A stretch of 45,483 bases of DNA from an uncultured bacterium (GTDB taxonomy: Bacteria; Bacillota; Clostridia; Oscillospirales; Oscillospiraceae). Both the position numbers and the translations under genes were made by a program. The notes beneath the pieces were generated by a model, which saw only the letters and a program-made list of their open reading frames with translations, had not been told where the DNA came from and ran no database searches. The stretch lies in NCBI GenBank assembly GCA_949288405.1, contig CASEKM010000001.1, positions 1 through 45,483 of the forward strand. Reading direction: 5' to 3'. Shown one piece after another: positions 1-45,483 of this stretch (positions are counted from its first letter, which is position 1; every line of letters starts with the position of its first letter).

Positions 1-849
1 GGACTTGGACATTTTTCCCGAGTTGGTGTTCAGGTGGTGGACATGGAACCACTGCTTGCACCAGGGGTGGCCGATGAAGGACTCGCTCTGGGCGATCTCA
101 TTGGTGTGGTGGGGGAAGGCGTTGTCGATGCCGCCGCAGTGCAGGTCCAGGTACTCCCCGTTGTATTTCAGGGAGATGCCGGAGCACTCGATGTGCCAGC
201 CGGGGTAGCCCACCCCCCAGGGGGAGTCCCACTTCAGGGCCTGGTCCTCAAACTTGGACTTGGTGAACCAGAGGACGAAGTCGTTCTTGTTGCGCTTGTT
301 GGGGTCCTCCTCCACGCCTTCCCGCACGCCCACGGCCAGGTCCTCCTCGTCGTGGTCGTTGAAGACGTAGTACCGGTCCAGCTTGGAGGTGTCGAAGTAC
401 ACGTTGCCCCCCGCCTGATAGGCGTAGCCCTTGTCCAGCAGCCGGGAGATGATGGCGATATACTCGTCGATGAGGCCGGTGGCGGGCTGGACGGTGTCGG
501 GGCGCTTGATGTTCAGCTTGCGGCAGTCCTCAAAGAAGGCGTCGGTGTAGAACTGGGCGATCTCCATGACGGTCTTGTGCTCCCGCTTGGCCCCCTTGAG
601 CATCTTGTCCTCGCCGGTGTCCGCGTCGGAACTGAGGTGGCCCACGTCGGTGATGTTCATGACCCGGTTCACGTCGTAGCCGCTGTAGCGCAGGAATTTC
701 TCCAGTACGTCCTCCATGATGTAGGAGCGCAGGTTGCCGATGTGGGCGAAGTGGTACACCGTGGGACCGCAGGTGTACATCTCCACATGGTTGGGGGTGT
801 GGGTGGTGAATTCTTCCTTCTTATGGGTGGCGGAATTGTATAACAGCAT
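1..849 (-). CDS. cysS: Cysteinyl-tRNA synthetase, N-terminal part (runs off the window)
   Basis: Manual translation from ATG 849: MLLYNSATHKKEEF...MYTCGPTVYHFAHIGNLRSY...MNITDVGH (HIGH-like motif). GGAGGT RBS upstream; lies downstream of cysE. Confidence 0.97.
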   Translation of the reverse strand, partial: MLLYNSATHKKEEFTTHTPNHVEMYTCGPTVYHFAHIGNLRSYIMEDVLEKFLRYSGYDVNRVMNITDVGHLSSDADTGEDKMLKGAKREHKTVMEIAQFYTDAFFEDCRKLNIKRPDTVQPATGLIDEYIAIISRLLDKGYAYQAGGNVYFDTSKLDRYYVFNDHDEEDLAVGVREGVEEDPNKRNKNDFVLWFTKSKFEDQALKWDSPWGVGYPGWHIECSGISLKYNGEYLDLHCGGIDNAFPHHTNEIAQSESFIGHPWCKQWFHVHHLNTNSGKMSKS

Positions 850-879
850 AACAGATGACCTCCATCGTTGTTTTCTTCC

Positions 880-951
880 GTAGGGGCGCACAGCGTGCGC
901 CCGCAGGGATCGTTCTGATTTCGGGGGCGGGCGCACCCTGTGCGCCCCTAC
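880..951. repeat. Inverted pair of GTAG-type REP-like palindromes
   Basis: GTAGGGGCGCACAGCGTGCGCCCGC ... GCGGGCGCACCCTGTGCGCCCCTAC; overlaps the cysE stop codon. Confidence 0.7.
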
Positions 952-1601
952 GAATTCTGCCCCAAAAACTTCTCGTCCAGCAGCTTCTCCAGCAGCTCCA
1001 CCCGTTGGGACAGGGCGTCCAGCTGCTCGGCTACCGGGTTTTCCACGCTGGTCTGGTCCACCTCGTCGGCGTAGTGGGTGGTCTTTCCGGCGATGCGGAC
1101 GATCTGGGCGGGGATGCCCACGGCGGTGGCGTCGGGGGGCACCTCGCTGAGCACCACCGCGTTGGAGGCGATGCGGGCGTTGTCCCCGATCTTGAAGGGG
1201 CCCAGCACCTTGGCCCCGCAGCTGAGCAGTACATTGTTGCCCACGGTGGGGTGGCGCTTGCCCTGGTCCTTGCCGGTACCCCCCAGGGTAACCCCGTGGT
1301 AGATCAGGCAGTCGTCCCCCACCTCGGCGGTCTCGCCGATGACGATGCCCATGCCGTGGTCGATGACCAGCCGCCGGCCGATCTTGGCCCCGGGGTGGAT
1401 CTCGATGCCCGTCCAGAACCGGCTCCACTGGGAGACGAACCGGGCCAGGAACTTCCGGTTGTGACAGTATAGCCAGTGGGCCAGGCGGTGATACAGGGTG
1501 GCGTGGACCCCCTGGTAGAGCAGAAAGATCTCCAGCTTGCTCCGGGCGGCCGGGTCCCGGCGCTGGTAGGCCTCCAGGGTCTCATTCAGGTTTTTAAACA
1601 T
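948..1601 (-). CDS. cysE: Serine O-acetyltransferase
   Basis: RDPAARSKLEIFLLY, TGIEIHPGAKIG, IDHGMGIVIGETAEVG, HGVTLGGTGK..KRHP hexapeptide motifs; GAGGAG RBS before ATG 1601. Confidence 0.97.
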   Translation of the reverse strand: MFKNLNETLEAYQRRDPAARSKLEIFLLYQGVHATLYHRLAHWLYCHNRKFLARFVSQWSRFWTGIEIHPGAKIGRRLVIDHGMGIVIGETAEVGDDCLIYHGVTLGGTGKDQGKRHPTVGNNVLLSCGAKVLGPFKIGDNARIASNAVVLSEVPPDATAVGIPAQIVRIAGKTTHYADEVDQTSVENPVAEQLDALSQRVELLEKLLDEKFLGQNS

Positions 1602-1654
1602 GGGTTCCTCCTCACAGACATCCCGAGACGAGAGACCGCGCCCGCTTCCCACAG

Positions 1655-1880
1655 AAACGAAAAACGCCTCCCATTCCCCACAGGGAATAAGAGGCGATAT
1701 GCTCGCGGTTCCACTCTCATTTCTCGCTTGCCGGACCGGTAACGGGGTCCACTCGGGCGGCATTACCCGCCGCGCTCCCGGACGCACTTCACGCTCTCCC
1801 GCCGCAGACCCCCTTTCAGCCGGTGAAGGGCCCTCTCTGTTCTTTGGCGAAAGCGCTACTCTTCCGTTCTCAGCGCCTTA
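1655..1880 (-). promoter_or_regulatory. Cys-specific T-box riboswitch leader of cysE-cysS
   Basis: Minus strand shows AGAGA and GGCTGAA stem-I motifs, specifier GAAG-TGC (Cys, 1784-1786), T-box AGTGGAACCGCG (1704-1715) and terminator CGCCTC...GAGGCGTTTTT. Confidence 0.93.
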
Positions 1881-1889
1881 CAAGACAGT

Positions 1890-1918
1890 ATATTATCATC
1901 CCGGCCCGGATGTGTCAA
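1890..1918 (-). promoter_or_regulatory. Sigma-A-type promoter for the T-box leader
   Basis: TTGACA-N17-TAATAT with TG extension, immediately upstream of the T-box. Confidence 0.7.
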
Positions 1919-1980
1919 GTGGGGGAGGCTGGGAGGCATGCCCTGCAAGGCATCCCTTTTAGAGGGAAAGGGCCCGCCGG

Positions 1981-2112
1981 CAAGGCTTCCCCCTTCAAGG
2001 GGGAAGCTGTCAGCCGAAGGCTGACTGATGAGGGTTCGTTTGGGAGTGCTCCTCTGTCCGCCCCCTCATCCGGCCCTTCGGGCCACCTCCCCCCCTGTGG
2101 GGGGAAGGCTTG
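1981..2112. repeat. Intergenic palindromic repeat doublet
   Basis: Two related hairpin units in inverted orientation: AAGGCTTCCCCCTTCAAGGGGGAAGCTG..CCGAAGG..GATGAGGG and CCCTCATCCGGCCCTTCGGGCCACCTCCCCCCCTGTGGGGGGAAGGCTT. Confidence 0.6.
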
Positions 2113-2265
2113 GAGAGGCGCAACCCTGAAAAGCCCCCGTCCCCCTTTTTCCAAGCCTGTCCGCAAAAATTTCCGCCACCGATTGCAAAATGTGCTACAA
2201 TCGTTGTAAGATAAGGAAGTCTGACCGCGCCAGGCGCGCGGTCCTGGATGGGAGGAGACCGCCGG

Positions 2266-3702
2266 ATGAACAAAACCGCCCTGTATCTTATGTATTTCTG
2301 CATCTACTCCGCGGCGCTGCTGCTGATTGGCAAGAGCAGCCTGCGGGAGGACCCCACCCCCCGCAGCTATTTTCTGTGCAACCGCACCGCCAGCCTGCCC
2401 CTGTGCATCTGCACCTTCGTGGGCACCTGGATGTCCGCCATCACCATCCTCAGCCTCACCGGCGGGGTGTACGAGGACGGGCTGGCGGTGCTGTTCTACT
2501 CGGTGGTGCCCTGGTTCTTCGGGGCCTTCCTCCTGGCGGCGGTGAGCCGCCTGCTCTACCAGTACAACGTGGTCACTGTCCCGGAGCTGTTCCGCCGGCA
2601 CTACCGCTCCCCCGCCCTCCAGGCGGTGTACGGGGGCATCGTCCTGATGGTCTATGTGTGCTATCTGGTCACCCAGTACAAGGGCTTCGGCACCGTGGCC
2701 GCCGCCCTGTTCGACATCCCCTACCCGGTGGCGGTGCTCATGGTCTACCTGTTCGTGCTGTACACCACCTTTGGCGGGTACCGCTCGGTGCTGCGCACCG
2801 ACGCCTTTAATCTGGCCATTCTGGTGGTCAGCCTGACGGTGCTCCTGGTGATGCTGGTGGGCCGGGCGGGGGGCCTGCCCCAGCTCTATATCCAGGCGGG
2901 GACCCTCACCGGCTCCGACCCCGCCCGGGACCTGCTGTCCCTCTTCAACAGCCGCTACACCCCCCTCATCAGCCTGTCCATGTTCTTCGGGTGGGGGCTG
3001 GGCCTGGCGGCCAACCCCCAGTACATGATCCGGGTGATCTCCGCCCGGAATCCCCGCAGCGCCCGGTGGACGGTGCTGGGCTCCATCATCCTGCTGGCCC
3101 TGCTGTACATCGCCCTGGTCCACATCGGCCTGGCCGCCCGGGTGCTGGTGCCCCAGGCCCCCCAGGTGTCCTCCAGCGACGAGATCATCGTCCACCTGAT
3201 GAACAACGAGCTCTACAGCGGCTGGAGCGGCTTCTTCCTGTTCGCCGTCATCGGGGCCTGCGTGTCCACTGCCAACTCCCAGCTGCTGCTCATCGCCTCC
3301 TCCTTTTCCTACGACATGGTCCGCATCATCAGCCCCAAGCCCGTCTCCGAGCGCCGGGTGCTCACCCTGGGCCGGCTGGCGGTGTTCGGCGGGGGGACGG
3401 TCTCCATGCTCCTGGCCCTGGACCCGCCCGCCTTCACCCTGTCCTACGGGGGCGACGTGTGGGGCGCGGTGGGCATCCTCCTCTTCCCCGCCACCTACGG
3501 CACCCTCCTGTGCCGCAAGGTCACCCGGCGGGGGGTCTGGGCCTCCATCCTGGTGGGGGCGGCCGCCATCCTCACCCTCTACCCCGCCTACTACGGCGGC
3601 CTGCTCCGGGTGCACCCCGCCCTGCCTGGGGTGGTGCTGTCCGCCGCCGCCCTGCTGACCGGTTCCGCCCTGGACCGGAGACGAGAGGAGGAACAGCCGT
3701 GA
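2266..3702 (+). CDS. Sodium:solute symporter (SLC5/PutP-PanF-like) family protein
   Basis: Polytopic membrane protein with YTTFGGYRSVLRTDA, ANPQYMIRVISA and ACVSTANSQLL motifs; GGAGG RBS before ATG 2266. Confidence 0.88.
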   Translation: MNKTALYLMYFCIYSAALLLIGKSSLREDPTPRSYFLCNRTASLPLCICTFVGTWMSAITILSLTGGVYEDGLAVLFYSVVPWFFGAFLLAAVSRLLYQYNVVTVPELFRRHYRSPALQAVYGGIVLMVYVCYLVTQYKGFGTVAAALFDIPYPVAVLMVYLFVLYTTFGGYRSVLRTDAFNLAILVVSLTVLLVMLVGRAGGLPQLYIQAGTLTGSDPARDLLSLFNSRYTPLISLSMFFGWGLGLAANPQYMIRVISARNPRSARWTVLGSIILLALLYIALVHIGLAARVLVPQAPQVSSSDEIIVHLMNNELYSGWSGFFLFAVIGACVSTANSQLLLIASSFSYDMVRIISPKPVSERRVLTLGRLAVFGGGTVSMLLALDPPAFTLSYGGDVWGAVGILLFPATYGTLLCRKVTRRGVWASILVGAAAILTLYPAYYGGLLRVHPALPGVVLSAAALLTGSALDRRREEEQP

Positions 3703-5363
3703 AAAAACTGCGCCGGATGCTTCCGCTGGACATTGAAAATAAGATCCTCATCCCCTTCGCCGCCATCAGCCTGGCCACGGTGGTGTGCTTCTGCATCATC
3801 CTCTACTTCACCGAGTTCCAGGTGAAGGTGGAGACCCAGCGCCAGGAGGCCCAGACCCTGCTCCACTACCTCCAGGCCGACCTGGAGCTGGAGGAGTACC
3901 GGCGGGAGCCGGAGCGGCTGCTGGACAAGTACCGGGAGGACTACCGGAGCGACTGCCTGTTCATCTACGGCCCCGCCGGCCAGCTGCTCATGGGCGACCC
4001 GGAGGCGGACGTGGACGCCATGGAGCTGCTGGCCCAGATCTCCGACCCGGCCCTGGGCTGGCAGGTCCGGTGCTATCTGGACCGGGGGGAGCTGGGCAGC
4101 ACTTTTATCGAGGAGCAGAAGTACATGATCCTGGCGGCGGTGGCCATGCTGCTGGCCATCGTCCAGGCCAGCGTGCTCATCGCCCACAACATCTCCGACC
4201 CCATCCGCCGCCTCAGTGAGGTGTGCCGGAGCATCAGCCGCCACCCGGAGCAGGGCAACACCCTGCCCGAGGAGTACCTGAACAAGACCGACGAGGCGGG
4301 CCAGCTGGCCCGGGCCTTCCAGGCCATGATGGAGAGCATCCGGGGCTACACCGGCGAGCTGGTGCGGGTCAAGACCCTCAACGAGTGCATCGTGGAGAAC
4401 CTGCCCCTGGGGGTGGTGGCCTACGACCGGGAGGGCAGCGCCATCCTGATCAACGCCTCCGCCTCCGCCATGCTCCGCCGGGAGGACGAGCGGGACGGGC
4501 AGGGCCGGGACCTGCGGATGCTCCTCTCCCGCATCCAGGCCCGGGAGGACGTGCTCCCCGCCCCCGCCCGGCTGGCGGACGGAGCGGGCAAGGTCCGGGA
4601 CTATGAGTTCGGCGTGTGGCAGCTGCGGGAGCCCGACGGCTCCCGCTGGGGGACCCTGTACACCATCGACGACGTGACCTACAACAAGCACATGGAGGAG
4701 AAGCTCACCGAGGACGAGAAGCTGGCCTACACCGGCAAGCTGGCCGCCGACGTGGCCCACGAGATCCGCAACCCCCTGGCGGGCATCCGGGCCGGCCTTC
4801 AGGTGGTAGGCCGGAAGCTGGCGGAGGAGCGGGACCAGAAGCTGTGCCAGGGCATGGTGCGGGAGGTGGACCGGGTCAACCTGCTCATCGAGAACCTGCT
4901 GAACCTGTCCCGCCGCCGGGAGAGCGAGAAGACCACCGTGAGCATCAACGTCCTCTTTGAGGAGCTGCAGATGCTCTATTTCAAGGTGGCGGAAAACAAG
5001 AACATCCGCCTCTCCGCCCAGGTGGAGGGAAATTTGTGGCTCTACGCCGACGAGGGGGAGCTGCGCCAGGTGCTCATCAATCTCATCAACAACAGCGTCA
5101 AGGCCATGCCCGACGGGGGCGAGCTGGCCGTCCGGGCCTGGAAGGGCGGGGAGGGCGTCACCCTGTCCGTGGTGGACACGGGGGTGGGCATGGCCCCGGA
5201 GAAGCTGGACAAGGTGCTCAGCGGCACCGGCACCGGCGGGCTGGGCCTGTCCATCGTCCGGCGGCTGCTGGCCCAGAACGGAGGCCGGCTGTCCATGGAC
5301 AGCCGGCCCGGGGCCGGGACCCGGGCCCAGATCGTTTTCCCCGGCAAAGGAGGTACGGCATGA
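3699..5363 (+). CDS. Membrane sensor histidine kinase (HAMP-PAS-HisKA-HATPase)
   Basis: Two TM helices, H-box AHEIRNPL, N-box QVLINLINN, DTGVGM, GLGLSIV; GTG start overlaps the symporter stop. Confidence 0.93.
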   Translation: MKKLRRMLPLDIENKILIPFAAISLATVVCFCIILYFTEFQVKVETQRQEAQTLLHYLQADLELEEYRREPERLLDKYREDYRSDCLFIYGPAGQLLMGDPEADVDAMELLAQISDPALGWQVRCYLDRGELGSTFIEEQKYMILAAVAMLLAIVQASVLIAHNISDPIRRLSEVCRSISRHPEQGNTLPEEYLNKTDEAGQLARAFQAMMESIRGYTGELVRVKTLNECIVENLPLGVVAYDREGSAILINASASAMLRREDERDGQGRDLRMLLSRIQAREDVLPAPARLADGAGKVRDYEFGVWQLREPDGSRWGTLYTIDDVTYNKHMEEKLTEDEKLAYTGKLAADVAHEIRNPLAGIRAGLQVVGRKLAEERDQKLCQGMVREVDRVNLLIENLLNLSRRRESEKTTVSINVLFEELQMLYFKVAENKNIRLSAQVEGNLWLYADEGELRQVLINLINNSVKAMPDGGELAVRAWKGGEGVTLSVVDTGVGMAPEKLDKVLSGTGTGGLGLSIVRRLLAQNGGRLSMDSRPGAGTRAQIVFPGKGGTA

Positions 5364-6721
5364 ATACAAAGGTACTGGTGGTGGACGACGAGTTCCTCAT
5401 CCGCATGTCCCTGGACAGCGGCCTGTCCGACCTGGGCTACCAGGTGAAGACGGCGGACAGCTTCCCCGAGGGGACCGCCCTGGCGGAGTCCTGGCGGCCC
5501 GACGTGGTCCTGCTGGACAACAAGCTGGGCAATGAGCTGGGTCTGGACCACATCGAGGATTTTAAGAAGATCGACGAGGATATCCAGATCGTGATGATCA
5601 CCGCCTACGGCTCCGTGTCCCAGGCGGTGGAGGCCATGAAGCGGGGGGCCTGCCACTACATCCAGAAGCCCTTCGACCTGGAGGAGGTGGATATGATCAT
5701 CCGCCGGAACCTGGAGCAGCTCAAGCGCCGCCGGAGCCTGGAGCTCATGCGCCAGAACCCGCCCAAGATCGTGGGCGAGAGCGAGGCCATCCGCCGCATC
5801 TGCCGGAACGTGGAGATTTTGGCCCAGAACGACAACGTGGACCTGCTCATCTGCGGGGAGACGGGCACCGGCAAGGGGGTGGTGGTCAACGCCATCCACG
5901 ACAGCAGCCCCCGCCGGGACACCCCCCTGGTCAAGATCAACTGCGGGGCCATCCCCGAGTCCCTGCTGGAGTCGGAGCTGTTCGGCTATGAGAAGGGGGC
6001 CTTCACCGGGGCCAGCAAGGCCAAGAAGGGCCTGATGGAGCTGGCCAACGGGGGCACCGTCTTTCTGGACGAGATCGGCGAGCTCCCCCTGGCCATGCAG
6101 TCCAAGCTGCTCACCTTCCTGGAGGACCGGCGGTTCAAGCGGGTGGGCGGCCTGCGGGACATCGAGGTGAACGTGCGCATCATCGCCGCCACCAACCGGG
6201 ACCTGGAGGCGGAGGTGGAGAAGGGCGCCTTCCGGGAGGACCTGTTCTACCGCCTGAATGTGATGCAGATCCGCATCCCGCCCCTGCGGGAGCGGCGGGA
6301 GGACATCCCCGTGCTGGCCCGGTACTATCTGGACCACTTCAACCGGAAGTTCAACAAGCACATCCGGGACATCGCCCCCGCCTTTCTGGCGGAGATGGAG
6401 CGCTGGTCCTGGAAGGGCAACGTGCGGGAGCTGCGCAACGTGATGGAGCGGTGCGTCCTGTTCAGCCGGGGGGACCTGCTCACCGGCGAGGAGACCGGCC
6501 TGGAGTTCAAGGGGGAGGACGCCGCCCCCGCCGGGCCCGCCTACCCCATGAAGGACCTGGAACAGGGCCCCATCGACCTGAAGAGAGAGGTGGACGCCTT
6601 CGAGCGGACCTACATTGACCGGGCCCTGGCCCTCTCCGGGGGCAACAGCAGCCGGGCGGCCCAGCTGCTGGGCTGCACCCGCTTCACCCTGAAGCGGCGG
6701 CTGGAGCATGAGGAAGCTTGA
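5360..6721 (+). CDS. Sigma-54-dependent (NtrC-family) response regulator
   Basis: REC domain (VVDDE, VLLD, ITAYG, QKPF), GETGTGK, ESELFGYEKGAFTGA, FLDEIGEL, C-terminal Fis-type HTH. Confidence 0.96.
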   Translation: MNTKVLVVDDEFLIRMSLDSGLSDLGYQVKTADSFPEGTALAESWRPDVVLLDNKLGNELGLDHIEDFKKIDEDIQIVMITAYGSVSQAVEAMKRGACHYIQKPFDLEEVDMIIRRNLEQLKRRRSLELMRQNPPKIVGESEAIRRICRNVEILAQNDNVDLLICGETGTGKGVVVNAIHDSSPRRDTPLVKINCGAIPESLLESELFGYEKGAFTGASKAKKGLMELANGGTVFLDEIGELPLAMQSKLLTFLEDRRFKRVGGLRDIEVNVRIIAATNRDLEAEVEKGAFREDLFYRLNVMQIRIPPLRERREDIPVLARYYLDHFNRKFNKHIRDIAPAFLAEMERWSWKGNVRELRNVMERCVLFSRGDLLTGEETGLEFKGEDAAPAGPAYPMKDLEQGPIDLKREVDAFERTYIDRALALSGGNSSRAAQLLGCTRFTLKRRLEHEEA

Positions 6722-6726
6722 ACACT

Positions 6727-6780
6727 GTGCGGATCTGAACGGCCGGGTGTGCGAAAACGCACACCCGGCCGTCTGCTTTT
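6727..6780 (+). promoter_or_regulatory. GC-rich hairpin (possible terminator) overlapping candidate tandem enhancer sites
   Basis: ACGGCCGGGTGTGCG-AAAA-CGCACACCCGGCCGT; related 14-mers GTGCGGATCTGAAC (6727) and GTGCGAAAACGCAC (6749) lie 22 bp apart. Confidence 0.5.
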
Positions 6781-6916
6781 GTCCATTCCGCCAGGTGATG
6801 CCATCCATGCGAAAATAGAATTTATGGTGCAGACTGCCGGAGGCAGCCAACATATTCCCTGGTTTTTTGCCGAAAAGATGCAGGAATTTCAAAAAACAGG
6901 AAGGCGGCCGGAAAGC

Positions 6917-6932
6917 TGGCACGGAACTTGCA
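6917..6932 (+). promoter_or_regulatory. Sigma-54 -24/-12 promoter of the pxp operon
   Basis: TGGCACGGAACTTGCA matches TGGCACG-N4-TTGCW; directly downstream of a sigma-54 activator gene. Confidence 0.93.
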
Positions 6933-6973
6933 ATATATATGGGGTGAAATTTATTGCTAAGGAGGCAATTGGC

Positions 6974-7741
6974 ATGTACAAAGTAGATCTGAACAGCGAC
7001 CTGGGCGAGAGCTTCGGCGCCTACACCATCGGCATGGACGAGGCGGTCATCGCCCACATCTCCTCCGCCAATGTGGCCTGCGGCTATCACGCCGGAGACC
7101 CCCTGGTGATGGACAAGACTGTGGCCGCCGCCAAGGCCGCCGGCGTGGCGGTGGGGGCCCACCCCGGCTACCCCGACCTGATGGGCTTCGGCCGCCGGAA
7201 CATGGTGTGCTCCCCCAAGGAGGTCAAGGCCTACATCCAGTACCAGCTGGGCGCCCTCATGGCCTTCACCGCCGCCCACGGGGTGAAGCTGCAGCACTGC
7301 AAGCCCCACGGCTCCCTGTACAACATGGCCGGTAAGGACATGGACCTGGCTATGGCCATCGCCGAGGCCATCTACAGCGTGGACAAGGACATCATCCTCC
7401 TGGGCCTGGCGGGCAGCAAGATGCTGGAGGCCGGCAAGCAGGTGGGCCTGCGGGTGGCCAGCGAGGTGTTCGCCGACCGGGCCTATCAGGCCGACGGCTC
7501 CCTGGTGCCCCGGAAGCAGCCCGGCGCGGTGATCCACGACAAGGACGAGGCCATTGCCCGCACCATCCGCATGGTCACCGAGGGCAAGGTCACCGCCATC
7601 ACCGGCGAGGAGGTGTCCATCGACGCCCACTCCATCTGCGTCCACGGCGACAACCCCTCCGCGGTGGAGTTCGTCAAGAACATCCGGGCCGCCCTCAACG
7701 CCCAGGGCGTAGAGATCGCCCCCATCGCCGCCATCGTGTAA
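6974..7741 (+). CDS. pxpA: 5-oxoprolinase subunit A (LamB/YcsF)
   Basis: [63 protein letters not shown]. Confidence 0.96.
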
Positions 7742-7808
7742 CGGGCCCCTGCAAAACAGGCCCCTGTAAGGAGAGAACCCCTCAAAATAATTCTGTGGGA
7801 GGTACATT

Positions 7809-9083
7809 ATGAGCAACAAGCCTGAAAACCTGAACCAGACAGCGGTAAAACCCAGCCGCTCGGTGCTGTTCGGGGCCGCCTTCCTGATGGCCACCTCGGC
7901 CATCGGCCCCGGCTTCCTGACCCAGACGTCCACCTTCACCGCCCAGCACGGGGCGGCCCTGGCCCTGATCATCATTATGGCCATCATCATGGACATCACC
8001 GCCCAGATGAACATCTGGTCGGTGGTCACCGTCTCCAAGATGCGCGCCCAGGACGTGTGCAACAAGCTGCTGCCCGGTCTGGGCTATGTGATCGCCATTC
8101 TGGTGGCCATCGGCGGCCTGGCCTTCAACGTGGGCAACGTGGGCGGCGTGGCCCTGGGCTTCAACGCCATGTTCGGCCTGGACCAGACCATCGGCGCGGT
8201 GGTGGCCGGCTGCTTGGGCATCATCATCTTCATCAACAAGAACGCCAAGACCCTCATGGACAAGGTGGCCACCCTGCTGGCCGCCATCATCCTCATCACC
8301 GTGGTGGTGGTGGCCGTCATCTCCGAGCCCCCTCTGGGCGAGGTGGCCAAGGGCCTCACCCGGGTGGACTACCTGCTGGACCCTGAGACCAAGGCCTTCA
8401 CCGCTCTGACCACCCTGCTGGGCGGCTCCTGCGGCGGCTATATCGCCTTCTCCGGCGCCCACCGCCTGCTGGACGCGGGCATCGCCGGCCCTGAGAACGT
8501 GGGCCACGTGCGCAAGAGCGTCCTCCAGGGCTGCGGCACCTCCGGCTTGGTGCGTATCCTGCTGTTCCTGGCCGTCCTGGGCACCTGCATGAGCGGCACC
8601 CAGTGGATCGCCGAGAACGCCAAGATCATCACCGACGCCGCCAACGGCGGCAACCCCGCCGCCGAGGCCTTCCGCCTGGCTGCCGGCGACCTGGGCTACC
8701 GCCTGTTCGGCCTATGCCTGTTCTCCGCCGGCGTGTCCTCCGTGGTGGGCGCGGCCTTCACCTCCGTGTCCTTCCTGAAGACCCTGCACCCCTTCATCAA
8801 CAAGTATGAGCGCCAGTTCGTGGTGGGCTTCATCGCCTTCTCCACCCTGATGATGGTCATCGTGGGCAACGCCGCCCAGCTGCTGATCATCGCCGGCGCC
8901 TTCAACGGCCTGATCCTGCCCATCACCCTGGGCGTCATGCTCATCGCCAGCCGCAGCAAGCGCATCGTGGGCAGCGAGTACAAGCACCCCATGCCCCTCA
9001 TCATCCTGGGCGCCATCGTGGTGCTCATCTCCCTGTACTCCGGCGTCCAGGCCGTTCCCGGCATCCTGGACCTGTTCGGCTGA
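7809..9083 (+). CDS. ycsG: YcsG-like NRAMP-family transporter
   Basis: GAAFLMATSAIGPGFLTQT, GGLAFNVGNVGG, GGYIAFSGAHRLLDAG; pxp operon context. Confidence 0.85.
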   Translation: MSNKPENLNQTAVKPSRSVLFGAAFLMATSAIGPGFLTQTSTFTAQHGAALALIIIMAIIMDITAQMNIWSVVTVSKMRAQDVCNKLLPGLGYVIAILVAIGGLAFNVGNVGGVALGFNAMFGLDQTIGAVVAGCLGIIIFINKNAKTLMDKVATLLAAIILITVVVVAVISEPPLGEVAKGLTRVDYLLDPETKAFTALTTLLGGSCGGYIAFSGAHRLLDAGIAGPENVGHVRKSVLQGCGTSGLVRILLFLAVLGTCMSGTQWIAENAKIITDAANGGNPAAEAFRLAAGDLGYRLFGLCLFSAGVSSVVGAAFTSVSFLKTLHPFINKYERQFVVGFIAFSTLMMVIVGNAAQLLIIAGAFNGLILPITLGVMLIASRSKRIVGSEYKHPMPLIILGAIVVLISLYSGVQAVPGILDLFG

Positions 9084-9149
9084 TGTTTCCCCTTCCCCGG
9101 CGGGCCCGCCTGAGCGGGCCTGCCGGGAGCAAACAGAAAGGAGCCCTCT

Positions 9150-9887
9150 ATGGCTGACGTAAGATTTCTCCTCTCCGGGGATTCCTCTGTGACGGTGGAG
9201 TTCGGCAACGAGATCAGTCCGGCCATCAACGCCCAGATCCGCGCCTTCAACATCGCCCTGGAGGAGAGCAAGCTCCCCGGCATCACTGAGACAGTGCCCA
9301 CCTACCGCTCCCTCATGGTCCACTACGACCCCGGCGTCATCCGCTATGACGCCCTGGTAAAGGAGATGAAGGGCCTGCTGGGCCAGCTGTCCAACATCCA
9401 GATCCCCCCCAGCGACGTGCTGGAGATCCCCGTCCTCTACGGCGGGGAGTACGGCCCCGACCTGGACTTTGTGGCCGAGCACAACCACAAGACCCCGGAG
9501 GAGGTGGTGAAGATCCACACCTCCACCGAGTACCTCATCTACATGCTGGGCTTCACCCCCGGCTTCACCTACCTGGGCGGCATGAGCGAGGAGATCGCCA
9601 CCCCCCGGCTGAAGCAGCCCCGGGTGAAGATCCCCGCCGGGTCGGTGGGCATCGCCGGCTCCCAGACCGGCGTGTACCCCATCGACTCCCCGGGCGGCTG
9701 GCAGCTCATCGGCCAGACCCCGGTGCGCATGTACGACCCGGACCGGGCGGAGCCCATCCTCCCCAAGGCGGGCGAGTACATCAAGTTCTACTCCATCACC
9801 CAGAAGGAGTTTGACGACATCGCCGCCCAGGAGGCGGCGGGCACCTATGTGTGCAAGCGCCATCCCAGAAAGGAGGGGGCACAGTGA
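9150..9887 (+). CDS. pxpB: 5-oxoprolinase subunit B (KipI-like)
   Basis: ETVPTYRSL, IPVLYGGEYGPDL, MLGFTPGFTYLGG, GSVGIAG.QTGVYP..SPGGWQLIG. Confidence 0.95.
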   Translation: MADVRFLLSGDSSVTVEFGNEISPAINAQIRAFNIALEESKLPGITETVPTYRSLMVHYDPGVIRYDALVKEMKGLLGQLSNIQIPPSDVLEIPVLYGGEYGPDLDFVAEHNHKTPEEVVKIHTSTEYLIYMLGFTPGFTYLGGMSEEIATPRLKQPRVKIPAGSVGIAGSQTGVYPIDSPGGWQLIGQTPVRMYDPDRAEPILPKAGEYIKFYSITQKEFDDIAAQEAAGTYVCKRHPRKEGAQ

Positions 9888-10825
9888 GCATCACCGTTTT
9901 GAATCCCGGCCTGCTGACCACGGTCCAGGACCTGGGCCGGGTGGGCTATCAGCAGTTCGGCGTGTCCGTCTCCGGCGTCATGGACCCCCGGGCCGCCGCC
10001 ACCGCCAACATCCTGGTGGGCAACCCGGAGGACGAGGCGGTGCTGGAGTGCACCATGCTGGGGCCCCAGCTGCGCTTTGACGCGGCCAACACCATCGCCA
10101 TCACCGGCGGAGACCTGATGGCCTCCCTGGACGGGCAGCCGGTGCCCACCTACCGGGCCGTGGCCGTCCAGGCGGGACAGACCCTCCGCTTCCAGGCCCC
10201 CAAGACCGGATGCCGGGCCTACATCGCCTTTACCGGCGGCCTGGACATCCCCGTGGTCATGGGCAGCCGCTCCACCTACATGAAGGCCAAGATCGGCGGC
10301 TTCCAGGGCCGGAAGCTCCAGAAGGACGACGTGATCGGCTTCCGGGCCCCCGGCGCCCCCAAGAACCTGACGGAGCGGTACATCTACCCCGAGTTCATCC
10401 CCCGGCCGGTGTACACCATCCGGGTGGTGATGGGCCCCCAGGACGACGCCTTCACCCCCCAGGGCATCGCCACCTTCCTGGGAGAGACCTACTCTGTCAC
10501 CAACGAGTTTGACCGCATGGGCTGCCGCCTGGACGGGACCCCCATCCAGCACATCACCGACGGCAACATCATCTCCGACGGCATCGCCTTCGGGGCCATC
10601 CAGGTGCCCACCGAGGGCAAGCCCATCATCATGGGCGCCGACCGGCAGACCACCGGCGGCTACACCAAGATCGCCAACGTGATCTCCGCCGACTTCCGCC
10701 TCCTGGGCCAGCTGAAGGCCGGGGACAAGGTGAAGTTCGAGAAGGTGTCCATCCAGGAGGCCCAGCAGGCCCTGCTGAACCAGCGGGCCGCCCTGCGGAC
10801 CCTGCGCCGGTCGCTGGATATGTAA
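9884..10825 (+). CDS. pxpC: 5-oxoprolinase subunit C (KipA-like)
   Basis: PGLLTTVQDLGR, SGVMD, GSRSTY, GAIQVP..G.PII...DRQTTGGY.K; GTG start overlaps the pxpB stop. Confidence 0.95.
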   Translation: MSITVLNPGLLTTVQDLGRVGYQQFGVSVSGVMDPRAAATANILVGNPEDEAVLECTMLGPQLRFDAANTIAITGGDLMASLDGQPVPTYRAVAVQAGQTLRFQAPKTGCRAYIAFTGGLDIPVVMGSRSTYMKAKIGGFQGRKLQKDDVIGFRAPGAPKNLTERYIYPEFIPRPVYTIRVVMGPQDDAFTPQGIATFLGETYSVTNEFDRMGCRLDGTPIQHITDGNIISDGIAFGAIQVPTEGKPIIMGADRQTTGGYTKIANVISADFRLLGQLKAGDKVKFEKVSIQEAQQALLNQRAALRTLRRSLDM

Positions 10826-10879
10826 CCACAAAAAATTCCCGCTCCAAGGCGGGAGATAAAACAGAAGGGATGGTTTTTT

Positions 10880-11701
10880 ATGGCATTTGATATCACCCCC
10901 TATATCGACATGAAACCCGCTGAGGTGCGCAAGCTCATCCGGGAGGGCGTCATCGACTTCCCCACCGCCGGCATGTGCCGGGGCTATGCCCAGGCCAACC
11001 TGGCCATCCTGCCCCCGGAGTACGCCGCCGACTTTGAGCAGTTCACCAAGCTCAACCCCTTCCCCTGCCCGGTGCTGGAGATCATCCGGGGCACCCCGGA
11101 GACCCACGCCATGGGCGAGGGGGGCAACATCGTCACCGACATCCCCCGGTACCGCATCTATGAGAACGGCGTGTTCACCAAGGAGCTCACCGACGCCTCC
11201 GAGTACTGGAAGGAGGGCTATGTGGGCTTCCTGATCGGCTGCTCCTTCTCCTTTGAGGAGGCCCTGATGGCCGCCGGCATCCCCGTGCGCCACATCGAGA
11301 TGGGCCGCAACGTGCCCATGTACAAGACCAACATCCAGACCGTGAAGTCCGGCCCCTTTGAGGGACCCATGGTGTGCTCCATGCGGCCCATGACCCCGGA
11401 GCAGGCCCAGAAGGCCTATGACATCACCGTGAAGATGCCCAACGTCCACGGGGCCCCGGTACAGATCGGCGACCCGGAGAAGATCGGCGTCAAGGACGTG
11501 ATGAAGCCCGACTACGGCGATCCCGTGGAGATCCGTCCCGGCGAGGTGCCCGTGTTCTGGCCCTGCGGCGTCACCCCCCAGGCGGCGGTGGAGAACGCCA
11601 AGCCCCCCATCGTCATCACCCACGCCCCCGGCCATATGTTCATCACCGATATCCTCAATACGGAGCTGAACGACTATCTGGAGGCCCAGAAGCACAAGTA
11701 A
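10880..11701 (+). CDS. ycsI: YcsI/DUF1445 putative hydro-lyase (D-glutamate cyclase-like)
   Basis: GYAQANL, NPFPCP, TDIPRY, GCSFSFE, NVPMYKT, VFWPCGVTPQ, ITHAPGHMFITD. Confidence 0.9.
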   Translation: MAFDITPYIDMKPAEVRKLIREGVIDFPTAGMCRGYAQANLAILPPEYAADFEQFTKLNPFPCPVLEIIRGTPETHAMGEGGNIVTDIPRYRIYENGVFTKELTDASEYWKEGYVGFLIGCSFSFEEALMAAGIPVRHIEMGRNVPMYKTNIQTVKSGPFEGPMVCSMRPMTPEQAQKAYDITVKMPNVHGAPVQIGDPEKIGVKDVMKPDYGDPVEIRPGEVPVFWPCGVTPQAAVENAKPPIVITHAPGHMFITDILNTELNDYLEAQKHK

Positions 11702-11737
11702 CGTTCCCCCTGTATTCCCCCAGTCACCTCTTCCCAT

Positions 11738-11771
11738 TAAAACGGCCCCGGTCCCCTGCGGACCGGGGCCG
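11738..11771 (+). terminator. GC hairpin after the pxp operon (likely terminator)
   Basis: CGGCCCCGGTCC-CCTGC-GGACCGGGGCCG between convergent genes. Confidence 0.6.
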
Positions 11772-11978
11772 CAGACTGTTAAAAAAGTCCAAGGACTTTT
11801 TCAACAGCCTGCAAAAATGCCGTTACTTTCCCGCCGCGCAGCGGCGTAAAAGTCCTCGCTGCGCTCGCTGAACGCCTTGTCGTACAAGGCGTTCAGGGCA
11901 TTCGATCCCACTCGAGGCGGGCTGCCGCCCCCTCGAGCTCCCCCACCCATACTGAGGCGTTTTCTGCTCAATCGAGGG
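11771..11978. repeat. Structured non-coding repeat with IS-end-like inverted repeat
   Basis: GCAGACTGTTAAAAAAGTCC-AA-GGACTTTTTCAACAGCCTGC (18/20 inverted match) followed by further hairpins such as CTGAACGCCTTGT-CGT-ACAAGGCGTTCAG. Confidence 0.5.
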
Positions 11979-12605
11979 TCAGCCGCCCTCCCCGCACAGC
12001 GTCTGGAGCTCCTCCCGGCGCAGCAGGCGGATCTGCCGGTACTCCAGTGCCAGCACCCCGCCGCGGGCCAGGCTGTTGAGCTGCCGGCTCACCGTCACCC
12101 GGCTGGCGGAGATGGAGGCGGCAATCTCCTCCTGGGTACAGCGGACCACCCCCGCCTCATCGGCCCGGGACAGGAGGAACCGGGCCAGCCGCCACTGGGC
12201 GGGGCGGAAGGCCATGTCGTCCAGCTGCTCGGACAGCAGGCGCACCGTCCGGGCCAGGTACTGGAGCATGGCCATGGCCAGCTCCGGGTCCCGGGCCACC
12301 GCCTGGGTGACCAGCTCCCGGTCGATGGGCACCAGCTCGCAGGGGGTGAGGGCCACCGCCGAGGACACCCGGGGCAGCCGGTCAAAGAAGGAGGCCTCCC
12401 CGAAGAGGCTCCCCGCCTGGTACAGATTCAGCACCCGCTCCGCCCCGCCGCCGGACTGGATGAAGCTCTTCACCCGCCCCTTTTTCAGGTAGTAGAAGCA
12501 GGTGGCCTCCGTGTCCTGCAGATAGATCAGGTGTCCCGGGGAGCACCGCACCGCCGGGCGGCTCTCGGCGAAGGTCTTCCAGGGGCCCAGTTCAAAGTTC
12601 TCCAA
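11979..12605 (-). CDS. Crp/Fnr-family transcriptional regulator
   Basis: cNMP-binding fold (YYLKKGRVK, SLFGEASFF, RVSSAVA) and C-terminal HTH (TQEEIAASISASRVTVSRQL). Confidence 0.93.
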   Translation of the reverse strand: MENFELGPWKTFAESRPAVRCSPGHLIYLQDTEATCFYYLKKGRVKSFIQSGGGAERVLNLYQAGSLFGEASFFDRLPRVSSAVALTPCELVPIDRELVTQAVARDPELAMAMLQYLARTVRLLSEQLDDMAFRPAQWRLARFLLSRADEAGVVRCTQEEIAASISASRVTVSRQLNSLARGGVLALEYRQIRLLRREELQTLCGEGG

Positions 12606-12784
12606 AGCGCATCCGCTCCTTTCGCGGGGCGGCCTGCGGCCGCCCGGTCGTCCCGGCGCTTCCGCCGCCGCTTGCGGCGCGGTAGGGGGACATATTTTTC
12701 TTTTGATTGTATCATACTTAACATTCTTTTTCCATGGTTTCTGTTAGGCTGGAGGCAAGAAAAAACGAGGAGGGATCATTCGCT

Positions 12785-14041
12785 ATGGGAATGACCATGA
12801 CGCAGAAAATCCTGGCCAAGCACGCCGGGCTGGATCACGTGGAGGTGGGGGAGCTCATCGAGGCCAAGGTGGACATGGTGCTGGGCAACGACATCACCAC
12901 TCCGGTGGCCATCACCGAGTTTGAGAAGGCGGGCTTCACCCAGGTCTTTGACAAGGACAAGATCTCCATCGTCCTGGACCACTACACCCCCTGCAAGGAC
13001 ATCAAGTCCGCCGAGCTGTGCCTGCAGGCCCGGACCTTCGCCCACAAGCATAACATCACCAACTTCTTCGACGTGGGCCAGATGGGGGTGGAGCACGCCC
13101 TGCTGCCCGAGAAGGGGCTGTGCGCCCCTGGGGAGATCATCGTGGGAGCCGACTCCCACACCTGCACCTACGGGGCGCTGGGGGCCTTCTCCACCGGCAT
13201 CGGCTCCACCGACATGGCCGCCGCCATGGCCACCGGCTTTCTGTGGTTCAAGGTGCCCGCCGCCATCAAGGTGACCCTCAAGGGCAAGCTGCAGCCCATG
13301 GTGTCCGGCAAGGACGTGATCCTCCACCTGATCGGCCAGATCGGGGTGGACGGCGCCCTGTACCAGTCCCTGGAGTTCGCCGGGGAGGGCGTGGCCTCCC
13401 TGTCCATGGACGACCGGTTCACCATCTCCAACATGGCCATCGAGGCGGGCGGCAAGAACGGCATCTTCCCCGTGGACGAGAAGACCATGGAGTACATCAA
13501 CGGCCGGGTGGACCGCCCCTGCGAGGCCTTCGAGGCCGACCCGGACGCGGTGTACGCCCGGGAGGTGGTCATCGACCTGGATACCCTGGAGCCCACCGTG
13601 GCCATGCCCCACCTGCCGGAGAACACCAAGGTGGTGTCTGAGGTGGCCGGCCTGCCCATCAACCAGGTGGTCATCGGCTCCTGCACCAACGGCCGCATCA
13701 GCGACCTGCGCGCCGCCGCCGCCGTCCTCAAGGGCAAGAAGGTGGCGGACAACGTGCGGTGCATCGTCATCCCCGCCACCCAGGAGATCGTTCTCCAGGC
13801 CATGAAGGAGGGCCTCATTCAGACCTTCATCGAGGCCGGCTGCGCCGTCTCCACCCCCACCTGCGGCCCCTGCCTGGGGGGACACATGGGCGTCATGGCC
13901 GAGGGGGAGCGCACCGTCTCCACCACCAACCGCAACTTCGTGGGCCGCATGGGCCACGTGAGCTCTGAGGTCATCCTGGCCTCCCCCGCCGTGGCCGCCG
14001 CCTCCGCCGTGGCCGGCTGTGTGGCCGATCCCCGCGTCTGA
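12785..14041 (+). CDS. leuC: 3-isopropylmalate dehydratase large subunit
   Basis: [46 protein letters not shown]. Confidence 0.92.
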
Positions 14042-14150
14042 AACGCACAGCGTTTCAGACGCAATGAGGAATTAGAAGTTAGGAATTAGGAATTTTGTCC
14101 GGCGCAGCTGGACACCCTGTCTCCACTCTCAACTCTTCACTCTCCACTCT
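14034..14150. repeat. Perfect hairpin plus two heptamer tandem arrays between leuC and leuD
   Basis: GCGTCTGAAACGC-ACA-GCGTTTCAGACGC; (AGGAATT)-like x4 at 14067-14094; (CTCCACT)-like x4 at 14121-14148. Confidence 0.75.
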
Positions 14151-14188
14151 ATAAAAAAGAGTTTATCGAGAAAGGAATTGACCGATCT

Positions 14189-14674
14189 ATGAAGGTATAT
14201 AAGTACGGCGCCAACGTGGACACCGACGTGATCATCCCCGCCCGGCACCTGAACGACCCCTCCCCTGCCGCCCTGGCCTCCCACTGCATGGAGGACATCG
14301 ACGCCTCCTTCGCCTCCACCGTGGAGGCGGGGGACATCGTGGTGGCCGGCCCCAACTTCGGCTGCGGCTCCAGCCGGGAGCACGCCCCCCTGGCGCTCAA
14401 GTCCTGCGGGGTGAAGTGCGTCATCGCCCCCTCCTTCGCCCGCATCTTCTACCGCAACGCCATCAACATCGGCTTCCCCATCGTGGAGTGCGCCCAGGCG
14501 GCCGAGGAGATCCAGGCCGGGGACCAGGTGGACGTGGACTTTTCTACTGGCGTGATTACAGACACTACCCAGGGCAAGACCTGGCAGGCCGCCCCCTTCC
14601 CGGCGTTCATTGACGGGATCATCCAGAGCGGCGGGCTGCTCAACTCCCTGAAAGCGCGGGGGGTGGCGAAATGA
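14189..14674 (+). CDS. leuD: 3-isopropylmalate dehydratase small subunit
   Basis: NVDTDVIIPA, NFGCGSSREHA, SFARIFYRNAINIG. Confidence 0.92.
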   Translation: MKVYKYGANVDTDVIIPARHLNDPSPAALASHCMEDIDASFASTVEAGDIVVAGPNFGCGSSREHAPLALKSCGVKCVIAPSFARIFYRNAINIGFPIVECAQAAEEIQAGDQVDVDFSTGVITDTTQGKTWQAAPFPAFIDGIIQSGGLLNSLKARGVAK

Positions 14675-15747
14675 ACTACAAGATCGCATTGATCCGGGGC
14701 GACGGCATCGGCCCCGAGGTGGTGGGCGAGGCCGTCAAGGTCATGGAGGCCGTGGGGGAGAAGTTCGGCCACACCTTCACCTTTGAGGACATTCTCATGG
14801 GCGGCTGCGCCATTGACGCGGTGGGCAAGTCCTACCCGGAGGGCACGGCGGAGAAGTGCAAAGCCTGCGACGCGGTCCTCCTGGGGGCGGTGGGCGGACC
14901 CAAGTGGGGCCACTCCACCGACCCGGACAAGCGGCCCGAGACCGCCCTGCTGTCCATCCGCAAGGACCTGGGGCTGTACGCCAACCTGCGCCCCGCCGCC
15001 CTGCGCCCCGCCCTGGCCGACGCCTGCCCCCTGAAGAAGGAGACGGCGGAGAAGGGCATCGACCTGATGATGGTCCGGGAACTCACTGGCGGCATCTACT
15101 TCGGCAAGAAGGAGCGCTACCAGACCGAGGACCGGGGTGAGGAGGCCGCCGACCGGATGGCCTACTCCGAGCAGGAGATCGAGCGCATCGGCCGCCGGGC
15201 CTTCGAGCTGGCCCGTCTCCGCCGGGGAAAGGTGTCCAGCGTGGACAAGGCCAACGTACTGGAGACCTCCCGCCTGTGGCGGTCCATCATGCACCGCCTG
15301 GCGGAGGAGTACAGCGACGTGCAGTATGAGGACGTGCTGGTGGACAACGCCGCCATGCAGCTGGTGCGGGACCCCAGCCAGTTCGACGTGGTGGTCACCG
15401 AGAACATGTTCGGGGACATCCTCTCCGACGAGGCCAGTATGATCACCGGCTCCATCGGCCTGCTGCCCTCCGCCTCCATCGGGGACACCGCCCCCGGCCT
15501 GTACGAGCCCATCCACGGCTCCGCCCCCGACATCGCCGGGCAGGACAAGGCCAACCCCATCGCCACCATCCTGTCGGTGGCCATGATGTTCCGGTACTCC
15601 TTCCACCTGGCCGACGAGGCCGCCGCCATCGAAAAGGCGGTGGACGCCGTCCTGGCCCAGGGCTGGCGCACCCCCGACATCGCCAAGGCGGGAGAGACCG
15701 CCATCGGCACCCAGGAGATGGGCCGCCGCATCCGGGAGGCCCTGTAA
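14671..15747 (+). CDS. leuB: 3-isopropylmalate dehydrogenase
   Basis: GDGIGPEV, RELTGGIYFG, VDKANVL, NMFGDILSDEAS, EPIHGSAPDIAG..ANP. Confidence 0.96.
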   Translation: MNYKIALIRGDGIGPEVVGEAVKVMEAVGEKFGHTFTFEDILMGGCAIDAVGKSYPEGTAEKCKACDAVLLGAVGGPKWGHSTDPDKRPETALLSIRKDLGLYANLRPAALRPALADACPLKKETAEKGIDLMMVRELTGGIYFGKKERYQTEDRGEEAADRMAYSEQEIERIGRRAFELARLRRGKVSSVDKANVLETSRLWRSIMHRLAEEYSDVQYEDVLVDNAAMQLVRDPSQFDVVVTENMFGDILSDEASMITGSIGLLPSASIGDTAPGLYEPIHGSAPDIAGQDKANPIATILSVAMMFRYSFHLADEAAAIEKAVDAVLAQGWRTPDIAKAGETAIGTQEMGRRIREAL

Positions 15748-15761
15748 CATTAGATCCCCAC

Positions 15762-15817
15762 CAACAGACAAGCGGAAAGAGATCTCTCTCCTTCCGCTTG
15801 TCTGTTTTCCTGTTTTT
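15762..15817. terminator. Probable bidirectional terminator between leuB and the spoIVA 3' end
   Basis: AACAGACAAGCGGAA...TTCCGCTTGTCTGTTTT between convergent genes. Confidence 0.75.
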
Positions 15818-15825
15818 GTGGGCGG

Positions 15826-16101
15826 TCACAGAATGATGCAGATGAGGCCCCCGGAGCCCTCGTTGATAATCCGCTGGAGGGTCTCCCGCAGCTTTTCCCG
15901 GGCGTCCTCGGGCATGCGCTTCACCTTGGCGTTCAGGTCCTCCCCCACCAGCTCGTGGAAGGACTTGCCGAAGATGTTGGACTGCCAGATCTTGGCCGTG
16001 TCCCCCTCAAACTCCTGGAGCAGGTAGTGGATCATCTCCTCGCTCTGCTTCTCGCTGCCCACGATGGGGGATACCTCGGTCTCAATGTCGGCTCGGATCA
16101 T
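15826..16101 (-). CDS. spoIVA: Stage IV sporulation protein A, 3' fragment (residues 402-492 of the reconstituted gene)
   Basis: MIRADIETEVSPIVGSEKQSEE...IWQSNIFGKS...KLRETLQRIINEGSGGLICIIL is the recognisable SpoIVA C-terminus. Confidence 0.95.
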   Translation of the reverse strand: MIRADIETEVSPIVGSEKQSEEMIHYLLQEFEGDTAKIWQSNIFGKSFHELVGEDLNAKVKRMPEDAREKLRETLQRIINEGSGGLICIIL

Positions 16102-17741
16102 ATGTATTGTCTGGTACAAACAGAAGTACCTCCTCTTATTCGCTGAATCGAATATTCCTGCGCCTCTGGTATTGCCCTTAGATAGACTTTAGCCGTAATT
16201 CTGTCCTTCTGCTCTGTCCCGTTGACCTCAATGTGATCCAGCAGCGTGTCGATCACGCCCTCAGAGAAGCCATTCCCAAAATTCAGTTCTTTGGTAATCA
16301 CTTGTCGGAGCATCTCAATGGACTGCATCATGTCTTTGTTTTTCAGCTTCTCTGCTTCCAGCTCCTGAAGCTGCTCCTGTAACTTTTCTAATTCTTCATT
16401 AAAACGATTATTTCGCGTACTGAACTCCTGGTCTGTAATTCTCCCATCAATATTCAAATCTAAGAGACGGTCTTTCCTGCGCAAGATTTCATCCATATCC
16501 GCTTTACACTTGGCAATCTCTTTCTCCGTCTTTGCCCCACTCTCGATGGAGCTATAAACCTGAATCAGCTCGTGGACGATCTCCGCCTTATGAATGGCTA
16601 CCTCCTCTAGTGACTTCCGCATGATGTCATCCAGCTCGCTGGTATAGATGATCGGAGAGGGGCATCCGCTCTTTCCCCTCTTGGAGTACTCCTGGCACTG
16701 CCAGACCTCCTTGTTTCCGCTCTTATAGCGGTACAGAGAGCGATAATAGGGGGTGTGGTGAATCCCACAGATAATTTTACCGCTGTATGGGTACTTGTTC
16801 TGATAGCTGCTCTTATCCTCTGCACTTTGCTTAGCAAACCGTTTCATCAGGATCAAGTTGGCCTTCTCCCACAGTTCTTCAGACACAATGGCCGGCACAT
16901 TCTCTTCATCCTTGTACATGACCCACTGATCCGGCGTGAAGTTCTTGATTTTACTGAGCTTGTAGTCAATCTTTGTACTTTTTCTTCCACAGTAGTAGCC
17001 TTTATACTTGGGATTGCTCAATATACCTCGAATGGTACTAAATGAAAAGCCGTTCCCATTGGTGTTCCGATAGCCGCGGTCGGTCAAGTAGTTTGCAATC
17101 GTCCTGATCCCCATTCTCTGATTGGCATAGAGTTCAAAGATCAGGCGTACAACCTCTGCCTCTTTCTCGTCAATTACAAGACTACCATTCTGTTTTTGAT
17201 ACCCCCAGATCCGGTTGTTGCCCAGGACAGTCCCATTCTCAATGGCTCGCTTAAAACCGAACTTTACTCGCTCGGAAATCTTGCGTACCTCGTCTTGTGC
17301 AATGCTGGACATAATGGTTAGCCTCAGCTCCGCATCAGGCATAAGCGTATTGATATTATCTGACTGAAACAGCACTCCTACCCCGCTTTTTAATAGCTCC
17401 TGGGTATACTGAATACTGTCCAGGGTACTGCGAGAGAAGCGTGAGATCTCCTTCGTAATGATAAAGTCAAAGTGTCCGTCTTTTGCATCATCAATCATCC
17501 GCAAGAAGTTCTCCCGCTTGTGAACGCTGGTTCCGCTGATCCCTTCATCGACATATCCTTCTACATACGCCCAGTTTGGGCATTTCTGGATCAAATCAGA
17601 GTAATACTGCACCTGGGCAGAGAGGGAATGAATCTGTTCGTCTTTATCTGTGGAGACACGGGCGTAATAGGTCACCCTGAGAGGAAGTTCATAAATGCTC
17701 TTCCCTGCGTTAAGCGCAATACGAATTTCATATAAGTCCAA
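16098..17741 (-). CDS. Large serine recombinase (resolvase + recombinase + Zn-ribbon/coiled coil)
   Basis: YYARVST..EQ..SL..Q, DEGISG, KEISRFSR, AQDEVRKISERVKFG, ILSNPKYKG, C..H...C...C; stop codon lies in the att core. Confidence 0.96.
   Translation of the reverse strand: MDLYEIRIALNAGKSIYELPLRVTYYARVSTDKDEQIHSLSAQVQYYSDLIQKCPNWAYVEGYVDEGISGTSVHKRENFLRMIDDAKDGHFDFIITKEISRFSRSTLDSIQYTQELLKSGVGVLFQSDNINTLMPDAELRLTIMSSIAQDEVRKISERVKFGFKRAIENGTVLGNNRIWGYQKQNGSLVIDEKEAEVVRLIFELYANQRMGIRTIANYLTDRGYRNTNGNGFSFSTIRGILSNPKYKGYYCGRKSTKIDYKLSKIKNFTPDQWVMYKDEENVPAIVSEELWEKANLILMKRFAKQSAEDKSSYQNKYPYSGKIICGIHHTPYYRSLYRYKSGNKEVWQCQEYSKRGKSGCPSPIIYTSELDDIMRKSLEEVAIHKAEIVHELIQVYSSIESGAKTEKEIAKCKADMDEILRRKDRLLDLNIDGRITDQEFSTRNNRFNEELEKLQEQLQELEAEKLKNKDMMQSIEMLRQVITKELNFGNGFSEGVIDTLLDHIEVNGTEQKDRITAKVYLRAIPEAQEYSIQRIRGGTSVCTRQYI
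16100..16127. other. Left attachment site (core plus element-side arm)
   Basis: ATATG followed by TATTGTCTGGTACAAACAGAAGT; the arm is an 18/23 inverted match to the arm at 40320-40342. Confidence 0.9.
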
Positions 17742-17753
17742 GAGCGCGCCCCC

Positions 17754-17773
17754 CTAAACTTCTGTTTGTTTCA
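17754..17773. promoter_or_regulatory. att-arm-like half site upstream of the recombinase start
   Basis: CTAAACTTCTGTTTGTTTCA: 12-bp exact match to the left arm (ACTTCTGTTTGT) and 10-bp exact match to the right end (CTAAACTTCT). Confidence 0.6.
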
Positions 17774-17992
17774 TTATCAAATAATTTGTAGTTAACCAGC
17801 ATCTTTGTTCCGATACTAAAAGCTGCAAAAAAGTAAGGATAAGTCTATCTTGGAACAAGAAAAAAGAGAAACACTGAATATAGTCCTAAAATGACCATCA
17901 TTCGGCATTTCTCTTCTAAGCGCTAGGGTAGATCTCGATATAAGACAAATTGGGGCATTTTGAGCGTGAACACCTCTCCCCTACATCTTCTG

Positions 17993-18130
17993 TCAGCCCT
18001 TCCTTTTCTCTACAATCTTTATTTTTGCCTGTTCATATATTTCCCGGCTTATTTCCCCCTTTACGTACAAATTTTCATTTATTTGCAGCATAATTTCATG
18101 GACTAACTCGTTTTTCGCTTGTTCCAACAT
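17993..18130 (-). CDS. 45-aa SHOCT-like protein, candidate recombination directionality factor
   Basis: MLEQAKNELVHEIMLQINENLYVKGEISREIYEQAKIKIVEKRKG; GGAGGGAG RBS; upstream of and co-oriented with the recombinase; below the ORF-track size cutoff. Confidence 0.75.
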   Translation of the reverse strand: MLEQAKNELVHEIMLQINENLYVKGEISREIYEQAKIKIVEKRKG

Positions 18131-18150
18131 AGCACTCCCTCCATGGGACA

Positions 18151-18179
18151 ACTATATGCGTTCCTTATCCCTTCCATGT
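18151..18179 (-). promoter_or_regulatory. Sigma-E-like promoter of the small ORF
   Basis: ACATGGA-N14-CATATAGT; identical -10 box and spacing to the spoIVA promoter in this window. Confidence 0.65.
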
Positions 18180-18328
18180 ATCGAAAGGCGTGCTCAACAA
18201 ATTCTCTGAAAGATCATCATTTACCGCAACTGTATTGCAGATAATCTGACAAATTGGAAAATGTCCAAAATTTTTTGTTCTGCTTGACCAGAAATATCAA
18301 TCTTCGCCGCCAGATTGGTCCAGCACAT

Positions 18329-18371
18329 AAAATACCGCCACCTCAGGTATCCTGAGATGGCGGCTGTTTTT
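18329..18371 (-). terminator. Terminator after sbcC
   Basis: AAAATA-CCGCCACCTCAGG-TAT-CCTGAGATGGCGG-CTGTTTTT; separates the cargo from the recombination module. Confidence 0.8.
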
Positions 18372-18383
18372 GTAGCGAAGTTT

Positions 18384-21149
18384 TCAATTGACTACAACTG
18401 TTGCCGAACTGCTGCCCACTTGATTTTTCTTTACCACAATCTGATTTTCGATTTTTTCTTTGAGCGATTCTACATGTGATATGATGCCAACCAAGCGATT
18501 TCCATCCGTCAGGCCTGCCAGAGTGAGGTAGGCCTTATTGAGCGCTTCCGAATCCAGGGAGCCAAATCCCTCATCGACGAATAGCGTATCCAGCCGTATT
18601 CCAGTCGACATTTGCACTTCATCGGATAGGCCAAGTGCCAATGCCAAGGATGCCAGAAACGCCTCGCCGCCGGAGAGTGTGTTTACGCTTCTCCGCGATG
18701 CGTTAATATGATCTATAATATCTAACTCCAGGCCGCTCTGACTGCGTTGGTTGTTTGCTACCTTCCGCCGCTCCAAATCGTATTGTCCTCCGGACATTTT
18801 TCTGAGCCGCAGATTGGCAAGCTCCAAGATGTGGTCGAAATAGGCTGATTGAACATAGGTTTCCAGCATAACTTTGTCTTTGCCAGTCAACGTACCGTTC
18901 GCAGTGTCGGATAAAGCATTCATCCAGGTATACTGGGCCTCCAGATCAGACATCTCCTGTACTTTCTTCCTGATCTTTTCTTGTGCGCCCATATTGGTGG
19001 TAATTTGGGTGTGGAGTTCTTTGAGCGCGGAGGACATGACAGCTTTCTGAGCCGTTAATTCGTTTTTTTGTTCTGCCAGTGCGGAAATATCCAATACTGG
19101 AGCAGACGCTATCTGCGCACGGAGTTGCTCCGTAGCAGCGCGAAGCGCTGTCAGTTCTTCTTTACATGTATTATAGTTTGATTCCGCCTCAGATAATGCT
19201 GCCTTCAGAGCGCTCAACTGTTCTTGCAGGGCGGCTTTAGACGCCATAGCGGCATCTTTGTCCTGAAAACTCAATTTTGAGCGCATAGAGTCAATTTGGC
19301 TATCCAATTCTGAAATGGCAGCAGACAGAGAGGCGCTTTGCTCTTTGGCTGTGGCTAACGCCGTCTCGCATTCAGCAAGCGCTTTTTCACCTTCAGGTAT
19401 TTGCCGTTCCAAAATCTCCTTCCTGGCTGTTTGCTTCTCGGCTTCTTCAATTTGTCCTTCCAATTCTTTGATCTGGATCGCTAAATCTTTGATTTTTGTT
19501 TCAGCCGCATTGCGGATGTCCTCTGGCAGTTCTTCGCCAAAAACTAGAACTGCTGCGTTGGCGACGTTTTCTTCAGACGCTGCGACAAGACCTCTCTGAA
19601 CACTGGCGGTCCCGCTGGCCGTCTCAGTCTTTTGCTGAGCGGCCTCGTATTCCAGCTTGGCTTGTTCCACCTCGGCCTCAGTAGGAGCAGACTGAGATAC
19701 CGCAGCGAGGCGGGGATGTTCCGTTGAACCGCACACAGGACATGGAGTTCCGGGTGCCAAAGTGGAAGCAATGATCCCAGCCTGCTCATCCAAATACGCC
19801 TTGTTTTTTTGGTCATATTCTTGACGCAATCTGGCAGACTCCGACTCCGCATCCTGATAGGCAAGCTGCAATTCATTCAGCTTGCTGCGCGCATTTGCCA
19901 AATCACCAAGTCTGTCAAGCAAGGCTTGAAATTGCTGTTTCAGTTGACTCAGGTGCTGTTTCTCATTTAAAAGCTTTTCTCGCTCTACCGTGGCGAATTC
20001 TAATTCCCTGCTCTCAGCTCGCAGAGATTCCAGCTTGTTGAAAAGTGTCAGCTTTCTCTCCTGCTCGGTATCCTTTGCAGCCTCAGCAGCACTCAGCGCC
20101 TGACTCTTGTTGGAACGCTCCTGGAGCTTCACTTCCAACTCATCGTAGGATGGGAGCTGCAGCTCCAACGCAGTAATTTTTTTATCTAAGCTCTCCTGCT
20201 CGGGAATCGTTGCCTGGGCGGCACGCAAAGCCAAGGATAATGGTTCCAAGGATGCCGTCTTTTCAGATTCTTCCTTCGACTTCTCCTCTAAGGAGTGTTT
20301 CGCTGCTTGAACGGTTTCTGCACCCGCCAACTGTGACACAACATGTTCCAGCTCTGTTTCAATGTGCGCAGCCTCCTGCTCCAGCAGCGTCTGTTGGGTG
20401 GAATTCTCTTCGAGAAGCTTTTCCAGTAGGTCCTGCACCTCGGGAATGGGCAGCTTACCGTTTCGGGCTTCTTCAACTTGCTGCGCAAGTGGAGCGTCAT
20501 TCCGGCAGGCGATTCCCTCGATATATTGTCGAATGCTGATGTTTGCCTGTTCTCTGCGCGACCTTATTTCACTTGCGTCAGCCTTCAACTTATCTTGGAG
20601 AGACACAAACAATTCCGTGCCAAAAATATCGCGGAATATTTTTTGTCTCTCCTTAGTACCTGCCTGAAGCAGTTTTCGGAATTCGCCTTGAGAAATCATA
20701 CAGATTTGAGAGAATTGCTCCCGGGTGAGCCCGATCACCTCTTTCACTGCACGATCCACTCCGGTTGCCTTTGTAACGATTCTGCCGTCTGGATAAGTAA
20801 ATTGGGCATCTGCCGCCTGTTTTGTGGTACCAGTCCCTCGGGTCTTCAGCCGTTCATATTCAGGGTTGCGGCGCACTGTATATTCCTGGCCGCCGTAGGA
20901 AAAAACCAGCTCAACATAAGTGGGATCTTCGGCGTTCGCATACTTGGACCGCAGCATATCAACGGAACGACTGTCTCCGCTTGCCGCACCGAATAAAGCA
21001 TAGGTAATGGCGTCAAAGATTGTAGTCTTCCCCGCTCCAGTATCTCCTGTAATAAGGTAGAGGCCGCTTTCTCCCAGAGAAGAAAAATCTAACACTTGGG
21101 TGTGGGCGTATGGACCGAAGCCGGCAATCGTCAATTTAATAGGCCTCAT
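18384..21149 (-). CDS. sbcC: SbcC/Rad50-like SMC ATPase
   Basis: GDTGAGKT, Q-loop SQGEF, long coiled coil with CPVCG Zn hook, LSGGE, LFVDEGFGSLD, IISH. Confidence 0.93.
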   Translation of the reverse strand: MRPIKLTIAGFGPYAHTQVLDFSSLGESGLYLITGDTGAGKTTIFDAITYALFGAASGDSRSVDMLRSKYANAEDPTYVELVFSYGGQEYTVRRNPEYERLKTRGTGTTKQAADAQFTYPDGRIVTKATGVDRAVKEVIGLTREQFSQICMISQGEFRKLLQAGTKERQKIFRDIFGTELFVSLQDKLKADASEIRSRREQANISIRQYIEGIACRNDAPLAQQVEEARNGKLPIPEVQDLLEKLLEENSTQQTLLEQEAAHIETELEHVVSQLAGAETVQAAKHSLEEKSKEESEKTASLEPLSLALRAAQATIPEQESLDKKITALELQLPSYDELEVKLQERSNKSQALSAAEAAKDTEQERKLTLFNKLESLRAESRELEFATVEREKLLNEKQHLSQLKQQFQALLDRLGDLANARSKLNELQLAYQDAESESARLRQEYDQKNKAYLDEQAGIIASTLAPGTPCPVCGSTEHPRLAAVSQSAPTEAEVEQAKLEYEAAQQKTETASGTASVQRGLVAASEENVANAAVLVFGEELPEDIRNAAETKIKDLAIQIKELEGQIEEAEKQTARKEILERQIPEGEKALAECETALATAKEQSASLSAAISELDSQIDSMRSKLSFQDKDAAMASKAALQEQLSALKAALSEAESNYNTCKEELTALRAATEQLRAQIASAPVLDISALAEQKNELTAQKAVMSSALKELHTQITTNMGAQEKIRKKVQEMSDLEAQYTWMNALSDTANGTLTGKDKVMLETYVQSAYFDHILELANLRLRKMSGGQYDLERRKVANNQRSQSGLELDIIDHINASRRSVNTLSGGEAFLASLALALGLSDEVQMSTGIRLDTLFVDEGFGSLDSEALNKAYLTLAGLTDGNRLVGIISHVESLKEKIENQIVVKKNQVGSSSATVVVN

Positions 21150-22282
21150 TTCATACCCTCCTGTATCGACTCAATCAGCCCCTTGGTATAATTACGCTGT
21201 ATTTCGCTCATGGGTTGATTATTCTGCAATTCATAGAGCTCTTCAAATAAATCCAGCGGTGTTTTCCGCTTCACTTGTTCCGCACTGTCAATTACCTGAC
21301 TATTCCTGGTACGAGCATTATCGTAGCTGAGCCGCATGATGTTAGGGAAGATCACCCTCAGTTGTCCGATCGCTTCCAGCACATCCTCTTCATCCGTCAG
21401 GATAATATGCAGGTAATCATCTGTAACCGTGGCGGAGTAATAGGTTTTGTCCGTCAACTGTGCAAATGTGCCTGTAATTTCCCGCATATCGTGTCTGGGT
21501 GTTAGCGGGATCGTATGCACATTCAAATCCCCTTTGGCGCCGAGATCCACGACTGTAACGCTTTTATAGTGTTGTACCTCAGAAAAGGAGTACTTTAGCG
21601 GTGTCCCGCAGTAGCGGATCCGATTGGAGCCTATATTTTGGGCGCCGTGCAGATGGCCCAAGGCAACATAATCAAAATCAGCAAAGACAGAGGCATCCAC
21701 ATTGTCACTGCCCCCCACGTGGATCTCTTCTGATTCACAGGTCTCAGCGCCCGTGATAAATTGGTGGGTCAACAGCACGTTCCTGGTGTCTACATCCAGA
21801 TTCATGTGTTGGATCGCCACACGGATGGCATCCGTATAGTTCTCAATAGATTCATCCGGGAAATACCGCCGCACATGGGCCGGTTTTACAAAGGGAAGCA
21901 GCCAGAATTTGACGTTTCCATACGCATCAGACAATGTAATCGGGGTAATGGAGCCGTTGTAGGCAGGCGAGAGATAGATCCCAGCTCCCGCCATAAGCCG
22001 TCCGCCAAAGGATAGGCGCTCGGGAGAATCGTGGTTGCCGCTGATAATCAAGACCGGTAAGTGCCGCTGTGACAGTTGGAATAGGAAATCATCGAGAAGT
22101 GTTACTGCCTCCGCAGAAGGAACCCCTTTATCGTAGACGTCGCCGGCAATCAAGACCGCATCCGGCTGCTCCCCATCAATAATCTGGATAATTTCGTTCA
22201 GGATGTATTCTTGGTCGTCCAGCATGGAGATGTCGTTGACGCGCTTGCCAAGATGTAAATCGGAGAGGTGTATTAGCTTCAT
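21146..22282 (-). CDS. sbcD: SbcD/Mre11-like nuclease
   Basis: SDLHLG, AGDVYD, SGNHDS, THQF, ALGHLH metallophosphoesterase motifs; overlaps the sbcC start. Confidence 0.95.
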   Translation of the reverse strand: MKLIHLSDLHLGKRVNDISMLDDQEYILNEIIQIIDGEQPDAVLIAGDVYDKGVPSAEAVTLLDDFLFQLSQRHLPVLIISGNHDSPERLSFGGRLMAGAGIYLSPAYNGSITPITLSDAYGNVKFWLLPFVKPAHVRRYFPDESIENYTDAIRVAIQHMNLDVDTRNVLLTHQFITGAETCESEEIHVGGSDNVDASVFADFDYVALGHLHGAQNIGSNRIRYCGTPLKYSFSEVQHYKSVTVVDLGAKGDLNVHTIPLTPRHDMREITGTFAQLTDKTYYSATVTDDYLHIILTDEEDVLEAIGQLRVIFPNIMRLSYDNARTRNSQVIDSAEQVKRKTPLDLFEELYELQNNQPMSEIQRNYTKGLIESIQEGMK

Positions 22283-22409
22283 ATAGGCATCCTCCAGCTA
22301 TTGATCACTTTGAGTTTATCCGTCAAAAATACTACAATTTCAACCATCATCTTTCCGGCAGCTCCTCCAGTTTCCAATATTCTGACCTGTTCCTGCATGT
22401 TCTCTGCGG

Positions 22410-22580
22410 TCACTTGAGCCCATGCCGCTTGGCGATTTTCTCCAGCTCCTCATCGTCCGCCTTCCGGATCTCATCCTCCTCCATCAGCATGACGGGCATT
22501 CCGCCGGCAAAGGCGCCGGCGTACACGTCGTCCAGCAGCTTCCGCCGCAAGTCTTCCGAGTTTTGTCCATTATTTTTCAT
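22410..22580 (-). CDS. 56-aa acidic helical hypothetical protein (copy A)
   Basis: MKNNGQNSEDLRRKLLDDVYAGAFAGGMPVMLMEEDEIRKADDEELEKIAKRHGLK; GGAGG RBS; paralog at 39543-39713. Confidence 0.8.
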   Translation of the reverse strand: MKNNGQNSEDLRRKLLDDVYAGAFAGGMPVMLMEEDEIRKADDEELEKIAKRHGLK

Positions 22581-22669
22581 TTGAACGTCCTCCCTTTGAT
22601 CAGATTGAAACTTGTGGGGTCTGGGAAACGAACACGAACCCCGCTCCTCCTTCACCCTATTTTTCCTGC

Positions 22670-25600
22670 CTATTCAATACTGTACTGCTGCCCTGCCTGG
22701 TTATTTCTGTTTTGGTACGATCCCAGGTAGACCCAGCCATCCCCTTCCTCTGCTTCACAGACATAGGCCTGTTCCGGGCGCCCGTCGTCCTCCAGAAACT
22801 CATTGTACACAGTCATAACCCAATAATCTCCCAGCTGGTAAACGCCGGTAACCTCATCTCCCTGATATTCCATGCCCTCCGGGGTGGACAGTGCCGTGCC
22901 TTCTTCCGAGACCCGCTCCAAAAACCACAGGCGGAAGGAATCCGTCATATAAATCTCCCAGCCATTGATGTAGTAGTCGATGCTGCTCTCATCGGGGGGC
23001 AGACTTCCGATCAGGTCCACGGCGGATTGGATGTCGTCCTCACGATGGAAGTCGGTGAGCTTTCCGGCAATGACCCGATAGGAATCGTCATACTGGAGAA
23101 AATAAGACTCTTCATATTGGCTGTAATGGAACGTGCCCTCGTCGATGCTCCTGGCCAGCTCCCGATAGGGGGCTCCGTCCATGTAGCGCCGGACGCCGAA
23201 GAAAATTCCGATGGCAGCAGCTACCAGAGCCGCCGCAAGAAGCAGCTTCTTCCGCTGCTTTTCCTTCTGCGCCTGCATCTTTTCCCGCTGAGCCTGCGCT
23301 GCGGCGGCCTGTTCCGCCTGTTCCTTTTCCAGACGGGCCTGCTCCTCCGCTTTCTTCCGCTGCTTCTCCTCCTCCAGCGCCTTGACCCGCTCCAGGCACT
23401 GGGCCTGTCGCTCGGCGCTGTCCCGGTACCCATTCAGCGCCTCAAAGGCCTTTGCGGCCTTTCGGAAGGCGGTAATGCTCTTGGCCTTCTCCATGGCCTG
23501 GCAGGCGCTGTCGTAGTCGGCCTGCTGTCTGGCCGCCGCCTGCTCCGCTTCCCGGCGGGCCTTCTCCTCTGCTTTTTTCTTCTTCTGCTCCTCTTCCAGC
23601 ACCTGGGCGCGCTCCAGGCACCGGGCCCTCCGCACGCCGCTGTCTTGGTACCCCTCCAATTCCTCAAAGGTCTTGGCCGCCTTTCGGAACGCGGCGGCGG
23701 TCTTGGCCTTCTCCATGGACCGGCAGGCGCTGTCGTAGTCAGCTTGCTGTTTCTCCGCCTTTTCCAGCACCGCCCGAAGGACATTCAAAAGCTGGGCAGC
23801 CGCTTCCTCTCGGGTCGTCTCCTCCGGCTCCACTGAGACTCTCGGAAGCTGAGCAGTCACCTCCACCCGGGCCATCTCCCCCGGGCGCGGCGGCACGCTT
23901 CTGACGCGCACATCAGGTTCTTTGCGGGCGGCGGGTTCTTTTTGTGCAGCGGGAACTGTTTTCTTCGGCGTTCCTCTCGGGATGGGCCGGCCCTCCAGGG
24001 CGCAGACCAGATCCTCCTCCCGGATGATCTGGATGTTTTTCCCTTTGGCCCGCTGCTCCTGGACCTGTTCCAGCTTCCGCGCTCCGAAGTCTCCCAGACT
24101 GCCGATGACCAAATAGTTGGTTTTCCCGCTGATGGCCTGGGTGCACCGTCCCCCCTTGTCCTGGATTTTTGCCTTGATGGCTTCCCGGTCGTTGCCGCAG
24201 TGGGCAAACTCTCCTGTCAGGACAAAGGCGCTGCCGGGGATGGTCACCGCAGGTACCCGGTCAAAGGGGACCTTTTCCAGGGCTTTTTGCTGTTTCTCGA
24301 TGCGGATGCGCTCCTGATCCACAATGGAGTAACCCTGCTCCTGGTACCCAACCGCCTGCTCCAGGATGGTGCGGTAGATCTCCTCCTGGGTAATGCCGCC
24401 AATCCGCTCCGCCAGCTGCCGGGGAAACTCATCCGGCTGGAAGTCCGGGTCGCCTGGGGCGTAGTCCTCATATTGCTCATCGACGCGGTATCCCGGGCAC
24501 TCAAAGCCGGAACCGGAGATATCCCGCTGCCCGTCCTTCTCATAGAAAAAGGAACTGTCGCTGGCCCCCAGGCGAAAGACATTGTAAAAATTATAGATCC
24601 CCCACGCCAGGCCGTAGTCCCCGGCCTGGTCCATCAGCCGGTCCAGCACTTCCTCTGTGCTCGTCAGATCGTTGTAAGAGCTCTTTTGCAGCGTCTCGCG
24701 CAGCTGGCCCAGGCGGGCGGCTACGTCGCCGGCAAACCGTCGCATTTGGACGGTAAATTCCGGCGGCAGGGTGCTTTCTAACTCCTGAACGGATCTCCGC
24801 TCCCTCTGCTCCAGCTGACCAGCATCCTCTTCTGCCTCCAGCTCCTGGACGGTCCCGTTACTCTCCACCCGGATGCGGTACATGTTCCTGGGCTGGGCCG
24901 CGCCGGCCACCGGCTTGAGCGCCCCCTGGATCGGCGTGTCAAAATTCATGGCATTGGCAAACGTAATGGTGAACGCCTCATTTTTCCCGTTGTACTGCCG
25001 CAGCTGGCGCAGGAAAGCCCCCACATAGCGGTAGGCGTCCGGGATACCAGCCACCAGATTGCGGTCAATGACGATGGCGTAGTTGTCCTGCCCATCTTCC
25101 TGAATGTGCAGCATATGGTATGCCAGCAGGTTCATCATGGTCATGCCGGTGAGGGGCACGTCGTTGTCGTTGAATAGGAGGGGCAGCAGTTTTTTGTGGA
25201 TCTTCTCCTTGGGGAGGCGCAGCTCCGGGACCTGATCCAGCTCCAGCAGAAGCCTGATAATCTCCGGCACAAACACATCCCGTTTTTTCACCAGGAGCGG
25301 GTGCTCCGACAGCTTGATCGCGTTAATCCGCACACCGCTTTCCAGTCCGTTTTTCCGGAAATCGTCTTCATTGAAAAACAGGACGTCAGTGGAAAACAGC
25401 TGGGCGACGGTCACGGCGTTCAGCCGGCCATCCTCGGCGGCGTAGCTGCCGAACTGGGCCTGGTCATCCTGGGTGAGCGCTTCCTGGGAACCGCCCTCTC
25501 CCTGTACAGCCGGAGCCAGCGCCGCATCCCCGATCCTCTGGACAGAGCGGAGGACGGGCAGCAGCTGCTGTTCAAAAACAGGGATATCGACGGGGTCATA

Positions 25601-26872
25601 GTAACCCATAAAAATGGGCATTTCAAACGAGCTGGGAAGCCCTACAAAAAAGTATCCGGGAAAATACCGCTCCTCCAGGAGTTCGTTTTTTGCCCAGACG
25701 TAGGAGAGCATCCGGTCCTCCTCCGCCAGGTCCAGCTTCCCTGCATACGTTCCGCCCAAGCCGCTGAGCTGTCTGGTCATGGTCTCCGCGATCCCGTTGG
25801 CGATATTTCCCATGTTTTCCCGAAAACTTTCAAAACAGAGCTTGTTCGCCTCACTGGCGTCCTTCTTTTCGGGTTCATAACTGACGGTCCCCTCGTGGTG
25901 CAGCTTTGTCACCTGCCAGAGCATGGGGGTATCCTCAGGCATGGAGAAGGTACCCTCCCGATAGTCCTCCGGGGTCTCCTCCGGCATACCAAAACAGGCG
26001 TTTTGCTCTTCGTCATAATAGTAGACCGCCCCGTCGGGCAGAGAAAGGCTCAGTCCGTCCAGGAGTTGGACCCGGCCGCCCCCCTTGGGAAGACCGGTCA
26101 CCCGTTTCCGTGGGCCTCCGGCGGGCGCCTTAGACGCCTGGGCGGAGGCTTTCTTTTTCCCCTGCCCGCCAGAGGTTTTAGCACCGGCGGCCTTCTTTGC
26201 GCGGTCCGCACGTGACCCCGCGGCCGGAGCGGCGGGATCCCCCAGCCGGGCGCTCTCCAGCAAAGGACGCACCGCCTGGACCATCTTCTCCAGGTCCCCG
26301 TTCGCGTCCGGAACCGCGAGGGAGCCCATGAAAAATTTCGCCCCAGAGGGACTGGCCAGGGCCAGCAGGACGTAGCGGAATCCCAGCGTGATACCCATGA
26401 TTTGGATATTCTTCTCAATGACCGCGAAGGCTTTTTCCGAAGAAATCTCAAAAATCTGGTACGCTCCTCCGGCTTCCGAGGCGCTGATGCTGGAACGGAG
26501 GGTAAACCCCTCCTCCGTCTCCTCCACCTGGGTACTGGAGCCCAGCTCATAGGGTTTTTCAGAGGGCTTCCCCCCTGTCATTTGTACAGCAATCAGCTGC
26601 AGCAGCTTGGGCAGCTGACTGCGGACCGCAGGGGGCACATCGTCCCCAATGCTCACCGACTGAGGATGCAGCCCGCTCAGCTTCCAACGGAAGGGGGCCT
26701 CGTCGTCCGCTGTAAAGGGACCGGATTTATAGCTGCTGCAATTTTCCAGCTCTATCATGTCCCAGTTGCCGTCGTCGTCTTTTCCATAGGCGGTTCCATA
26801 AGGGATCTGGATGTGAAGTCCGCCATCAACGGTCAGCCATTTTCCCTTTTGGGGAACTCCGTTCATCTTCAT
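22670..26872 (-). CDS. About 1400-aa membrane-anchored protein with a BRCT domain and two 74-aa helical repeats
   Basis: BRCT (FVLTGEF...KGG....ISGKTNYLVIG...K...A.GKNIQIIREEDL), repeats QQADYDSAC..MEKAK...FRKAAK.FE.L.GY.DS, coiled coil, single TM helix (LLLAAALVAAAIGIFFGV) near the C-terminus. Confidence 0.85.
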   Translation of the reverse strand: MKMNGVPQKGKWLTVDGGLHIQIPYGTAYGKDDDGNWDMIELENCSSYKSGPFTADDEAPFRWKLSGLHPQSVSIGDDVPPAVRSQLPKLLQLIAVQMTGGKPSEKPYELGSSTQVEETEEGFTLRSSISASEAGGAYQIFEISSEKAFAVIEKNIQIMGITLGFRYVLLALASPSGAKFFMGSLAVPDANGDLEKMVQAVRPLLESARLGDPAAPAAGSRADRAKKAAGAKTSGGQGKKKASAQASKAPAGGPRKRVTGLPKGGGRVQLLDGLSLSLPDGAVYYYDEEQNACFGMPEETPEDYREGTFSMPEDTPMLWQVTKLHHEGTVSYEPEKKDASEANKLCFESFRENMGNIANGIAETMTRQLSGLGGTYAGKLDLAEEDRMLSYVWAKNELLEERYFPGYFFVGLPSSFEMPIFMGYYDPVDIPVFEQQLLPVLRSVQRIGDAALAPAVQGEGGSQEALTQDDQAQFGSYAAEDGRLNAVTVAQLFSTDVLFFNEDDFRKNGLESGVRINAIKLSEHPLLVKKRDVFVPEIIRLLLELDQVPELRLPKEKIHKKLLPLLFNDNDVPLTGMTMMNLLAYHMLHIQEDGQDNYAIVIDRNLVAGIPDAYRYVGAFLRQLRQYNGKNEAFTITFANAMNFDTPIQGALKPVAGAAQPRNMYRIRVESNGTVQELEAEEDAGQLEQRERRSVQELESTLPPEFTVQMRRFAGDVAARLGQLRETLQKSSYNDLTSTEEVLDRLMDQAGDYGLAWGIYNFYNVFRLGASDSSFFYEKDGQRDISGSGFECPGYRVDEQYEDYAPGDPDFQPDEFPRQLAERIGGITQEEIYRTILEQAVGYQEQGYSIVDQERIRIEKQQKALEKVPFDRVPAVTIPGSAFVLTGEFAHCGNDREAIKAKIQDKGGRCTQAISGKTNYLVIGSLGDFGARKLEQVQEQRAKGKNIQIIREEDLVCALEGRPIPRGTPKKTVPAAQKEPAARKEPDVRVRSVPPRPGEMARVEVTAQLPRVSVEPEETTREEAAAQLLNVLRAVLEKAEKQQADYDSACRSMEKAKTAAAFRKAAKTFEELEGYQDSGVRRARCLERAQVLEEEQKKKKAEEKARREAEQAAARQQADYDSACQAMEKAKSITAFRKAAKAFEALNGYRDSAERQAQCLERVKALEEEKQRKKAEEQARLEKEQAEQAAAAQAQREKMQAQKEKQRKKLLLAAALVAAAIGIFFGVRRYMDGAPYRELARSIDEGTFHYSQYEESYFLQYDDSYRVIAGKLTDFHREDDIQSAVDLIGSLPPDESSIDYYINGWEIYMTDSFRLWFLERVSEEGTALSTPEGMEYQGDEVTGVYQLGDYWVMTVYNEFLEDDGRPEQAYVCEAEEGDGWVYLGSYQNRNNQAGQQYSIE
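23330..23750 (-). repeat. Intragenic 222-bp tandem duplication
   Basis: TGTCGTAGTC at 23509 and 23731 within two aligned 74-aa units. Confidence 0.85.
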
Positions 26873-26975
26873 CTTTCCCGCTTCCTCTCTGTCACAATCT
26901 GATTTAACTGGCCAAAGCGCCGCACCGCATCTCCCACCGCGGAGTTCCGTGATTTCAAAACAACATTGCAAGAAA

Positions 26976-27024
26976 ATTATACGTTAAAATATATCAAAAA
27001 TCTATACTATGCAGTTTGCATAGT
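26976..27024 (-). promoter_or_regulatory. Palindrome plus -10 box module, copy 1
   Basis: ACTATGCA-AAC-TGCATAGT, then 24 bp, then TATAAT (minus strand). Confidence 0.6.
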
Positions 27025-27054
27025 GTCCAATATAGCCAAGCTATCCGCCGGCGC

Positions 27055-27088
27055 AAAAAAAGAGGACAGGAACTCCTGTCCTCCTTTT
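27055..27088. terminator. Terminator, copy 1
   Basis: AAAAAAA-GAGGACAGGA-AC-TCCTGTCCTC-CTTTT. Confidence 0.8.
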
Positions 27089-27105
27089 GGGATTCTTTAT
27101 GCGTG

Positions 27106-28473
27106 CTATTCGCCACATTCCAGAACCTGGAACAGGTCCTCCTCCCGGATGATCTTTATATTCTTCCCCTTGGCATTCTGCTGCTCTACCTGCTCGATCT
27201 TTCTCGCTCCGAAGTCTCCCAAATCGCCGATGACCAGATACGTGGTCTTTCCGCTGACGGACCCGGTGGATCTGCCGCCCTTTTCCACGATCAGCGCCTG
27301 AATCTTCTCCCGGTCATCGCCGCAGTGCCAGAAACGCCCCGTCAGCACAAAGGTGCTGCCCGGCACAACCACGCGGTCCACCTGGTCAAAGGGCCGGCCC
27401 ATCTCTGCTTCTAATTTTCTCCGATCCAAAGCTTTGCTTAAAATGGGTATATCATCTTTGTCTCCCTCGTCATTTGTCTCACATATACCCATTTTACGAA
27501 ATGGAACCCAATCTGCACTGCTCGGAAACCCCCAAGCTATATTTTCATAGACATTTTTGATTGTAATGTTCCCGCCAAAATAATATTCATTTCCTTCCTC
27601 ATCTGAGAGCAGAAGCTGTTTGCCAAGTTGTTTCACACAGAAGGCAATGTCAGGATATACCTGCTGAAGTCCCTCCGTCAGTTCCTCCGCCGCCCCCCTC
27701 CAGGCAACGCTTTTTCCGGCATCAGAAAGCGTCAACAGCTGAAAAATATCCGCCAGTTCATCCTCGCACTCATCATCCCACCTTGCTTCTTCGTACCGTT
27801 CAGCGATTTCATCATCCGGGGTGATATAGGTCCAGATCCCATCTATATCACACCGCAGAAGAAACAGGAGGCCCTCCTCGAATGCCATATGGACGTCCGA
27901 TTCTGAGCAACCACTGAGTCCGTTGGACCCGATCGGTATGTCCAATACATTGTCTACATCCCAGAGATTCACCAGATGTCCGGAGCCATCTGCACCTTTG
28001 TACTGCAGCAAGACATCCAATTCTCCCTTTGCCTGATTTTCTGCATTCAAAAAGTCCTGCAGACCCTCTGCGTCCGTTCCGGCCCGGGCAGGGCAGATTG
28101 TATTCTCTCCCGCAGCAGAGTAGTAAGAATAGTAACCAACCGAATCGCTGACGGAGAAATTCAGTTCCAATGCCACCGCAATCTCCAGCACAGGATATGC
28201 CCTAGCGATCCCATTGATGCAATCTAGGAGCACTAAGGCAAGTGGAGAAAGGTGCTCCCATACGACCATAACAATCTCATCTTCACGTTTTTGAGCCATC
28301 GTATCTGCCTTGCGGCAAAGAATACCCGCTACATCGTTTATCTCCTCCCGCACGTCCTCATTCATATAATTTCCAGACAATAAATGTCCCCATGTCTCCA
28401 CCGTATCCGGGAGTGTTCGCATTACGCCTGCTGGCCCGCGAAAGGCCACCTGAAACCTTCCAGTGTATTGCAT
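27106..28473 (-). CDS. Acidic protein with C-terminal BRCT domain
   Basis: C-terminal FVLTGRF...EKGG....VSGKTTYLVIG...KI......KGKNIKIIREEDL; GGAGGG RBS before ATG 28473. Confidence 0.85.
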   Translation of the reverse strand: MQYTGRFQVAFRGPAGVMRTLPDTVETWGHLLSGNYMNEDVREEINDVAGILCRKADTMAQKREDEIVMVVWEHLSPLALVLLDCINGIARAYPVLEIAVALELNFSVSDSVGYYSYYSAAGENTICPARAGTDAEGLQDFLNAENQAKGELDVLLQYKGADGSGHLVNLWDVDNVLDIPIGSNGLSGCSESDVHMAFEEGLLFLLRCDIDGIWTYITPDDEIAERYEEARWDDECEDELADIFQLLTLSDAGKSVAWRGAAEELTEGLQQVYPDIAFCVKQLGKQLLLSDEEGNEYYFGGNITIKNVYENIAWGFPSSADWVPFRKMGICETNDEGDKDDIPILSKALDRRKLEAEMGRPFDQVDRVVVPGSTFVLTGRFWHCGDDREKIQALIVEKGGRSTGSVSGKTTYLVIGDLGDFGARKIEQVEQQNAKGKNIKIIREEDLFQVLECGE

Positions 28474-28655
28474 GGACTTTCCCTCCAATCTTTTCTGTTC
28501 CTCACACCGCTTGGCGATTTCTCCGTTTATCGTTAAATACCAGATTCAATGAACCGTTCCATTAGATTCTGGTATGTCTCACAACATCTCGCCCGCTTGT
28601 TCAAAAGCAGGCACATCCTCCCTTCCGCTCTGAGATAACCTGTTCACGCGAGAAT

Positions 28656-28704
28656 ATTTTACCAAAAAATGCACAAAAAGTCTATGTGATGCAGCTTGCA
28701 TAGT
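28656..28704 (-). promoter_or_regulatory. Palindrome plus -10 box module, copy 2
   Basis: ACTATGCA-AGC-TGCATCAC, then 24 bp, then TAAAAT with a TG extension. Confidence 0.55.
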
Positions 28705-28737
28705 GTTTGACATGCCTATACCTCATGCCATCACAGC

Positions 28738-28770
28738 AAAAAAGAGGACAGGAAATCCTGTCCTCCCTTT
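28738..28770. terminator. Terminator, copy 2
   Basis: AAAAAA-GAGGACAGGA-AA-TCCTGTCCTC-CCTTT; near-identical to 27055-27088. Confidence 0.8.
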
Positions 28771-28793
28771 GAAAGCCACCGGCGAGATGGGCC

Positions 28794-29279
28794 CTATTCT
28801 GCTGTGATGCGGCAGCGCAGCTCCACGAACAGCACCGCCTGGCGGGCGTAGCGGCTGCGCCTGGAGATGGGCTCCACAAAGCTGACGCGGGCGGAGAGAA
28901 ACGTGAGATGCCCGCTGTCGTACAGGGGCGCAATGGCGTTGCAAAGCTCCGCCGGCATGTTCCCCACGTCCCGCTGCTTCCGGGTCAGCAGCCGGAAATT
29001 GTTGGCGTTGAATTTGTTCTCCGGCTCCCGTACCACCCGGATCTCGTCCCCCAGTTTTACGGTTTCGATCTGCTCCGTCCGCCCCTCATACCGGGTGCCC
29101 CTGGCCTCAAAGCGGAGGGTCAGAATCCCGGTTTCTTCGTTGTACTGACCGTCGGACTGCGCCAGATATTCCATCTTTCCCGGCTCAAAATAGTCCGGTC
29201 CCACCGCGGCGGAGCGCTGATTGCGCTCATGGAGCGCCTGGGCCTGAGCCAGAAGGTGGTCCAACTGCTCTTGAAACAC
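28794..29279 (-). CDS. HIRAN domain protein
   Basis: RGTRYEGR...VKLGDEIRVVREPENKFNAN...DVGNMPAEL...IAPL; GAGGTG RBS before GTG 29279. Confidence 0.85.
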   Translation of the reverse strand: MFQEQLDHLLAQAQALHERNQRSAAVGPDYFEPGKMEYLAQSDGQYNEETGILTLRFEARGTRYEGRTEQIETVKLGDEIRVVREPENKFNANNFRLLTRKQRDVGNMPAELCNAIAPLYDSGHLTFLSARVSFVEPISRRSRYARQAVLFVELRCRITAE

Positions 29280-29289
29280 TGCCCTCACC

Positions 29290-32229
29290 TCACATTTCAT
29301 CCAATTCCTGATAGTACAGATCTGCGTTGGCGTACAGACGGTCCAAGATTCGATCATAATGGACCTCGGTATTCTGAACTTTATAAATCAGATCCCACTT
29401 GTCGTCCACATGGCAGCCGTAGGTGCGGGAGAGCTGCGACATCAGCTCATAGACAGGCACGCTTCCCTGGGCCCGGATCAGCGCCACCAGGAACGACTTG
29501 ATGGTGACGTCGGCCGAACCCTTATAGAACACAATGCTGCCGAACACACGGCTGTAGGAGAACCGGCTGTCGGAGAGCAGCAGACTGGCATAGAACCAGT
29601 CGGAAAATCCGTATTCCTCCAGCTTTGAGACAACCCCCTCCTCCCGCAGGGACTGGATGGTGAAATAGGCGCCGTCCGCCGCAAAGCTGTAGACCTTCTG
29701 GCAGAAGGAGCGGAGCATCTCCCGGGTGATCCCGAAGCGCTCCAGCCTCCGGAGCTGGATGATCCGGTTGGGCTCCAGCTCCACCACGCGCAGGTCCCGC
29801 TTCAGCTCCTGGAGGGCCTGATAAAATGCCTGGACCCCGCCAAAGCGGCTGCGGAGGGCGGACAGCTCCATCACGTCCTCGCGGGTCAGCAGCGCGGTGA
29901 AATAGTCTTCCAAAGAAGGATAGTGCTGCAGCACATAGTTGGAGAACACAGAAAACCCCATGACCTTCAAATTGTACGGGTTCACTTCCTCCAGATCCGC
30001 GTCCGGATACATCTTCCGGTAGAGGTCCCGTACCTCATCCAGATAGTAGAAGTCCCCGGTCAGGCGGCTTTGGAGCGCCGAGCGTCTCTCGTCTGGCATG
30101 ACCTTCTGATCGATGGTGTAGTACCCCTGGTGATAAAATTCCGCAAATGGGGTGAGATAGTTCATGGCGACTGTGGTGGAATCATAGCCATATTCCCGGT
30201 GCACCAGCTCCGCCAGGTCCGCCGTACTGATGGGGGCGTTTTCCGCCAAAAGCCGGAAAATAGCGGCGTCCCGGTCAAAGTCGCCGAACTTGAGCTCCGG
30301 CATGCGCCCAAAGTGCAGGTCGTGGAAACTGCCCTCCGGAACAATCTTCCGCAGCAGGTTGTGAAGCTCATACTGGTCCCGGATGTCGTATTTCTTCATG
30401 ACCTCCGGATAGGCCTCCATGAATTTCAGCGTGGACAACTCAACATTTTGATACGCATTCAGATCCAGAATTTCCAGCAGCTCCTCGTAATCCCGCCCGT
30501 CCACATCGTAGTACCGGAGCTGCTCGTTCTGCTTCCAGAGCAGGAAGCGGGCTTCGGACAGGCGGTTTTTCCGGGTCCGGTAGACCGACGGAGTGTAGTA
30601 CACATCCTCGCCATAGGTCACATCTTCCTCCTTCAGGAATTCATTGTACCGCTGGACGAATTCATCAAAGGAGATGTCCTCCCGGCAGAATTTTTCCGCC
30701 ACGATCTCCTCCAGGTCGGCGCGCTTCTTGTCCACCCACTTGCCGCCGATATACAGCCTGTTTCGGTTGAGATAGGTCTTGATCTTCAGCCGGAGGCTGA
30801 CGCCCAGATGCGGATCGTCCAGCGCCGACTTGAGCTCCTTGCTGCCCCGCTTGACGTCGCTGAGCTCCAGGTAAGTCCACACCGCAGCGGGCACGCCCAG
30901 CCAGTCGCCAGCCTCCCTTTTGTCAAAATCATAGGTTTCATAGAAGTAGCGGTAGTAGTCCTCGTCAAACAGTTCCTGCCCGGTCTGGGCGCAGTGCACA
31001 GACCGGACTTTTGCAGCTCCCTTCTTGACGATCTGCCGCACCCGCTCCCGGGTCAGTCCATCCTCCTGGGCAATGGCCTCTAAAGTCCCCCCCTGAAGGC
31101 GCTTGCGGATAAAGTCGCGGCTGCGATCGTCCAGATTCGGACAGACCTCCAGGTAATCGCGGAAGCTCTCATAGACCCGGTAGCAGCGAAAATCCACATA
31201 TTCCAGCTTCTTGGCCGCCAGCAGGCCTCCGATCAGCGCCTTGAGGCGCGCCTGTGTGACCGGTTCCGGAAGGTCCAGGCGCTCTGTAATGTCAGCCAGA
31301 CTCAGGCCAAGAAACGGGGCGTCCCGGTAGAGGTCCAAAATTCTTTTCTGAAGCAAGCTGTCCTCCCAGAGCACGGAGCCGTCTCCCGCACAGAAGGCAG
31401 CCAGCCTCTCCCCGTGCTCCCTCCAGTACGCCTCCATGGCGGCGAGGATCTCCTCGATGGACTTTGTCCCAAGGGATGGGATCTGATTCAGGTCCTCCCG
31501 TCTGACAAACACAAGGTCGCTCATACGGCTGTAGCCCTCCTGCAGCAGCCGGTTTTGAGGCCGGCTGGACAGACCCATGGCCTGGATATCCCGGTCATTG
31601 GCCTTCACATAGCGGAGGATGGCGTCATGCTGCTCCGGCATAAGGAGCAGCTGCGTCACACGCCCCCCCTTAGGCAGGGCAGCCGGCTGTATTTTCTCCG
31701 CGGCATACGTCAAAATGTCCTCTGCGTGCTCGATGATGTACCGCCGGGTCAATTTTTCGATTTCCGCCGCCGATTCCGCGTCCATCCTGGGGATCTGCAG
31801 AAGCTCCTCCTGCGTGGAAAAGACGATCTCATGCAGCTTCTCACAGCCCTGGAGCATCAGGTGGTTGAACGCCCTGGCGGACAGCAGCTCCAGCTCGTCG
31901 ATGCGGCTTCCCTTCTCCTTGAGATATTCGGTGACCAGCCCCCGATGGGACGCATCCGCAAGCCAGGTCTGGAAATCCACACAATCCCGGGAAGGCGCCG
32001 GAGAGGACGCGTTGGTCTCCGGCAAGCCGCCCCCGCCTGCGCTCTTATATTCCTCAATCTTCGCCAAAATCTCCTCCACGGACTTCTTTCCCAAGTTTTT
32101 TCCCGCGGAGAGCGTCTCCTCGGTATATCCCAGCAGGTCCCCCACGCTGTGCACTTCCATGCGGTGCAGCGCGTTCCGGGAACGCGCGGACAGCCCGATC
32201 TGATCGATGGACATTTGCTCTATCTTCAT
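29290..32229 (-). CDS. 979-aa protein with three RNAP alpha-CTD-like domains and a sigma70 region-4-like HTH
   Basis: IDQIGLSARSRNAL...NLGKKSVEEI; IDELELLSARAFNHL...; IQAMGLSSRPQNRL...SLGTKSIEEI; TLEAIAQEDGLTRERVRQI. Confidence 0.85.
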   Translation of the reverse strand: MKIEQMSIDQIGLSARSRNALHRMEVHSVGDLLGYTEETLSAGKNLGKKSVEEILAKIEEYKSAGGGGLPETNASSPAPSRDCVDFQTWLADASHRGLVTEYLKEKGSRIDELELLSARAFNHLMLQGCEKLHEIVFSTQEELLQIPRMDAESAAEIEKLTRRYIIEHAEDILTYAAEKIQPAALPKGGRVTQLLLMPEQHDAILRYVKANDRDIQAMGLSSRPQNRLLQEGYSRMSDLVFVRREDLNQIPSLGTKSIEEILAAMEAYWREHGERLAAFCAGDGSVLWEDSLLQKRILDLYRDAPFLGLSLADITERLDLPEPVTQARLKALIGGLLAAKKLEYVDFRCYRVYESFRDYLEVCPNLDDRSRDFIRKRLQGGTLEAIAQEDGLTRERVRQIVKKGAAKVRSVHCAQTGQELFDEDYYRYFYETYDFDKREAGDWLGVPAAVWTYLELSDVKRGSKELKSALDDPHLGVSLRLKIKTYLNRNRLYIGGKWVDKKRADLEEIVAEKFCREDISFDEFVQRYNEFLKEEDVTYGEDVYYTPSVYRTRKNRLSEARFLLWKQNEQLRYYDVDGRDYEELLEILDLNAYQNVELSTLKFMEAYPEVMKKYDIRDQYELHNLLRKIVPEGSFHDLHFGRMPELKFGDFDRDAAIFRLLAENAPISTADLAELVHREYGYDSTTVAMNYLTPFAEFYHQGYYTIDQKVMPDERRSALQSRLTGDFYYLDEVRDLYRKMYPDADLEEVNPYNLKVMGFSVFSNYVLQHYPSLEDYFTALLTREDVMELSALRSRFGGVQAFYQALQELKRDLRVVELEPNRIIQLRRLERFGITREMLRSFCQKVYSFAADGAYFTIQSLREEGVVSKLEEYGFSDWFYASLLLSDSRFSYSRVFGSIVFYKGSADVTIKSFLVALIRAQGSVPVYELMSQLSRTYGCHVDDKWDLIYKVQNTEVHYDRILDRLYANADLYYQELDEM

Positions 32230-32240
32230 GACGGAACCTC

Positions 32241-33962
32241 TTATCTTCTCAGGAGCGCCTGGAAGCTCTTCACGATTTTCTCCAGCTCGTCCAGCTCTGC
32301 CTTTAAGTTCTCTTTCTCTTCGGAATCCATCTTCCCAAACAGGCGGGAATCTACTTCCATCATCAGGGCAATGCTCTTTGACACGTTTTCCAGCGGCATG
32401 CTCTTGAGCTGCTTGACCCTGGAGCGCCGCAGTGCCTTCTCCATGGATATCTGCAGCTCCTCGGCCAACTGAGGATTCTCCGCTGCGAAGCGGTCCACAT
32501 CCCGCTTGGAGCGGATCTCCACAGCGGCATATCGCTCTGAAATAGCGCGGCTCCACTTTTGCTGGTCCTCAAAATAGGAGCCATAGGTATCGCTTTTCAC
32601 CAATCCCTTGATATCCCGGATGAATTTTCTCTGATCCGGGATGGCCTTCATCATGGCGTTGTTGAATACAATTGTTTTCAGCTGACTGCGCTGCTCTGCG
32701 TCCAGTTTTTTCAGCGGGGCGAGCATCTCCTGAAACAGGCTGTATACCTGATACTCCCTTGCAATATGGTACTGCCCAGGCAGTTTGAGATAGGCGAGAA
32801 ACTCGCGGATCAGCTCCACCACCTCGATGCGCTTTTTGACCTCAGAGAGCGGTTCATCCGCGGTGGAGGCGTACTCCCCCGCCGTCAGCAGCCCAGTCTG
32901 CACCACATCCCGATATGTACCCAGGGCGTAGTCGATGAGGTCGTACTCCACCTTTTTCCGCTCGCCGTGCTGGACCGCCAGCTCCAGAAGCTTGATCTGC
33001 TTTTTGTCCTCTTGGATATCCACGTCCATGAGCACGGTCTCAAAATAGGTTGGGGTCCCGGTCTCCCGCTGGATCCGCCGCAGGCAGGTCAGACGCCGGT
33101 TGCCGTCTACCACGCGCCCGTCCGCCAGGGTCACGCCAGGGGTGGTCTGACCGCATACGGAGATGTTCTTCTGATCCTTCTGGATCATCTCCGGGTTGCT
33201 CTGGTAGATGAATTCCTCGATCACCTGATTGTAGCGCTCCCGGTCCAGCTTTTTCAGCGCTTCGGAGCCATGTTCGGCCTCATAGCGGGAAATCCAGGTG
33301 GCAATGCGGTCGTTCTGGTCGTTGAAATACAGCGCATCCAGACGCACCCGATAGACCGGGTACACCACGGTTTTCCCGCCGTAAGTCACCTTTCGGGTCA
33401 GTGTGGTCCTCTGCACCACATCCGTGTCCACCTTCTGCAGAAGGCTGCCTTCCAGAAGCTCCCCCCGTTTGGAAAGGGACTCCGGCTGCTCTGCGCCTGC
33501 ATAGGATATGACCGCATGCTCCGCCCTGGCACGTACACTCTGATACAGCTCCCGGATCTCATCGGCGCTCTCCTCGTCGATCGCCCGGCACAAAAGCGCC
33601 ATGGTGTCCAGCGCGCGCTCCGCTTCCGGCTGCTCCAGGTCCTGCGCCCCCAGATGCGCTAATTTATTCCGCACCCCCATCAGCTCTTTGGCCCAGGTGC
33701 GGCAGTTAAGCGGCAGGTAATTGCGAAATACATCGCTCCACTTCCGGTCCATCAGCCGGAGGCAGTTGGCAATATCCAGGGAATCCAGAAGCTCCCCGTA
33801 CGTCCCTTCCCGAGGCAGATCCTTTGGCTCCGAAAGGGCGGAGAGCACCTCCGCCCACCACCGATCCCGATAGGTCTTGTGCAATATCTGCCCCAAATAC
33901 CCAGACATAGCGCTCAACAGAATCCGGAACCCCTTATGGACCAGTTCGTAGTTTTCCCCCAT
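32241..33962 (-). CDS. Swt1-like HEPN domain fused to a ParB/Srx-like domain
   Basis: N-terminal LD...LRLMDRKW..VF...ELMGVRNKLAH (RX4H)...RALDTM; central GQTTPGVTLADGRVVDGNRRLTCL. Confidence 0.8.
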   Translation of the reverse strand: MGENYELVHKGFRILLSAMSGYLGQILHKTYRDRWWAEVLSALSEPKDLPREGTYGELLDSLDIANCLRLMDRKWSDVFRNYLPLNCRTWAKELMGVRNKLAHLGAQDLEQPEAERALDTMALLCRAIDEESADEIRELYQSVRARAEHAVISYAGAEQPESLSKRGELLEGSLLQKVDTDVVQRTTLTRKVTYGGKTVVYPVYRVRLDALYFNDQNDRIATWISRYEAEHGSEALKKLDRERYNQVIEEFIYQSNPEMIQKDQKNISVCGQTTPGVTLADGRVVDGNRRLTCLRRIQRETGTPTYFETVLMDVDIQEDKKQIKLLELAVQHGERKKVEYDLIDYALGTYRDVVQTGLLTAGEYASTADEPLSEVKKRIEVVELIREFLAYLKLPGQYHIAREYQVYSLFQEMLAPLKKLDAEQRSQLKTIVFNNAMMKAIPDQRKFIRDIKGLVKSDTYGSYFEDQQKWSRAISERYAAVEIRSKRDVDRFAAENPQLAEELQISMEKALRRSRVKQLKSMPLENVSKSIALMMEVDSRLFGKMDSEEKENLKAELDELEKIVKSFQALLRR

Positions 33963-34079
33963 AAGCCGCAACTTCCTTTCTCACTTCGCCAGTATCGCTA
34001 TCTCAATTGTACACCGTACTTCTTTCCGCCTCGCAGCCTCCGTAAAAAAGAAGGCTGCCGGAGCGGACATCTAGAATTT

Positions 34080-34107
34080 ATTATAGTGATTTTCATTGCA
34101 CTTGCAA
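34080..34107 (-). promoter_or_regulatory. Sigma-A-like promoter for the HEPN-ParB operon
   Basis: TTGCAA-N16-TATAAT. Confidence 0.5.
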
Positions 34108-34193
34108 GAGAGGACCCGCCTTACGCCTGTCCCCGATCTCCCGATTCCAACGGTCGGAAGCAACCGCGGGTCTCCAGATATTGGCCCGTTGTT

Positions 34194-36236
34194 TTAAATC
34201 GGCACATTGTATTTCCTGGCATAGCGAAGGACTTCTGCCGGACTGGCCCGGCGGATGTCATCCGCTTCCAGAAACATTCCCTTCAGGCCGGAGAAGGCCC
34301 CCGCATAGACCTTTTCCAGAATCAGCTTTCTCACTCGGGCAATGTCTATGTCGTATAGGGCGATGTGCAGCTCGTCGCGGTCAATGCCCTTGAGGGAGAG
34401 GACGCTGGACTGAGCAGCTTCTGCCACAAATTTGGAGAGCGGCTTCTCCTGAGTGCCGAACAGGTACAGTTTTCGCTTTGCCCGCGTCACCGCCACATAA
34501 AAAAGCTTTCGCTCGTCGTCTATGTCCGACGCATATTGCTCCTTGTTCTCCTCAAATCTCCCGCCCAGGACATGCCAGTACTTCCTGCCTCCCTGCCTGC
34601 GTCCGGGGAACTCACCTTTTTGCAGATTGGGGAGAAATACCGTGTCGAATTCCAGTCCCTTGGACTTATGGACTGTCATCAGCTGCACCGCATCCGGAGC
34701 AATGTTCGCCTGCTGGAAGTTGTGATATTTGTACTCCTCCGCGGCGCGTGTTTCCAGAAAGCGGAGCACACCGGAGACCCGGGCAGATAGCTGCTGGTCT
34801 CCGTAGATGGTATCGTAGTCGTCCAAAATGGTACATACGCCCTCCAGGTCGTCGCTGCGGACAGTCCAGTCTGTTGCCCTGTCATCCAAGAACTGGACTT
34901 TCCAGGCAAATTCCCGCAGGACCAGGCTGAGCCGGCAGCGCCGGCAGTCTCCCCCGCTCCGCGCCATTTTTCTCAGGTACCGAAAGCCGGAATTGAGGCA
35001 TTCTCCCTCGGCGTATCCGTTCCAGCAGGCAGCAAGGGCCGGCTTGTCCACGTCCTGCAGGATGGAGAGCGTCTGAACAAACCGGCGGAAATAGTTCCCC
35101 TCAAAAAACTGCTTCGCACTGTCCGTGTAGTAAGGGACCCCACCACGGCACAGATGCTCCCCGATGGAGTCGATGTACTTTCCTTTCCGCACCAGAACCG
35201 CGATCTCCGAATAGGGGACCCCCTGACTGTGGCGGCGTGTGATTTCCTCCGCGATGGCATCGTATTGCAGGCCTTCTGTGTAAAAGCTCTGGGCCAGACA
35301 CGCATCCCGTTCCGAGACGCCCCGGGCCCGCATCCGCTTTTCCAGGCGGCGGCCGTTGTTGCGGATTACCGTGTCAGCCACGTCTACGATCTCCGGTACG
35401 CAGCGGAAGTTGTCCTCCAGACGGATCTGCACCACGTCGGGATACCGCTTCGAAAATCCGATCATATTTTCCGCATTGCTCCCTCTAAACTGGTAGATGG
35501 TCTGGTCGTCATCTCCCACCACGCAGAGGTTGGCACCGGCGTGAGCGAAGCGGGCGATGAGCTTCTCCTGAAGATCGTCCACGTCCTGGTACTCATCCAC
35601 CACCAGATACCGGACGGTTTTCAAATAGTCCTGAAGGGCCGGCTCTGCCTCAATGGCGTGCAGCGTCTCCAGGATCAGCAGGGAAAAATCCAGGTAGCCG
35701 CGCTCATATAGGGCTGTGCGGTACTGTTCAAAGACCTCCCGCTGCTCCTGGGTCCAGAGGGCGTGGCTGTCGTAGTCGTCCGCCATCTTCTCCATGCACT
35801 CCAGAAACAGCCGGATATCGTTGGGGCCTCCCGTCAGACCCAGCCGCTCTCTTCCGCATGAACTGCCGTAGCGGTGTACAAAAAGGTGGGTTTTCACCGT
35901 ATCCAGTACCTGGAAGTCCCGAAATTTCTCGCTGCCGCGGTCCAGAAGCTGCTTGCAGAAGGCGTGGATGGTCCCTACATACATCCCATCAGCCCCGCCT
36001 GCGGTGAGTCCATCCTGCTCCAACGCCCTCTGGATCCGTTCCTTCATGGAGTTTCCGGCCTTATTGGTAAAGGTAAAGGCCACGATATGCTCCGGCCACA
36101 CCTCCGGCTTTTCCCGCAGAATGTACGCAATGCGCCGGGTGATAACCTCCGTTTTCCCAGACCCAGCGCAGGCGATCAGCTGGAGATTGTGGTCGATGGT
36201 CTCCACCGCCCGCTGCTGTTCTCGTGTCAGTTCCAT
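34194..36236 (-). CDS. UvrD/PcrA-like SF1 helicase with a C-terminal small-domain fusion
   Basis: ACAGSGKT, FTFTNKA, GTIHAF, VVDEYQD, VGDDDQTIYQFRGS, TVHKSKGLEF, ERKLFYVAVTRAK. Confidence 0.93.
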   Translation of the reverse strand: MELTREQQRAVETIDHNLQLIACAGSGKTEVITRRIAYILREKPEVWPEHIVAFTFTNKAGNSMKERIQRALEQDGLTAGGADGMYVGTIHAFCKQLLDRGSEKFRDFQVLDTVKTHLFVHRYGSSCGRERLGLTGGPNDIRLFLECMEKMADDYDSHALWTQEQREVFEQYRTALYERGYLDFSLLILETLHAIEAEPALQDYLKTVRYLVVDEYQDVDDLQEKLIARFAHAGANLCVVGDDDQTIYQFRGSNAENMIGFSKRYPDVVQIRLEDNFRCVPEIVDVADTVIRNNGRRLEKRMRARGVSERDACLAQSFYTEGLQYDAIAEEITRRHSQGVPYSEIAVLVRKGKYIDSIGEHLCRGGVPYYTDSAKQFFEGNYFRRFVQTLSILQDVDKPALAACWNGYAEGECLNSGFRYLRKMARSGGDCRRCRLSLVLREFAWKVQFLDDRATDWTVRSDDLEGVCTILDDYDTIYGDQQLSARVSGVLRFLETRAAEEYKYHNFQQANIAPDAVQLMTVHKSKGLEFDTVFLPNLQKGEFPGRRQGGRKYWHVLGGRFEENKEQYASDIDDERKLFYVAVTRAKRKLYLFGTQEKPLSKFVAEAAQSSVLSLKGIDRDELHIALYDIDIARVRKLILEKVYAGAFSGLKGMFLEADDIRRASPAEVLRYARKYNVPI

Positions 36237-36237
36237 A

Positions 36238-37509
36238 TCAGTCCTCCAACGCCTGCAGGGCCGTGTAGAGCTGGACGTTGGCGAGGGCCCGGCCCTCCGC
36301 GTCCGCACCCTCGGGGATCTGGAAGTGCTGAAGCAGAAATTCCCTGGTATTGTGCTCCATATCAAATTCCTCGGAAACATCTGCGGCGTAATCCAGCAGA
36401 TCCAGGAAGGGGTTTTTGATCTCCTGCATACCTGTATACCGGGCTGCCCGGGAGATCAGCTTCCCCTGGTTGCCCAGGGCCTGAGTGGACACCAGCACGT
36501 CGCCCTGTACAAAGTCAAAAAAGCGCCTCATAGCCAGGTCCACATCGTCCGCGCTCTCCACTGCCTCCCTGTCCACCCCAGGCAGACTGCTCAGTGCTTT
36601 TTTCCAGCCCATCGATTTCCAGGGGCGGATCAGGCTCTGGAAGGTCCCAGCGGGGACGCCCTCCCGCACGCGGACAGCGGCGATTTGGAAAATATCCTTT
36701 GCCGGAGCCGCAAAGCTGGGCACCTCCTCACACCAGAATGCGCAGTAGTTCTCCAAAGCTCCCCCGTCCCACTCCTCGATGGGCTGAAACTCGCTCTCCG
36801 GCACCTTCTTCGGCGGCAGCGTAACCCGGGGATGGGGGATCCCCTTCTCCTCCAGGATGTGAGCCAAATTTCTCCGCCGGGCCTCGGTGGCGGGCCAATA
36901 GGGCTTTTTTGTCCGGTAGCGTGTGAGATCTGTCTTGATCCGCTCATACATAGCGGGAACGCTGCTGAACTTCGAGAGCAGGACCATATCCTCCTCCCGG
37001 CAGACGCGCAGCTTCTCCGCCGCCTGCTCCGCTAGGTCATACTCGGCCACAAACCCGTAGTACAGGGCGGCAGACTCATACAGCTCTCCGCTCAGTCCGT
37101 CCGTTTTGAGGATCTCATCACACCATTTCCGCGGCTTCACAAAGTCGTTGCGCTCATAGCTGCGCAGGAGATCGCGGAGGACCCACTGCCGCCGCCAGTC
37201 CCAGTCCGGGTGGCTGCCCAGATAGGCCAGGGCCTCCTGCTCAAACTCCGGCTGTCGGATCACCGCGTGATAGCGGCAGCGGCTGAAGGCCGCCGTCTCT
37301 TCATCGAACAGGCTCAGCAGCTCAGGGATACAATCCCTCGCGTCCTTGGGGTTCTCAAACCGCCCCATAAAGGGCTTTAGGAATTCGTTCCCGCAGGTCT
37401 CCTCTTTGTAGTAGAGGACCTCTATTACGATTTTGTCCAGGATGTCCTGACTGCGGCAGTCCTGGCAGAGATAACTCCGGGCCTCCCGCCCGCAATTCAA
37501 ACACTTCAT
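36238..37509 (-). CDS. Zn-ribbon/helical protein with a degenerate DnaQ-like (DEDDh) exonuclease domain
   Basis: N-terminal CLNC..CQDC; C-terminal DIFQIAAVRVREG..TFQSLIRP, DFVQGDVLVS, NPFLDLL; ExoI and ExoIII catalytic residues are not conserved. Confidence 0.7.
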   Translation of the reverse strand: MKCLNCGREARSYLCQDCRSQDILDKIVIEVLYYKEETCGNEFLKPFMGRFENPKDARDCIPELLSLFDEETAAFSRCRYHAVIRQPEFEQEALAYLGSHPDWDWRRQWVLRDLLRSYERNDFVKPRKWCDEILKTDGLSGELYESAALYYGFVAEYDLAEQAAEKLRVCREEDMVLLSKFSSVPAMYERIKTDLTRYRTKKPYWPATEARRRNLAHILEEKGIPHPRVTLPPKKVPESEFQPIEEWDGGALENYCAFWCEEVPSFAAPAKDIFQIAAVRVREGVPAGTFQSLIRPWKSMGWKKALSSLPGVDREAVESADDVDLAMRRFFDFVQGDVLVSTQALGNQGKLISRAARYTGMQEIKNPFLDLLDYAADVSEEFDMEHNTREFLLQHFQIPEGADAEGRALANVQLYTALQALED

Positions 37510-37548
37510 AGGGATCAAACTTCCTTTCTAAGTCAGTGTAGGCAGTAG

Positions 37549-39513
37549 TCATTTTAGCTTCATTTTTCCCGCCGTGTCCATGTCCTCTTGCGAGAGGTTC
37601 TGACTCCGATATTCCAGCAGCATGGCAGTCAATTCGGGGTTGCCGAGTTTGGCCGATTCTTTCACATAATAGCCGATGTCCTTTGCCGTAAGATACCGTT
37701 CCATCAGAATGACCCGCAGGCAAGCGAGATCTGTCCACAGTGTCTTGCAATGGCCTTTGATGTATTTCAGGCAGCCTGTCTTCACCTCGTCTAAGATCTG
37801 CTCTCCGGCTAGATAGCGTTCCGCGAAAGACCGCGCAGCAATCTCACGGATGGAGGGCTGCAGCTCCGCGATATTTCCACCAGCGATAACAAGCTCTGGC
37901 TGTGCATCCTCTCCAAACGCCTTTTGGCCAAACTTGACCTTACTGCCCAGCAGTGTGATCCGTTTCAAGAGGCAATGCGCAAAGGCACCCGCGCCGACTT
38001 CCTCCACGGCGGCAGGCAGTGTCAGCTCCGTCAGGCACGCCCCGTCGAAGGCGTGGTTATCAATTTTTGTGAGACTCTTCGGGAGCGTGACTGCGTCCAA
38101 TCCGGTATCCGAAAATGTATATTTTCCAATGCTGGTCAGCTGAGGAGGAAACTCTACCTGATGAAGCTGTGTACAGCCTTTACAGAGGCTGGCGCTGATT
38201 TTCTTTGTTTTAGCTGATAACTTTAGTGTGGTCAGCGCTGTACAGCCGGTAAAGGCCTCGGAGCCCATGGCCGTGACGGTGTCGGGGATCGTAACGGACG
38301 TGATCTTTTCGCATCCGGAAAACGCGGCATCCACAATCTTTTTCACCCCATCCGGTATCAGGCATGCCCCGGTAATTCCTCCAACGCAGATATATAGGAT
38401 CGTGCCATCGACAGAGAGAATCATACCCTTTTCAAATCGGAAATTGGGATTATCCGGGTGGATTTCCACTTCCGCCAGACTGATGCAGCCGGAAAATGCC
38501 CGTTTTTCTATTTTTTTCACACTGGCAGGAACAGATACTCTGACCAGGCTTGTACATCCAGCAAAGGCCTCGGCGCAGATCTCCTCTACGCCCTCTGGAA
38601 AAGTAATCCCGGTGAGGGTGGTACATTCCGCGAAAAGGCGGGGGCTAACTGACTTCTTCTCCGCCGGAAACACGATGTCTCCGCCAGGGCCGGCGTATTT
38701 TAGCCATGTACCCTCTTCTGTAATCTGTGTCATGTAGTCGCCTCCCTGCACACTGCCGTCCGCTTGAAACGCAATATGGTTCTTCTCGGCGTAGTGCTCG
38801 GCGTAGCTGCCCGCCGGGGCGCTTATCTGAATCCTATTGCAGTGATCGAATGCGGCACCCCCTATCGTGGTCACGCTCTCTGGAAGAGAGACAGACTGGA
38901 GACCCGTACAGCTAGAGAAGGCGTAGCTGCCGATGAAGGTCATGCCATCGGGAAAAGATAATCCACGCAGACTGGTACAACCTACGAAGGCGGACGTGTC
39001 AATAGATTTCATGCTCTTCGGGAAAGATAGATCCGTTAAAGCCGGGCAGCTGTGAAATGCGCTTTCATGGATGGCAGTCAATGTGCTGGGAAACTCCACA
39101 TGCACCAAACTGCTGCAGTGGTAAAAGGCGTAGTCCCCAATGCTGCTTACGCCGTCCGGGATACTGACGCTGGTGAGGCCGGAACAGTCCCGGCACAGGT
39201 CGCGCGCAAGCGCAGTTACTCCCGCAGGGATCATGAGTTCCTTTAGGCTGGAGCAGCCTTGAAAAGCGGCGACATCCATCTGTTTGAGCGTAGCGGGCAG
39301 TTGGATGTTCCTAAGATTGGTACAGCCATCAAACGCGCCGCTTTTGATCTTCGTTACGCCGTCAGGCAGGATAATACTCGTGAGATCGTCGCGTCCACGA
39401 AAGGCGCGGGAGCCAATTCCGGTTATCCCCTCTGGAATGACCACCTCCCCGCCGGGGCCGTTGTACTCCTCCAATATCCCATATTGAATAACAAAATCAG
39501 AATTGCCGCTCAT
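37549..39513 (-). CDS. BspA-type (LRR_5) leucine-rich repeat protein, no signal peptide
   Basis: Many IP.GVT.IG..AF.GC..L..I repeats in two blocks, each headed by Y.GPGG.(V/I)..P; helical C-terminal domain. Confidence 0.9.
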   Translation of the reverse strand: MSGNSDFVIQYGILEEYNGPGGEVVIPEGITGIGSRAFRGRDDLTSIILPDGVTKIKSGAFDGCTNLRNIQLPATLKQMDVAAFQGCSSLKELMIPAGVTALARDLCRDCSGLTSVSIPDGVSSIGDYAFYHCSSLVHVEFPSTLTAIHESAFHSCPALTDLSFPKSMKSIDTSAFVGCTSLRGLSFPDGMTFIGSYAFSSCTGLQSVSLPESVTTIGGAAFDHCNRIQISAPAGSYAEHYAEKNHIAFQADGSVQGGDYMTQITEEGTWLKYAGPGGDIVFPAEKKSVSPRLFAECTTLTGITFPEGVEEICAEAFAGCTSLVRVSVPASVKKIEKRAFSGCISLAEVEIHPDNPNFRFEKGMILSVDGTILYICVGGITGACLIPDGVKKIVDAAFSGCEKITSVTIPDTVTAMGSEAFTGCTALTTLKLSAKTKKISASLCKGCTQLHQVEFPPQLTSIGKYTFSDTGLDAVTLPKSLTKIDNHAFDGACLTELTLPAAVEEVGAGAFAHCLLKRITLLGSKVKFGQKAFGEDAQPELVIAGGNIAELQPSIREIAARSFAERYLAGEQILDEVKTGCLKYIKGHCKTLWTDLACLRVILMERYLTAKDIGYYVKESAKLGNPELTAMLLEYRSQNLSQEDMDTAGKMKLK

Positions 39514-39542
39514 ATGCTCTGCTCCTTCCTGTATTCTTGCGT

Positions 39543-39713
39543 TCACTTCAGCCCATGCCGCCGGGCGATCTCCTCCAGTTCCTCCTCGTCCGCCTTTCGG
39601 AACTCATCTTCCTCCAGCAGCATGGCGGGCATACCGCCGGAAAATACTCCGGCGTACACATCGTCCAGAAGCTTCTGCCGCAGGTCATCCGGGTTTTGGC
39701 CACATGTTTTCAT
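39543..39713 (-). CDS. 56-aa acidic helical hypothetical protein (copy B)
   Basis: MKTCGQNPDDLRQKLLDDVYAGVFSGGMPAMLLEEDEFRKADEEELEEIARRHGLK; AGGAGG RBS; 43/56 identical to copy A. Confidence 0.8.
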   Translation of the reverse strand: MKTCGQNPDDLRQKLLDDVYAGVFSGGMPAMLLEEDEFRKADEEELEEIARRHGLK

Positions 39714-39750
39714 CAGTTGTTCCTCCTATCACAGTTGTTATCAATATAAC

Positions 39751-39804
39751 AAAAAGGCACCCTCCTTCCCCATGCTCAGCATTGGGAAAGAAAGTGCCTT
39801 TTTT
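39751..39804 (-). terminator. Terminator/attenuator hairpin upstream of the first cargo operon
   Basis: AAAAAGGCAC...GTGCCTTTTTT with an extended paired stem. Confidence 0.75.
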
Positions 39805-39898
39805 ATACTATGCAGCCAGCATAGTATCGCTGGCAAAACAGTGCCTCGTACAGAAAAGCATCGAGATGTTTCCATGGTGATTGATGTATAATCCGCAT
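39803..39898 (-). CDS. 31-aa putative leader or small peptide
   Basis: MRIIHQSPWKHLDAFLYEALFCQRYYAGCIV; GGAGGA RBS 6 nt upstream; promoter immediately upstream. Confidence 0.55.
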   Translation of the reverse strand: MRIIHQSPWKHLDAFLYEALFCQRYYAGCIV

Positions 39899-39932
39899 CA
39901 TTGCTCCTCCATATTTCTGGAATCTATTATGC

Positions 39933-39961
39933 ATTATAACATGAATGCGGCAGTAAAACAA
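39933..39961 (-). promoter_or_regulatory. Sigma-A-like promoter at the head of the cargo
   Basis: TTGTTT-N17-TATAAT with a TG extended -10. Confidence 0.6.
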
Positions 39962-40319
39962 CTTCGTCTATATTGCTCTTCCAAGTGAAAAAATTGTGCA
40001 TGAACCCGTAAAAGTAAGTAACAGATGGCTCCAAAAAATGTGATTAGGGGAAGGACACATTTTCCTCCCCCTTCACAGAGCCATAACAAGCAAATATGCA
40101 GAAACGGTAAATTAGAATGGGAAATATGGGCGATAGAATAGCATCTATAGAGAAACAGCAGAAAGTATACAAAATAAACTGCCCCTGTTTGTTAGACAGT
40201 ATAATATACTGAATCACAAACTGGACAGTTCAAAGTGGACCGTCTTCTTTCCGCGTTCAGATCATCACTGCCAACTCCACTTGCAGCGTCCTCCCGTTCT
40301 GTTGACTTCGAAGTTCTAA

Positions 40320-40344
40320 ACTTCTTTTTGCTCCATATAATATG
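40320..40344. other. Right attachment site (element-side arm plus core)
   Basis: ACTTCTTTTTGCTCCATATA followed by ATATG; SpoIVA homology stops exactly here (..KASAPSIH|). Confidence 0.9.
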
Positions 40345-41544
40345 GATAGACGGTGCGCTGGCCTTTAGGCGCACCCCGTACCGTCCTCCCTGCTTGACGA
40401 TCTCCGGCTCCTCCAGCTTCAGGGAGTCGATGGAGGGCACCACAATGCCGTAGCCGGTCTCCTCCACCTCCTTCAGGGCGTCGGCCACCTTGTCGTAGGA
40501 CGCCTTCACCTGGGAGAGCTGGGTGAGCAGGGCCATCAGGTCCCCGTCGTCCCCGATCTGGAAGCCCGACTGCTGGGACAGGGTGTGGTAAAACAGGGCG
40601 CGGGGCAGCTCCAGCACGGCGGAGGCCAGGCCGGTGCCCAGGTCAATGGCGTTCACCTTGGCCTGGCTCACCTGCTCACACTCCCGCATGGAGCCCACCG
40701 CCTCCTCCACGTCCCGGATGCGGTGCAGCCGGTCCGCCCCATCCCGGATGGCCTCGTACAGGGCGGCCTTGATGGGGTGCTCCTGGGGCAGTGCGTCCAC
40801 CCAGGGGGGCAGGAACAGGTCCAGCTCCTTCAGGGGGAACTCGTAGAGCACCTGCTTCAAAATGCCGTTGATGTCCTCCTCCCGCAGCTCCAGGCAGTTG
40901 CAGGCCACGCAGGTCACCTGGTGGCGCTGGGCGATGTCCGCCCGGATGGCCCGGGCCCGGTCGGAGTCCGGGTAGGCAGAGTTGAGCACCACCAGGAAGG
41001 GCTTGCCCAGCTCCTTCAGCTCGGAGATCACCCGCTCCTCCGCCTCCAGGTAGTCCTCCCGGGGGATGTCGGTGATGGAGCCGTCGGTGGTGACCACGAT
41101 GCCGATGGTGGAGTGCTCGGCGATCACCTTCCGGGTACCCACCTCCGCCGCCTCGGACATGGGGATCTCGTGGTCGAACCAGGGGGTGGTCACCATCCGC
41201 TGCTCCTCCCCTTCCAGCTGGCCCACCGCCCCGGGCACCAGATAGCCCACGCAGTCGATGAGCCGCACCTGAAAGGCGGCCTCCCCCTCCATGGAGACGG
41301 TGACCGCCTCCTCCGGGACAAACTTGGGCTCCGCCGTCATGATGGTGCGGCCCGAGCCGCTCTGGGGCAGCTCGTCCCGGGCCCGCTCCCGGCGGTAGAC
41401 GTTGTCGATGTTGGGGATGACCAGGGTCTCCATAAACCGCTTGATGAAGGTGGACTTGCCTGTACGCACCGGCCCTACCACGCCGATATAGATGTCGCCC
41501 TCGGTCCGAAGCGCGATATCCTCGTAGATTTTGCGGTCTTCCAC
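40340..41544 (-). CDS. spoIVA: Stage IV sporulation protein A, 5' fragment (residues 1-401; reads on into the element to 40192)
   Basis: IYEDIALRTEGDIYIGVVGPVRTGKSTFIKRFME, DELPQSGSGRTIMTAEPKFVP, HSTIGIVVTTDGS, EEPEIVKQGGRYGVRLKASAPSIH; AAGGAGG RBS before GTG 41544. Confidence 0.97.
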
Positions 41545-41585
41545 TTGAATTCCTCCTTCGGCCTGTGGGCCGGTCATTTCCGTAC

Positions 41586-41614
41586 ACTATATGGGGATAA
41601 GCTATCGGATATGA
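41586..41614 (-). promoter_or_regulatory. Sigma-E promoter of spoIVA
   Basis: TCATATC-N14-CATATAGT fits the sigma-E consensus; spoIVA is a known sigma-E gene. Confidence 0.85.
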
Positions 41615-41640
41615 CTTGGAGGCAGGGAGACCGCACGCGC

Positions 41641-41666
41641 CGCCCCATCTGCGATGGGGCCCCTAC
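41641..41666 (-). repeat. Single GTAG-type REP-like palindrome
   Basis: GTAGGGGCCCCATCGCAGATGGGGCG; overlaps the stop of the upstream gene. Confidence 0.45.
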
Positions 41667-42373
41667 GGCGAGGAGGCGCTTCCGCTGTCCTTCTCCCCCA
41701 CCATCCGGTGCAGGCAGGCCAGGGCGTCAGACAGGCCCCCGATCTCATCGATCAAACCCAACTCCACCGCCTCCTCGCCGTAGATGACGCTGCCCACGTC
41801 GGCGGCCAGCTCTCCTGTCTGGAGCATCAGCTTCGTAAAGTCCTTTCGCTTCACATGGCTGTTGGCCGTCACAAACTGGGTGATGCGCTCCTGGATGCGC
41901 TCAAAGTAGTAGAAGGTCTGGGGCACCCCGATGACCAGGCCGTTGAGCCGCACCGGGTGGATGGTCATGGCCGCCGAGGGGGCGATGAAGGACCGCTTGG
42001 CGGACACCGCCAGGGGCACGCCGATGGAGTGCCCGCCCCCCAGCACCAGGGAGACGGTGGGCTTGGACATGCTGGCGATGAGCTCCGCGATGGCCAGCCC
42101 CGCCTCGATGTCTCCCCCCACCGTGTTCAGCAGCACCAGCAGTCCGTCGATGTCGTCGCTCTCCTCCACCAGGGCCAGCAGGGGCATCACATGCTCATAC
42201 TTGGTGCTCTTGCTCCCCGGGGGCAGCACCTGGTGCCCCTCCACCTGTCCCACGATGGTGAGCACATGGATGGTCCCCCGCCGGGAGCGGATGACGGACG
42301 ACCCAAAATCTACAATGGGCTGGGGGTCCTCCGGGCTCTCCTCCGGGCAGCGCCCCGCTTCCTGTTCCTCCAA
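41663..42373 (-). CDS. tepA: ClpP-family protease, TepA-like
   Basis: LTIVGQVEGH..LP...KSTKYEH, LNTVGGDIEAGLAIAE, LVLGGGHSIGVPLAV, TIHPVR, GLIDEIGG. Confidence 0.85.
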   Translation of the reverse strand: MEEQEAGRCPEESPEDPQPIVDFGSSVIRSRRGTIHVLTIVGQVEGHQVLPPGSKSTKYEHVMPLLALVEESDDIDGLLVLLNTVGGDIEAGLAIAELIASMSKPTVSLVLGGGHSIGVPLAVSAKRSFIAPSAAMTIHPVRLNGLVIGVPQTFYYFERIQERITQFVTANSHVKRKDFTKLMLQTGELAADVGSVIYGEEAVELGLIDEIGGLSDALACLHRMVGEKDSGSASSP

Positions 42374-42516
42374 ACCGATCTCCTCCCTTCCCCGTTAGGG
42401 TGGCGGAAACCGGCCTTTTTATTCCCACTCCTCCGCCGGGCCCATTCTACTTTTCGTAGGTTGCCTTTTTCCCGCGTCTCCCCTATGATAACAGGGAACA
42501 GAAAGGAGCGATCTTC

Positions 42517-43089
42517 TTGGACAACATCCAATTCGGGGCCTTTGTGGCCCAGCTGAGAAAAGAGCGGGGACTGACCCAGCGGGAGCTGGCCGACCGGCTC
42601 CACGTCACCGACAAGGCGGTGAGCAAATGGGAGACCGGAAAGGGATTTCCCGACCTGAAGCTGTTGGAGCCCCTGGCCCAGGAGCTGGAGGTCTCTCTGG
42701 TGGAGCTCCTCCAGGGGGAGCGCTCCCCCTCCCCCACCCTCACCAAGGAGGAGGCGGGCCAGGCGGCGGTCCAGGCCATGGAGCAGGGGGAGCGGAATGC
42801 CGCCCGGCGGTATCTGCGCCTGTTCCAGATATTTCTGTGGGTAGGGGCGGCCCTGTGCGGGATCTCCCTTGTTCCCTCGCTCAGCCTGGGGGCCTATCTG
42901 CTCTACTTTGATCTGTTCCGAGCGCCGGAATTGGGGGTAATCGGGAGTGCCGACGGCCCCACAGTCATTTTAACCGCCGGCTCACCTCTCATTCCCCACT
43001 GGCTCCAGCCTGTGCTGACCGCCGCGGTCCTCCTGTTGTGCGTCATCCTGGCCCTTCGGGTGCGGCGGCTGGAGAGGAGGCTGAAATGA
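42517..43089 (+). CDS. XRE-family HTH regulator with C-terminal TM helices
   Basis: LRKERGLTQRELADRLHVTDKAVSKWETG..PD; hydrophobic C-terminus with VIGSADGPT. Confidence 0.88.
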   Translation: MDNIQFGAFVAQLRKERGLTQRELADRLHVTDKAVSKWETGKGFPDLKLLEPLAQELEVSLVELLQGERSPSPTLTKEEAGQAAVQAMEQGERNAARRYLRLFQIFLWVGAALCGISLVPSLSLGAYLLYFDLFRAPELGVIGSADGPTVILTAGSPLIPHWLQPVLTAAVLLLCVILALRVRRLERRLK

Positions 43090-43523
43090 GACGTCTTCCG
43101 CTCCTCCTGGCTCTGGCGCTGTGTCTCCTGACCGGCTGCTCCTCCGACGCCGGAGGCATCCCGGAGGGCCTGACCTGGACGGCCCAGGTGCTCCAGTCCC
43201 AGGGGAACGGGGCGATTTTGGCCGCCGCCTCCGGGGAGGACGGTGGCCGGGCGGTGCCCGTCCTGGACATCACCGCCCAGGTGGAGCAGGGAAAGGTCAT
43301 CCTCACCGACCGCGCCTCCGGGGAGACCTGCACGGGGAGCCTCGCCCCCAGGGCAGACGCCGCTCCGGGCTCCCAAATCTACACCCTCCGCTTCCCGGAC
43401 CGGCCGGAGGGGCACGCCGTCTACGGAGTGACGGAGTACGCCGGCGGCGGCCGGGAGGCCACCCTGTATCTGACTGTGGAACAGCGGACGCTGCGCCTCA
43501 CCGCCCCCCTCCCGGAAAAATAG
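43086..43523 (+). CDS. Putative lipoprotein
   Basis: MRRLPLLLALALCLLTGC lipobox; ATG overlaps the upstream stop. Confidence 0.75.
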   Translation: MRRLPLLLALALCLLTGCSSDAGGIPEGLTWTAQVLQSQGNGAILAAASGEDGGRAVPVLDITAQVEQGKVILTDRASGETCTGSLAPRADAAPGSQIYTLRFPDRPEGHAVYGVTEYAGGGREATLYLTVEQRTLRLTAPLPEK

Positions 43524-43525
43524 GA

Positions 43526-43568
43526 GCAAAAGGGGTGGAAAGCTTTTCTGCTTTCCACCCCTTTTTTA
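43526..43568. terminator. Bidirectional terminator
   Basis: AAAAGGGGTGGAAAGC...GCTTTCCACCCCTTTTTT. Confidence 0.8.
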
Positions 43569-43730
43569 TATGCTGTCTCTCAGCTTCTCCATGACAAAGT
43601 TGGGCAGGAGCACCCCCCGCCGCTCCACCTGCTGGGCCTTCACCACCCGGCAGCCCCGCCCCTCGAAAAAGGGGCGGGCGTTGAGGGAGGCCTGCACCCA
43701 CAGGCGGGGCGCGGCGCTCTCCCCTCTCAA
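43566..43730 (-). pseudogene. C-terminal fragment of a GNAT acetyltransferase
   Basis: ...LWVQASLNARPFFEGRGCRVVKAQQVERRGVLLPNFVMEKL resembles the end of YafP-like GNATs; the N-terminal part is absent. Confidence 0.7.
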
Positions 43731-43740
43731 AAAATTCCCG

Positions 43741-44487
43741 CTACACCAGCAGCCGGCAGGCCAGCAAAAAGACAGCCGCCGCCCCCGCCGTCCCCAGCAG
43801 CCAGAGCCGCCCTGCCCGGGAGCGGAGGGGGATCCCCCTCCGGTGCAGCCCCTCCAGTACGCCGCCGCTGGCCAGCCCGATCAGGGAGATCCCGCCCCAG
43901 ATCAGCCAGCCGTAGTGGCCGTGGCCCAGGGGCGCTCCCTCCGGGAAGGGGCCCAGCAGCTCCCCCAGGAAAATCCCCAGGGGCATGGCGGCCAGGGAGG
44001 CCCCGGCCAGGCGCACCCGGCCCGCCAGGGCGGCCAGCACGGAGATCCCCATAGCCAGCCAGAACAGGCGGCTGCTCAGCAGCCACCCGAATACATATAA
44101 GTCGGACTGCCAGCTGGTCAGCCAGCCCAGCAGGGAGTAGCCCTCCCGCCGGCCCCACAAGAGCCGCCCCAGGAGGAACAGGGCCAGATAGGCCCCGGCG
44201 GTCAGGGCCGCCCATCTCAGGCGCTCCCTCCACTCCGGTCGGCCGTCCTCCGCCTGGGAGGCGGTCCCGTCCGGGGCACTCTCTCCAAAATCCTCCGGAG
44301 GGACCAGCTGCGTCAGCTCCACCTGAAGGACCCCGGCCAGCTTCAGCAGGTGTTCCGTGCTGGGGGCGCTGCGCCCGGCCTCCCACTTGGCCACCGCCTG
44401 GCGGCTCACCCCCAGACGCTCGGCCAGCTGCTCCTGGGACAGCCCCGCCCGCCGGCGGCAGTCCCGGATGCGCTCCTGTAATGTCAC
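43741..44487 (-). CDS. XRE-family HTH regulator with multi-TM C-terminus
   Basis: RIRDCRRRAGLSQEQLAERLGVSRQAVAKWEAGRSAP; several hydrophobic segments; GGAGGTG RBS before GTG 44487. Confidence 0.88.
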   Translation of the reverse strand: MTLQERIRDCRRRAGLSQEQLAERLGVSRQAVAKWEAGRSAPSTEHLLKLAGVLQVELTQLVPPEDFGESAPDGTASQAEDGRPEWRERLRWAALTAGAYLALFLLGRLLWGRREGYSLLGWLTSWQSDLYVFGWLLSSRLFWLAMGISVLAALAGRVRLAGASLAAMPLGIFLGELLGPFPEGAPLGHGHYGWLIWGGISLIGLASGGVLEGLHRRGIPLRSRAGRLWLLGTAGAAAVFLLACRLLV

Positions 44488-44571
44488 GCCGTCCACCTCC
44501 CTCTGCCCTCAATATAGCACAGGGAGGACAGCGGCGCAATCAACTTCGGGGGCAACTATAGGTTGCCCCGG

Positions 44572-45483
44572 TCAGATCCAGAACAGCACCAGCAGAAATG
44601 CCGCGTTGCACAGGGTGAACATGATCAGGTACCGCTTCTTCTGCCCGGGGTACTGGCCCGCCACCTGGCGGTAGGATATGAGGCTGGCCATGGAGGCGAT
44701 GAGGGTGCCCAGGCCGCCCAGGTTGACCCCCACGATCAGCTCCCGCAGGTCGCCGCTGTAGCCGGACAGGAGCATGGCGGCGGGCACGTTGCTGATGACC
44801 TGGCTGACCAGCACCCCGATGAGCCGGTCCCGGCCGGCCATAGCCCCGCCGATCCAGTCCTGGAGCCAGTCCAGCTGTTTGATGTTGCCCACAAAGAGGA
44901 AGAAGAACACAAAGGTGAGGAGCAGGGAGTAGTCGATGCGGACAAACAGCCCCCGGTTCCGCCACAGCAGCAGGAGCCCCACCACCGCCAGCAGGGCCGC
45001 ATGGGGGACAAAACCGGCCACCGACAGGACACACAGGAGGAACAGGGCCAGATAAAACCCGATGGCCCTCCAGTTCAGCGGCGCGGTCTCCCCCAGCTTG
45101 ATGGACAGCTGGCTGTGCCGGTAGCCGAACAGGATGAAAACGCCCAGCAGCAGGGCCGCGCCCGCCGCATAGGGTCCGGTGAGCAGCAGGAACCGGGGCA
45201 GGGACAGGCCGGACAGGGAGAATAAGTACAGATTCTGGGGGTTGCCGATGGGGGTGAACATACTGCCCAGGTTGGCGGCTATGGTCATCAGGGTGACGGT
45301 GTAGCACATCCGCCGCCGCTGGGTGGCCATCCGCAGCATCATGATCCCCAGGGGGACGAAGGTGATGAGGGCCACGTCGTTGGTGATGAACATGCTGCTG
45401 AAAAAGCACAGGAAGATCAGCGTGGCCGACATCCCCCGCATGGTCCCCACCCGGGAGAGCACCTTGGCGGCGATGTACTGGAG
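44572..45483 (-). CDS. SLC13/ArsB/NhaD-like anion permease (5' end outside the window)
   Basis: SMFITNDVALITFVP, AANLGSMFTPIGNPQNLYL, DYSLLLTF, SQVISNVPA, GGLGTLIASMASLI. Confidence 0.88.
   Translation of the reverse strand, partial: LQYIAAKVLSRVGTMRGMSATLIFLCFFSSMFITNDVALITFVPLGIMMLRMATQRRRMCYTVTLMTIAANLGSMFTPIGNPQNLYLFSLSGLSLPRFLLLTGPYAAGAALLLGVFILFGYRHSQLSIKLGETAPLNWRAIGFYLALFLLCVLSVAGFVPHAALLAVVGLLLLWRNRGLFVRIDYSLLLTFVFFFLFVGNIKQLDWLQDWIGGAMAGRDRLIGVLVSQVISNVPAAMLLSGYSGDLRELIVGVNLGGLGTLIASMASLISYRQVAGQYPGQKKRYLIMFTLCNAAFLLVLFWI

Follow-up and report, generated by a model that had tools for sequence, protein, structure and literature searches.

The window, the whole stretch of 45,483 nucleotides that was analysed, comes from an uncultured member of the Oscillospiraceae and contains spoIVA in two pieces, with an intervening element of 24,240 bp between them. 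The features concerned all lie on the minus strand:

15826..16101, minus strand: spoIVA 3' part, codons 402-492 (C-terminal domain)
16100..16127, minus strand: attR (right junction), a 23-bp element arm plus CA at 16104-16103
16098..17741, minus strand: large serine recombinase, 547 aa, with Resolvase, Recombinase and Zn-ribbon domains
16105..40344, minus strand: intervening element, 24,240 bp, 54% GC
17993..18130, minus strand: 45-aa helical protein conserved in related elements, candidate recombination directionality factor (RDF)
18151..18179, minus strand: promoter motif upstream of the 45-aa gene; -10 identical to that of spoIVA, 15-bp spacer, degenerate -35
18384..22282, minus strand: sbcD-sbcC nuclease pair
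22670..28488, minus strand: two BRCT-domain proteins, 460 aa and 1433 aa
28794..29357, minus strand: HIRAN-domain protein
29290..32556, minus strand: protein with a sigma region-4 HTH and three repeats resembling RNA polymerase alpha-CTD
32241..33971, minus strand: Swt1-like HEPN protein
34194..36380, minus strand: UvrD-family helicase
36238..37518, minus strand: protein in which one region weakly resembles DEDD exonucleases, below cut-offs
37549..39546, minus strand: BspA-type leucine-rich-repeat protein; DNA about 90% identical in the element of genome G013
40257..40340, minus strand: 27 codons and a stop, would-be C-terminal tail of the recombinase after circularisation
40320..40344, minus strand: attL (left junction), CA at 40344-40343 inside His401, then a 23-bp element arm
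40345..41544, minus strand: spoIVA 5' part, codons 1-400 (the ATPase domain with the greater part of the middle domain)
41586..41614, minus strand: sigma-E-type promoter motif of spoIVA, TCATAT-N15-CATATAGT, score 19.6 (the site itself is in the training set)

The same five bases, CATAT, stand at both junctions (40344-40340 and 16104-16100, minus strand), and rejoining the flanks there gives a single open frame of 492 codons starting at GTG 41544; comparison of sequences places the crossover CA within codon His401. Positions 1-400 of the TIGR02836 profile are matched by the 5' part and 402-492 by the 3' part; as integrated, the 5' frame runs on for 50 codons into the element. About the CA, the two 23-bp element-side arms pair at 18/23 positions (chance ~4e-7, by a binomial estimate), against 3-9/23 about 13 other centres tried. 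GC content is 54% in the element, 65-66% in the flanks and 64% in the whole genome. A sequence-only reading of the window had described a serine-recombinase element of 24.24 kb splitting spoIVA, CATAT at both junctions, 18/23 arms symmetric about CA, and flanks that join in frame as a 492-aa SpoIVA; recomputation returned the same coordinates, arms and codon count. It had also named a second intact spoIVA as a possible refutation; tblastn of the assembly, which is 80.7% complete, returned just the two pieces.

Misassembled junctions were another such refutation, and the chance that the split arrangement is an artefact is negligible. The DNA comes from a metagenome bin fragmented into 346 contigs, but the same insertion site is present in cultured isolates and in one closed genome, and misassembly is excluded because contigs from other runs independently bridge both junctions: the left in run X2 (40100-40417, 10 differences), the right in X2, X3 and X4 (9, 50 and 10 differences). 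Contigs of X1, which may be the source sample, are identical and cross both junctions with ~25-30 host-side bases, the bridging rule being 31. Excision products, the read check proposed at the outset, were sought at the two junctions separately in contigs of six runs, none from sporulating cultures, and contigs drop rare forms; no restored-gene or circle joint of this strain was present at the left end in X1, X2, X15 and X21 or at the right end in X1-X4. Loose ends by the left junction were rejected as this strain's restored spoIVA; their different codon usage assigns them to relatives' intact spoIVA.

Relatives of the recombinase are found at the same spoIVA codon with both junctions in 21 genomes and with one junction in 12 more, in elements of 5.9-53 kb with unrelated, non-phage cargo. 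At 21 of 25 recombinase-relative loci the spoIVA 3' part begins at His401 directly after the recombinase gene; at a 22nd (G320) the element is inverted and adjoins the 5' part, with TG where other elements have CA. The rejoined frame is open in 20/20 genomes with both ends; in these the element arms pair at 14-21/23 positions versus 6-13/23 for the host arms, and in four of them the shared core is reduced to CA alone. Natural variants of the site put the crossover at CA. The closed genome G582 has a split spoIVA only, its 5,895-bp element retaining the recombinase and the small gene; there was no intact copy there or in the relatives of 98-100% completeness examined.

In one family sample of 229 genomes with spoIVA, at least 8 carry it split. 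A class-wide attR pattern, too strict for prevalence, gave six matches in 300 genomes besides G000, two of them real. Scanning metagenomes with an attP pattern gave eight matches, and viral contigs gave none; four of the eight were set aside as one degenerate, frameshifted recombinase remnant, palindrome intact, away from spoIVA, and the other four, without a recombinase, were taken as chance. One provirus record of 124 kb has at one end a recombinase of 53% identity, with an identical arm and CA; its other end has no spoIVA, and the first 8 kb there hold no matching arm.

Phage structural, packaging and lysis genes are absent from the 12-13 proteins of the element and from the 77 cargo proteins of seven related elements, and a prophage or prophage-like identity was rejected for want of them. 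Conjugation genes were not found in the 24,240-bp element. The cargo was also considered as a defence system and rejected, the PADLOC matches being generic ATPase or helicase with no defined system.

The spoIVA gene is needed for building the spore coat. If the insertion knocked it out, carriers would form no spores; the lack of an excision product in the contigs of six runs fits this account, as does the failure to find sigK and spoIIIAA in this 80.7%-complete assembly; the same assembly does contain spo0A, sigE, spoIIID and a sigF-like gene. Loss of sporulation is nevertheless very improbable: both spoIVA halves are open and conserved in 20/20 genomes; the 3' part in this window has 99% protein identity to three relatives; spo0A and sigE are intact in 5/5 carriers tested; and Ruminiclostridium sufflavum, whose genome (DSM 19573, a type strain that is cultured and non-pathogenic; 100% complete, a 60-contig draft) holds a split spoIVA only, is scored sporulation-positive (PMC11318147 Table 1, a secondary table). 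We infer that this strain sporulates. One could also suppose that there is no excision and that the halves are separate polypeptides that assemble, translation of the 3' half starting at Met402 through coupling with the recombinase stop; the last codon and stop of the recombinase do overlap both the right junction and the beginning of the 3' part here, the stop overlapping ATG402. However, L033 and L034 have TTA as codon 402 and L075 has ATC, the inverted element of G320 leaves no recombinase ahead of the 3' half, and 0/30 recombinase upstream regions score at least 10 for a sporulation promoter, so that this account is scarcely credible.

The 45-aa ORF (18130-17993), proposed earlier as a candidate directionality factor, keeps that role: the gene is conserved, and a complex with the recombinase is predicted with a score of 0.73 (best control 0.00), contact agreement of at least 82% and partner pLDDT of at least 77; the mark set for this score was reached by 116/157 solved pairs and 2/215 mismatched pairs. 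The predicted interface comprises the two ends of the recombinase's long coiled coil (residues 381-402 and 467-500), close to the predicted binding position of known RDFs (PMC12286644). Family searches with the 45-aa protein gave a weak match to SHOCT_2 only (E 0.31); the best Atlas score was 0.82, to unnamed clusters.

The promoter motif of spoIVA recurs, in the same layout, upstream of relatives' intact spoIVA. A sigma-E-type motif is also enriched at a constant distance upstream of the small gene. A two-site promoter pattern drawn up with both sites in view was given no weight. Scored with a matrix built from the promoters of host spoIVA genes, 15/34 small genes have an upstream match of at least 8, versus 3/30 recombinase genes, against a background of 16/300 other ORFs of the same loci and 7/600 ORFs of this genome; the 34 are related, not independent, and 19 of them score below 8. 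The promoter of this strain's 45-aa gene, with its weak -35, scores 4.6 (shuffle p ~0.05), and the motif is strong in many relatives. Sigma-E and sigma-K have a common -10, and spoIVA of C. difficile is under sigma-E control (PMC3789822); the C. difficile RDF CD1234 is sigma-E-dependent (PMC5025042).

The element is probably of the skin/gin type, excised in the mother cell during sporulation by its own recombinase and a sigma-E-controlled 45-aa partner. Comparison across genomes shows integration at one conserved site, the CA of His401; exact removal, performed on the sequence, yields an intact spoIVA of 492 codons; the 45-aa protein is predicted to act as directionality factor; the promoter motif suggests that sigma-E switches on its gene, likely in the mother cell only; and excision there would be needed for spores, by analogy with skin, SPbeta and gin and in view of the sporulating relative. 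The mother cell would make full-length SpoIVA, and the spore would retain the element. Of the skin-like rearrangement first proposed, the anatomy and the CA crossover have stood, as has the candidate factor, joined by comparative data (the same site in many genomes, the sigma-E-type motif, the predicted complex, a sporulating type strain with a split copy only); the excision product did not appear in six runs.

An alternative is an ordinary mobile island for which spoIVA is a conserved landing site, excision occurring at low rate in any cell and spores arising from cells that have lost the element, with no developmental gating. In its favour, the split state changes seven times on a quick, 40-row SpoIVA tree (at least four changes forced by well-supported branches), and the correlation of recombinase with SpoIVA identities is weak (Spearman 0.27); the element therefore also moves horizontally and must sometimes excise outside a dying mother cell. 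The G322 element carries a Mob relaxase, circle-type junctions are present in assemblies (L044, P0001 and P0011), and in G324 one occurs alongside an intact spoIVA. We nonetheless consider an ungated island unlikely: the sigma-E-type motif is enriched upstream of the small gene and not of the recombinase gene; G000, G013, G311 and G236 cluster in both trees (the second from FastTree) despite different cargo, which fits long retention; and mobility is compatible with gating, as in SPbeta.

In archaea, attP splits the tyrosine integrases of SSV type, and the right end of Tn5397 may overlap with its TndX gene. The recombinase gene here crosses the right junction, and excision would therefore append a conserved tail of ~27 codons. 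Relatives bearing such a tail naturally are P0001, P0011 and L044 (32 codons in L044); AlphaFold2 pLDDT was ~30 for the P0001 tail and averaged 34 over a natural fragment of 97 aa, values that carry no structure verdict. In the catalytic motif Ser30 is invariant in 27 relatives; recombinases in named phages are distant only, at most 48%. The multi-targeting TndX-like recombinases have a DUF4368 domain and many target genes (PMC10083194); membership in that group was rejected, DUF4368 having no match and 22/25 loci lying at one codon of one gene. Additional C-terminal strands of other serine recombinases, a likeness to the tail, have been proposed to affect directionality, and some such extensions may block the RDF site (PMC12286644). 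Integration of phiRSS0, in which attP cuts ORF13, similarly trims the C-terminus of that ORF by about 26-27 residues (PMC3816273); unlike there, the gene cut in the spoIVA element is the recombinase itself. A double switch can tentatively be imagined, in which sigma-E, through the 45-aa factor, would drive excision from spoIVA, gating the earliest step of coat assembly, and this excision would rewrite the recombinase gene: in the integrated form the enzyme would be short, with its end encoded by host DNA, and in the circle it would be longer, with a conserved, strand-like tail that might shift it to integration or shut it off, in a cassette widespread in clostridia.

If mother-cell excision is correct, SpoIVA joins the short list of genes built via programmed DNA excision, and such excision would be common among gut and soil Clostridia. 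Genome-based sporulation calls would misread carriers as having a spoIVA pseudogene. The recombinase, att sites and candidate RDF could serve as a new orthogonal switch, and the tail that depends on excision would be a natural test of whether C-terminal extensions control serine-integrase direction. A spoIVA-intervening element was not found in the literature that could be searched, and the word spoIVA does not occur in PMC6957869, PMC4191935 or PMC10747680. The known targets first listed (sigK, spsM, spoVFB, gerE) are an incomplete set, as spoVR, kamA and yabG have been reported too.

As in the skin/SPbeta/gin class, a mother-cell coding region is interrupted and its frame restored on precise removal, the element has its own large serine recombinase and att sites symmetric about a dinucleotide, and no other intact target copy was found in the 80.7%-complete assembly. 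SPbeta in spsM, phi3T-type phages in kamA, vfbin (spoVFB), vrin (spoVR) and yin (yabG) (PMC6957869, PMC4191935, PMC10747680) follow the logic proposed for it, in which a recombination unit common to unrelated mobile elements restores a mother-cell gene, kamA being likewise sigma-E-controlled; unlike theirs, the target here acts early and is conserved in all spore formers, SpoIVA being the single morphogenetic coat protein so conserved (bioRxiv 10.1101/2022.02.25.481979). The skin of C. difficile (sigK; recombinase CD1231, RDF CD1234; PMC5025042) also splits a mother-cell gene in its coding region in a clostridial host, with a large serine recombinase at the edge of the element and a small partner gene with a sigma-E promoter (a candidate motif in the spoIVA element). 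The target there is sigK, whereas here it is the coat ATPase spoIVA; the spoIVA element, in which no phage genes were found, has a recombinase gene that overlaps the att site and a small protein of a helical family that may differ from that of CD1234, and its excision is a prediction. The gin element of Bacillus cereus ATCC 10987 (gerE; GirC and GirX; PMC5595907) is alike in being a non-phage island, at 28.6 kb of comparable size, that carries a recombinase and imperfect inverted-repeat att arms around a central dinucleotide; its very small RDF (6.5 kDa) has a candidate counterpart in the 45-aa protein; it differs in target and core and in having three recombinases where the spoIVA element has one, and the cargo of the spoIVA element's relatives varies widely (5.9-53 kb).

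The sequence-only reading had placed a serine-recombinase element inside spoIVA, and every number it gave stands; profile searches against TIGR02836 bear out both parts of the gene:

From GTG at 41544, minus strand: spoIVA 5' part, covering profile positions 1-400
16101-15826, minus strand: spoIVA 3' part, covering profile positions 402-492
40344-40340 and 16104-16100, minus strand: CATAT, shared by the two breaks, spaced 24,240 bp apart

Taking the element out at CATAT leaves a single 492-codon frame; the element-side arms are symmetric about CA, with 18 of 23 positions pairing, where 13 other centres give 3-9. No second spoIVA was found elsewhere in the assembly (80.7% complete, 346 contigs). 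As contigs from other strains bridge both junctions (the left in sequencing run X2, the right in X2, X3 and X4), the split is not a misassembly, and the chance that it is an artefact of any kind is negligible. The element has 54% GC, against 64% for the genome.

At the right end of the element lies a large serine recombinase of 547 aa; a small gene encoding 45 aa, a candidate recombination directionality factor (RDF), sits 389 bp upstream of the recombinase gene. The cargo comprises an LRR protein, a UvrD helicase, HEPN, HIRAN, BRCT and alpha-CTD-repeat proteins, and sbcDC; searches of the element found no virion, lysis or conjugation genes and no defined defence system. Further features are:

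29290-32556: 1088-aa cargo protein bearing a sigma region-4 HTH and three repeats that resemble the RNA polymerase alpha-CTD
39519-39713 and 22387-22580: small acidic ORF of ~56 aa, two copies, 82% identical
23314-23759; 24005-24268 / 27130-27393: other repeats inside the element

The gene for the 1088-aa protein stands in a run with the HEPN, HIRAN, BRCT and UvrD genes; this run may be a defence or DNA-damage module of a kind not described before.

The same codon is used again and again. Among 25 loci encoding recombinase relatives (52-91% identical), the spoIVA 3' part starts at His401 directly after the recombinase in 21; of the other four, one element lies the other way round, against the 5' part, one carries its recombinase internally, one meets a contig end and one is a circle-type junction. 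The named carriers include Pseudoflavonifractor capillosus An827, from the genus group of the source genome, as well as P. phocaeensis and Ruminiclostridium sufflavum DSM 19573. The rejoined spoIVA frame is open in all 20 genomes with both ends; in these, element arms pair at 14-21 of 23 positions against 6-13 for host arms, and the common core shrinks to CA alone in four. The inverted element has TG where others have CA, as expected from an asymmetric crossover dinucleotide. A closed genome, G582, is the 21st with both ends (element of 5,895 bp), and a single junction was seen in 12 further genomes. Single-contig elements range from 5.9 to 53 kb and carry unrelated cargo (glutamate synthase, transporters, S-layer proteins, type III restriction, one Mob relaxase), with no phage structural domains among 77 proteins of seven related elements. 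By eye, translations from the 5.9-kb element (L129) look like an AgrB/AgrD-like peptide pair plus a dockerin-type protein. A 124-kb provirus record (L088, in G323) has at its end a related recombinase, together with the small gene and the same arm and CA core; this recombination unit may also serve a true prophage.

A spoIVA match was present in 229 of 250 family genomes (each at least 90% complete). Re-querying 23 of these, picked for two matches or low scores, gave both halves at the His401 site in eight; the resulting family prevalence, about 4%, is a lower bound. A genus sample had two split genes in 34. The split state is dispersed over a quickly built SpoIVA tree (seven changes, at least four forced), and the correlation between recombinase and host identities is weak (0.27); G000, G013, G311 and G236 form one group in both recombinase and SpoIVA trees. 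Together these patterns indicate that horizontal spread and long retention both occur. A mobile island whose excision is ungated is an unlikely reading, though the least unlikely of the rivals.

Other arrangements were encountered. Two loci of G037 (L050 on C36, L051 on C15) mark a second spoIVA site ~8-10 codons further on; their recombinase, 49% identical, continues in-frame into the spoIVA 3' part, and the integrated state thereby encodes a recombinase-SpoIVA fusion. At L077 (G219:C59) spoIVA homology ends near codon 428, and a member of the same small-protein family comes next; a 3' half was not found, and the locus is possibly a third site. One bin, G324, has both an intact spoIVA and a circle-type junction whose recombinase is frameshifted (L044, L089). 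This may be an excised pair or a remnant left stranded; the bin may be mixed. Outside spoIVA, beside shikimate-pathway-like genes, L080, L081, L082 and L085 retain an intact att palindrome with a decayed recombinase remnant.

The account we consider probable is developmental excision. Sigma-E would transcribe the small gene in the mother cell; the small protein would turn the recombinase toward attL x attR; the element would exit as a circle; the existing spoIVA promoter would then give full-length SpoIVA; and the forespore would retain the element. Before excision that promoter would yield a truncated SpoIVA with its ATPase domain intact, a putative side effect.

Most related elements have the small gene, beside the recombinase or elsewhere; some (L048, L063, L073) have at least two copies, often near the left end and not beside the recombinase. 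A promoter matrix built from host spoIVA promoters only (27 sites out of 43 upstream regions) reaches a score of at least 8 upstream of 15 of the 34 small genes, a count that overstates independence because these genes are related. The same score is reached for 3 of 30 recombinase genes, for 16 of 300 other ORFs at these loci and for 7 of 600 ORFs from the source genome. Most of the best sites have a spacer of 15 bp, and the distance from their end to the start codon is short and similar; in the source strain's own site the -10 is perfect and the -35 is weak (score 4.6, p about 0.05). According to PMC3789822, -35 ATA denotes sigma-E and AC sigma-K, the -10 being common to both. ESMFold2 scored the small protein with the recombinase at 0.73 (best control 0.00; contact agreement at least 82%, partner pLDDT at least 77), a mark that 116 of 157 solved pairs and 2 of 215 mismatched ones reached, counts that are only approximate for the alignments used here. 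The predicted interface lies at the two ends of the long coiled coil that a relative's model shows, close to the junction at which RDFs of known systems are predicted to bind (PMC12286644). This modelling supports binding of the small protein to the recombinase.

The recombinase stop codon falls within the host's spoIVA sequence; after circularisation, the recombinase reading frame would run on into the left arm. Leaving out L044 and the element with an internal recombinase, the added codons number at least 22 in 18 of 19 elements, 22-34 in 16 and exactly 27 in eight, the stop keeping its codon position whether spelled TGA, TAG or TAA. Differences among the eight 27-codon tails fall most at third positions (273 vs 196 and 153). 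The spoIVA frame is often open over that stretch (15 of 20 rows, lengths scattered), the third frame in only 2 of 20. Tail-bearing recombinases occur in nature: two of 54 homologues, P0001 and P0011, have such a tail, and so does L044. The last residues of the tails are hydrophobic and strand-like. PMC12286644 suggests that extensions at the C-terminus may obstruct the RDF site. This gives a testable idea, our most speculative: the short form might serve excision and the long form integration. Our searches found no direct literature case of a recombinase C-terminus altered by excision; a repressor cut in comparable fashion is described in PMC3816273.

Do carriers sporulate? Intact spo0A and sigE are present in all five tested, the source genome among them; the latter also has a sigF-like gene and spoIIID, scoring just below curated cut-offs. 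Neither sigK nor spoIIIAA was found in the source assembly, at 81% complete too incomplete to settle absence, and no excision products appeared in six runs (five as contigs; none known from sporulating cultures). R. sufflavum is sporulation-positive in Table 1 of PMC11318147, which cites the species description, and its 100% complete draft holds a split spoIVA only. That the element is a spoIVA knockout in non-sporulating strains is very unlikely, and manufacture of SpoIVA as a two-piece protein is more improbable still. The R. sufflavum sigK-like gene is also in two pieces, ~7 kb apart (G317:C5:7390-15104), so that two excisions may be needed to sporulate. The final 91 residues of B. subtilis SpoIVA are indispensable. 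In C. difficile, loss of SpoIVA largely abolishes coat encasement (PMC8265636).

Reported targets of sporulation gene-intervening elements are sigK, spsM, spoVFB, spoVR, gerE, kamA and yabG (PMC6957869, PMC10747680, PMC4191935); spoIVA is mentioned in none of these three papers, nor in the text and eight supplements of a large recombinase survey (PMC10083194). We found no report of spoIVA as an intervening-element, prophage, attB or recombinase site in a search that lay outside most subscription papers and the supplementary tables of a bioRxiv survey (10.1101/2022.02.25.481979, seen in part), any of which could list it. The element shares three of six features of the sporulation gene-intervening class; two more, a small RDF and mother-cell sigma control of excision, have candidates here, and the defining one, shown excision, is predicted. 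Like gin (PMC5595907), the element has no phage genes, and it would work as the C. difficile skin element does (PMC5025042).
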